45,504 nt of DNA from Bilabrum cf. latius (lineage: Eukaryota): the NCBI GenBank assembly GCA_965178125.1, contig OZ237765.1, positions 806,001 through 851,504 on the forward strand. Reading direction: 5' to 3'. Shown here piece by piece: positions 1 to 45,504 of this stretch. The position numbers were made by a program, and so were the translations under genes. Each line of letters begins with the position of its first letter. Within the stretch, counting starts at the first letter, position 1. The notes under the pieces are model-generated. The model made no database searches. It was not told the origin of the DNA and worked only from the letters and a program-made list of their open reading frames with translations.

Positions 1-1788
1 GTTGCACTCCCATCCTCCCCCATTCACGACGGGCAGCTGCTGCAGCGCGGCCCCTGGGATTATGCGATCTAGCCGTACCCCCCTATACCTGGCGAATGGT
101 CCTATCAGCGGAGATATCATCTCCTATGGCAGGGACCAAGCAGGTGACACCGGATCTTGGAGCGGTGTCGCGCTGCCATTCAGCGATGGGCTGGCTCGAG
201 GTCCACGAAGGCGAGATATAGGCGGGCGCCAGGCACCGTGGGATGGAGGGTATGCCCTGCGGAACTCGCCGCCTATGGTCACTGCTCGCGTGGAAGTGGC
301 CGCGGGATAGTCAAAGTGCACCAGATCTATGTTATACTCGCTGGTATTCACTGAGTATAGAGAAGCGCAGCCCAATTTGCCAGCCCTGCGCCAGGCAGGC
401 AGGGCCTTCTGAGCGTCCATCCAGGACTACGACGCGGCGCTGATGGCGGATTGGCTCCATTGCAATTTGTTATCGAAAGAATGATCGTTAGTGCCTGCCC
501 CTAGGGCGACAGTGGGGGAACAGTTCCTGGCCTGCACGCAGGAGGGGTCGTCCAGCAGCACGATGGCAGCGACCAGGACCGGCTCAGTGCCCCCCTTCTC
601 GCTGCTGCAGACCACGGTGCTGGCTTCAAGGGAGTGGCCGATGTCCATGGTGGGCACGGTGTCCATCATGGTTTGCGTCACGGGCACGCGGTTGAGGCGC
701 CATGGGTAGCCTGTCTGCGGGTATCCCAGGTGCAGCAGTCTGGAGCCGTTGGTGGGCAGCACGGCCACCGTGCCCGGAGGATAGGTCACCGACACCACCT
801 GGTGCCAGCGATTGCCCTGATGAGCAATATGTTCCTGCTGGGATCCCCCTCTGAAGCTGAAATACTACTCCACGACCCCCACCGCAGTGGTGGCCTGTGC
901 CACTGCGTAGTCTTGCTCGAACACAGACCGGTTGGCGAGGGATGGCCCTGTGTGCGGGATCAAGGGACATGCACCGGGCGATACAGCCCCATGGTCTGCA
1001 CTGGCAAACATGCCCCGACCTGGGTCTTCCCACTGAGGGGGCCACAGTGTGGCCTGTCTGCAAGTGTCGTTCGGTGCGATGGGCACGTCCATGGGGGTGC
1101 ACCTCGGGGAGTACAGCGCCCTGGGGCACACGGTGTGATGAGTGAACAGCCGAGGCTGTCTCATGTATCCGTATGTATTCAAGTCCACCTGTGTCCCTGC
1201 AGAGTAGTCCCTGTACACACGCGGCGATGTGAGGGGCTGCTGCGGGACGGGGCTCCAAGGCCGCTCTGACTCCCCGAGCCCGATGATGCCAGGCCACTGG
1301 TAGTAGCCAGCCGTGATCAAGCCGCCCGTGATGTGGTTGTCGGAGCTGCTAGGCTGTCGGAACTGAAAGAACCACTGCTCTTCCGTCCATGGCTCGACGC
1401 TGCGGGTCGGCGGGAACAGGGCGGACCGGCTTGTGGTGCAAGCAACAGCCAGTGCCGGCGGTTCTTGGGCGGTAGCTGCGGCTGGCGTGTACCCCTTATC
1501 GGCCGCCATTGTGGCAAAATTTAATATTTTGAGGGGGTTCCTAGCACTGACACCATTGGCTCGTGCTAACTGTCCCTCTGGACCTGCGCTCCAATTCCAC
1601 CGCATCGTAGCTTGATTTCGAATGGAGCCTGACCAGGGTTGCTGTACGACATCGCAGCCAAGCCCAATGTTCTGCTCCATGCTTTCGTTGTAATGGATGA
1701 TTCGCGAAGAACGAACAGCCGCCGGGCCAGTTCCTGTTGCATTAGCTGGCCAGGCTGCTCGCCACAATGCTGCTTGCCAGTGGGTCAA
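1..1788 (-). CDS. Hypothetical protein, running off the window at the 3' end; 5' structure uncertain
   Basis: ORFs 865-1788, 427-798 and 124-420 are one frame separated only by TAG (865, 427, 124), and the frame appears to stay open toward base 1. An in-frame TGA at 1855-1857 bounds it upstream. A signal-peptide-like segment (MMAIFAAILLHLGCDA, near 2010, another frame) could be a spliced first exon. No family recognised. Confidence 0.7.
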
Positions 1789-2117
1789 TCGGGAACGATT
1801 ACAACGGGATGCAACGAGTAAGAAAATGACCAGCTTCGTTCGATTGATTACTTCTCATGGTATTGTTAGTCTGTGTGCACTCACAATTGCACACGGGCTC
1901 GCTTTGCGAAGCGAAAGGCAGCAAAATACTCGCGCCTGCGTCTCGCATAGTCTCGATGGTCCTCGCATCACATCCCAGATGCAGCAGGATTGCAGCAAAG
2001 ATTGCCATCATTTCAGCGCATGCATGGATACTGTTGCTGGAGTGGATAGCTGCAGACTCTACAGTTGTGGAGTGTTTGTCTAGGCTTTGCGTTTGGTTCT
2101 CCATCTCGCCGATACCA

Positions 2118-5100
2118 TTAATCCGCACTCTTCTACTTGGCCTTCCCACCACGCTTACCCCGGCGGCGTTTCTTCGGTGGGGCTGAAGATTCTTCTGCTG
2201 CAGTCGCCTTTGCCGCTTTCTAGTCGCTCGAGCCGCCGGCCCCGCCCGCAGTTGCCTCCTCTTCAACTCTGCCCCTCTTTGACCCAATCGCCGGATCGCT
2301 GCTCGGCAACGCATCGGCACTTGGGTCTTCTGCCTCTCCAACCCCTGGCTATTCCTCGCCTAGCTCAGCAAGCCCACCAAAGTACCCCACCAGCGATTTT
2401 CCACCGGATGGCATGTCGCTGCTCCCGCTGGCACCAGCACCAGCACCAGCACCGGCCCCCGAGGCAGCACCGGCAGCACCTGGGGCACCCCTGGGGCCTC
2501 CCTCGCTCCCACTCGTCACACCCTTTACCACACCCTTGCCCCCTTTGGCCAGCAGCCCGGCCAGCGCTGCCCTCCTGCCCGCAGCCCCCCCGCCCGCCCC
2601 CTCTGCAGCCAGCCTGGCCTGCCTGGCCGCCTCCATGGCCCGCCTCCAGCCCGCCCTATCCTCGCGGTAATGGTCCAGCCGGCACAGCCCCACGAGCCCC
2701 CGGGCCCACCTGCTCCCCCGCACCCTCCTCTCCTGCGCCTCGAGGTCTCCAGCGATCACCTCCAGGGTCCGCGCGTCGCATGCAGCGGCCAACCGCCGCG
2801 CCACCCGGCTGCCCCGCGGGCTGTCTGCCACCTCCACCCACCGCCCGCGCAGACCCCGCACCACGCGCTGCCTGGCCCAAGCCGACTCGGGCCCCAGTGC
2901 GGCCAGCGGCTCTATCACCCCCCGGGCACAGGCAGGGTCCTGCGCGGCTGCCACCAGAGCCTCTGGCCGCAGTGCAAGCACTGACTCTAGGACTGGTCGC
3001 GCCGCCGCTGGCTGCAGCCCAAGGGCAGCGCCTACAACCCTGCTGCCAGCCCTGGACAGCTGCACCGGGCGATCTGCCCTGCCCTTGGGAGGCAATGGGG
3101 CCTTGCCACCACTCGTCTCCTCCTTGCCCTTGTTCTCTCCAGCCTTCGCCTTGCTGTGCGCAAGCCCCACCTCTTTGGCCGCCTCCTCCTCGTCGTCGCT
3201 GATGCCGAGGCTGCCCCCACCATCACTATCTGCACCGTCATCCTCCTCCTCCTCCTCCTCCTCTCCGCCTAAAGCACCTCGGGCAGCCTCGCGCGCCTCC
3301 TCTGCTGCCCGGCCCCGGCCCCCGTCCACGTCTAGCAGCCACGCCACCAGACCCCTGGCCCCGCTCCTGCATCGAGCCAGAGCCGCGGCCCGCTGCAGAG
3401 CACCCACAACCGCTCGCTGCAGGTCGAGAGAGCCCCCTTCTGCTGTCGCGGCCACCAGCGCGGCCACCACGCCCTCCCGCCTGGCACCCAGCAGTGCGGA
3501 CGTGTGTGGCAGCAGGGAGCGGGCGCACTGCAGTGCCATGCCCGCCTCTGCGGCCCGCTCCACCGCTCGCTGGGCCGCATAGTTGGCTAGTGGATGGGCC
3601 GCAAGCGCCAAGAGGGCGGTGGGGAACAAAGATGACGAGGTCGACGATGATGCTGCCGATGATGATGATGCTGCCGATGACGATGATGCAGCTGCGCTCC
3701 CCGAAGCAGGCAGAAGTCCGGCTGTGTGCGTGTCTGCGGGTGGTAGGGAGCGGATGGAGGCTGCCAGTCGCAAGGGGCAGGGGTGTGGGAGCGGGGCCAG
3801 CAGCACGTCGTCTAGCAGCCGACGCATGCCCACCGCGGGCATTGCCTCGATCGCTGCTTCCGCCAGGGCTGATCCAGCTTTTGAGGTTGCGACGGCCGCC
3901 ACAGCCTCGAGCTGGCGCGCTCGGACTGATAGGATCGCAGCTGACGAGTCCCCATCCACCGCGCCGCTGGCCCCACGTCCTTCCTCTTCCTGGCCGCCAT
4001 CTCCCCCCGCTGCCTCCTCCGGCCCCTCATCTCCAGACAGCCCCAGCATGGCGTCACAGGCCCGCTGCAGGGCAGCTCGCATGGCCCCTGCGAGCTCCTC
4101 GCACTCACCCGCGGTTGCAACCACCCCTCCAAGCGTGTGTATCACACCGACGTCTCCATCCTTGCTTTGGCCATCACCCTCGCTACCCCGTCCCTCCCCA
4201 GACTCCGGCTTCAGAGCGTCAAGCACCCCTGCCAGCGCGTCGCCTTCGAGTCCGTCTGCAGCGGGTTCTTTGCTTCCACCGTCCTACGCATCCCGCTTGC
4301 CACCCCCCTCGCGCCTCTTCCCCGTGCCCCTGCTGGCGCGCGAACCGAGACCTGCAGCCGCAGCCCGTAACCTCCTCACACAGCGGGCCCCCGCCGCCAG
4401 CAGCGCCTGCGCCGCCCCCGATGCCGCGGGCTCCTCCGCCACCAGCAGCGCATCCCTCGGGGATGCGTTCCCCAGCGCCTCAAGCAGGCGACCCAGGGCA
4501 AAGACGAGGGAGCGGCGCAGGCACCAGTCGCCCTTCTCCGCGTGCCTCGCGCCTGAGGCAGCCGACGCCCTGCGAGTACCAGTGGAGGATCCCCCCGCCT
4601 GCCTGGCCCCCACGCCGTCCCCGGCCAGTGCCGCGGCAAGCACCCGCACCACGTGGGACGCGCCCTTCTCGAACATCCACTGCCGGAGCTCTGACTCCGC
4701 CACTGCCGCCACCCCGAGCAGACATCCCTCGATCCCCTCAAGCAGAGCAGTGGGAGGCAAAGAGGCACCTTCCATCTCCTCCTCCTCGTCTGCCGCCGAG
4801 TCCTCCTTTAGGTCCTGTGGGAGAGCACCGTCGGTTGCACCAGCGAATACTGGAACTCTCTTCCGGCCAGATAATGTCCTGTTCTGGTCCACCTCTCCCG
4901 ACGCAACACTCAGCGATGCTGACAGGCCACCCAGCAGCTCTTCGAGCACGTGGGAACCGTACCGATGCCTGGCCAAAAACGAGACATAGGGCGAAGCTCG
5001 AGCCGCGAACTGGAAGAGTTGTACAGATGATGATCGTTTCAAGAGAAGCTCAATCACCCCGCTCGCTCGCTTATGAGTAGCAAGTGATGCCCCCCTTTTT

Positions 5101-5213
5101 CTAATGTCCCGATGAAGATTCTCCACAAGCAACGAGCTGGAGTCATCCTCTCCACCGGTCTCTGCTTCCATATCTTCCTATGACTACTGCAAAGGCACTA
5201 TCAGCGATTTCAT
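2118..5213 (-). CDS. NOP9: Nucleolar protein 9 (Pumilio/PUF-repeat 18S rRNA processing factor), at least ~1030 aa with TAG read as sense
   Basis: PUF-like repeats are visible: SLATHKRASGVIELLL, LARHRYGSHVLEELL, WMFEKGASHVVRVL, LAAHPLANYAAQR, VADSPRGSRVARRL. In-frame TAGs are at 5184, 5178, 4284, 2349, 2220 and 2133. The protein ends in a basic tail (PPKKRRRGKRGGKAK*KSAD) at TAA 2118-2120. The frame is open upstream of ATG 5213 (KPKKPDEELVSYM), so the true start is probably further 5'. Confidence 0.8.
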
Positions 5214-5506
5214 ATACGAGACTAGCTCCTCATCTGGCTTTTTTGGCTTGCTGCGATAGAAGTCGGACGAACGGCAACTGATTCGATTGTCATGTATGTG
5301 GCTGGAAAATGTGCTAGGAAGCAAGCCATATTGCAGATCAGTATATATTGTATGTACGCACCGCTAATCTGGCAGCGGAACCGCCATAGGCTTCCGTAAT
5401 TATGTGCATCATGGTCGGGGTACTCGTCGGCCCAGGTTTGGGTATTGTTCCGGTTAAGCCAAATCTCAGTTTTCCCTTCCGTCGCTAATTTCCGACGGGC
5501 TCCACG

Positions 5507-7111
5507 ATGATTGCAAGTGAATCGCAACGAAAACGCTAGAATAATGCCATGACGAGTTGTATGAATGATCTGAATCGCCCTGGAATCACAATGCAGGTGT
5601 TTATATTTATTGTAATCGTTGGGTTCGAAGCCATCGAAGGAACGCGGCGGATTTATAGAGAGGAATCTTACATATTTGACTGGGATGCATACATGGAGCA
5701 AGCGTCTATGGTGGCTGCCGGTGAGCGAAACTATACTCGAGTGAGGGGCGACACTGGAGCTTTGGTATACCCCGGCGCGCACACGGGCTTGCATGTGCTA
5801 CTGAGATACGCATCGGGCTGGGATGAATAGCACTGGACTACGGAGTACGTACCAAAGAATATATCCGGGTATGAAGATAGGACGCATCGTCCCACCGACC
5901 TGCTTCAGTCTCTTCAGCTAGGCTACACGGCGCTGCTCGCATGCTCCACTGGGCTTGCGGTCGCCACGCATCTGCTTGCAGGAGTCCCCATTCACTTCAT
6001 CCTTATCATCGTTGTGTCTCGGCGATTCCAGGCTGTGCACTCGCTGGGCCTCTTCAACGACTGCTGGTGCGCCATGGGGATGCACGCAGCCGTGCTGCTC
6101 GCCCAGCTGGGCCACTGGCACTGGTCCGTAGCCGCGTGGTCGCTGGCCGTGGGCATCAAGATGAATGCGCTCCTTCTGCTCCCGGGATACGTAGCCCTCC
6201 TCGCATTCGTCGCCTGGCAGCGGAGGAGCAGGCAGCCGTCCAGGACCAAGGGGCACCAAACACAGGCCGCCTCCTCGACCTCCTCGATGTGTTCCCTTGG
6301 CCCTATCGGGGTATTTCTCCAGAGCCAATGGCCCAGCATAGATGTTCCCTGGCTGCTTGAGCTAGTGTCAATCGCAGCACTGGTGCAGGCGGCGGTGGGG
6401 GCTCCTTTTTTGCTGTCGGCCCCCAGTGCCTACCTCGGGGGGGCCTTCAACCTGGGGCGGGCCTTCTTCCGGAAATACTCGGTGAGCTGGAACTTCTTGC
6501 CCGAGCCTTGGTTCCAGAGCAAGACATGGCACGTGGTGCTGCTGGCTGCACACGTACTGGGCGTGATTGGCCTATTGGGCAGCAGGGGGTGTGCAAGGTC
6601 TCTGACCCCTGTGATTGCTAGCCGCCAACGGGACCCAGGGGCTCTGCAGCGGCATGCGGACTCTGGGTCCAGGAGCCGGATCGGGTCCAAGCCACAGTCC
6701 GGTGGTGCTCTGCAGTCAGAACGCAATGACGGCGGGGACCAGACGCAGTCTTGGAAGACCGGGTTCGCTCTGGCCAGGCCGGGGTCCAGGGCCTGGGTTG
6801 CTGTGGCTCTTTACGGTAGCAACCTGATTGGAGTAGCCATGGCCCGGTCGCTGCACTACCAGTTCATCGTGTGGTACTGGGCGGGTCTCCCAGTCCTCCT
6901 GTGGGCCGCATCGCTGCCCTGGCCCGCCGCGTTGGTGTGGGCGGTGGCCCTCGAGGTGGGGTGGAACTGCCACGAGCCCAAGCCGTGGAGCTCTGTGCTC
7001 GTGACGGTGCTCCATGTTGCCCTGTGCGCAGCGCTGCTTGGGACTCGGATGGACGGCATGCGGAAGGTGGCAGTGCCCCGGGCTGCCAGAAGGGGGCCAG
7101 AGAGGCCGTGA
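5507..7111 (+). CDS. ALG3: Dol-P-Man:Man5GlcNAc2-PP-Dol alpha-1,3-mannosyltransferase (ALG3 family), ~534 aa
   Basis: Family motifs: DWDAYMEQ, GERNYTRVRGDTGALVYPGAH, LFND, SLAVGIKMNALL, FNLGRAF..YSVSWNFLPE, RSLHYQFIVWY. ORFs 5549-5830 and 6014-7111 are one frame joined through TAG 5828. There is a further TAG at 5537 if ATG 5507 is the start. Stop is TGA. Confidence 0.9.
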
Positions 7112-7283
7112 CATTGCTCCAGTAGGGGGTTCATAATGGGTGCGGGTAGGTCATGGAGGAGTATTCCATACCACATAATACATCCTATTAGAGTCTGTAT
7201 GTTGCCGCACGCATTTGCATTATAAGTATAAAAAGGCGCATGCATCCGGATGTGGCATCACCCCGCTGCTGCAATGGGGTCCA

Positions 7284-8612
7284 TCACCGGGTGTACTCGG
7301 TTCGCCGGCCGGGTGCGATCAGCCCGGCCGTGGCTGTGGGCTCATGAAAAACGGCCCGCAAAGGTAGCTTGACCTCACCCCCTGCTCCTGCTAGCCTGCC
7401 TGCGTGCATCATCTGCTTGCGCGTGGCAGGCGGCAAGGCCTTCGAGCGGGTGGCAAACAGGGGCGCGGGCAGCCTCGTCCTCGCCTTGGACTCGAGGGCC
7501 TGCCTCCATGAGGCAGGGATGGGGCGGGCCGATCTCCCTTGGGCCCTGCCCCCTTGCGATGGCACGGAGCGGGGGGTGCCCACCACTCCTGGGCTCTCCT
7601 GCCCGGTCATTGTGGGAGTCATGGTGCCGCTGGCCCTGCGACTGGACCCCCTAGACGGCCCTCGGGACTGCTTGGCGCCCCCCCCTCTGGCAAGGGCCAA
7701 CCCCGCCCATGGCACCCCGGCAGAGCCCCTGACCGGCCCATCTGCCACTGGTCCAGATGCAGTAGGTCCAATCGTGCGGCCTGCAATGCGCTGCTGGGCT
7801 CTGCGAGCTCTATAAGCCGCGCTTGAACTAGACGCGTCCACCCCGAGCTCAGGCCCGTGCTGCCTTTGGCCCCCTCGCGTCCTGTGCCCCGCCCCCCTTA
7901 TGTTGCTGCTGCTGTACATGGCACTGCGCGGCATGCCCGCGGTTTGGGGCTTCCATAGTGGAGCCCGGGTCTGCGCCTACTAATTTGGCCCCTCTGAATG
8001 CGGCTGGCTCCTCACACTTGAACGGCCAGAGCCGCTGGCCTCAGACTCGGCCCAACCCCATCCACCACTGGCTGGGTGCGGACGGCTTAGCGAGGCAAGC
8101 ATGTCCATCGGACTCGGGCCCGCCCTTGAGTGCGATGGAGTTTTGTGCTTACTGGGCCTTCTCGAACTATCGACCGGTGGGCGGCTTGGCTGTCGCGGGG
8201 GGATCCCGAGGGACTGCCGAAGCGTTGCGTAGTCGAACCTAGCTTGGTGCCTCCTCGGCTCCGGTGCCTTGGGAGACGGTGCCCCTGTTTTTCTGGCGTA
8301 AATTCTCTCCTTTTGTTGTGTAGACATCATCCTTGCTCTCATAGCACCGCTAACTACGTGCTCGCTTTCAGATTGAGGAAGTTTACTGCTTCGGGGCAGC
8401 TATCGGATTGGCTAACCGCTTACAACGAAATCGAATGTAGTCTTTCTTCCCACCGAAACGCCACGTCGTCTTAAATCATATTGTGGCAAGTACGGCACCT
8501 GTAGTCCGTCTACTCGAAGTACGTTTGCGGGATGGATCGGCCGTCCTCTTGAGTCTTGCGGGTGCACGTCGCCCCCCCGTAGTGACCTTCTCAAAGCTCG
8601 TGCATCCTACAT
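7284..8612 (-). CDS. Hypothetical basic, low-complexity protein, ~442 aa
   Basis: ATG at 8612 (ACC-ATG context). ORFs 8412-8594, 7980-8342 and 7284-7934 share one frame, with TAGs at 8607, 8412, 8400, 7980 and 7977 (the last two are tandem). Stop is TGA at 7284. Confidence 0.7.
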
Positions 8613-8835
8613 GGTTCTGCGCAACTATGACCCAGAAATCAATATTGTACTATTGTATTATCGAATTAGTGCGAGCGACACGTTTCCTTTCTGTTGTGCT
8701 TGTCTGGCTCACCCGGAACTTCAGGCCGGAAGCGAGCATACAAAAGTGTGGTTTCTCCCTTGTAACGTGTAGATTCAACAGTGGTCGGCGGGGGGCGTTT
8801 GCCTTACAACCCGTTGGTCGCCCCTAGGTATAACA

Positions 8836-10500
8836 ATGGAATCAGATTCGAGCACATCTAGTCTAGGTGTGGATGAGCATCCGATTTTGTCGAAAGTTCT
8901 GGGTCGGCATGCACCATCGACTAGAACAAATGAGATCATGGCAGCAGCAGCAGGTGCCCGAACGCGAAAGAGACCGCGCCCAGCGGCAGCAGCATCGAAA
9001 GCTGATTCAAAAATTCAGAAGCATGAAGCAAGACGATAGGGTGGTGCATTTTGGAGCAAGGAGATTGAAGCTTGGATGTGTCCAATGCTGCGCAATGGGC
9101 CATATGGCTCTTGTGTTACGGAGAGCATACTGCAGCGCAATATCTCTTGCAGAGTCTTGCACGCTCCTAGCCACGAGGCAGCTAGCGTGCTTTAGGCGTG
9201 TGCAGTATCCATAAACCCCCCTGATAGTGGAGCTGTTACGGCCCAACACGCCCCGAATCGTAGTACCAGCGCCAGCGCCAGCAGTAGCACTAAGGCGAGC
9301 AACAGAGAAGGCGTCGAGATACACCCATAGATTTGGCCTCCTGTAGATAATTGTATTGGGTGGCGCCGTCGAAAGATGCTTAGTTCAGGACAGCTATCGA
9401 CCGATTCCGCAATTGAGCCGGTGGTGCTGCTCGTCTGGCACGGGGACCGGCTGGCCCGTCGGATCCTCAGCGGGGGAGGGGCTGCCCTCGAGCAAGACGC
9501 GCGGACAATCCGGTCCGTGTCTCCCCCTGGCACCCGCGTGCTGGTGGCGGTAGTGGCCATGCCCGAGGCCCTCCTCGCCCTGGGCGCGGATCGCCGGGGG
9601 CCGGCTGTGGGTCTCGGCGGTGCGGGGGAGGGCAAGGGGCACGCGCGGGGCATGCTGACCATGGGGGAGGTAGAGGACGCTATCGCGGGGTGGTACGTGC
9701 AGCATGGGGTGGAGGTCCGTCTGTTGGACGGTGCAGACCAGCTGGGGGCGTGGGTGGGCGCGCTGACCCGGGCTGTGGGCGAGCAGCCGTACAGGACGAA
9801 ACCCACTGCGCTGGCGGCGGTGCACAAGGTGAGGGCCACGGGGCTGCAGGACCTGCTGGGGGAGGGAGGCGCGCTGCTCCCTGGGGACAAAGAGGAAGGC
9901 GAGGAGGCTGATGCGGACGATGAGGGGGAGGATGGGGCGGGGGGCAGGAAGGGGGGCGCACCACCAGCCAAGAAGGGCAGGTTCGGGGGCGGCAAGGGGG
10001 CAGCGGCGCAGGCTGCTTCCCGCGCCGCCGCCCGCCGCAAGCGCCAGGACCCCCGCGCGGTGTTCTTCTGCCAGCTGCAGATGATCCCTGGGCTGAGCGC
10101 CAGCAAGGCGGTGAACGTGGTCAAGAAGTACCCCAGCATGGTGGCCCTCATGGAGGCCTATGACCGTGTGGCGCCACTCCCTGCCGTTCCACCCTTCGTG
10201 CATGCCGGGGAGGGGCACGGACCCATGGCCGCAGTCGCGTTCTCCGGCGCTGCTGCCCCATCGTCCTCGGCTTTGGCTGTGTCATCGGGCCCCGCTGGTC
10301 AGAAGGGCAAGCAGAAGAAAGGCAGGCACCGCAAGCAGCAAAGCCCACTGGAAGCAGGACTCGCGGCTCGCCGCGATTTGCTCTCCAGCGTGCTTGCAGC
10401 CGGCAAGCGCAGGTAGGGGGCTCTCTCTGCCCTGGTGCACGACGTGCTGTGTGGACTTGATCCGGACATGCCCCTCCTTGCGGCAGGTGGCAAGGGATGA
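8836..10500 (+). CDS. EME1: Crossover junction endonuclease EME1-like protein (non-catalytic ERCC4 domain plus HhH), ~554 aa
   Basis: Motifs PVDNCIGWRRRK, VEDAIAGWYVQHGVEVRL..QLGAWVGALTRAVGEQPYR, VFFCQLQMIPGLSASKAVNVVKKYPSMVALMEAY and RRDLLSSV...LCGLDPD match the EME1/MMS4 layout. No ERKxxxD catalytic motif is seen. TAGs at 9037, 9193, 9328 and 10414; stop TGA at 10498-10500. Confidence 0.75.
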
Positions 10501-10716
10501 GCCGGCTTAAAGCGATTGTGAGACAAATTACGTACTGCGCCCCTAGCTAAAGCCATTCCTGTACATAATTCATACATGTGCAAAGAAGAGTACTAAGACC
10601 CCCTCTATCCTCTGCCCTACTGCGCCTAGCGTGAGGCAGCCGGCAGTGTAGCACACTCCCGGCGCCTCTTGTGGCTCACGAGGTCCAATCGAGTCTGCAG
10701 CGAGTGCGGCAGATCA

Positions 10717-13700
10717 TCATGGGGTAGGGTCAATGGTGGCCAGCAGGTGCGGCAGCCTCTCATGCAGCGTCTGCTGCACGCGCCAGAGCAGATCCGTGGC
10801 TCCGAACCTCGTCTCGGTGCATACCCCCAGCGCCTTGGCCAGCAGCTCCGCGGGGCCCTCCTGCCCGGGCTCGGACGCCCCAGTGGCGGACCGAAGGGCG
10901 CCGGCCTCGGACACCTGCAGCCCAGCCACGGCAGCCGACACGAGCGCTTCGGCAGCGGCCTTGTGCCCCTTTCTCGGCGTTACTGTGGGCGCCGTGTCGT
11001 GCACGCGCCCCAGGGCCAGCACGCCGCCCAGCACCCGCAGCACAGAGGCTGCCTCCTCCCTGAGAGCGCGCAGGGCCAGGGCAACCCGGCCCATGGCCGT
11101 GCCCTTGGCTTTCTCGTCGGCCGCAGCCGCCGCTGCTGTGGAGCTGGCCGTGGACCCACCGGCGGCGGCTCCATCGGCCGCCCCCGCTCCGCCCTTGCCT
11201 CGCTTGCCGCCCCGCTTGCGGCCACGCTTGCCCCCGGTCGCCTGCCCGGAGCCGCCTCCGCCCGTGATCACAGAGGCGCCCTGTGTCAGGGCCATGGCGG
11301 CATCTCCGCGGAACTTGAGCGCGGCCTGGGCGGGCGCCGACCTGGGCTCTGCCACAGCCAACAGCTCCTCGGGGAAGAGCCTCTCGATGGCGCTGGCGGC
11401 GATGGGCAGCAGCAGCAGCGTCTCGCCCACCAGCGGCGCCACCGATGCCAGGAACCCTGGGGCCACGGCGCCGGCAGCGGCGGACTTGGCAGCCACCTCT
11501 GCGGCGGCAGCAGGCTCGTCCTACAGATGGCCCGCCTCGGCCACTCGCCTGGCGGCAGCGAGCGCCCTGGGCACGGCCCCCGGCATGTGGTACTGCGCGC
11601 ACGTGGCGGCCACCGCGAGCCTGAGGGAAGCCTGCGCAGCCTTGAGCTTGGCCTCCGCCTGCGTCCAGTGCCCCTCGGCCGCCTTCGCCTTGTCCTCCCC
11701 GTCCTGCGCCTGGTCCCTGGCCTCGAGGGCCCTGAGCCTCTCCGAGTCCTCGCCCACCTCCTCGTCGTCGGGCTTGAGGCTCTCCAGGACGTTCTTGGCC
11801 GTGGCGCGGTCCGCCTCCTTCTGGGCCTTGGTCTTGGACAGCTTCTTGCCCTTCTTCTTGCCCTTGCCGCGCTTGCCCTTGCGCCCCTTCTTGCCGCTCG
11901 AGGCGCCCGGGTCGGCTGCCTCTGCCTCTGCCTCCGCGGCTCCTCCCTCGGCCGCCTCGCTGATGGCCACGCTCTCGGCGTAGTCCGCGGCCGCCTCCTC
12001 GGCAGAGGTGCCCTCCTCATCGATCACGATGGGCACTGCCTTCAGGGAGCCCTCGCAGCGGGCGGCCCGGCTGGCAGACAGTGCCGCGTCCACGGCGCGG
12101 AGGGATGCAGACCAGGCGGCCCAGGGGGCCTCCTTCCACGGCGCGTTGTCGCAGTCGTCCAGTGCGCACCTCTGGGCGGCACGGGGGTCGCGCAGGGGCT
12201 GCACGCCTGCCGGGGCCGCCTCCAGCAGCTCCGGCTGCACGCGTGCCTCCACCAGCGCGGGCTCGGTGGCCAGCAGCCTGAGGGCGGGCAGCCTGGAGCC
12301 CTCCTCGCCCTTGACCAGAGCGGCCGTGTGCGCCGCCACGGCCTCCTTGGCGGACCGCAGATCCACGTCCGCGGGCCTGTCCCCGGCGTGCATGCCCCGG
12401 GCGGCCAGCCTGACGGCTCCCGCGTCAGAGGCACCGGCGGCCAGCCCAGCATCGGCCCGGGCCACGATGGGCGTGTCCTCGCCCTCGCCCGCAGCCGCCT
12501 TCTGCTCCTCGCTGGGCAGCAGCCCGCACAGGCACAGCTGCTGCTTGAGCCGCATCAGCGCGTCGGCAGCGCCGCCCGGCCGCGCCGCCAGCAGCCGGTG
12601 CAGCAGCCTCAGCAGCAGGGTGCGCCTGCACACGCCGGCCACCGCCAGCCGCCTCTCGAGCCGCTGCCGCATGCCGATGGCAGACCCGGGGGCCGCCTCG
12701 TAAGACCCCGGCTGCAGCTGGCGGTCCGTCAGGTCAACGCTCTGCCGGAGCAGCGCCTCGGGGGGAGCTCCGAAGCCGAGCAGGTCGCGGCCCAGCCGCT
12801 CGCCCGTGCGTGCTGGGATGGTGGCGGACCGCACCGCCACACGGAGGTCCTCCAGCGGGGCCACGGGCAGCACGATGGCCGTCTGCGTGGAGTTGGCCTG
12901 GGCCAGCACCAGGGACCGAGCCATGCGCTCCCTGAGTCGGGCGAAGTGCACCACCTGGTGCAGCGTGTTGCGCAGCATCGCCACGCGCTGCACGGAGCCC
13001 AGCTGCGCCTGCTGCTGCTGGTTGCCCATGATCACCCGCTCCGCCAGTCCCTGCAGCTCGGAGTACGACCCCAGCCGTTCCAGGTCGGGGGCAAAGTGCG
13101 AGCTCACGCTCTCCCACTGCACGGACCGCACCCGGAGGTCATCCAGCACCCCGTGCGCCTCCTTGGCCGCACCCACCCAGGCAAGCAGCTTGGCACGCAG
13201 CAGCTGGGTGCGGTAGTCCGCGGTCCTGTCCTCCCTGGCCAGCTCGCACAGGGCAAGCGCCTCGAGGACGCAGTGCCGGGCCGCGGCCCTCGAGGCGGGG
13301 CTACCCTGCCCGCGCCTGACGTGCGCCTGGGCGGCATCAGCTAGGTAAGACGCCGCGATCACGGGCAGCTGGTCCGTGGGCAGGGTCGAGTCCCTGGCGC
13401 TCTGCTCCTGCGACTCGCGCACGATCCTGGCGAGCGCCTCAAGGGCGCGCTGCTTGCGGCGGGTCTCCTCGTCCCCTTGTCCCTGCACGTGCTTGAGCCG
13501 CTGCTGCCTCAGGCGCGCCGCCTTCTCCACGGCAGAGTGTGAGGCGGCCCCGGCCCTGCGCAGCTCGGCGGCAAGGCCACGGGTGACTCTGTACACAATG
13601 CCCGCCCGCCTGGCCTGATCCACCAGCGCCGCGGGGTCCTCAGGGTCGACGGTGCCCAGCACGCGCTGCGCCCGCATGGCCGACAAGAAGTGGCCGAGGC

Positions 13701-16700
13701 CAGCCCTTGCGCGAGCGATGGCCACCCTGTCCGCGGGCTTAGCAAAGTGCCTCCACCCGCGGGGCATGTCCGCGAGCCGTTGCGACTGCTCCTTCTGCCC
13801 GTCGGTGCCCTAGGAACCAGCACCGGCAGCACCGCCGCTCGCCCCTGCGCCCGAAGCCGCCTCCTTGCCCTCCTCCGCGCCCTCGCTCTTGCCCTGGGCC
13901 GCCTCGATCTCGGCCTCGGTCAAACCGGCGGCCTCCGCGGCCTGCGTCGCGGCGGCGTTCACGATGGTCTCGAGCGGCCGCAGCGGGGGCAGGCCCGAGT
14001 GCTTGGCGCCCATCTCCTCGGCGCACTCCCGGGGCACCGCCACGTCCATGTAGGGCTCCACCACGGCGCGAGCCAGCGCCGCCCGCGCTGCTTCCGAGGG
14101 CTGGAAGTGGGGCCGCTCCGACGGCTCCCCGTTGCGCAGGGGCATGGAGCCGTCCGCGATGGGCCGGCTGTTGCTGCCGTTCAGGTACACGAGGGGCAGC
14201 CCCGAGCTGCGGGTGACGGCTCCCTCGATCCACTGGGCCTGGATGGCCTCCTTGCAGCCGTCCTGCGGCTCCGTGGCAGAGAACGACTCGGCGTCCGCAT
14301 GCGCTGCAGCATAGCTCCGGGCGAAGGGCGCGAGGCTCTCCTCCACCTGCGACACGCTGGCCTGCTCGGAGCCGTGTCGGGCGACCCACTCGGCCAGCAG
14401 CCGCACCATGGTCGCGCTGGGGTCCTTGGCTGCAGCCAGTGCGTCTGCCTCCTTGGCTGCAGCGCGCCCTCCCGCCAGCACGAACGGTGCCGCGGCGGCG
14501 CCCTCCTTGCCCATGGCCTCGTCCACGCTCATCTCGGGGGCGGCCTCCCCCTTGGCCAGGCGGGCGTCCTCCGCCTCAGCCAGCTTGGCGTCCTCCTCGG
14601 CGGCGGCAGGGATGCCAGACACGGCAGCAGCTGCTTCCCCTGAGCCGGCCTTGCCGTCTGTGGCGTCCAGCAGCCTGCCTTCGAGGTACACGAGGCCTAG
14701 GAGCGCAGCCACGGCCCGCTGCCGCCTGCCCATAGAAGTCTGCTGCACCCTAGACCGGGGGTACACCCCGGTGGTGCTCGTGGGGTCGTCTGCATCCCGG
14801 ATGATCCAACGGAGGAATCCACGGATGGCACCCACAGACATCTCCTCAGGGGGCTGCGTGACGGTGCGAGGGCCCGTGTCCTCCTCCCCCTCCTCCTCGC
14901 CATCGCCCTCCTCCTTCTTGCTGGGCTCGTCGTCCTCGCCCTTGCTCTCTTCCGTCCCCTCCGTCTTCTTGTCCTCTCCTTCCTTCTCCCCTTCCTCCTT
15001 CTTCTTCTTGGGGGCCTTGGCCAGAGGAAGCAGCATCTCAGCCTCCTCCACCTCTAGATCCGTGCACACCGCCTCCACGGGCAGCACCAGCGGCTGTTGC
15101 ACGTCTTCCAGCCCGGGCGCGCTCGGCGGCTCCTCCTTCTGCACCCTCTTGAGGATGTCCGTGATGACCTGCTTGGCGCGCTCCAGTCGGGCGTCCTGCT
15201 CCTTCTTGGCTGCCTCCCGCTTGGCCTTCTTGGTCTCTTCGTCCTCCTCTTCTTCCTCCTCCTCCTTGCCCTTGCCGTCCTCACCGGCACCCGAAGCGGC
15301 GCCACCCTCTGCCTTGGCACCTCCTGCCTCTTCCTTCTTCTTGTCCTCTTCCTCCTTCTTGTCCTTCTCCTCCGCCTTGATGGCCTCCAGACCCGCCTGC
15401 ACCACAGGGTCGGTCACGTCCAGTTCGGCTTCCTCCTCCTCGCGGCCCTGCGTGCGCCGGAAGAGCGCCACAAGCCCCGAGTCCACCACGGCCCGGATGG
15501 CAGACCAGTCCATGTCGTCGGACAGCTGGGCCAGAGTGCGCCTCAGCTCCTAGTGCGCCTCCCTCCACCGACCCGCCTGTCCCAGCAGCTCTGCCATCTC
15601 CGCGCGCTCGTGGGACTGCTGCAGCACACGTCTGATCACATACTGCTGCACGGGCCGCACTGCCACCCTTTGCTTGCCCTTGCCCTCCCCCTCACCGCTC
15701 TCGCCCTCCTTGCCAGGCAGCAGCACAGGAACGTACCTCTGCTCGAGGGCCGCCCGGCGGTTGATGGGCCCGTTCAAGATGCGCAGGGCCTCCACGGGCC
15801 GCCTCGCCAGCTGCAAGGCATACAGCAGCAGGTGCACAGACTCTGGCTGCCTGTCCTCCAGCGGGTTGGCAAGCAGTGCAGAGGTCACGCGCTGCAGCAC
15901 GGCGGCTGCGCCCGCATCGCGGCGCTCGGCCGCCTTGGCCGCCCCTCGACTGGGCGCCGCTTCGCCCCCTGCAGCCGCCCCCGCCACTGCCTTGGCCTCT
16001 GCGGCGTCCCCAATGCGGGGGCACACCCCCACGGTCACCGGCGCCTCTGTGTCCATGAGGGCAGCCACGGCGGACCACTGCAGGAAACGGCGCGCCCCCA
16101 GCCGCTCCAGCTGCTTGGCGGTGATCTCGGCCCGGTCCTCAATGCTCATGCTGGACTCATCCTTGCCTCCAGCCGGGCCCGTCTCGCCAGTGGCACCCTC
16201 GCCCTCGGGGCCCTAGGCAGAAGCAGCATCCCCGCCCGCGCCCGCGCCAGTATCAGCGGCCTCGTCGGCCCGCTCCACCGCGGCGGCCTGTGCCTTGGCC
16301 CTGGCCGCCTCCTTGCTGCGCTCCTCGTCGAGGATGCGCGCCTTGCCCGCCTCTCGCAGGATGACGGGGGCCACGCGACTGAGGGTCGCGCTGGACTGCG
16401 GGCGGGGGACAGAGCAAGGGGCCGGGAGGGATCAACGAATCTGACGCAAGGATCTCAGAGATGCTGTTGCATTACTTGTTGTTGCTATGGGGTGCCGGGT
16501 AGCGGCGGTAGCCTGCATCTTACCTTGTTGAGAGCACCGTATTCGCCGTTCACCAGCTGGGCAACAGCGTGCTCTTGCAGGAACATGAGGCGGTCGACTT
16601 GGGATTTCTTCTCTTTCTTGGCACGGCTGGCAAGCGCATCCGCAAACGACCTCAGGATGCCGGCGTCGCCGACGAAGCGGCAAGCGTCGCCAGTGATCTC

Positions 16701-17128
16701 CACGGCGTCAGGATCCATCTTGGGAACTAGTGCCTGCAGAGATACAAACGAAAGCGTTCGGCCATGCCAATCAGTAAGCAGGGTAGTGCATTATTCGACA
16801 GCACGCAGCGGACCTCCCGGTTGCCAAACTTGGTGCCAGCTGCGCGCGAACAGTGTGACATCACGATTCCATCGGGCCATGGATGGGTTCTCACAAGCAA
16901 ATCGTCCACCAGCTGCTGGTTCGTCATTATTCCCTATACCCTGATCTTAACAAATGCAGCGGCCGCCTTTCCCACCGGAGTCTCGCTGATCGGCTGTTCG
17001 CCCGCAACTTGTGCCACGGTCTACAGATCTTGGCGACGGTAGGCTGCAAGCAATGTTTGCTTCTGTTGCTATTGCTGCTGCTGCAGCCTAAGAAGAAGCT
17101 TTTGGGTATCCATACTTGCGGATGCCAT
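10717..17128 (-). CDS. NAA25: NatB N-acetyltransferase auxiliary subunit (NAA25/MDM20-like), ~2067 aa; exons 17128-16814, 16733-16524, 16395-10717
   Basis: Motifs ESVHLLLYALQL, GRWREAH*ELRRTLAQLSDDMDW and LEALALCELAREDRTADYRTQLLRAKLLAWVGAAKEAHGVLDDLRVRSVQWESVS (cf. LDxKxIQxDT of MDM20). TAGs at 17069, 17021, 16934, 16213, 15550, 13810 and 11521. Two GT-AG introns restore the frame. Ends TGA-TGA. Confidence 0.75.
16396..16523 (-). other. Spliceosomal intron, 128 nt, phase 0
   Basis: AAG|GTAAGA ... CCCCCGCCCGCAG|TCC. Removing it restores the frame into the 5.7-kb exon. Confidence 0.8.
16734..16813 (-). other. Spliceosomal intron, 80 nt, phase 0
   Basis: GAG|GTCCGC ... TTTGTATCTCTGCAG|GCA. Removing it joins two open frames. 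Confidence 0.7.
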
Positions 17129-17326
17129 CGCGATTCTGGCACGAGTAAGCCAGAACAAGGTGAGTTTGCGGTACTGGTGCAAAGCGGGGTACAGAATGCG
17201 CGGCGCCCAAATGGTTCCGCTTGCAGTTGGCCCACCCCGGCAGATCCGATGCGTCCCGCCATGCGTTCAAGATTCAGTGTAGCTCCGGCTGCCATGAACC
17301 GCTGGAAAATATGTATCTTGCAAATC

Positions 17327-20300
17327 ATGGCAGCGCAAAGCTCGTCACGGTGTGGTCGGTGTGCATCCATCAGGATGAGGAGCGATACTGCAGCTTCGAA
17401 ACAACGAAAGATGGGAGGCCCGCGGCGGAAGTTCCGATTTGCTTTCAGGCCAGACACGGGAGGCATGCAGCGTTGGCAAGACTCCATGAGGCATACTCCG
17501 GCGGAACCCAAGGGGCGCGCCATCGAACTCAGTGACGAGGTGCAGAATGCGCTGGCTCGGAGTGATTTGCGGTCTTTGAGATGGCACCTCAGGGAATTCG
17601 AGTCAATGGGAGTACCAGTGCCGCCGTCTGTATACACTGCCATGCTGTACCGCTTTGCGTCATCCATGCGGACGTTTGAGGCGCAGGCGGGCCACCGGCG
17701 CGCTGTGCAGGAAGGTGTCCGGCCCAACCGGGAAGCCATGGGGGCGATGGTGCTGGCCGCCGCACGAGCAACCTCTTCCCTCCAGCTGGGCATGCTGGCT
17801 CGAGATGCCGCCCCGGTAGTCTCTGAGACGGGGCAGTCGCGCTTCACAGCGGGGGCGGTGCTCGCAGGCCTGGGCATCCAGGGGGAGGGGGCCTAGGTGG
17901 CGGAGGTGCTGAGGGACCTGAGGGAAGGGCCTAACGGACTGTTGCTGTCCAGCGCAGCCCTCAGCGAGGCCACCCGCTTGCTGCAGATGCAGGCACTGGG
18001 CATGACCACGGAGAGGAGGCTAATGGGCCTGCAGACCCTGCTGGTGGCGGTGGCGGAGGGGGGAGGGGAGCACGAGGACGAGCTGGGGCACGAGATGGCG
18101 GATGGCGGAGGGGAGATGCAGCCCAGTGATGGAAGCGGGGGAATCGATGGTGGTGGTGTCGAGGACCCGCTGGAGCTTCCGGGCGAAGGGCACGGAGTCC
18201 GCCAGGGCCGGCAGCAGGAGTGGGGGGAGGGGTCAGGGTCAGGCGACTCCGCCTAGGCTAGCTCGCCCGACTCTGGGGCCCACGGAAGCGTTGGGGTCGA
18301 GCGGGAGTCCCCTTCGGTAGATCCTGGCTGGATGCAGGAAGAGGACCTCCGGCCGGGCCTGCTGCAGGTGCGGGCCGGGCTGCCTCCTCTCGCTTGGGAC
18401 CCCCTGCGCCGGCTAATGCTCCGTCTTCTCGTGTCAGACCACTCACACACATTGCTGCTAGCTGCGCTGGGTCATCCTGCTGTGCTACTAGCAGCTCCTG
18501 CTGGCACACTGTCGCTGTGTCTGACCGCGTTGGGACACTTGCTGGGGCAGCCGGGCGGGCTCAGCACCCCCATGCGTGCACGCGCGGCGGAGGCAGTGCT
18601 GGTGCTAGAGTCGCTCCTGCAGATGGAAGGGGTTGGACTGGGTGAAGCTGCCGCGGGGGCGTGTCTGGCCGCAGCCGTTCCAGCCTCGGGCAGCGCGGAC
18701 AACAGGCCCGCCGCCGAGGGGGGCAGGCGGGGACGCCCGCGTGGATCTGGAGCAGGGGCTAGCCCGCGCGGGCAGCATGACGAGCAGGTATCGAGCCAAG
18801 CTCGTGCCCTCACGGTGCAATAGAAGATGGCTAAACAGGCAGATGCGGTGCGGCGCTTGCTCTGGAAGCTGCACCCGGCTGACAGGCGTGCTGCAGGAGG
18901 TCTGGCGGCCAACGGGCTGCACGAGCCAGCAGCCACTGCCTCGGTGGCTCGCAGGTTGGCCCAGGAGCTGCCTGGGCCCGCAGTGAGGCAGGAGTCGTGC
19001 GATGCCCGAGACAGCGCCGATGCGAGAGTGGGTGCCGAGTCGGCTGGTCCCGGCCTTGAGCCGGCTGTCCCTCCCGAGGTGCCCATCGTGCTCCGCGGTC
19101 TGGCTCGCATCAATCTGGCCCAGTCCCAGCACGGGCTAGCGGCACTGGGGCCCACGCAGGACTGCTCCCTGGGACTGGGGCTGCGAGCCGCGGTTGCCCT
19201 TGCGGTGCACAGGTCTGACGGTGGCCTGGAGGCGCCCTTGCTGGAGGTGCTCTCTAGGGCGGCCGCCTTCGACGTGAGGCTGTCGAGGGAGGATGCCCTG
19301 CCGCTGGCAAGGGCACTCGTGGGGGCCCCTGGGGAAGGCCAAGTTGGCGTGGGGGAGGGAAATGTGAAAGGGGGGGGAGGATCCGAAGGTCGCAGTGAGG
19401 GGTCGCTCGGTGTGGGTTACTACCCGTGGGTGCGGGCTCACGAGTTGAGTGCCCCATCCACCGGTCGATTGGCAGAGGACATGAGGTAGCTGCGAGTGTC
19501 GCTCAGGAACATGGTGGGAGAAGATGACGAGGGAGACTGTAGGAGGGAGTATACGGCAGTGGAGCCGATACGGGGTGCCTAGGACCCGGTGGGGGCTGCT
19601 TGGGCCTCTCTGGATCGGATGGAGCAGGAGGGGCTTCGGGAGCTGCACGAGGATGGGGCATTGGCGCGCGAGCTGGGTGTGGCTCAGAAGGACAGGGATG
19701 CCCTAGATGCCGCCATGCGGCAGCTCGAGGCGCAGCAAAAACTCGAGAGGGGTATCGTGTTGGGTGCCCCGGAGCGCAGCGTGGAGGAGACGGCTGAGCT
19801 GCTGGCAGGACTGCCAGGGCACAGGCTCGCTCGTTTGCTCCTTGTTCTGTGCACCTCCAGAGGAGGGCAGGAGGGGGCTGCGTAGGAGAAAGAGCTGTAG
19901 ATGATGCGAGCAGAGGCAGCGAGGTTGCGCGATGACGAGGGCTAGGAGGGTGTGGAGGAGGGCGATGGCGAGGGGGGCGATGGCTTTGAGGCAGCTTGTG
20001 AGGACCCGTGGAGAGGGGCTGGTGCCTGGGCCAGCATGCACCCGGTCTGCGCCCGCTATGCCAGCTGCGTGCGCACTGCAGTGCGGCACTAGATCGATGC
20101 CTCGGAGCTGGCCTTTGGGCTGTCTTCAACCCAAGGGGCCGCAAGCAAAACCCCAGACACTGGCACTGGCTAGCCAGTACCGGCAGGCTGCTGCATCGCA
20201 AGCAATGAGCCAAGCCCTGCAGCGTCGTCTTCAGGCTTTCCAGCGGGAGCTTTGGCTGCAGCATCCGTGGTATCACACGCGTGGGGCCGGGACGCGACAT

Positions 20301-20551
20301 GTCCCTCCCCTCTCGGCAGCGGCGGGCAGGTGGGCATCAGGTGGGAGTGCCTGTAGGGAGCATTCGAGCTGCGGCCGCATGCCACCGATAGGGTTGGATC
20401 AATCGGTTTAAGTGACTCCAGTGGCAACAGCGATGCTGTGCTGTAGCTGGGTGATTCCTTCGTGCTGAGCCGAGAGGACGACGAAAGCCTGCAGCTCGAC
20501 AGCCCGGCCCTCATCAGGGAGGCCCTCAGGGAGTTTGACTCCAGGCCTTGA
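17327..20551 (+). CDS. Protein with N-terminal PPR-like helical repeats (possibly organellar RNA-binding), ~1074 aa
   Basis: GVPVPPSVYTAMLYRFA...EAQAGHRRAVQEGVRPNREAMGAMVLAAAR resembles PPR motifs, and the N-terminus is Arg/Ser-rich. One frame carries 12 TAGs (17894, 18254, 18821, 19487, 19580, 19883, 19898, 19943, 20090, 20171, 20354, 20444) and no TAA or TGA until TGA 20549. Start codon uncertain. Confidence 0.7.
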
Positions 20552-20808
20552 GTGCAAGATGAGCCCTCTGCCATATTGTAGAACTACCAGACAGAAGGTT
20601 TTGCATCAATAATTCAAGCGTTTTCAGCCGAGTGCGTTGTCTAGAGTCTAGACCCTTCCAAAAACGATATTCGTACCCAGCACCAGTTTGTGAGGTACAG
20701 ATTCAATCATTAAAATCCGATAAAGCGCTGGCTCTCGCTCGGTGTGCAAGGCGTACAGTGAACCTGGCCTTAGCCTCTCAGGGTAGGTTGCAGTCCTCCA
20801 GCTAGAAC

Positions 20809-23227
20809 ATGAGACTACTTATTATTGGTAAGCTCGCTGCAAGGATTGCCCTGTTCAGTTGGAGCATTATCGTAAATGACGCGCTCGGCTCTGCCTCAGC
20901 CCACTATATGACTGGTCCTCGCGCGCTTTGACTAGAATTTTTCTTCGCAGGAGTGGCATGTGTAATGCTTTCAGGGCTATCTAGCGTATTCGCTCGCTCC
21001 ACAGAAGGTATGGATTGTGCAGAGCAACGGTTCGGCCTTCAAGCTCATTGGCTGCCAATACCAGAGCCATCTTTGATATTTCCGGCTGTCATTATCATTC
21101 ATTGCAGGAGCCTATGTAACCCCAGAAATTGTAGAAGGCTCTTCATTAGAGTCGTCAGGACAGGCGTAGCATGAGGGTTACTCGATCGAGCAAAAGATGG
21201 CTTATTTGAGGAGATTCTTGTAGCACCACACCAGCGACGCATCAGAAGATGGTACCGAAGCTGACTCGTCGCGTGGTGATGAAAACGTGGAAGACGCCAC
21301 CAGCGCTAGCGCTCGCCCATCAGATATCCACGCTCGCATCGAGCAGGTGAGAGCCAAATTCGATGAAGCGCTGGCTCCCTCGATCGCTATCGACAGTCCA
21401 GAGCCTAGCGTCATCGGCACCGCTGACTAGAACGTGGTTGAGGAGTATGAGGACTCCACTGAAACGAATGACCTCGCTGCCGAGAGCGAGGCGGCACGAG
21501 GGGACGACGAGGCCAACCCCATCGGTGGCGGTGAGGATGATAACGAGGGTGCCGATATGATCGACGACGAGCCCAATGAGTTGCCCGAGTTTGACAACGT
21601 GGGTGAGGATGCCGCCGAGGAGCTTTCCTACACGGAGCACGTCGAGACTCCGGACGAGATCAAGTTCGACGAAGAGGCCACTGAGACGGCCGAGGAGGGC
21701 GCCGATGTGACAGACGACGAGGCCACTGAGACGGCCGAGTTTGCCGAGGAGGGCGCCGATGCCGCCGAGGAGCTTTCCTACACGGAGCATGACGAGACTC
21801 CGGACGAGATCAAGTTCGACGAAGAGGCCACTGAGACGGCCGAGGAGGGCGCCGATGTGACAGACGACGAGGCCACTGAGACGGCCGAGTTTGCCGAGGA
21901 GGGCGCCGATGCCGCCGAGGAGCTTTCCTACACGGAGCATGACGAGACTCCGGACGAGATCAAGTTCGACGAAGAGGCCACTGAGACGGCCGAGGAGGGC
22001 GCCGATGTGACAGACGACGAGGCCACTGAGACGGCCGAGTTTGCCGAGGAGGGCGCCGATGCCGCCGAGGAGCTTTCCTACACGGAGCATGACGAGACTC
22101 CGGACGAGATCAAGTTCGACGAAGAGGCCACTGAGACGGCCGAGGAGGACGCCGATGTGACAGACAATGAGGCGGCTCTGTCCTCGGTGGCCAGCAGTGC
22201 CGAGAAAATGGCTGCCGAGCTGCAGCGCATCGGGTCAAGCAGCGATGCCTCCTCCTCGGCGATGGCTGCTTCTGCAGAGGCCATGAAGGCAGTGGCTGAA
22301 AAGATGGCGGGTGCTGCGGACCGCGCTGTTGCGACCATTGCGCAGGCAGCTGCCCGTGCCCGTGAGAGCCTGACGGAGGCAGCTAATGAGGAAGAGGAGG
22401 CAGCTGCTCGTGCCCGTGAGATCCTGAATAAGTCAGCACATACGGAGGAAGCGGAGGAAGAAGAAGAAGAAGAGGTGGAGGCAGATGCCCCTGAGAGCCC
22501 GAAGGAGCCAGTATATCTGAACGAAGAGGAGGAGGAGGAGGAAGAAGAGGTGGAGGCAGATGCCCCTGAGAGCCCGAAGGAGCCAGTATATCTGAACGAA
22601 GAGGAGGAGGAGGAAGAAGAAGAAGAGGTGGAGGCAGATGCCCCTGAGAGCCCGAAGGAGCCAGTATATCTGAACGAAGAGGAGGAGGAAGAAGAAGAAG
22701 AGGTGGAGGCAGATGCCCCTGAGAGCCCGAAGGAGCCAGTATATCTGAACGAAGAGGAGGAGGAGGAAGAAGAAGAAGAAGAGGTGGAGGCAGATGCCCC
22801 TGAGAGCCCGAAGGAGCCAGTATATCTGAACGAAGAGGAGGAGGAGGAGGAGGAAGAAGAGGAGGGACTGGACGAGGAGGAGGAAGATGAGGAGGAGGGA
22901 CTGGACGAGGAGGAAGAAGAGGAGGGACTGGACGAGGAGGAGGAAGAGGAGGAGGGACTGGACGAGGATGAGGAAGATGAGGAGGAGGGACTGGACGAAG
23001 AAGAGGAGGAGAAATCCACGTTGGCGTTCGAGGAAGATGAAGAGGAGAAAGACGGTGACGCAGAGGGGCCATCAGAGCAGGCCACCGCAGAGGAGTACGG
23101 CGACGAGGAGGACGGTGAGGCCGAGGAGGAAACCGAAGTGGCAGACAGTGGGACTGAGTTGCTGCAGAAGCAGTCAGCGGCCCGAAGCAAAATGATGAGG
23201 CAGCGCTGGCTGCGTGGCTCTGAGTGA
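20809..23227 (+). CDS. Secreted hyperacidic (Glu/Asp-rich) tandem-repeat protein, ~731 aa; exons 20809-20827, 20951-21007, 21108-23227
   Basis: The spliced N-terminus MRLLIIGVACVMLSGLSSVFA-RSTEG is signal-peptide-like. Two phase-1 GT-AG introns. TAGs at 21167, 21221 and 21428; stop TGA at 23225. Confidence 0.8.
20828..20950 (+). other. Spliceosomal intron, 123 nt, phase 1
   Basis: G|GTAAGC ... TTTTTCTTCGCAG|GA; splicing builds a continuous signal peptide. Confidence 0.8.
21008..21107 (+). other. Spliceosomal intron, 100 nt, phase 1
   Basis: G|GTATGG ... CATTCATTGCAG|GA; splicing links into the long acidic frame. Confidence 0.8.
21608..22166 (+). repeat. Coding tandem repeat, 150 bp (50 aa) x ~3.7
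   Basis: Units start at 21608, 21758, 21908 and 22058 and are nearly identical: DAAEELSYTEHDETPDEIKFDEEATETAEEGADVTDDEATETAEFAEEGA. Confidence 0.95.
22445..23010 (+). repeat. Coding repeats: (E)nVEADAPESPKEPVYLN x5, then (E/D)nGLD x5
   Basis: Directly visible; the polyE spacer varies in length between otherwise identical units. Confidence 0.95.
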
Positions 23228-23312
23228 TGTGGAAGTGTGACAGTTGTGGGTTGCAGTCTCAAAGTCTTGCTGGATTAATGTGCACCTGCCTACTGTAGTA
23301 GGTCCTGGCTGG

Positions 23313-23948
23313 TCACTTTGAGCCCCTCCGCTCCACCCCCGCCTCAATATCAACCTCACGAGGTGCAGACCCATCTACCATGCTTCGTGAACCCGGTGAG
23401 CAGCGACCACTAAATGTGCTGGCACCGCTGCCAGTCCGTCCACCAACGGACTGTTGAGCTAGACCTCTCTCTGTTCCACCACTGGCAGTCGGTGAAAGAC
23501 AGCATGCGATCTAAATAGCCTACTTTCCAAAAGATGATACTACCGAGCCATAGGGTTCCAATTGGCGTCGCAAGTACACGAGAAGGACAGTAAGCAGACC
23601 TGACGAAGCAAGAACCACCACTTGGTGTACCGCAACAACATGGTCGAGCTTGCTGGTAGCTTTCCCAATACCAAGCAAACCAAGTGGGATCTTTGATAGA
23701 CCGCTATAGACTCCGGCAAACGCCAGTGCTGGGCTGCCAAACAAAACACCAGAGATGGAAAGTGCCCACGCGAGAGCGAGAACTCCATATGAGCTCAGCA
23801 GTTGGATTCCGCAGCAGTGATGCCAGGCATGCTATAGCATCGACATGCAAACGAGTGCTCCTGCCAACTGCCATCTCTGCTGAATGGAAATCCTCAGCAG
23901 ATAAGCAAGCACACCCCAAACAATAACCTCCCGAATCAGGTCGATCAT
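23313..23948 (-). CDS. Hypothetical multi-pass membrane protein, ~211 aa
   Basis: MIDLIREVIVWGVLAYLL...LAGALVCMSML*HAWHH...YGVLALAWALSISGVLFG...VVVLASSGLLTVLLVYLRR, followed by a polar tail ending EVDIEAGVERRGSK. TAGs at 23832, 23520 and 23511; stop TGA at 23313. Visible only with TAG readthrough. Confidence 0.7.
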
Positions 23949-24176
23949 GATATTGGCAGCGGCTACGCAAGATTTTAGGTCAAAATATAATAGGCCGGCA
24001 TGCTTGGGATGCTCAACTTGCCTGTGGCGGCATGCCTGCACTTGTCGTTTCGTCTGAACCGGAAATAAATTCCCCAAAAGCACAAGCACGGCACTGCATC
24101 AGGAATTTGGACCCCGCAAGGTTGTTTAACTCTGATGCAAAATGTGATCATCCCGCTGTTCACTTCTGATATTCAA

Positions 24177-27100
24177 TTACTTGACGCCGCCACGCCGACT
24201 CCGTCCGCGTCGCCCAGTGCCAATCTTGGAGGCCGATGAAGCGGGCCCTTCAGAACCCTCGCTTCGGCCCGAAGTGGCCCCTGGTTCCCCGGGAGGCGCC
24301 CAGTCCCGTCCACTACCATCAACATCGGAGGACCCTCGATTTGTTTCCCTGTTCGACGCGGACTCGTCCTCGTCCTTCCGCTCCAAAGCCCCTCCCACGA
24401 CTGCCTCCTGCTCCTGCTCCTCCTCCTGCTCCTGCTCCTTGCCGAAGGATGCCGCAGTGCCGAGGCCATGCCCGGCCGCGCCGCCGTTCCTGACCCCCGC
24501 ATGCCCATTCCTACTTAAAAATTCACCGCCAGCGCCATTGCCATTACCACTACTGGCCATTGCTGGGCCCCGGCCTGCACGGCCACTGCCACTGCCACTG
24601 CCACTGCCACTGCCACTGCCACTGCCACTGCCACTGCCACTGCCACTACCAGAGGCAGAGGTGGGACTCAGCCCCCCGCGTTCCACCGATGCTCCGGAAG
24701 GCCCCTCCCGGGGTGTAGAGCCCCCGGAGAGAGAGGTGCGGGAATGAGACCCGCTGCTGGAAGCTGCAAGCTTGCGCCCAGGGACCGACACACTGCCAGC
24801 ACTGGATCCTGCACCGGCCTCCGGAGCCGAGGGCCCGTGAGACTCTGCGTGCTCACCCCTGCGCTTGAGTGGCGGCTGCACCACGAGACTGGCGGCAGTG
24901 CGGCTTGCTGCAAGTGTGTGCGGGGATGCATGGCTCTTCGCGGCACGGCGCGGGGGGCCCTGAGGCGCGGGTGCCCTTGGCGAGTGGCTCGCGGGAGGGG
25001 CTGTGGATGCCAGCGGGGGCTCCTAAGACGGTGCGGGGGAAGTCGCCGCTGCCCCAACCCCTGCTCCTGCATCTGCTCCTGTTCTTGCTCTTGCGCCTGC
25101 TCTTGCCCCTGCTCGCGAAGGGGAGGCGCGCCGAGGTCTTGGGGGGGTGGAAGGCGTACCTGACGAGGAAGAGGAGGAGGGGGGGGGCCTCCCAGTGAGG
25201 ATACCGCCGTCTATCGTGACATCGCCCCCCGAGCCTGCTGCTCCTGCCGAGCCGGCTGATGCCCCCACCCCAGCACCGACCGGCAGCAGGCTCGGAAGCG
25301 ACCCCGACACGCCACCACCGAGCTTGGACGCCCCCGCCCCCGCCCCCGCCTGCCGCTCCCTCGCTGCTGCCCTCTCCAGCGCCCACTCCCGGTCCCGTCT
25401 CGGTGAGGGCCCCACTGCACGACCGGGCCCCGTCGGTGCCCTGCTCCCGGAGTCCATAAAGTCCATTTCTGTCTGCATTTCCCCAGCGCCCCCGCTGTCC
25501 TGCCGAAAGAAAGCAGCCTGTGCGCCTTGCATCCCCACTGCCCGCGCTGCAGCAGAACCCGCCCCAGCGCTTGAAGCGGCCCCGGGGCGCCGCTGCACCG
25601 GCGCGGGCTGCGCGACGGAGTGCCCCGCCCGCACGTGCGGCGAGGGCCTGGGGTCGAAGAGAGACACCCCGGGGCCCGCCAGTTCCATGGCTGCCGCAGT
25701 GGGGGAGGCCGAGTGGCCCCTGCTCGCCCCCTGTTTGACCACCTCCACGGGGGAGCTGCGCCTGGAGGCGAAGGGAGACGGCGGGCTCTGCAGTGGAGCG
25801 CCAGTGCCCCACGCCTCCTCATGCCAGCCGCCACCACCAGCGCCTCGGCGCACCGCACTCCCAGCTGGCAGGGCTGCGGCCGGGCCCCTGGGAGCGTCCC
25901 AGTCCACAAGCCCCCAGCCCCCAACCGCCCCGGCCCCGGCACCGGGGCTACCTCTCGGATCCGGCCGCATGGCCGCGTACCGGTCCGCGGCCGCAGTGGC
26001 CCCGTGGGAGGTGGCAGAGCGAGCCTGTGCATGCGCAGCGAATGCGCCCGCCACCTGACCCGAAGGGCCCCCGACCGCGTGTGCAGCGCCCAGCTGGGGC
26101 CGGCGGGTCGCCACGTTCTCCTGCCCGCGCCCGAACGCAGCGCCGGCCCCTTCCACCCCTCCTGTCCTTCCGCGCGATCGCGCGCTGCGGCTGCGACTCG
26201 CGCCCGCCACTGAAGACCCGGAGTCATATCCGTTGACCAGCTGGTGGGCAGACCCGAGGCCCTCCTCCCTCGCGAGCGAAGAGGCGCCGGCCTCGCTGGC
26301 AGGGGACGCTCGGCTGCGGGCTCCGCTGCCGGCCGACCGGCGCCCATCGGGCACGGGGGACAGGCCCCGAGGACTGCTGGACGCAGTGCCTGCCATGGGC
26401 CTCGCAGCACGCTCGGCGGCCTCTGGCAGCTCGCCCTGCCCCTGCCTGAGAAAGGAGCCGCGCTAGCTGCTGCGGGCCGGGCCAGCCACCGGCAGGTCGT
26501 GCAGCGGCCCATCGTCCGAGTGGCGAGTGCCCGGTGCGGCTCCGAACGCTCGCGCGGCGTGCACCCTAGGCGTCTCCCTCGTGCCAGCCAGCGTGCGGCG
26601 CGCGGAGGGATACTCTTCTGCGGGCGCGCTCCACCGCGCCTTCTTGCCCTGTCCCGTGGACCGCCAGACCCCCTCCATGTCCATGCCTGCCTCGTCCTAG
26701 TCCTCGTCCTCGGTCATATCGCCCCCGTGCAGACCCTCTCTATGCCTGGGCGGCAGCTGGGAAGCGCGTACGATGTCGTGCGCCTCCACGCCTACGACTG
26801 CGTCCCGCCAGGCATCCAGGCCCCCGAGTTGCGGATCCGATGTGCCCACCGATGCCCCGGCAGCCCCCAGCGCCGGGGCGCCTTGCACTCGCCTGGCCAC
26901 GTTGTCTGCCGCTCCACGGGGGGGCTCCTCGGTCGACCCAGCCCGGGTACTTTGCGCGCGTACAGCCGCGCGGTAGCTGGGCATGGCCCTGGGCAGGCCC
27001 TCCCTATGCCTATTTCCCCGCACCATGCGCAGCCTTGAGACCTTGCTGCGGCGGGGGCTCTCGCTGCGGACGAAGGAGGGGAATCGCCCGCGCCGATTGC

Positions 27101-28895
27101 CGCCTCGGGTGCTGCTGCTCTGGGAGCTCCCTTCCCCGCCCCACGACTCGGCCGCTCGAGAAGAGGCCGGACCACGCCTCGAGGGCGCGGCAGCTTGCCG
27201 GTTCTACCTGTCTCTAGCGTCCTTTCGCTTGAACACGCGTCCCTCCAAGTCAGGTGCCCCCCTCGGCGGCCCCATCACGCCGAACCCTCGCCCCTGCTGC
27301 AGAGGATCCTCGTCCCCGTGTGACTGAGGCTGCTGCCGCTGCCGCTGCTGCTGCTGCGAGTACTGATCTTCTTGGCGCTGGCCATGCCCGCGGCCCCGCC
27401 TCTTCCTGCTGCGGCCGTTGGACCCTGCCCGCTCCCCCTCGACCTCCTCCCACGGTCCACCTGCTGCGTGTGCCTCAGGCCCCCGCTCATGCTTCTGCTC
27501 CTGCTCCTGCTCCTCCCCCACCACGCGCCACTGCCCCTCAAAGCCATTTTTCTCTCCTCTACCATCCCTTGTCCCCCCCTCCCGCATGCCCGCCTCTTCG
27601 ATGCCCCAGCTCTGCATCTGGTGCAGCCCGGCAAGCCCCGAACGGCTCCCCGCCTCCCTGGCAGCCCGGGCCGCGTCATGCATGGACACCGCCTGCCCCG
27701 GCGAGACGCCGTCCATTCCCCGCTGGCTCGCGACAACGACCTCCTATCGGTCCCCGGCTGCATCCTCCGCCAGCTCTTCTTCCTGCGACTCCTCCTCGAG
27801 CGCCCTCCACGCCGCCTTGGGCAGAGATCGGAGCCTCGCCGCAACTGCCAGCACCTCCAGCGGGGACACCTCACCGACTACACGCCGGTGCTAGGGCTTG
27901 GTGCTAGCACTTGCACCTGCCTGACTCTTCTCTGCTAGCCACTGGGCGCGCAGAGCCGCTCGGGTACTCACCTCCGCAGGCTACTGTGCCCTGGCTCTTG
28001 CCCTGCCGGCAGCCGCCACCACAGCCTGGGCCATCCTGAGAAGAGCCCTGCCCGCCTCCGAGGTGGGCAACGCATCGCCTCCCGACAGGCAAGGGACCGG
28101 TCGGAAATGTCTCCTTTTCCCGGGCCCTGCTTGGGCGCTGCCCAGCTGCACCGGGCGGCCGCGGGGCCGTGCCGCCTGTGGCGCTGCGCCGGCATCCAGC
28201 ATGCCAGTGTGCAGGCCCCGCGCCCCCCTCGCCCGCGATGCTCGACCCCCTCCCGCTCCCCCCAGCGAGTGCACAGATCGCCCCGCGACCGACCCGGCGT
28301 ACGAACTCGCCCCCTTCGGCCCGCCCCCCACCCTAGACGGCGATGAGCCCCTGAGTTTGCGCATGAGTGCCACAGGCAGCGCAATGAGGCCCTGTGTCAG
28401 CGGGCCCTCGGGCAGCACGGCCACTGTCGTGTGGCACTGCCGGCAGCACCAGCACCTGTCCCCACTGGGGACCAGCCGCTGGCCTCCACTTGCCGCTGGA
28501 TGCCTCGAGGAGGAGGAGGACGAGGACGAGTACACGACGGCTTGCTGCAGGTGCTGGGGCCCGCTCGCACCCGCCCCTGAGCCCGAGCCGTGCATGCTGC
28601 AATGGCGCCTATGAGCCATCATGACTGCCAAGTCACGCGCGATGTAGGGCGAGGACGAAGAGGACTTGGCTCTGCGCCAGGGGTCCGTTGAGCCCTGAAC
28701 AGCGTGGGAATCGCCTGTGGACGTTCGTGCGGGCAGAGCCAGGCCGCGCAAGTCTTTCGGTGCTAGCACCAGGACAACTGGATCGGCTGGAACGCACGCT
28801 TGCAAACAAATGGGGCTGGCATGGCACCGACAGCGAACCTCAACCCAGACCCTCGGCTGCGACTGGACCAAATCATGCTAAAAAGGTCTAATCAT
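24177..28895 (-). CDS. Large low-complexity (G/S/A/R-rich), probably disordered hypothetical protein, ~1570 aa; 5' exon structure uncertain
   Basis: Seven listed ORFs lie in one frame, joined by TAGs at 28878, 27981, 27891, 27744, 27204, 26697, 26463 and 25023. Stop is TAA at 24177. The frame is open upstream to TAA 29130, and possible introns near 28.8-29.1 kb are unresolved. Confidence 0.7.
24583..24648 (-). repeat. (CCACTG)10 hexamer microsatellite encoding poly(Gly-Ser)
   Basis: Ten perfect units plus one variant, inside the CDS. Confidence 0.95.
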
Positions 28896-29550
28896 GCTAG
28901 GGACCTTCCCAACGCAAATAGAATTAAGTTGGTTATAGTAGTATTCCTCCAGTCGTCTGTCGGTAACTCTAGTAACGCTGCGATGCAGAAAAGTACCAAG
29001 GGATGAGTTTGGTGAGTCTGCGTTCAGATCGGTGTACCCCTTGCATGCACCCTGAAATGCACGGCTCGACAAACCACTTCGACTAGAATCGGAACGGCAA
29101 CGACTGCGAACTATGAGGCATTTCACTACTTAATTCGAGCCAGCCTCGCCTCTTCCATAAATCTGTGATGCAACTGAACGTCTCACCTGGTAACTTCTCC
29201 AAGCTGCACACCGGGCCATGTGCATTTATAAAATTCACCAAGCTAAAGCCTATGACCGGGACTGGAGCTAAACAAGGTGCCCATGTTACCTAGTACGCGG
29301 CACGAAGTCCAGGCGAGGGGCGCTGCAAGCCCTGCGACTCTCTGATCGATACACCACCACTACTGCGGGAGACACTCCCTGAATATCTGTTTTGTGACAC
29401 AAAACGATAAATGGGGGCCACCGCGAGGCCTGTAATCCACGATACAGGGCAAAATCTGGAACCCCATGTTTTTGCGACCTAAACGACATTTGGTTACAAC
29501 CGCTGTTCAGGTTCGTTGCGGCACCTCGCTGTTTGCAAATTAAGGCTAAT

Positions 29551-30327
29551 ATGGACAAGGAACTCGATGACTTATTGGCTGAACTTGGTAGTGTGACTTC
29601 AGACTCGCCGATTCCTGCTGGAATCACCAGACCGGACGAAAAGGCCCCGATGCCACCGTCCTTACCGCAAGCTCCTGCTGGCAAGTTTCAGTTAGCTCCC
29701 ACCAGCTCCTCCAGATCGGTGAGGGTCGATAGAGACGATGCAGGATATGGTACGGGTGCCTCTGCTGGAATGGTCGGTTCAGGTGTTGGCGTTTAGCCAC
29801 CATCGAAGGCCAAAGGAGGTGACGATGTGGACGGGCTGCTTGCCGAGCTTCGGGGTGTTGATACTGATATCCCGGAGCCTGCACCCTCCAAAGCATCATC
29901 AGGCTCATCGGGCTCAGATCTGCAAGCAGCAAGATCAAGTGCACCAGCTAGCATGCGAAGCAGACGCATCGAGCTCAGGGCAGACCGGGACACTGGCAAG
30001 CAGCTCCACTGCCTATCGTGTGATATGGGTGTAATCCGAATCAAAGATAGCAGATGGTCCCCTGCATCAGAATACATGCATTTTCGCGAGAATCACCCAG
30101 ACACTCGAAAGCTAGCTCAAGGAGGTATGTTGCTGCAAAGCGCTGGCTGGGCCGCGTTCTGCTGCTAGTGCTCATGGATCAGCTTAAGACCATAGAGCGA
30201 AGCTGCTTCTGCTGCATCCGGTCTTGTCGACGCGTCCGGGGTTCCGCACGAAGCTGAGTCTCCTGCTGTGCTTCGGTCAGCGACCGGTGCGTCCACCGCC
30301 CTGGGAACCAAGTTCAGGTGGGTGTAA
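29551..30327 (+). CDS. CFAP418: Cilia- and flagella-associated protein 418 (C8orf37 homolog), ~258 aa
   Basis: MDKELDDLLAEL N-terminus. LHCLSCDMGVIRIKDSRWSPASEYMHFRENHPDTRKL...AAFCC*CSW...FRWV matches the family pattern LRCxxCDFxV..W...DYLFFRNNxP...AYACQCSW...LRWV. TAGs at 29794, 30166 and 30193; stop TAA at 30325. Confidence 0.9.
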
Positions 30328-30412
30328 GGAGCTGTGAGAGGGCTGTTCATTGAAATCAAAAGTGTCGTTTATGGATCAGGTTCGCCAACATATCACACAA
30401 ACCCGTTGACCC

Positions 30413-31693
30413 TCACCCAGGTCCCCACTCCTTGTCCCTGCTCGCCCTCCCCGAGGACCGTCTCCTCCCACTGGCACTGCGACTGCCTCTCTCCTTCTTG
30501 CGGCCACTCGTCACAGCCTCTGCCTCCTTCTGCCATCGGATATTCCTGCGCCTCAGTCGCCGCGCCTCGGCCTCCATCCTCTCCAGAAACGTGGTGCCCT
30601 CCCACCGGGAGGAGAACCGTCCGTCGGGGTCTGGGTTCAGCACAGGCCTAAATGTGCACTCGGGGTCCAACTGCCCGCGCCCCGCCGCCAGCTCCCGCCT
30701 CCGCTCCCGCATGCCCTCTACCTGTTCCTCCAGCCGCCCCAGGAAATCCTCCCGCACGTCCTCCCACAGCATGCGCCCGCCCCCGGACACACGGGAGGAC
30801 CCGCCATCCAGCCCACCGCCCTTGCGGCCTACTGCTCCCCCCCCTGCTTCCTCCTCGCCATCACCCGGGCCCCCAACCCTCACCTCCACAAAGGACTTCG
30901 AGTCCCTGTCCCAAACCACCCGTCGCGGAGCAGTGGCCTCCCTCAGCAGCGCCTCTTTCTCCTCCCTCAGCCGCTGCTCTCGCCGCCTCTCAAAGGCGCG
31001 CTGCCGCTCGAAGAAATCAGAACTGGACTTGGCCCACGAGGCGGGCGTGGACGAGCCTGGGCCGCTGGGCCGTCCCGGGGCGCGGCTGGCCGCGCGTTGC
31101 TCCCTCTCCTGCTGGTCGCGGGCTTCCTCAAGGTTCCGCTCGCGGCGCCGCAGAAGCGCTTCCTGCCGCTTGAAGAAGTCCTCGCCCCCACCACTGCCGC
31201 CGCCCCCTGCTTTTGCACGCAGAGCAGCTCCCGAGCGTGGCAGCTAAGGGCGAAATGTGCACTGCATGCGGTCGCTGTCTTTTGAGAAAATCTCTTGTCG
31301 GGGGCCGCGCCTGCCTTTGGGATGCTCGGGGCCAAGCTCGTGCCGTACCGGCGTCGCCAGGCGCTCCCAGAACGCTAATGGTGCCGTGGATTTCTTCTTT
31401 TTGGCAGATCGCCGTGTTGGTGTTCGAGTTGCAGTAGCGCCTGCCCTGCCTGAGCGAGCAGATTGAGAGCCGGATGCTCTCGCAGCCTCTTTCCGCGCTT
31501 CATGACTTCGCTCCATAGCCTCTGCCATCCGCCTCTAACTTTTTCCTAATCTTGAATTCTATTTTGAAGGTTTCTAGTGTCTCCTTCCGCGATTTCTGGA
31601 TAACCGCATCGGCCGACGGGGCTCGTCGAAGTCTAGCATGCCAAGATCAGCTACGCCAAAGTAACGCTTGTCCGAGTTTCCGGTACTCTCCAT
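30413..31693 (-). CDS. Hypothetical charged/coiled-coil protein with two CTFRP motifs, ~426 aa
   Basis: ATG at 31693 (MESTGNSDKR). TAGs at 31574, 31559, 31535 and 31244. Repeated motifs QCTFRP*L / ECTFRPVL and DFFKRQ / DFFERQ / DFLGRL / TFLERM. Stop is TGA at 30413. Confidence 0.75.
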
Positions 31694-31883
31694 AACGAAT
31701 GCAACAGCACGGTGCAAGGGATTAAGTGGAGGTTTTGTGTGCCACCTAGCCACAGCACTCTCGCGCCTCCCGTCCGTTGAGCCGCTGGAAGTTCCGGTAA
31801 TGCTTGGCCGACGCGACCAACAGCAACAGGCCTGCAACAGGCCCCATTCCCTAGATGATACTTCCCAGCAAGCGACTCTTGCG

Positions 31884-33485
31884 ATGAAAAGCTAGCACAG
31901 TGCCAGGAGACGTGATTGCTGCGGTCATGGCCGAAGATTCCTGAGCGTTCGAACCGTATCGGCGGCCGTAGCGATCCTGGGTCTGCTGCTTTTTGTGGTA
32001 TTATTGTGGCTTGGATCATCGAGCAATGCCAGAGGAATTAAGCGACATAAAGAATTGAGAAGCGCTGACACGAGAGTGGATGGCTGGATATCACAGGCAT
32101 ACATTGCAGATGTTGCCGATCTGCAACGGCAGGCGGCTTGCTTGTCGCACGAATCGGTGATTCCAAGGAGAGACCCAGTTGAAGTGGTGGTTTCTGTTGT
32201 GGTAGGAGGTGATAAGTAGAGGTACTGGCAGGAAGCACTGGCGCTGATCACGTCGATCCTACTCCACACCCCCAGGTTTGGGTATGCAGGCGGCGTATTC
32301 ATGGGCGCTTCGGAAATCGAAAAGGCTACCCCAAATCCGGTACTGCTGCAAGTTACGATTGTGACTGATATCCATGGCGCATGCGGACCTGCTGTCACGT
32401 TGGCATCCACCGCCGAGTCGGTTGCGTCGCACCTAGGCTGGGATGACAGGGCTTCGTTCACAGTGCGATCAGCCGATCATTGGCTGCGACCTCCAACAGG
32501 AGGCGCGGGCATGAGCGGCCTGCGGGCCCAGTCTCGACCACCTAGTCCTTATGCTGGTAGTCTCCCCCCGCCCTCTGACGAGGGTGTCCTCCAGTGGCTG
32601 TCCTCCCTGTGGGCCATCCCGAACGCGCACTACAGCGGCCGATTCGCTGAGTTCAAGCTGCACATTCCGGCCATGCAGTGGGAGACGCAGCGTTCGGAAG
32701 CAGTGCCAGGTCGTTCTGAGACAAAGCTCCCACGACTGCACATTGTGCTGGACACCGACATTGTGCTGCTGCCCGGCCAGCGAGGGCTGCTGGGGCTGTG
32801 GCAGCACGTGGTGGCGGCCCGTTCAGCTCGCCACCCTGATCCGCCCCCCTGCGTGTGGGCTGCTCGCGAGCAAAGCGGGTTCTATCAGTCGGATGCCCCG
32901 GCGGGTGGGCAGGGAGGCACCTACCGCTGGCCGTACCCCGCACCCCGGGGCGTCAACTCGGGAGTGCTCGTGTTTGACGTGGACGAGTGCACGTGCGCGA
33001 GAGGCGCGGACTCGGGCAGGGCATGCTCGCCCACTTGGGAGGGCATGGCCCAGGCGCTGCAGGACCTCCACCGGGAGCACCCCTCGTGGGAGCTGCAGCT
33101 GGGGGACCAGGATGCGCTGAATGCGGTGGGCAGCAGGATGGAGACCCTCATCGGCGAGCTGCCGTGCGAGTCCAACCTGCAGGACGCGGGGATGCAGGAG
33201 GACGCGCTCCTGTGCACGCACTCGATGCGCACGGGGGGGGGGGATGGGCTGCGCAGGCCCGCTGCCTTGCACCACAACCTGCTGGCCAAGAGGCACGGGC
33301 TGTTCAGGGGCATGAGCGAGGCTTTGGCGCAGGCGGCGGTGGACTGGCAGGCTAGGAACGAGAGTGTCCGGTGCACCGATGGGCGGCTCATTCAAAAGCA
33401 AGGGTGGTTCGCGGGCGACGCTCCGCACGTGCAATTGAATCGATGGCTGCGGGATGCGATGAAGACGAACGGGTGTCCATGGTAA
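31884..33485 (+). CDS. Glycosyltransferase family 8 (GXYLT/LARGE xylosyltransferase-like), type II membrane protein, ~533 aa
   Basis: N-terminal anchor VSAAVAILGLLLFVVLLWLG. Motifs VVVSVVVGGDK*RYWQEALALITSILLH, IVLDTDIV (DxD), GVNSGVLVFD, LQLGDQDALN, LPCESNLQ and ALHHN. TAGs at 31893 and 32217; stop TAA at 33483. Confidence 0.85.
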
Positions 33486-33524
33486 CTCAACCAATTCAAC
33501 TGGTGCTGTTCCATCGCCATGCCT

Positions 33525-34785
33525 TCACGCCAGCACAACATCCACCTGATTGTACTCGTCCATGTCCTCCCCCAAGACCTCCATTTCGGCGTCTTCAGGG
33601 CAACCCGAATCAAGCAACTTGTCCCCATCGAAATCCATTCTCACTGCACTCGCAGACACGCTGATTTTCTCGGCGTACTTGGCTCGAATACTCGCGAAGG
33701 GCTCCCTCGGATGCACGGTCAGCTCCTCCACGGCGCCCCCCTCCTGCCGCAGCTTGAGCAACACATAGGCCTCTCTCCCTATCGTCATGTTCAAAGGGGT
33801 CCCACCGGGGCTACTCGGTCTCGCTGCAGCAGCTTTCTTCTTACTCCCAGCGGTTCTCCCTGCTCTCCCCTTGGCTCCTCCCGTAGCCCCTCCCTTGCTG
33901 CTATAGAGGCCTTCCAGCAAGTCGTCTGCGCCCATTTCGTCGTCATCGCCGCTGCTTATGTCAAAATCCTCATCCGAAGAGCTGGCATCTCCAGAAGCTG
34001 AGCCCAAATCCACCGATTTGGAAGCCTCCTTGCGACCACTGGCACGAGCCCGAGAGCGAGCAAGTGCGGAGGATGCCTTTCCTTGCGCTCGCTTCCGGGA
34101 CGGCGACGAGCTTGGCGAAAAGACGCCTCCAGACGTCTTGCCAAGATCAATTGTTTTCTTCCTGAGCTCCTCTTCTTTCGCTCTGAGGGCGTCAGCCTTG
34201 ACCTTCCACGCTGGGACCTCCGCTCCCGCGGCTGCCTTCGATCCCTTGGCACCTCGCCTCGATCGTGCCGACTATCTGGCTCTCTCGTACGCGCCACCAT
34301 CATCATCAATGTCCGAATCATCCGATATTTCGACTGCTTTGGCCTTTGACCTAAGCTTACGCCCACCCTTTCCACTGTTACTCGTAGCTACGTCGCCAGC
34401 CTTTCGTCGCTTTCTCCTCTGCTCGCGTTCGACCACTGCCACTGCAGAGTCGCGCTCCCGTTTCTTGCCTAGCTTGCCAGAAGCAACGGTCTTGCTTCCT
34501 TTGCCCTTCTTCTCCCTCGAGCTCCTGGCCCGATCGACAGCGCGGGCAAGTGCAACCTCTGCGTCACCATCGCTACCACTAGATCCTGTGGAGCTTTCCG
34601 AATCAGATATGTTAATTTCTTTCTCAATCTGGTCTAAATGGACTGCGAGAAGCGCTTAAACAACGAGCAGATCCAGCCAAGACTTGATCGCGTTCCGCTG
34701 GTGAGCTAGCCAAATTCGACTGTGCTTGCTTGTCAGGATTCTTACGCTTCTGAGCACGCTGCGCATAGAAATTGTCGCCGTCCAT
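33525..34785 (-). CDS. SUMO-like-domain protein (RENi: Rad60/Esc2/NIP45-like), ~385 aa; exons 34785-34746, 34642-33525
   Basis: The C-terminal segment LLKLRQEGGAVEELTVHPREPFASIRAKYAEKISVSASAVRMDFDGDKLLDSGCPEDAEME...QVDV is a SUMO-like fold with no terminal di-Gly. The N-terminus is low-complexity and charged. TAG at 34272; stop TGA. Confidence 0.75.
34643..34745 (-). other. Spliceosomal intron, 103 nt, phase 1
   Basis: C|GTAAGA ... GCTTCTCGCAG|TC; links MDGDNFYAQRAQK to LHLDQIEKE. Confidence 0.75.
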
Positions 34786-34931
34786 GGCAATATTACTTGC
34801 TATTAAGTGCCTCAACTGTGAACTGGTGTGCCACGTTCTTATCACAACAAAACAAAAACTTGCACTTGGTTCAACTCGGAGCTTGAGTTTTGGCCCTTGT
34901 CTTCCAGAGAAACCATGAGATCCGAAATGTC

Positions 34932-36383
34932 ATGAGCTTGATTCTTGTCGTTAAAATTGGTGGAGCCGCCATCACGGACAAGGCATCTGTCAAGACCTTG
35001 AGATCAGACCTTGAGACTATCGCGCGTTCGATCGCATTAGCATTCGGTAACCAATGCGAGCGTGGTCCCCACAGACTCGTTTTAACACATGGTGCAGGGT
35101 CATTCGGTCATCATGTAGCTACAGAGTATGGCTTTGGTTCGCTACCGGCGCCGTCAGACCCAAGAGCGTGCACGGAAGTTCGTAGCGATGTGCTTGAGTT
35201 GACTGGTCATGTCACCACAGCCTTGCGAAAGCTCAGAGTTCCTGCCACAGTGTTATCACCACACAGCATGGGGTGGGTGGCGGCGGGCCCACTTGAGTGC
35301 GGCCCACCTTTCAACCTATCAGGCACTACAACGCGGGTTGTCGCCGATGCAATCGTACGGCAGACAGTTCCTGTGATTCCTGGCGATGTGGTTCCCATCA
35401 AAGGGGCACTGGGATGGGCAATCATGGGAGGTGATCCCATTGCCGAAGTGCTAAGCTTAAATCTGCCACGGGATCTGTCGGAAGCGTCGGCTGCACTAGT
35501 GACCGATCATCGAGGGCCCCCGTGCACTGGCAGCACAGCTTCTGAAAAGAGCGCTCATGACTCTTGTAGGGGTGTTCATGTTGTCCATATCACTGGCGTG
35601 CCCGGCCTGTACACGAACGACCCGTCCGAGAGTGATGCGAGGCTCGTGCGGATCGTGGCTGTGGGTGGGCAGAGAGGAGGAGACATGACTGAGGCTGCGG
35701 CGACCGATCGCGCTCGTTCATCTGCAATGGACATTGCTGACTTAAGTAGCGTGCTGAAGCGTAGTCACGGCCTCCCGGAGCATGCAGTCGTCGAGGTGAG
35801 GCCCACACCTGGAGTGGCGTGGTGGGCCGTAGAGGACAGGGCCGCGGATGACTCGGGTTGCAGACCAGTTGGAGCATCTTCCGCTTCCAAGGCAGGCACG
35901 CCGGACCAGGTGTATGGCGTGGCTCCATTCATAGCTGCTGCTGGTCCTGCTGCGCCAGCGACCAATGGGAGCCACATGCACAGGGAAATTCCCTCTGTGA
36001 AGCCAATGGTGGGCGCGGCGGGGGCTGATCCCCCGCCAGGCGCATCAGCAACCACTACCGGTGATTCGGGCGCTCAACCCCAGACCGATGCATCGAAAGA
36101 AGCAATACCGGTAGCCGACGTGACCGGCGGCATCGGGGAGAAGGTGGCTAGTATCCTGCGGTCGGTGCGCGCAGGCCCGGACGCTGACCACTAGCAACGT
36201 ACGACTGCGACCATCGCAGGGGCAGCGGGGAGCGAGGTCGTGCTGCTTCGAGCCACAGCCAAGTAGAATCGCATGCCACTGGCTACAGACCTGGCAGAGT
36301 GGTGGGGGCTGCCAGGGACTCACTTCGTATCAGTGGAGGAGTTCGCCAGTAGGGCGCAAGGTGCCAGTGTGCAAGAAACATGA
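34932..36383 (+). CDS. IPK: Isopentenyl phosphate kinase (amino-acid-kinase superfamily), ~483 aa
   Basis: Motifs VVKIGGAAITDK, LTHGAGSFGHHVA (IPK signature His), VPVIPGDVV, IMGGDPI, GVPGLYTNDP and DVTGGIGEKV. The C-terminal W..PGTHF strand lies beyond TAGs 36192 and 36264. Stop is TGA at 36381. Confidence 0.85.
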
Positions 36384-36606
36384 TGTGAAGTTCATACACA
36401 AGTGCAAGATGCAAGAAAAGCGACATTCTTGCTTACTGGTGCCACGGCACTAGCAGTGCTGCGGGTGCCATAAGGGAGCTTGTACAATGACCCACACGTC
36501 GTGACGTCCACCTAGGGCGAATCATGACGGCTTCAAGTTGGGCCATCGCGCAAGAGTGTCAAGACAGTCGCCAAGAGATTCCAGTTAGTTATAGTCCATG
36601 CGTCAT

Positions 36607-38508
36607 TCACTGTCCCTCATCTGCCTCATCTTCCTCTTCCTCTTCTTCTTCCTCCTCTTCACCCTCCGGGATGGCAGACCCGGCCGCCGCTGCCACCGCC
36701 GCCAGCTCCTATTGCGCCTGCTCGTGCCCCAGCTTGGCCCCGCTGAACTCGGACTGCTGCCCCTCCACGCCCGCGCCTCCCCTGGCCTTGCCCGCCCCCT
36801 TGCGCAGCCGCTGCTGGAAGAGCGGCGACCTCTCCACTAGCGGGGCCACCAGCGCCAGGAAGGACTGCATCACCTGCTCGTCCTCCGTTGTGAAGGACCG
36901 CCCGTCGCTGCTGCCGCCGGAACCTGAGCCCAGCGCGCCAGCAGCCCCCGCCGCAGATCCAGGCCCCCCGGTGGGTCCCTGCACCTTGTTGATCAGCTGC
37001 ATCACGCCCACCAGCGTGCTGCTTGCTGGCGACACGACGGGCATCGTGAGCAACGCCCGAGTGCGATACCCCGTCTTGCGATCCACGTCCAGCCCGCTCC
37101 ACCTTTCGTCCGTGTACACGTCATCGATACGCACGGGCTTGCCCGACTGCGCCGCCAGCCCCGCGATCCCCTTATCGATGGGCACCCTCAGATCCACGTC
37201 TCCCTGCACCGCCCACAGCTCCCCATGCTCGTGGTCCGCCAGATAGAAGGTGCACCTGTCCGCGCCCACCAGCAAGGGGGCCTTGGAGGAGAGCTGGAAC
37301 ATGAGCGAGGGGGCGCCCAGGTCAGGGGCCTGAAGGGCACGCACCACGTCCAGCATGGCTTGGGCGCGGCGCTCCGAGGCCTGGGCCCGCGCGTGCACCT
37401 GCGCATTCCTGAGGGCTACTCCCGCCTGCTGGGCCAGCACCTGCAGGGCCTGCACGTCGCTCGACCCGAAGGTCCCGTCCCACACCCCGTCCGGCCTGTT
37501 CCCCCCGCGGCGGTTGACCGCCTGCAGCACGCCCACCACTTCCTCGTCGGCATCCAGCACGGGCAAGGCCACCACTGCTCGGGTGTGGAAGCCCATCTTC
37601 TCATCTGTCGCGCTGTCGAAGCGAGGGTCTTGCCGAGCGTCGGGAATGACGAGAGCCTCGCCCGAAGCCGCAACGGCACCCGCGATCCCGCTGCCCCACT
37701 TGAGCCGAGGAGCAGACTCGCCAGCGGAACTACTACCACCGGAAGTAGCTGCGGCAGCTGATCCAGCGGCTTGGGGTGCCGCAGTGCCCTACACCATCAC
37801 GAGCTCCCTGGTCTCGGTGGCACCCTAGCTCTGGCCCTCGTGCGAGGCACCCACGCCCTGTCTCTGCCTGTCCACTGCCAGCCAAACTGTCGCACGCTCG
37901 CAGTGCAGCAGCGCGCATGCCTCTGCAATTATGACTCTCACAGCCGCGTTCGGGTCCAGCTCGGCCGCAATCCTCCTTGAGCTGTCCAGCACGCGCTGCA
38001 GCAACGCTGCGCGGTCCTGCCCGGCCGCATGTGCGCCAGTCTCGCCAATTTCAGTACCTAACTTGATTGATTGTCCCTATGTTGCCTACCCCGATGACAC
38101 TGCCTGCATTGTTTGCTCAAACAGAGCGTCCGGCTCAGTCACGCGGAAGCCGGAGCCGGCTGGTCGGCCACTTACGGCCTTTGCTGCCAGGTCCCGGACA
38201 AATGCAATGGGATCATCTGGCTCAGCAGCTAGCACCTGAGAAACAAGAAAGTGAATGAAAGTTACCCCAGATGCGAGCGTTGCGACACGGGGGTGCAACA
38301 TTGCGTGAGCTTGCCGACGAATCGAAAGACACTTGAGACATACGGCGATCGTAGGGGCAAAGTCGAGAGAATTGAGTCCCAAATTTCACACAATGCCACA
38401 TGTTATGCTTAGTGTCCTCCTCACTTCAGCCGTCAGCCACTCGCAGACCCGTTTGAACCCAGTGCGCTCAAGTACAGCAGCCGAAGCTGGCCGTGTGGCA
38501 CTAGCCAT
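36607..38508 (-). CDS. RIIa/Dpy-30-like dimerization-docking domain plus two tandem GAF domains and an acidic tail, ~570 aa; exons 38508-38425, 38235-36607
   Basis: Spliced N-terminus KRVCEWLTAE|VLAAEPDDPIAFVRDL. GAF-A: LLHCERATVWL, GIAGAVAASGE, DPRFDSATDEKMGFHTRAVVALP, VGVLQAVN. GAF-B: GADRCTFYL, KGIAGLAAQSGK, DRKTGYRTRALLTMP, QLINK, FTTEDE. TAGs at 38086, 38077, 37825, 37789 and 36709; stop TGA at 36607. Confidence 0.85.
38236..38424 (-). other. Spliceosomal intron, 189 nt, phase 0
   Basis: GAA|GTGAGG ... TTTCTTGTTTCTCAG|GTG; splicing reconstitutes the D/D motif. Confidence 0.8.
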
Positions 38509-38867
38509 GAGTGTACAATAGCAAACTAGATCGCAAGGTGTCCAGCAGCCGGCCGACCAATGCGCACTACGGCACGCCAAGAAGGATAATTTGTATCAGC
38601 CGAGATCCTGAACCGAAGTATTGCAGATCAACAGTTGGAAAGCATTCGTTACAATGAATGGCCACGCCGGATCCCCTTCGTTCGAGCACTTAATGTCCAG
38701 CCAGGGTTTAATCTATATCACCTATAAAGATAGAGATATCATGCTATTCTGTTAGCCCGGTGATTTCCCGCGATTTTCCTCACGACAGCACCAGATGTTA
38801 CAGATGACGCTGCCCTGGCCATGGCCGCCGCCGCGCAGCCACCTCGCCTCACCGCAAACGCAACCTC

Positions 38868-39005
38868 CTTGCCCCAGCACAGGCACCAAGGCCCCATCCA
38901 CCGCCCGCACGCGCAACCTGCTTGCCCCAGCACAGGCACTAAGGCCCCATCCACCGCCCGCACGCGCAACCTGCTTGCCCCAGCACAGGCACTAAGGCCC
39001 CATCC
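38868..39005. repeat. Subtelomeric 53-bp tandem repeat, ~2.6 copies
   Basis: Unit CTTGCCCCAGCACAGGCACYAAGGCCCCATCCACCGCCCGCACGCGCAACCTG at 38868, 38921 and 38974; the third copy is cut off by the telomere tract. Confidence 0.95.
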
Positions 39006-39563
39006 TTTAGGGATGGGGTTAGGGTTAGGGTTAGGGTTAGGGTTAGGGTTAGGGTTAGGGTTAGGGTTAGGGTTAGGGTTAGGGTTAGGGTTAGGGTTAG
39101 GGTTAGGGTTAGGGTTAGGGTTAGGGTTAGGGTTAGGGTTAGGGTTAGGGTTAGGGTTAGGGTTAGGGTTAGGGTTAGGGTTAGGGTTAGGGTTAGGGTT
39201 AGGGTTAGGGTTAGGGTTAGGGTTAGGGTTAGGGTTAGGGTTAGGGTTAGGGTTAGGGTAGGGTTAGGGTTAGGGTTAGGGTTAGGGTTAGGGTTAGGGT
39301 TAGGGTTAGGGTTAGGGTTAGGGTTAGGGTTAGGGTTAGGGTTAGGGTTAGGGTTAGGGTTAGGGTTAGGGTTAGGGTTAGGGTTAGGGTTAGGGTTAGG
39401 GTTAGGGTTAGGGTTAGGGTTAGGGTTAGGGTTAGGGTTAGGGTTAGGGTTAGGGTTAGGGTTAGGGTTAGGGTTAGGGTTAGGGTTAGGGTTAGGGTTA
39501 GGGTTAGGGTTAGGGTTAGGGTTAGGGTTAGGGTTAGGGTTAGGGTTAGGGTTAGGGTTAGGG
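39006..39563 (+). repeat. Telomeric repeat tract (TTAGGG)~91, internal in this assembly
   Basis: Variant units TTTAGGG-ATGGGG at 39006-39018, then perfect TTAGGG from 39019 to 39563 apart from one TAGGG at 39259. The G-rich strand points away from the gene-dense arm, as at a natural right-hand chromosome end. Confidence 0.98.
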
Positions 39564-39624
39564 TATCTATTATAAAGTCAGGGACAGGGTCGGGGAAAAA
39601 TATTTTCATCTTCACTTTTTGACA

Positions 39625-41431
39625 AAATCCTGCGGGATACGATCTCGGCAACCACAGGAGATATGAAGACCGTTCAAATTGCGTTGGGACGGCCTAGGGC
39701 CACATCATTGGCCAAATGTTCCTCAGGTTCCGCTTTTGACGCGCGGCGCCAATATTGGGCCTTGAAGATTTTCATGCTGAAATCCTGCGGGATACGATCT
39801 CGGCAACCACAGGAGATATGAAGACCGTTCAAATTGCGTTGGGACGGCCTAGGGCCACAACATTGGCCAAATGTTCCTCAGGTTCCGCTTTTGACGCGCG
39901 GCGCCAATATTGGGCCTTGAAGATTTTCATGCTGAAATCCTGCGGGATACGATCTCGGCAACCACAGGAGATATGAAGACCGTTCAAATTGCGTTGGGAC
40001 GGCCTAGGGCCACAACATTGGCCAAATGTTCCTCAGGTTCCGCTTTTGACGCGCGGCGCCAATATTGGGCCTTGAAGATTTTCATGCTGAAATCCTGCGG
40101 GATACGATCTCGGCAACCACAGGAGATATGAAGACCGTTAAAATTGCATTGGGACGGCCTAGAGCCACATCATTGGCCAAATGTTCCTCAGGTTCCGCTT
40201 TTGACGCGCGGCGCCAATATTGGGCCTTGAAGATTTTCATGCTGAAATCCTGCGGGATACGATCTCGGCAACCACAGGAGATATGAAGACCGTTCAAATT
40301 GCGTTGGGACGGCCTAGGGCCACATCATTGGCCAAATGTTCCTCAGGTTCCGCTTTTGACGCGCGGCGCCAATATTGGGCCTTGAAGATTTTCATGCTGA
40401 AATCCTGCGGGATACGATCTCGGCAACCACAGGAGATATGAAGACCGTTCAAATTGCGTTGGGACGGCCTAGAGCCACATCATTGGCCAAATGTTCCTCA
40501 GGTTCCGCTTTTGACGCGCGGCGCCAATATTGGGCCTTGAAGATTTTCATGCTGAAATCCTGCGGGATACGATCTCGGCAACCACAGGAGATATGAAGAC
40601 CGTTCAAATTGCGTTGGGACGGCCTAGGGCCACATCATTGGCCAAATGTTCCTCAGGTTCCGCTTTTGACGCGCGGCGCCAATATTGGGCCTTGAAGATT
40701 TTCATGCTGAAATCCTGCGGGATACGATCTCGGCAACCACAGGAGATATGAAGACCGTTCAAATTGCGTTGGGACGGCCTAGAGCCACATCATTGGCCAA
40801 ATGTTCCTCAGGTTCCGCTTTTGACGCGCGGCGCCAATATTGGGCCTTGAAGATTTTCATGCTGAAATCCTGCGGGATACGATCTCGGCAACCACAGGAG
40901 ATATGAAGACCGTTCAAATTGCGTTGGGACGGCCTAGGGCCACAACATTGGCCAAATGTTCCTCAGGTTCCGCTTTTGACGCGCAGCGCCAATATTGGGC
41001 CTTGAAGATTTTCATGCTGAAATCCTGCGGGATACGATCTCGGCAACCACAGGAGATATGAAGACCGTTCAAATTGCGTTGGGACGGCCTAGGGCCACAT
41101 CATTGGCCAAATGTTCCTCAGGTTCCGCTTTTGACGCGCGGCGCCAATATTGGGCCTTGAAGATTTTCATGCTGAAATCCTGCGGGATACGATCTCGGCA
41201 ACCACAGGAGATATGAAGACCGTTAAAATTGCATTGGGACGGCCTAGGGCCACAACATTGGCCAAATGTTCCTCAGGTTCCGCTTTTGACGCACGGCGCC
41301 AATATTGGGCCTTGAAGATTTTCATGCTGAAATCCTGCGGGATACGATCTCGGCAACCACAGGAGATATGAAGACCGTTCAAATTGCGTTGGGACGGCCT
41401 AGGGCCACAACATTGGCCAAATGTTCCTCAG
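39625..41431. repeat. 155-bp tandem satellite, ~11.7 copies
   Basis: The unit starts AAATCCTGCGGGATACGATCTCGG at 39625, 39780, 39935 and so on. There are no indels and only a few substitutions. Confidence 0.98.
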
Positions 41432-41469
41432 ATTCATTGTACTTCATTCAGTGCAAGTATGGCGTATTG

Positions 41470-44012
41470 AAACCTACTCGGGGGAGGTTTCAAAACCTAC
41501 CCAGGGCGGTTTCAAAACCTACCCAGGGCGGTTTCAAAACCTACCCAGGGCGGTTTCAAAACCTACCCAGGGCGGTTTCAAAACCTACCCAGGGCGGTTT
41601 CAAAACCTACCCAGGGCGGTTTCAAAACCTACCCAGGGCGGTTTCAAAACCTACCCAGGGCGGTTTCAAAACCTACCCAGGGCGGTTTCAAAACCTACCC
41701 AGGGCGGTTTCAAAACCTACCCAGGGCGGTTTCAAAACCTACCCAGGGCGGTTTCAAAACCTACCCAGGGCGGTTTCAAAACCTACCCAGGGCGGTTTCA
41801 AAACCTACCCAGGGCGGTTTCAAAACCTACCCAGGGCGGTTTCAAAACCTACCCAGGGCGGTTTCAAAACCTACCCAGGGCGGTTTCAAAACCTACCCAG
41901 GGCGGTTTCAAAACCTACCCAGGGCGGTTTCAAAACCTACCCAGGGCGGTTTCAAAACCTACCCAGGGCGGTTTCAAAACCTACCCAGGGCGGTTTCAAA
42001 ACCTACCCAGGGCGGTTTCAAAACCTACCCAGGGCGGTTTCAAAACCTACCCAGGGCGGTTTCAAAACCTACCCAGGGCGGTTTCAAAACCTACCCAGGG
42101 CGGTTTCAAAACCTACCCAGGGCGGTTTCAAAACCTACCCAGGGCGGTTTCAAAACCTACCCAGGGCGGTTTCAAAACCTACCCAGGGCGGTTTCAAAAC
42201 CTACCCAGGGCGGTTTCAAAACCTACCCAGGGCGGTTTCAAAACCTACCCAGGGCGGTTTCAAAACCTACCCAGGGCGGTTTCAAAACCTACCCAGGGCG
42301 GTTTCAAAACCTACCCAGGGCGGTTTCAAAACCTACCCAGGGAGGTTTCAAAACCTACCCAGGGCGGTTTCAAAACCTACCCAGGGCGGTTTCAAAACCT
42401 ACCCAGGGCGGTTTCAAAACCTACCCAGGGCGGTTTCAAAACCTACCCAGGGCGGTTTCAAAACCTACCCAGGGCGGTTTCAAAACCTACCCAGGGCGGT
42501 TTCAAAACCTACCCAGGGCGGTTTCAAAACCTACCCAGGGCGGTTTCAAAACCTACCCAGGGCGGTTTCAAAACCTACCCAGGGCGGTTTCAAAACCTAC
42601 CCAGGGCGGTTTCAAAACCTACCCAGGGCGGTTTCAAAACCTACCCAGGGCGGTTTCGAAACCTACCCAGGGCGGTTTCAAAACCTACCCAGGGCGGTTT
42701 CAAAACCTACCCAGGGCGGTTTCAAAACCTACCCAGGGCGGTTTCAAAACCTACCCAGGGCGGTTTCAAAACCTACCCAGGGCGGTTTCAAAACCTACCC
42801 AGGGCGGTTTCAAAACCTACCCAGGGCGGTTTCAAAACCTACCCAGGGCGGTTTCAAAACCTACCCAGGGCGGTTTCAAAACCTACCCAGGGCGGTTTCA
42901 AAACCTACCCAGGGCGGTTTCAAAACCTACCCAGGGCGGTTTCAAAACCTACCCAGGGCGGTTTCAAAACCTACCCAGGGCGGTTTCAAAACCTACCCAG
43001 GGCGGTTTCAAAACCTACCCAGGGCGGTTTCAAAACCTACCCAGGGCGGTTTCAAAACCTACCCAGGGCGGTTTCAAAACCTACCCAGGGCGGTTTCAAA
43101 ACCTACCCAGGGAGGTTTCAAAACCTACCCAGGGAGGTTTCAAAACCTACCCAGGGCGGTTTCAAAACCTACCCAGGGCGGTTTCAAAACCTACCCAGGG
43201 CGGTTTCAAAACCTACCCAGGGCGGTTTCAAAACCTACCCAGGGCGGTTTCAAAACCTACCCAGGGCGGTTTCAAAACCTACCCAGGGCGGTTTCAAAAC
43301 CTACCCAGGGCGGTTTCAAAACCTACCCAGGGCGGTTTCAAAACCTACCCAGGGCGGTTTCAAAACCTACCCAGGGCGGTTTCAAAACCTACCCAGGGCG
43401 GTTTCAAAACCTACCCAGGGCGGTTTCAAAACCTACCCAGGGCGGTTTCAAAACCTACCCAGGGCGGTTTCAAAACCTACCCAGGGCGGTTTCAAAACCT
43501 ACCCAGGGAGGTTTCAAAACCTACCCAGGGAGGTTTCAAAACCTACCCAGGGAGGTTTCAAAACCTACCCAGGGAGGTTTCAAAACCTACCCAGGGAGGT
43601 TTCAAAACCTACCCAGGGAGGTTTCAAAACCTACCCAGGGCGGTTTCAAAACCTACCCAGGGCGGTTTCAAAACCTACCCAGGGCGGTTTCAAAACCTAC
43701 CCAGGGCGGTTTCAAAACCTACCCAGGGCGGTTTCAAAACCTACCCAGGGCGGTTTCAAAACCTACCCAGGGCGGTTTCAAAACCTACCCAGGGCGGTTT
43801 CAAAACCTACCCAGGGAGGTTTCAAAACCTACCCAGGGCGGTTTCAAAACCTACCCAGGGAGGTTTCAAAACCTACCCAGGGAGGTTTCAAAACCTACCC
43901 AGGGAGGTTTCAAAACCTACCCAGGGAGGTTTCAAAACCTACCCAGGGAGGTTTCAAAACCTACCCAGGGAGGTTTCAAAACCTACCCAGGGAGGTTTGA
44001 AACCTACCCTAG
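41470..44012. repeat. 22-bp minisatellite (GGTTTCAAAACCTACCCAGGGM), ~115 copies
   Basis: Near-perfect array with a C/A variant at the last position and degenerate copies at both edges. Confidence 0.98.
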
Positions 44013-44275
44013 GTGTGGGTTTGGGAATCCAGTGGTTATTGACCGATATTCAATGTTGTGGCTCGTTCTACGTAGCCATATGTATGCGTTAACCTCCTTG
44101 GTCGATACATCGCTTTGACATCAGGTATTCGTTGGCTTATAGTCAAGACTAAATAGATTGCGTCCTGGCTCCTACTATCCCGTCCTAACGGGTCACTGGC
44201 TGGCACTCTGGCAAGCTCCTCTCACAAGCTGGCCCAGCTGCCACTGACCTCAATTGGTATCCGCCTGGCTGCTTT

Positions 44276-45504
44276 TCACTCGTTATCGGAGGAGGGTTCC
44301 GCATCGACAGCTGCCAGGAGCGCCTCAACAGCGTCCACGTCTGCTGCATTGAGATCTCCTTCCGCCGTCTTCTCGAGGGCCGTCATCAGGCCTACGAGCG
44401 TGCCCAACCCGTCGTCCCTCTCTTGAATTGTTTCCTGCACGTCCTCGAGCATGTCGTCGAGAGTTCGGCTGACGCCCAGCGCTATGTCATCGCAGGCAGC
44501 GAGGATGCGGTCCACCAGGTGCCGCTGCTAGTCGGTGAAGCCGTTGTCATCCACTCCACCGTCGTTCTCAGAGTCGTCTTGCTGGTTCTGGGCCTCGTTC
44601 TCTTCTTCCTCATCCAGCTCGTCCTGATCCTCCTCGTCCTGCTGCACGAGTTCTATCGGAGCCTCATCCTCGTCCTCTTCATCGGCTGCGTCTGCGTGGT
44701 ATCGATCACCGATCTCCTCTTCATCCTCCTCAGAGTCCTGTCGAGGCAGTGATGCTGCTGCTCCACTCCTTGCGCCTCTTGCTCCCCTCTTGTCCTGGCC
44801 AACGGCGTGGCGAGCTCCTCCGCCATAGCCCGGTTGGAGAATGGGCGATCGCTTGTGCTGTATCTTAGCCCGAGGTGCCGCTTCAGTCGCCTTCCTGCGC
44901 TCCGGTTCTGCCGGTTGCGCACCTTCATCCCTCGGCTTTCCCTTTGACTTTCCCTTTGACTTGCCCGCGGCCTTGGTCCTGGCCTTCAATTTGGCCTTTG
45001 CCTTTTCCCTGGCCTTGGCCTCCGCTCTCCGCTTGGGGCCGAGTAGGTCGTTGTTCAGTCGCTCGGTCTATGAGTCGCTGGACTCTGAGCCGTCTGAATC
45101 TTGCTCGCCTCGTTTCCTCTGGGCCTTGTAGGCACTGTGGTCCGCGACACCGTCGTCGGGGTCGTCCTCGTCGTCGTCGACCATGGCACTCCGTTTGTCC
45201 TTGCCAGCACGGGGTGCTCCACTCGGCGAAGCAGCAGCGGCTCCCGCAGAAGCATCTTGGTCCCCTGCGGCTGCCGCGGCAGAGTCCTTGACTGCCATGT
45301 CAAACACGTCTTGGAACACAGCCTGCATGCCTCCACGCGCACGCACAGAGGCTTTCCCAGCTCCGTAGTCGCAGACGAACTTGATCGCGGTCTTGTAGTT
45401 CCTCCGCAAGCCATCCATGCCTGCCTTGAACCAAGGATTGTGGCTGGTAGAGTAGCCGCTGTCGCGCAGGCCCATGAGCATCTAATTCATCTTGCGGTAG
45501 CCTG
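44276..45504 (-). CDS. Hypothetical charged low-complexity protein, 5'-truncated by the window edge
   Basis: ORFs 45068-45481, 44528-44989 and 44276-44515 share one frame, with TAGs at 45482, 45068 and 44528. The frame is open to the window end. Stop is TGA at 44276. No family recognised. Confidence 0.75.

What the first reader, a model, noticed from the sequence alone, without database searches (positions are those of the whole stretch)
1..45504. Nuclear genetic code variant: TAG is a sense codon (most likely Gln) while TAA and TGA are still stops
Seen in sequence: all 17 genes are interrupted by in-frame TAG (about 73 counted by hand), the frame always resumes in register, and conserved domains continue across the TAG (ALG3, NAA25, EME1, GT8, IPK, GAF, CFAP418). 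No internal in-frame TAA or TGA was found. The 16 visible 3' ends use TGA (12) or TAA (4). Established knowledge: in eukaryotic nuclei UAA and UAG are nearly always reassigned together (ciliates, diplomonads, some ulvophytes). UAG-only reassignment is rare; it has been reported in the fornicate Iotanema spirale (Gln), an uncultured rhizarian (Leu) and some phyllopharyngean ciliates. Inference: this GC-rich, TTAGGG-telomere flagellate may represent an independent origin of a translation-table-15-like code. That would need a tRNA with a CUA anticodon and an eRF1 that recognises UAA and UGA but not UAG.
Basis: partly seen in the sequence, partly recalled or inferred. Interest (0 to 1): 0.97.

Follow-up and report, generated by a model that had tools for sequence, protein, structure and literature searches.

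The report
Protist nucleus reads TAG as glutamine
This GC-rich protist chromosome piece, and a related species found in metagenomes, use the stop codon TAG as an ordinary glutamine codon while TAA and TGA still end genes, a rare kind of nuclear genetic-code change that standard gene-finding would misread.

Summary
I count 17 ORFs with 74 internal TAGs. In conservative coding ranges of 16 genes there are 61 TAG, 0 TAA and 0 TGA in frame in 10,755 codons. All 16 visible gene ends are TGA (12) or TAA (4).

The TAGs are real and stay in mRNA. Contigs from four studies show no differing letter over 23300-38800. Two of these runs carry spliced GT..AG joints, and their listed pieces cover 22 of the 29 TAGs there.

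The meaning is glutamine. One TAG sits in the CCQCSW motif of CFAP418, where 3 of 3 homologs have Q. A syntenic metagenome contig from a related species (L002; NAA25 76% identical) also needs TAG as sense. Across 30 reciprocal TAG columns the partner is Q in 12, and in 11 of the 14 well-conserved ones. Q is about 10^14 times more likely than any other residue.

TAA is not reassigned: about 14 would be expected and 0 are seen.

An ALG3 tree puts the organism beside the bicosoecid Cafeteria. Seven literature searches found no report of this code in a stramenopile.

The tRNA(CUA) and eRF1 could not be examined. This is a new member of a known kind of code (table 15 type), and probably an independent origin.

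The parts
2118..5213 (-). NOP9/APUM23-like PUF protein gene. It has 6 in-frame TAGs (triplets starting at 2133, 2220, 2349, 4284, 5178, 5184) and ends in TAA.
   Evidence: Pfam PUF_NOP9 matches at E=3e-36. PDB Pumilio homolog 23 matches on both sides of the TAG at 4284.
5591..7111 (+). ALG3 mannosyltransferase gene. It has 1 in-frame TAG (5828-5830) and ends in TGA.
   Evidence: Pfam ALG3 matches at E=8e-74. The TAG lies directly before the conserved WTTEY block shared with the first 14 homologues printed (P0002-P0014).
7284..8606 (-). Gene g04, of unknown family. It has 4 in-frame TAGs (7977, 7980, 8400, 8412) and ends in TGA.
   Evidence: An orthologue lies in the syntenic contig L002: 50% identity over 139 aa by tblastn, and the alignment reaches the shared stop. 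Codon statistics are weak.
8836..10500 (+). EME1-like gene. It has 4 in-frame TAGs (9037, 9193, 9328, 10414) and ends in TGA.
   Evidence: The orthologue in L002 is 57% identical over 514 aligned aa, running across all the TAGs and up to 2 codons from the end. The Pfam EME1-MUS81_C hit is only E=0.01, below threshold.
10717..16149 (-). NAA25 (NatB auxiliary subunit) gene. It has 3 in-frame TAGs (11521, 13810, 15550) and ends in TGA.
   Evidence: Pfam NatB_MDM20 matches. The L002 orthologue is 76.5% identical over 1428 aa. The window TAG at 11521 faces CAA in L002, and 8 L002 TAGs face window CAG.
17465..20551 (+). Gene g07, lineage-specific. It has 12 in-frame TAGs and ends in TGA.
   Evidence: ORF pieces of a close strain (82-97% identical; three of them on a contig of the same length, 2142 nt) stop where the window has TAG (1 site) or CAG (2 sites). 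Codon score is positive.
21197..23227 (+). Gene g08, an acidic repeat protein. It has 2 in-frame TAGs (21221, 21428) and ends in TGA.
   Evidence: Codon score is strong. It holds 150-bp and 153-bp tandem repeats.
23313..23948 (-). Gene g08b, a small hydrophobic protein. It has 3 in-frame TAGs (23511, 23520, 23832) and ends in TGA.
   Evidence: It is listed as an ORF. X7 contig 23370-24012 covers it with 0 differences.
24177..28622 (-). Gene g09, a long low-complexity protein. It has 7 in-frame TAGs and ends in TAA. A 5' intron lies at 28978-29186.
   Evidence: X5 pieces cover 3 of these 7 TAGs (the fourth X5-covered g09 TAG, 28878, lies upstream of this range) with 0 differences. The intron is shown by a spliced X5 contig and has GTGAGA..CGCAG ends.
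29551..30327 (+). CFAP418/C8orf37-like (RMP domain) gene. It has 3 in-frame TAGs (29794, 30166, 30193) and ends in TAA.
   Evidence: Pfam RMP matches at E=2e-18. The TAG at 30166 sits in the CCQCSW motif, where 3 of 3 homologues have Q. The conserved W near the C-terminus lies after the last TAG.
30413..31693 (-). Gene g11, of unknown family. It has 4 in-frame TAGs (31244, 31535, 31559, 31574) and ends in TGA.
   Evidence: X5 and X8 pieces cover all four with 0 differences.
31884..33485 (+). It has 2 in-frame TAGs (31893, 32217) and ends in TAA.
   Evidence: X5 contig 30905-33231 covers both TAGs. The family label is not supported by Pfam or PDB.
33525..34642 (-). Rad60-SLD (SUMO-like domain) gene. 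It has 1 in-frame TAG (34272) and ends in TGA. An intron lies at 34643-34745.
   Evidence: Pfam Rad60-SLD matches. The spliced joint appears in X5 and X7, with GTAAGA..CGCAG ends.
34932..36383 (+). Isopentenyl phosphate kinase gene. It has 2 in-frame TAGs (36192, 36264) and ends in TGA.
   Evidence: Pfam AA_kinase matches, and PDB isopentenyl phosphate kinases match at E=2e-13. Both TAGs lie in an X5 contig with 0 differences.
36607..38232 (-). Tandem-GAF-domain gene, second exon onward. It has 5 in-frame TAGs (36709, 37789, 37825, 38077, 38086) and ends in TGA. An intron lies at 38233-38421, with exon 1 from 38422.
   Evidence: Pfam GAF matches at E=2e-31, and the domain envelope spans the TAGs at 37825 and 37789. 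Spliced X5 and X7 contigs (36814/36780-38232 joined to 38422-38565) carry 4 of the TAGs unchanged.
44276..45481 (-). Gene g16, an acidic protein that runs off the window. It has 2 in-frame TAGs (44528, 45068) and ends in TGA.
   Evidence: Codon score is strong.

Best explanation
The window is nuclear DNA of a GC-rich protist whose translation system reads UAG as glutamine, as a minor synonym of CAG (about 13% of Gln codons). UAA and UGA remain the only terminators, which is the NCBI table 15 type of code. At least one other species, about 70% identical in DNA, shares the trait. TAG and CAG interchange freely between the two species, as synonymous codons do.

Shown here:
- TAG is in frame in essentially every gene.
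- TAG is present in spliced mRNA.
- TAG aligns with Gln in homologues.
- TAA and TGA are absent from coding frames and end all genes.

Inferred from established knowledge (Panek et al. 2017, PMC5304391, passages read): decoding needs a tRNA-Gln with anticodon CUA, one mutation away from tRNA-Gln(CUG). Such a tRNA pairs with UAG but not UAA. It also needs an eRF1 whose N-domain has lost efficient recognition of UAG while keeping UAA and UGA. The confidence given is for the code itself (UAG=Gln, UAA/UGA stop); the tRNA(CUA)-plus-eRF1 mechanism is inferred and I would put it at about 0.7.
For: (1) Counts. There are 61 TAG, 0 TAA and 0 TGA in frame in 10,755 conservative CDS codons of 16 genes. 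Off-frame triplets in the same DNA are mostly TGA (344) against 135 TAG and 47 TAA. In family-supported ranges alone the in-frame counts are 16 TAG, 0 TAA, 0 TGA in 4818 codons.

(2) Not an artefact, an intron or editing. Over 23300-38800, contigs of 4 runs from 4 studies show no other letter and no indel. X5 and X7 carry three spliced joints that are absent from X1 and X8 (zero contigs at all three). The introns are canonical (GTGAGA/GTAAGA/GTGAGG...CAG, lower GC). The listed X5/X7 pieces cover 22 of the 29 TAGs in that stretch.

(3) Meaning.
- The CFAP418 TAG at 30166 lies in CCQCSW, and 3 of 3 homologues have Q.
- In window-versus-L002 orthologue alignments, 30 TAG columns have a residue opposite: Q 12, R 4, S 3, E 2, I 2, A 2 and five singles. 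The codons behind the Q columns are CAG x10 and CAA x2.
- At local identity >=0.7 the partners are 11 Q, 2 R and 1 E of 14.
- The log10 likelihood is -31.0 for Q and -45.0 for the next best residue (S). Ordinary CAG codons face Q in 59% of cases.

(4) The relative L002 also needs TAG as sense. Its NAA25 ORF is 1444 codons with TAG read through and 644 without. It has 20 in-frame TAGs, 0 TAA and 0 TGA in 2826 codons.

(5) Fragment ends in other assemblies. Four distinct ends were seen among the g07 hits. Three come from close-strain pieces (82-97% identical): two face window CAG and one faces window TAG. The fourth comes from a 40%-identical protein and also faces CAG.

(6) TAA is not Gln. About 14 in-frame TAA would be expected if TAA:CAA equalled TAG:CAG, and 0 are seen (P about 8e-7). 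About 11.6 would be expected in L002, and 0 are seen.

(7) Ends. 16 of 16 window genes and 4 of 4 L002 genes end in TGA or TAA. Orthologue alignments reach those ends.
Against: - No tRNA gene lies in the window or the related loci, and no genome is held. The decoding tRNA and eRF1 are therefore unseen, and there is no peptide evidence.
- 18 of the 30 partner residues are not Q. These include R opposite TAG in two well-conserved EME1 columns and E in one NAA25 column. This fits ordinary Gln substitution but is not proof.
- ORFs were delimited by TAA/TGA, so a TAG that truly terminates would look like a late internal TAG. In 6 of 16 genes the last TAG lies within 45 codons of the ORF end; in NOP9 it is 5 codons before TAA. 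For EME1 and CFAP418, conservation continues past that TAG. For NOP9, g07, IPK and GAF this was not tested, so occasional use of UAG as a stop is not excluded.
- The tool labels X5 'RNA? (probably DNA)'. That X5 and X7 are RNA rests on the spliced joints and the uneven depth.
- Placement near Cafeteria rests on one gene with one named neighbour.
Confidence: 0.93

Rival explanations
1. UAG is read as Gln without a dedicated tRNA(CUA). The normal tRNA-Gln(CUG) would read it by near-cognate pairing, made efficient by a release factor that no longer competes at UAG. The code table is the same, but the mechanism differs.
For: No CUA tRNA was seen, though only 45.5 kb plus 14.5 kb of loci could be scanned. 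Near-cognate tRNA-Gln readthrough of UAG in standard-code organisms is the subject of a preprint seen only as a listing and abstract (PMC13192750). Panek et al. note that the decoding tRNAs are unknown for most eukaryotic variant codes (PMC5304391, passages).
Against: One gene has 12 UAGs, and essentially all genes carry them, so very efficient decoding is needed. In the cases cited in PMC5304391 (Tetrahymena, Condylostoma, Spironucleus), cognate tRNA-Gln(CUA) genes exist.
Confidence: 0.15
2. UAG is ambiguous. It is read as Gln inside genes but still terminates near the 3' end of some mRNAs, as in context-dependent stop/sense codes.
For: In 6 of 16 genes the last in-frame TAG lies within 45 codons of the TAA/TGA-defined end. 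In NOP9 it is 5 codons before TAA. About 3.3 of 15 were expected from the TAG density, by my rough estimate (not a tool result), so this is a weak excess.
Against: For EME1 and CFAP418 the sequence after the last TAG is conserved in homologues. Four of 4 orthologue pairs align up to TGA/TAA ends, and none of 20 gene ends needs TAG.
Confidence: 0.1
3. The TAGs are not translated. They would be sequencing or assembly errors (C read as T), pseudogene mutations, in-frame introns, or sites edited to CAG in mRNA.
For: None was found. The idea is considered because CAG to TAG is a single transition, and because introns exist in this genome.
Against: - C-to-T damage would also make TAA and TGA. The expected shares are 64% TAG, 15% TAA and 21% TGA; the observed counts are 61, 0 and 0.
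- Four runs from four studies agree letter for letter.
- Spliced transcript contigs run through 22 of 29 TAGs unchanged.
- A second species has its own 20 TAGs at other Gln positions.
- The three real introns contain TAA and TGA in several frames, and two of them are not multiples of 3.
Confidence: 0.01
4. UAG encodes a residue other than Gln, such as Glu, Arg, Leu, Ser or pyrrolysine.
For: Non-Q partners occur opposite TAG: R 4, S 3 and E 2 of 30. UAG=Leu, Ser and Glu are known elsewhere (PMC11687900, passages).
Against: The likelihood for Q exceeds every other residue by about 14 log10 units. 11 of 14 conserved columns are Q, and so is the invariant CCQCSW column.
Confidence: 0.02

Closest known systems
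Iotanema spirale (Fornicata): UAG=Gln, UAA and UGA stops (Panek et al. 2017, PMC5304391; abstract and passages read)
   Same: The codon table is the same: only UAG is reassigned, to Gln. UAA is kept as a stop. The predicted mechanism is also the same, tRNA-Gln(CUA) plus an eRF1 change (T32G in the GTS motif is reported there).
   Different: The lineage is unrelated (a metamonad, against a Cafeteria-related placement here). That case rests on a transcriptome, whereas here there is genomic DNA, spliced transcripts and a second species. eRF1 could not be compared here.
Phyllopharyngean ciliates and Protocruzia tuzeti with UAG=Gln (McGowan et al. 2024, PMC11687900; passages read)
   Same: UAG-only reassignment to Gln with UAA kept as a stop. 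It has arisen repeatedly and independently.
   Different: Those are ciliates. The window has TTAGGG repeats, 62% GC, spliceosomal introns and an ALG3 nearest to Cafeteria. That ciliate genomes are typically AT-rich with other telomere repeats is recalled, not tested.
Code 6 type (UAA and UAG both Gln: many ciliates, hexamitin diplomonads, some ulvophytes, Amoeboaphelidium; listed in PMC11687900)
   Same: A stop codon has become Gln, and UGA is kept as a stop.
   Different: UAA is not reassigned here: 0 in-frame TAA against about 14 expected, and 4 of 16 genes end in TAA.
Rhizarian exLh (UAG=Leu) and Scotinosphaera (UAG=Ser) (PMC5304391; PMC11687900 passages)
   Same: The meanings of UAG and UAA are uncoupled in a nuclear genome.
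   Different: The amino acid differs. Leu and Ser are each at least 14 log10 units less likely than Gln here.
TAG=Gln recoded phages ('code 15'; earlier scan notes, e.g. e1-5709010)
   Same: The table is formally the same.
   Different: Those are viral genomes using bacterial translation. They are unrelated to a eukaryotic nuclear code, which has a single eRF1.

Membership tests
Table-15-type nuclear code (UAG=Gln; UAA, UGA stop) | UAG occurs in frame inside conserved protein-coding genes, genome-wide | tested here: met
   61 in-frame TAGs lie in 16 genes. They occur inside or between Pfam/PDB-supported domains and in 4 orthologue alignments. Only 45.5 kb of the genome was seen.
Table-15-type nuclear code (UAG=Gln; UAA, UGA stop) | UAG persists in mature mRNA (not spliced out, not edited) | tested here: met
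   Spliced X5/X7 contigs carry the TAGs. 22 of the 29 TAGs in 23300-38800 lie in listed pieces with 0 differences.
Table-15-type nuclear code (UAG=Gln; UAA, UGA stop) | Homologues have Gln opposite UAG | tested here: met
   Q faces TAG in 12 of 30 columns and in 11 of 14 conserved columns. Q is favoured by about 14 log10 units. In CCQCSW, 3 of 3 homologues have Q.
Table-15-type nuclear code (UAG=Gln; UAA, UGA stop) | UAA remains a stop and is not a sense codon | tested here: met
   There are 0 in-frame TAA against about 14 expected. Four of 16 genes end in TAA. The L002 ALG3 gene ends in TAA.
Table-15-type nuclear code (UAG=Gln; UAA, UGA stop) | UGA remains a stop and is not a sense codon | tested here: met
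   There are 0 in-frame TGA although TGA is the commonest off-frame stop triplet (344). Twelve of 16 genes end in TGA.
Table-15-type nuclear code (UAG=Gln; UAA, UGA stop) | UAG no longer used as a terminator | tested here: inconclusive
   None of 20 gene ends needs TAG. ORFs were delimited by TAA/TGA, however, and for 4 genes with a late TAG no conservation test of the tail was made.
Table-15-type nuclear code (UAG=Gln; UAA, UGA stop) | tRNA with anticodon CUA and glutamine identity | not testable with these tools
   No genome is held. ARAGORN finds no tRNA in the window or in L001-L003, and Rfam finds nothing.
Table-15-type nuclear code (UAG=Gln; UAA, UGA stop) | eRF1 N-domain altered so that UAG is not recognised | not testable with these tools
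   eRF1 is not in the window, and there is no way here to reach the rest of the genome.
Code 6 type (UAR=Gln) | UAA also read as Gln | tested here: not met
   There are 0 in-frame TAA in 10,755 plus 2826 codons, against 14 and 11.6 expected.
Ambiguous or no-dedicated-stop codes (Condylostoma/Blastocrithidia type) | All three stop codons occur as sense codons inside genes | tested here: not met
   Only TAG occurs in frame.

The most novel reading that the evidence does not exclude
A clade of at least two GC-rich, Cafeteria-related heterotrophic stramenopiles has independently evolved the UAG=Gln, UAA/UGA=stop nuclear code. This would be the first stop-codon reassignment in a stramenopile nucleus and is not described in the literature I could search. 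Because TAG is already about 13-17% of Gln codons and no TAG position is shared between the two species, the change is old and fully fixed. The organism turns up in sequencing runs filed under several different organism names, so it may be culturable. That would offer a tractable, GC-rich, non-ciliate model for how eRF1 loses UAG while keeping UAA.
Probability: 0.55. Interest if true: 0.85.

Novelty: new member of a known kind. Interest (0 to 1): 0.8.

Why it matters
Nuclear codes in which UAG and UAA have different meanings are few. The passages read in PMC11687900 name a rhizarian, Iotanema, Scotinosphaera, Protocruzia and some phyllopharyngean ciliates, plus one uncultured ciliate in which UAA and UAG encode two different amino acids.

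A further, apparently independent case in a GC-rich lineage near Cafeteria adds a data point on a long-standing question: how can one eRF1 drop UAG but keep UAA and UGA? It also bears on whether codon capture under GC pressure or the ambiguous-intermediate route applies.

Genomic DNA, transcripts and a second species are all available, so the tRNA and eRF1 predictions are directly testable.

There is a practical consequence too. Any standard-code annotation of this genome and its relatives splits nearly every gene. The database already holds such ORF fragments.

Tried and rejected
- Whole genome: none is held, so genome-wide decoding and tRNA and eRF1 searches were impossible.
- ARAGORN on the window and on L001-L003 found no tRNA. 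Rfam at gathering threshold found nothing.
- PDB sequence searches for the EME1-like and 'GT8' proteins found nothing. Pfam at E<=5 found no family for 'GT8', g07, g11, g04 or g01.
- The IPK PDB alignments stop before the two TAGs.
- The third homologue search (NOP9, whole length) returned no hit, probably because low-complexity words swamped it. The second (CFAP418) returned only 3 proteins.
- The ALG3 TAG column is variable in homologues (A, V, T, R, D, S, Q), so it says nothing about the amino acid.
- The representative search of g07 showed it to be lineage-specific. It gave no Gln columns, only fragment ends.
- The first codon-statistics script used out-of-frame training ranges and was redone (discarded, one search used).
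- Sequencing runs: no listed holder is on record as RNA. The RNA nature of X5 and X7 is my inference from the joints.
- Earlier scan notes: there are none on this genome. A word search returned only recoded phages, which are not relevant.
- Literature: searches found no paper on a UAG reassignment in a stramenopile, bicosoecid or heterotrophic flagellate nucleus. The library lacks most subscription journals, and supplements are closed.
- Rejected readings: C-to-T artefact, pseudogenes, in-frame introns, mRNA editing, UAR=Gln, and an all-stops-sense code. Reasons are given under the rival explanations and the membership test.


Full report
**What is in the window**

The window is 62% G+C and densely packed with genes on both strands.

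With the standard code the long ORFs are broken. If TAG alone is read through, the longest ORFs grow to 1904, 1650, 1230 and 1093 codons. Several of these ORFs match protein families:
- NOP9-like PUF
- ALG3
- NatB/NAA25
- RMP (CFAP418)
- Rad60-SLD
- amino-acid kinase; by PDB this is isopentenyl phosphate kinase
- tandem GAF

**Checking the observation**

I find 17 ORFs with 74 internal TAGs, 69 of them after the first ATG.

Some of these TAGs lie in doubtful 5' parts. One ORF, g01 (1-1854, minus strand), has no support at all. I therefore also made a conservative count. It runs from the likely start, or the first supported codon, to the stop in 16 genes.
- That is 10,755 codons, with 61 TAG, 0 TAA and 0 TGA in frame.
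- In the +1 and +2 frames of the same DNA, TGA is the commonest stop triplet: 344 TGA, 135 TAG and 47 TAA.
- The chance that all 61 in-frame stop triplets are TAG is about 1e-36.
- In ranges backed by a family match alone, the in-frame counts are 16 TAG, 0 TAA and 0 TGA in 4818 codons.

**Are the TAGs real, and are they in the mRNA?**

I laid contigs of four public runs from four studies on 23300-38800. They show no differing letter and no indel.

Run X1 has flat depth and no joints, as DNA would. Runs X5 and X7 have depth that varies about ten-fold between genes. They also carry three joints that are absent from X1 and X8:
- 28978-29186
- 34643-34745
- 38233-38421

On the minus strand these are canonical introns: GTGAGA..CGCAG, GTAAGA..CGCAG and GTGAGG..CAG. 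They have about 50% G+C and a pyrimidine tract. So X5 and X7 hold spliced RNA, although the tool labels X5 'RNA? (probably DNA)'.

The listed X5/X7 pieces cover 22 of the 29 TAGs of that stretch with zero differences. Among them are four TAGs on the spliced GAF transcript contig.

This rules out base-calling error, splicing-out and U-to-C editing for those sites.

C-to-T damage is also ruled out. From the CAG, CAA and CGA counts it would give 64% TAG, 15% TAA and 21% TGA, not 61:0:0.

**Which amino acid?**

Three lines of evidence point to glutamine.

(a) In CFAP418 the TAG at 30166-30168 lies in the motif CC-TAG-CSW. All 3 homologues found have CCQCSW, and conserved residues continue to the C-terminus after the last TAG.

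(b) The single metagenome scan returned a 9134-nt contig, L002. A second sample gave L001, which is 100% identical over the 3462 nt aligned with L002.
- L002 is syntenic with the window: ALG3, g04, EME1, NAA25.
- Protein identities are 57%, 43%, 57% and 76.5%. DNA identity is about 70%.
- This relative also needs TAG as sense. Its NAA25 ORF is 1444 codons with TAG read through and 644 without. It has 20 TAG, 0 TAA and 0 TGA in frame in 2826 codons.
- No TAG position is shared between the two species.
- Of 32 TAG sites inside the alignments, 2 face a gap and 30 face a residue: Q 12 (CAG 10, CAA 2), R 4, S 3, E 2, I 2, A 2, and G, L, Y, P, D once each.
- Where the 20 neighbouring columns are at least 70% identical, the partners are 11 Q, 2 R and 1 E of 14.
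- With the substitution table taken from the same alignments, the log10 likelihood of these partners is -31.0 if TAG=Q and -45.0 for the next residue, S.
- Ordinary CAG codons face Q in 59% of cases and CAA in 28%. TAG faces Q in 40%, so it behaves like a Gln codon.

(c) A search of g07 against 1.8 billion representatives found only short ORF pieces of a close strain (82-97% identical; three of them on a contig of the same length, 2142 nt).
- These pieces end where the window has TAG (1 site) or CAG (2 sites).
- A 40%-identical fragment also ends at a CAG.
- I could not see that DNA, so the identity of those stop codons is inferred.

**TAA and TGA**

If TAA were also Gln, in the same ratio to CAA as TAG is to CAG, about 14 in-frame TAA would be expected in the window and about 11.6 in L002. 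None is seen.

All four orthologue alignments run to within a few codons of the TGA/TAA-defined ends. In NAA25 and g04 the stop codons themselves align.

None of the 20 gene ends in the two species needs TAG. If TAG were used at 20% of ends, the chance of this would be 0.012.

One point remains open: whether a late UAG ever terminates.
- In 6 of 16 genes the last TAG lies within 45 codons of the end.
- For EME1 and CFAP418 the tail after that TAG is conserved.
- For NOP9, g07, IPK and GAF I did not test this.

**Mechanism**

It is shown that TAG is a minor Gln codon. Its share of CAG+CAA+TAG is 13.5% in the window and 16.9% in L002. It turns over with CAG between species.

The rest is inferred. 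To read UAG but not UAA, the anticodon must be CUA, one mutation from tRNA-Gln(CUG). eRF1 must also have lost UAG recognition, as argued for Iotanema, where a T32G change in the GTS motif was reported (PMC5304391, passages).

Neither molecule could be looked at. No genome is held, and no tRNA gene lies in the 60 kb available.

A near-cognate route through tRNA-Gln(CUG) is the main mechanistic rival.

**Who is it?**

The best named ALG3 hit is Cafeteria roenbergensis, at 35% identity.

I built a maximum-likelihood tree from 40 of the 52 rows. Rows under 330 aa and nine extra land-plant or Daphnia rows were dropped. In it the window and the L002 protein are sisters (100/100). Together they are sister to the clade holding Cafeteria (97/89).

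This is one gene with one named neighbour and long branches. 'Cafeteria-related stramenopile' is therefore tentative.

The Cafeteria protein is a full-length standard-code prediction. That Cafeteria uses the standard code is otherwise recalled, not tested here.

**Comparison with what is known**

Passages of PMC11687900 list the nuclear cases where UAG and UAA differ:
- a rhizarian (Leu)
- Iotanema (Gln)
- Scotinosphaera (Ser)
- an uncultured ciliate (UAA=Lys, UAG=Glu)
- phyllopharyngean ciliates (Gln twice, and Leu)
- Protocruzia (Gln)

The table found here equals the Iotanema, Protocruzia and table 15 type. It is therefore a new member of a known kind, not a new kind.

Seven full-text searches found no report for a stramenopile, bicosoecid or heterotrophic flagellate. 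Subscription journals and supplements were not searchable, and the depositors of the assembly may have noted the code.

**Verdict**

The amino acid is settled as Gln with high confidence. The decoding machinery and the exact lineage remain open.

Interest is high for people who study genetic-code evolution.

Noticed in passing
window 38852-44009: An interstitial telomere-like array, (TTAGGG)x93, lies at 39007-39564. It is preceded by a 53-bp repeat (x2.9). It is followed by a 155-bp satellite (x11.7, 39625-41435) and a 22-bp satellite (x115, 41470-44009). An ordinary gene (g16) follows. This could be a chromosome end joined to other sequence by the assembler, or a true internal telomere and subtelomere relic.
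   Followed up: no
window 28978-29186, 34643-34745, 38233-38421 (minus strand): The only well-supported introns in 15.5 kb are three short ones (103-209 nt), each lying at or just upstream of the 5' end of the ORF of a minus-strand gene. They have GT[GA]AG..CAG ends and about 50% G+C. The genes are otherwise intronless.
   Followed up: partly
L001 and L002 (metagenome contigs): The related TAG=Gln species appears with 100% identical sequence over 3462 nt in two different metagenome records. Gene order ALG3-g04-EME1-NAA25 is conserved with the window, at only about 70% DNA identity.
   Followed up: yes
window 29000-38500: The stretch, or parts of it, is held by 14 runs from 9 studies. These are filed under at least eight different organism labels plus 'protist' and 'algae' metagenomes. 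This suggests an organism that travels with other cultures.
   Followed up: no
window 21545-23010 (gene g08): This is a very acidic protein built from near-identical 150-bp (x4.2) and 153-bp (x2.7) tandem repeats plus GAG runs. It matches no family.
   Followed up: no
window 31892-31895: A single CTAG supplies an in-frame TAG to two divergent, overlapping ORFs, g11 on the minus strand and the 'GT8' ORF on the plus strand. The g11 one lies upstream of its likely start and is probably untranslated.
   Followed up: no
The protein has an N-terminal membrane anchor. By eye it shows a DTD motif and an NSGV motif, which I recall as typical of GT8-like enzymes (not tested).
   Followed up: partly
window 1-1854: ORF g01 (618 codons, 3 TAGs) has no codon-usage signal, no Pfam match and an odd composition. 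It may be non-coding, or a gene in another frame with introns.
   Followed up: partly

What the first reader, a model, noticed from the sequence alone, without database searches (positions are those of the whole stretch)
30148..30177. Best decoding site: CFAP418 motif reads C-C-[TAG]-C-S-W where homologs have A-C-Q-C-S-W
Seen: TTC TGC TGC TAG TGC TCA TGG at 30157-30177, followed in frame by the family's terminal RWV motif. Established: C8orf37/CFAP418 proteins carry a conserved AYACQCSW motif. TAG therefore occupies a conserved Gln between two conserved Cys, which argues against Trp, Leu, Tyr, Glu or pyrrolysine.
Basis: partly seen in the sequence, partly recalled or inferred. Interest (0 to 1): 0.85.

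Follow-up and report, generated by a model that had tools for sequence, protein, structure and literature searches.

The report
TAG codon read as glutamine
A stop codon (TAG) sits inside a conserved motif of a flagellar-protein gene exactly where relatives have glutamine, and together with neighbouring genes and a related species it shows that this GC-rich eukaryote reads TAG as glutamine while TAA and TGA still end genes.

Summary
TTC TGC TGC TAG TGC TCA TGG lies at 30157-30177. It is codons 203-209 of an intronless CFAP418/C8orf37 gene (29551-30327, +; Pfam RMP, E 1.5e-18), which has three in-frame TAGs and ends in TAA.

At the column of TAG codon 206, 145 of 150 homologous stretches have Gln. 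Both flanking Cys are 150 of 150.

TAG is a general sense codon here. Six homology-backed genes hold 22 in-frame TAGs and no in-frame TAA or TGA, and they end in TAA or TGA.

Independent support for Gln:
- At NatB TAG codon 1543, a 98%-identical strain has Q and a 74%-identical relative has CAA.
- In that relative's syntenic contig (L001), 11 of 19 aligned in-frame TAGs face window Gln codons, and 10 of 13 do so in well-aligned context. Gln beats every other residue by 30 log-likelihood units.

The code pattern (UAG=Gln, UAA/UGA=stop) is already known from Iotanema and a few ciliates. This lineage looks different and was not found in print, so I rate it a new member of a known kind.

No tRNA, eRF1 or peptide evidence was available.

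The parts
29551..30327 (+). Intronless CFAP418/C8orf37-family gene (Pfam RMP): 258 codons plus a TAA stop, with three in-frame TAGs
   Evidence: P0002 aligns over residues 2-258. No joint lies inside the gene.
30148..30177 (+). Codons 200-209, W-A-A-F-C-C-[TAG]-C-S-W, the family's AY[C/A]CQCSW motif
30166..30168 (+). TAG codon 206, read as Gln, between invariant Cys205 and Cys207
   Evidence: Column is Q in 145 of 150. It sits in a turn between strands 194-204 and 209-212 of the confident core of the model.
29794..29796 (+). TAG codon 82, in a variable linker. A 78%-identical relative's predicted protein (P0003, 78 aa) ends just before this position.
30193..30195 (+). TAG codon 215, in a variable column
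30325..30327 (+). TAA terminator. It coincides with the C-terminus of the closest homologue, P0002.
30010..30021 (+). Cys154-x-x-Cys157, the first pair of the four near-invariant Cys of the domain
   Evidence: C 149 of 150 at each position; coordinates
11521..11523 (-). TAG codon 1543 of the NatB auxiliary-subunit gene (10717-16149, -). It faces Q in a 98%-identical strain and CAA in a 74%-identical relative.
10717..16149 (-). NatB (MDM20/Naa25-like) gene: 3 in-frame TAGs, TGA stop. Syntenic with L001.
5507..7111 (+). ALG3 gene: TAG codon 108 lies inside the homology-supported part, TGA stop
2118..5387 (-). NOP9-like PUF gene: 7 in-frame TAGs in the ORF, TAA stop
34932..36383 (+). Isopentenyl phosphate kinase-like gene: 2 in-frame TAGs, TGA stop
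36607..38301 (-). Tandem-GAF protein gene: 5 in-frame TAGs, two of them inside the first GAF domain, TGA stop

Best explanation
The window is nuclear DNA of a GC-rich (about 62%), intron-poor, flagellated eukaryote. Its nuclear code reads UAG as glutamine, while UAA and UGA still terminate (the pattern of NCBI table 15). The TAG at 30166-30168 is codon 206 of a CFAP418/C8orf37 (Pfam RMP) gene. It is translated as the near-invariant Gln between two invariant Cys of the C-x-C knuckle. Translation then continues through a third TAG to the conserved C-terminus and stops at TAA.

Shown here: TAG lies in frame inside homology-supported coding sequence of several genes. It occupies Gln positions. TAA and TGA are the terminators. 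A related species shares the usage.

Inferred from established knowledge, not shown: decoding is by a cognate tRNA-Gln with anticodon CUA, which pairs with UAG but not UAA, together with an eRF1 that no longer releases at UAG.
For: (1) Gene and frame. Pfam RMP scores 67.9 bits (cut-off 27) over residues 137-218. P0002 aligns over 2-258 across all three TAGs, with CCQCSW and a terminal RWV.

(2) The column. Q in 145 of 150 stretches, with Cys 150 of 150 on both sides. The result is unchanged with X in the query.

(3) General sense use. There are 22 in-frame TAGs, 0 TAA and 0 TGA in 4738 codons of six homology-backed genes. The two other frames hold 20 TAA and 136 TGA. The terminators are 2 TAA and 4 TGA. 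At least 10 of the 22 TAGs lie inside or between homology-supported segments.

(4) The window's NatB TAG codon 1543. P0205 (98% identical over 439 aa) has Q there, and P0206/L001 (74%) has CAA.

(5) The relative L001 (9134 nt, syntenic with window 6017-14887). Its NatB frame carries 11 in-frame TAGs and ends in TGA. Of 19 aligned relative-TAG sites in four genes, the window has CAG at 10 and CAA at 1. At sites with at least 7 of 12 flanking residues identical and no gap, 10 of 13 are Gln codons. A likelihood built from the same alignments puts Gln 30 log units above the next residue over all 28 sites.

(6) No special context. The base after the TAG is G in 11, A and C in 5 each (uncertain by one between them) and T in 2 of 22 (read).

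(7) Other data sets. Contigs from two further studies carry the TAG with 0 other letters. Two contigs (X7 record 17, 29556-30342; X5 record 3, 30039-30353) bridge it and run past the TAA. The same runs show GT..AG-type joints elsewhere in the stretch, as RNA would. The tool only guesses that these runs are RNA.
Against: The window's own TAGs are mostly uninformative or do not show Gln. Against L001, only 1 of 9 aligned window-TAG sites faces Gln (the others: S 2, R 2, I, E, Y, D). With those 9 sites alone the likelihood slightly prefers His (0.92) over Gln (0.06). All but one of these sites have 6 or fewer of 12 identical flanking residues.

CFAP418 codons 82 and 215 and the TAGs of ALG3, GAF, IPK and NOP9 lie in variable stretches.

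So for this organism itself, Gln rests on two strong sites plus the assumption that it shares its relative's code.

The absence of in-frame TAA/TGA is partly by construction, because the ORFs were delimited by those codons.

No tRNA(CUA), eRF1 or peptide evidence exists: there is no tRNA gene in the window or in L001/L002, and no genome is held.

The RNA nature of runs X5, X7 and X8 is a guess by the tool, and X5 is marked 'probably DNA'.
Confidence: 0.9

Rival explanations
1. TAG is a sense codon but codes for another amino acid (Glu, Leu, Ser, Tyr, Lys, Trp, His or pyrrolysine), as in other UAG reassignments.
For: 8 of the 9 window-TAG sites aligned to L001 face non-Gln residues. On those 9 sites alone His scores best. 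UAG=Leu, Ser and Glu codes exist in other eukaryotes (PMC11687900, passages read).
Against: At CFAP418 codon 206 none of E, L, S, Y, W or H occurs in 150 stretches, and K occurs twice. NatB codon 1543 is Q in two relatives. In the relative, 11 of 19 TAGs face window Gln codons, and Gln is 30 log units ahead overall. The non-Gln partners sit in poorly aligned stretches.
Confidence: 0.03
2. TAG keeps its stop meaning and is passed only by context-dependent or partial readthrough (near-cognate tRNA-Gln), or it has a dual sense/stop meaning depending on position in the mRNA.
For: None of the tools could measure termination efficiency. Only about ten genes were examined, so rare TAG terminators cannot be excluded. 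The window's TAGs avoid conserved positions more than the relative's do, as a poorly decoded codon might.
Against: There are 22 in-frame TAGs in six genes, 2 to 7 per gene, with no shared downstream context. Three successive readthroughs would be needed to make the conserved C-terminus of CFAP418. None of the six genes, nor the four in L001, ends at TAG.
Confidence: 0.05
3. The TAGs are removed or changed before translation (an intron, or U-to-C editing of UAG to CAG), or they are errors or pseudogene lesions.
For: U-to-C editing would give Gln at exactly these sites. The runs laid are only guessed to be RNA.
Against: The motif is contiguous around the TAG, so an intron is excluded. Contigs of four runs from three studies show 0 other letters and no joint inside the gene. 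Lesions would not be TAG only (0 TAA/TGA in frame), and they would not be shared as a pattern by a 74%-identical species.
Confidence: 0.02

Closest known systems
Nuclear code UAG=Gln with UAA and UGA as stops (NCBI table 15 pattern) in the fornicate Iotanema spirale (PMC5304391; abstract and passages read)
   Same: Same codon meanings: UAG is glutamine, and UAA (with UGA) is kept as a terminator. It was likewise inferred from conserved columns of homologues.
   Different: Iotanema is an anaerobic endobiotic metamonad known from a transcriptome. Here the evidence is genomic DNA of about 62% GC with (TTAGGG)n repeats, relatives occur in environmental metagenome contigs, and the nearest named ALG3 is from the stramenopile Cafeteria. 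No Iotanema sequence was at hand, so identity with it was not tested.
UAG-only reassignment to Gln in phyllopharyngean ciliates (twice) and Protocruzia tuzeti (PMC11687900; passages read)
   Same: UAG=Gln while UAA and UGA stay stops. Most genes carry in-frame UAG.
   Different: Those are ciliates with 27-54% GC. This window has 52-74% GC per 2 kb, long multi-gene DNA with genes on both strands, and introns of about 100-200 nt.
UAR=Gln codes (table 6 type: many ciliates, hexamitid diplomonads, ulvophyte algae, Streblomastix, Amoeboaphelidium; listed in PMC11687900)
   Same: A stop codon captured for glutamine, one transition away from CAG.
   Different: Here UAA is a working terminator. CFAP418 and NOP9 end in TAA, and for CFAP418 this is at the homologue's own C-terminus. 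There is no in-frame TAA in 4738 codons.
UAG=Leu (rhizarian exLh, some ciliates) and UAG=Ser (Scotinosphaera) (PMC11687900 and PMC5304391 passages)
   Same: UAG is uncoupled from UAA.
   Different: The residue differs. Leu and Ser never occur at the CFAP418 column, and both fall about 30 or more log units behind Gln.
CFAP418 / C8orf37 family (Pfam PF14996 RMP, 'Retinal Maintenance')
   Same: Full domain match, with all invariant residues present (C154, C157, W169, R179, P183, C205, C207, W209, W257).
   Different: One family-conserved residue (Gln206) is written with TAG. The protein ends right after R-W-V, whereas most homologues continue for 3-12 residues.

Membership tests
Pfam PF14996 RMP (C8orf37/CFAP418) | Profile match above the curated gathering score | tested here: met
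   67.9 bits against a cut-off of 27, E 1.5e-18, profile positions 62-141 of 154. 476 library proteins match at E<=1e-3.
Pfam PF14996 RMP (C8orf37/CFAP418) | Four conserved Cys (C-x-x-C ... C-x-C) and the AY[C/A]CQCSW motif | tested here: met
   C154 and C157 are each 149 of 150. C205 and C207 are each 150 of 150. Q206 is 145 of 150 and W209 is 146 of 149. The window has all of them if TAG is read as Q.
Pfam PF14996 RMP (C8orf37/CFAP418) | Conserved C-terminal R-W | tested here: met
   W257 is 59 of 59 and R256 is 34 of 59 in alignment A2. It is in frame only if TAG codons 206 and 215 are read through.
Pfam PF14996 RMP (C8orf37/CFAP418) | Ciliary or flagellar localisation and function | not testable with these tools
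   Recalled from the literature on C8orf37/CFAP418. No call bears on it.
UAG=Gln, UAA/UGA=stop nuclear code (table 15 pattern) | In-frame TAG inside homology-supported coding sequence of many genes | tested here: met
   22 TAGs in six genes. At least 10 lie inside or between homologous segments. The relative L001 has 20 TAGs in four ORFs.
UAG=Gln, UAA/UGA=stop nuclear code (table 15 pattern) | TAG positions correspond to Gln in homologues | tested here: met
   CFAP418 codon 206: Q in 145 of 150. NatB codon 1543: Q in 2 of 2 relatives. Relative's TAGs facing window Gln codons: 11 of 19, or 10 of 13 under the strict filter. Gln leads by 30 log-likelihood units. Against this: window TAGs facing L001 are Q in 1 of 9, in poor context.
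UAG=Gln, UAA/UGA=stop nuclear code (table 15 pattern) | TAA and TGA terminate and are absent in frame | tested here: met
   Terminators are 2 TAA and 4 TGA in the window, and 1 TAA and 3 TGA in L001. The ends coincide with the homologues' ends for CFAP418 and NatB. 0 in frame against 156 in the other two frames, though this is partly by construction.
UAG=Gln, UAA/UGA=stop nuclear code (table 15 pattern) | TAG never serves as a terminator | tested here: inconclusive
   None of the roughly ten genes examined ends at TAG. The ORFs were defined with TAG as sense, and no 3'-end data were available.
UAG=Gln, UAA/UGA=stop nuclear code (table 15 pattern) | A tRNA-Gln with anticodon CUA, and an eRF1 altered in stop-codon recognition | not testable with these tools
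   No genome is held. No tRNA gene lies in the window, L001 or L002. No Rfam match.
UAG=Gln, UAA/UGA=stop nuclear code (table 15 pattern) | Peptide-level proof of Gln at UAG | not testable with these tools
   No proteomic data were available.

The most novel reading that the evidence does not exclude
This is an independent, so far unreported origin of the UAG-only-to-Gln code in a clade of GC-rich, intron-poor flagellates. The clade has at least two species-level members plus a 98%-identical strain in public data, and its nearest named ALG3 is from the bicosoecid Cafeteria. It would be the first case outside ciliates and metamonads, and in a genome where codon capture by AT pressure cannot be invoked. 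Such organisms would also be natural candidates for the unknown hosts of the giant viruses that read TAG as Gln, noted elsewhere in this scan.
Probability: 0.3. Interest if true: 0.75.

Novelty: new member of a known kind. Interest (0 to 1): 0.6.

Why it matters
Nuclear codes in which UAG and UAA have different meanings are rare. The passages read list one fornicate, one rhizarian, one green alga and a few ciliate lineages. Another lineage would add a data point on how UAG escapes eRF1 while UAA does not. This one is GC-rich, so TAG would have been a common terminator before the change.

There is also a practical point. Public protein collections already hold this clade's genes as fragments cut at TAG: P0003 is 78 aa of 258, P0205 is 439 aa of 1810, and P0206 is 564 aa of an ORF of at least 1443 codons. 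Annotation with the standard code therefore truncates most of its proteome.

The CFAP418 site is a clean single-residue anchor for proteomic confirmation.

Tried and rejected
- Whole genome: none is held.
- tRNA and RNA genes: none in the window, L001 or L002 (ARAGORN). No Rfam match at gathering score.
- Homologue search with P0001: timed out. The search for shorter fragments over residues 120-258 found nothing.
- Metagenome scan with P0001: 321 pattern matches, none confirmed.
- PDB by sequence: no relative of the CFAP418 protein; the best hit is a glucanase at E 0.34.
- Fold search of the model (mean pLDDT 64.5; core residues 151-210 at 85-93): Foldseek against PDB gave no match at E<=0.001. 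Cereblon and Mis18-yippee chains appear among rows at E>2, which is a lead only. VIA-align wide gave one row, Z 2.3.
- Other window TAG sites as decoding evidence: those of ALG3, GAF, IPK and NOP9 fall in unaligned or variable stretches. CFAP418 codons 82 and 215 are variable columns.
- Sequencing runs: no RNA holder is listed. The first attempt got no answer from the machine.
It was not pursued.
- Earlier notes of this scan: none for this genome or sequence.
- Literature: searches for a stramenopile, bicosoecid or heterotrophic-flagellate nuclear UAG reassignment listed no such report by title or abstract start (13 papers hold the terms, 12 listed; 0; 0; 6, all on other lineages). Supplements were not seen.
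- Ideas considered and rejected: a trypanosomatid origin, because genes alternate strands, and a ciliate origin, because of GC content.
- Long ORFs antisense to real genes (for example 13676-16444 + opposite NatB, and 33562-34659 + opposite the Rad60-SLD gene) had no Pfam match. I treat them as products of high GC.

Full report
**The observation.** The letters TTC TGC TGC TAG TGC TCA TGG stand at 30157-30177, and the TAG is at 30166-30168. They are codons 203-209 of an ORF that starts at ATG 29551 and ends at TAA 30325-30327. Read with TAG as a residue, the ORF gives a 258-residue protein with two further in-frame TAGs, at codon 82 (29794-29796) and codon 215 (30193-30195). Under the standard code the ORF falls into pieces of 87, 113 and fewer residues.

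**What the gene is.** The product matches Pfam PF14996 RMP ('Retinal Maintenance', the C8orf37/CFAP418 family) at 67.9 bits against a cut-off of 27, over residues 137-218. A full-library HMMER search found 476 proteins at E<=1e-3. The best hit, P0002 (240 aa, 47% identity), aligns from residue 2 to 258. It carries WAAYCCQCSWISIRP where the window has WAAFCC[TAG]CSWISLRP, and it ends in the same ...RWV. Homology therefore continues in one frame on both sides of all three TAGs, which excludes an intron or an end of the protein at the TAG. A second hit, P0003 (78 aa, 78% identity to residues 1-81), stops exactly before codon 82, as a standard-code gene call in a close relative with a stop at that place would.

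**The column.** I realigned the 150 best stretches (149 proteins) to the query. The TAG column is Q in 145, K in 2, and G, M and N in 1 each. The Cys before and after it are each 150 of 150, and W209 is 146 of 149. Putting X at the three TAGs in the query changes nothing. One caveat: the library search itself was run with Q at these places. A single residue could only marginally influence which 150 of the 476 hits were listed. The family motif is AY[C/A]CQCSW. Codons 82 and 215 fall in variable columns and say nothing. In an AlphaFold model built on 60 sequences the core residues 151-210 have block pLDDT of 85-93. Codon 206 sits in the turn between strands 194-204 and 209-212, so it is inside the folded domain. 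Together with C154-x-x-C157, the two Cys around it look like a four-Cys metal site. That is an inference and was not tested.

**TAG is a sense codon throughout the window.** Six genes are backed by homology:
- NOP9-like, 2118-5387, minus strand
- ALG3, 5507-7111, plus strand
- NatB auxiliary subunit, 10717-16149, minus strand
- CFAP418, 29551-30327, plus strand
- isopentenyl phosphate kinase-like, 34932-36383, plus strand
- tandem GAF, 36607-38301, minus strand

. In their 4738 codons there are 22 in-frame TAGs and no TAA or TGA. The two other frames hold 54 TAG, 20 TAA and 136 TGA. The terminators are TAA twice and TGA four times. The zero is partly by construction, since I delimited the ORFs by TAA and TGA. 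However, the ends of CFAP418 and NatB coincide with the ends of their homologues, and at least 10 of the TAGs lie inside or between homologous segments. No common context follows the TAGs.

Most window TAGs lie in unconserved stretches. A search for shorter relatives of NatB gave three fragments.
- P0205 (98% identical over 439 aa) has Q where the window has TAG codon 1543 (11521-11523).
- P0206 (74% identical) also has Q there.
- P0206 led to a 9134-nt metagenome contig, L001 (58% GC). It is syntenic with window 6017-14887.

In L001 the NatB frame is open for 1443 codons only if its 11 TAGs are read through, and it ends in TGA. P0206 is merely the piece after the last TAG.

I compared four shared ORFs codon by codon: NatB (77% identity), the EME1-like ORF at 8611-10500 (57%), ALG3 (58%) and the ORF at 7284-8612 (44%). 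The results were:
- At 19 aligned TAGs of the relative, the window has CAG 10, CAA 1, CGC 2, and GGC, GAG, AGC, GCG, CCG and ATC once each. One more TAG faces a gap.
- Where at least 7 of 12 flanking residues are identical and there is no gap, 10 of 13 are Gln codons.
- Ordinary Gln codons are conserved at a rate of 0.51 in the same alignments, and the background frequency of Gln is 0.037.
- A likelihood built from these alignments puts Gln 30 log units above the next residue for all 28 sites.

**Results that do not fit so well.** Of the window's own 9 TAG sites aligned to L001, only one (NatB 1543, CAA) faces Gln. The others face S, S, R, R, I, E, Y and D, and one further window TAG faces a gap. 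On these 9 sites alone His scores best (0.92, against 0.06 for Gln). All but one of these sites have 6 or fewer of 12 identical neighbours, and four are in the fast-evolving ORF at 7284-8612, so I read them as uninformative rather than contrary. Still, for this organism itself Gln rests on two strong sites plus a shared code with its relative. The window also uses TAG less than the relative does. In NatB, TAG is 3 of 85 Gln-type codons in the window against 11 of 63 in the relative. The window uses it less at conserved places too, so TAG may be a disfavoured codon here.

**Other data sets.** The 3-kb stretch around the gene is held by runs of four studies, one of which may be the source. I laid contigs from four runs of the other three studies on 28900-38400. 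The listed pieces show 0 other letters. Two of them bridge the TAG and run past the TAA: X7 record 17 (29556-30342) and X5 record 3 (30039-30353). X6 record 11 (30157-30347) contains the TAG, but with only 9 letters to its left. The pieces of X5, X7 and X8 are gene-sized. These runs also show two joints with CT..AC ends, which are GT..AG on the minus strand: 28977>29187 in X5, and 34642>34746 in X5, X7 and X8. This is what spliced RNA would give. The tool itself only guesses 'RNA?' and marks X5 'probably DNA'. If these runs are RNA, the message neither ends at nor edits the TAG. In any case the TAG is not an assembly error.

**Lineage and what is known.** No rRNA or tRNA is in the window. The best named relative of ALG3 is Cafeteria roenbergensis (E 8e-72, 35-39% identity). 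The next named hits are plants, at E about 1e-41. This is a weak pointer to a bicosoecid-like stramenopile, not a placement. The passages I read of PMC11687900 and PMC5304391 list UAG-only-to-Gln codes in Iotanema spirale, Protocruzia tuzeti and two phyllopharyngean ciliate lineages (GC 27-54%). They also list UAG=Leu in a rhizarian and some ciliates, and UAG=Ser in Scotinosphaera. 'Genetic code 15' as the name for TAG=Gln comes from the abstract of PMC9523058 in the listing. Four searches for such a code in stramenopiles, bicosoecids or heterotrophic flagellates listed none by title or abstract start. Supplements were closed. I could not test whether the window is Iotanema itself. The kind of code is therefore known, and the lineage probably is not.

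**Mechanism.** The points shown are the ones above. The rest is inferred. A tRNA-Gln with anticodon CUA reads UAG but not UAA; the background section of PMC5304391 cites the Tetrahymena experiment for this. An eRF1 has lost UAG recognition. The codons arise from CAG by single C-to-T transitions, as the CAG/TAG pairs between the two species show.

**Rivals.**
- Another residue: 0.03.
- Leaky or dual-meaning TAG: 0.05.
- Editing, intron, error or pseudogene: 0.02.

**Earlier notes of this scan.** describes giant viruses of eukaryotes that read TAG as Gln and whose hosts are unknown. A cellular clade with this code is a candidate kind of host. I did not test this.

Noticed in passing
window 39007-39564, 39625-41435, 41470-44009: An internal array of 93 TTAGGG units (98% matches) is followed by a 155-bp satellite (11.7 copies) and a 22-bp satellite (115 copies). 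This is a telomere-type repeat inside the window: a subtelomere, an interstitial telomere or an assembly join. The long 'ORFs' at 38821-39666 and 41368-44118 are just these repeats read in frame.
   Followed up: partly
window 28978-29186 and 34643-34745 (minus strand): Two joints with CT..AC ends appear in contigs of other runs, which is GT..AG on the minus strand. The second is seen in three runs. It interrupts, near its 5' end, a minus-strand gene (exon 2 at 33525-34640) with a C-terminal Rad60-SLD ubiquitin-like domain (Pfam E 1.1e-5), one in-frame TAG and a TGA stop.
   Followed up: partly
L001 1-4329 against window 10717-14887: The 74-77%-identical relative uses TAG far more than the window. 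In NatB it has 11 TAG against 39 CAG and 13 CAA, whereas the window has 3 TAG against 78 CAG and 4 CAA. Its TAGs sit at conserved Gln positions, while the window's TAGs sit mostly in variable stretches. TAG may be under different selective pressure in the two species.
   Followed up: partly
public protein collections (P0003, P0205, P0206, P0154): Genes of this clade are present in public protein sets only as fragments cut at TAG or started after one. Examples are a 78-aa piece of CFAP418, 439-aa and 564-aa pieces of NatB, and an ALG3 that lacks its N-terminal third.
   Followed up: partly
window 8611-10500 (+), 31800-33485 (+), 30413-31693 (-), 16883-20551 (+), 21197-23227 (+), 44276-45490 (-): These are long TAG-containing ORFs without a Pfam match above cut-off. 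The first has a weak EME1/MUS81 C-terminal hit (E 0.012, below cut-off) and is conserved in L001 at 57% identity. 30413-31693 carries a repeated C-T-F-R-P motif. 21197-23227 is an acidic tandem-repeat protein.
   Followed up: partly
CFAP418 model, residues 150-215: The RMP core folds confidently, but neither Foldseek nor VIA-align found a solved structure resembling it. Four-Cys beta-tent domains (cereblon CULT, Mis18 yippee) recur among the non-significant Foldseek rows.
   Followed up: partly
earlier notes of the scan (other genomes): Several giant viruses of eukaryotes were noted to read TAG as Gln with TAA and TGA as stops, with unknown hosts. The cellular clade seen here has the same code.
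   Followed up: no
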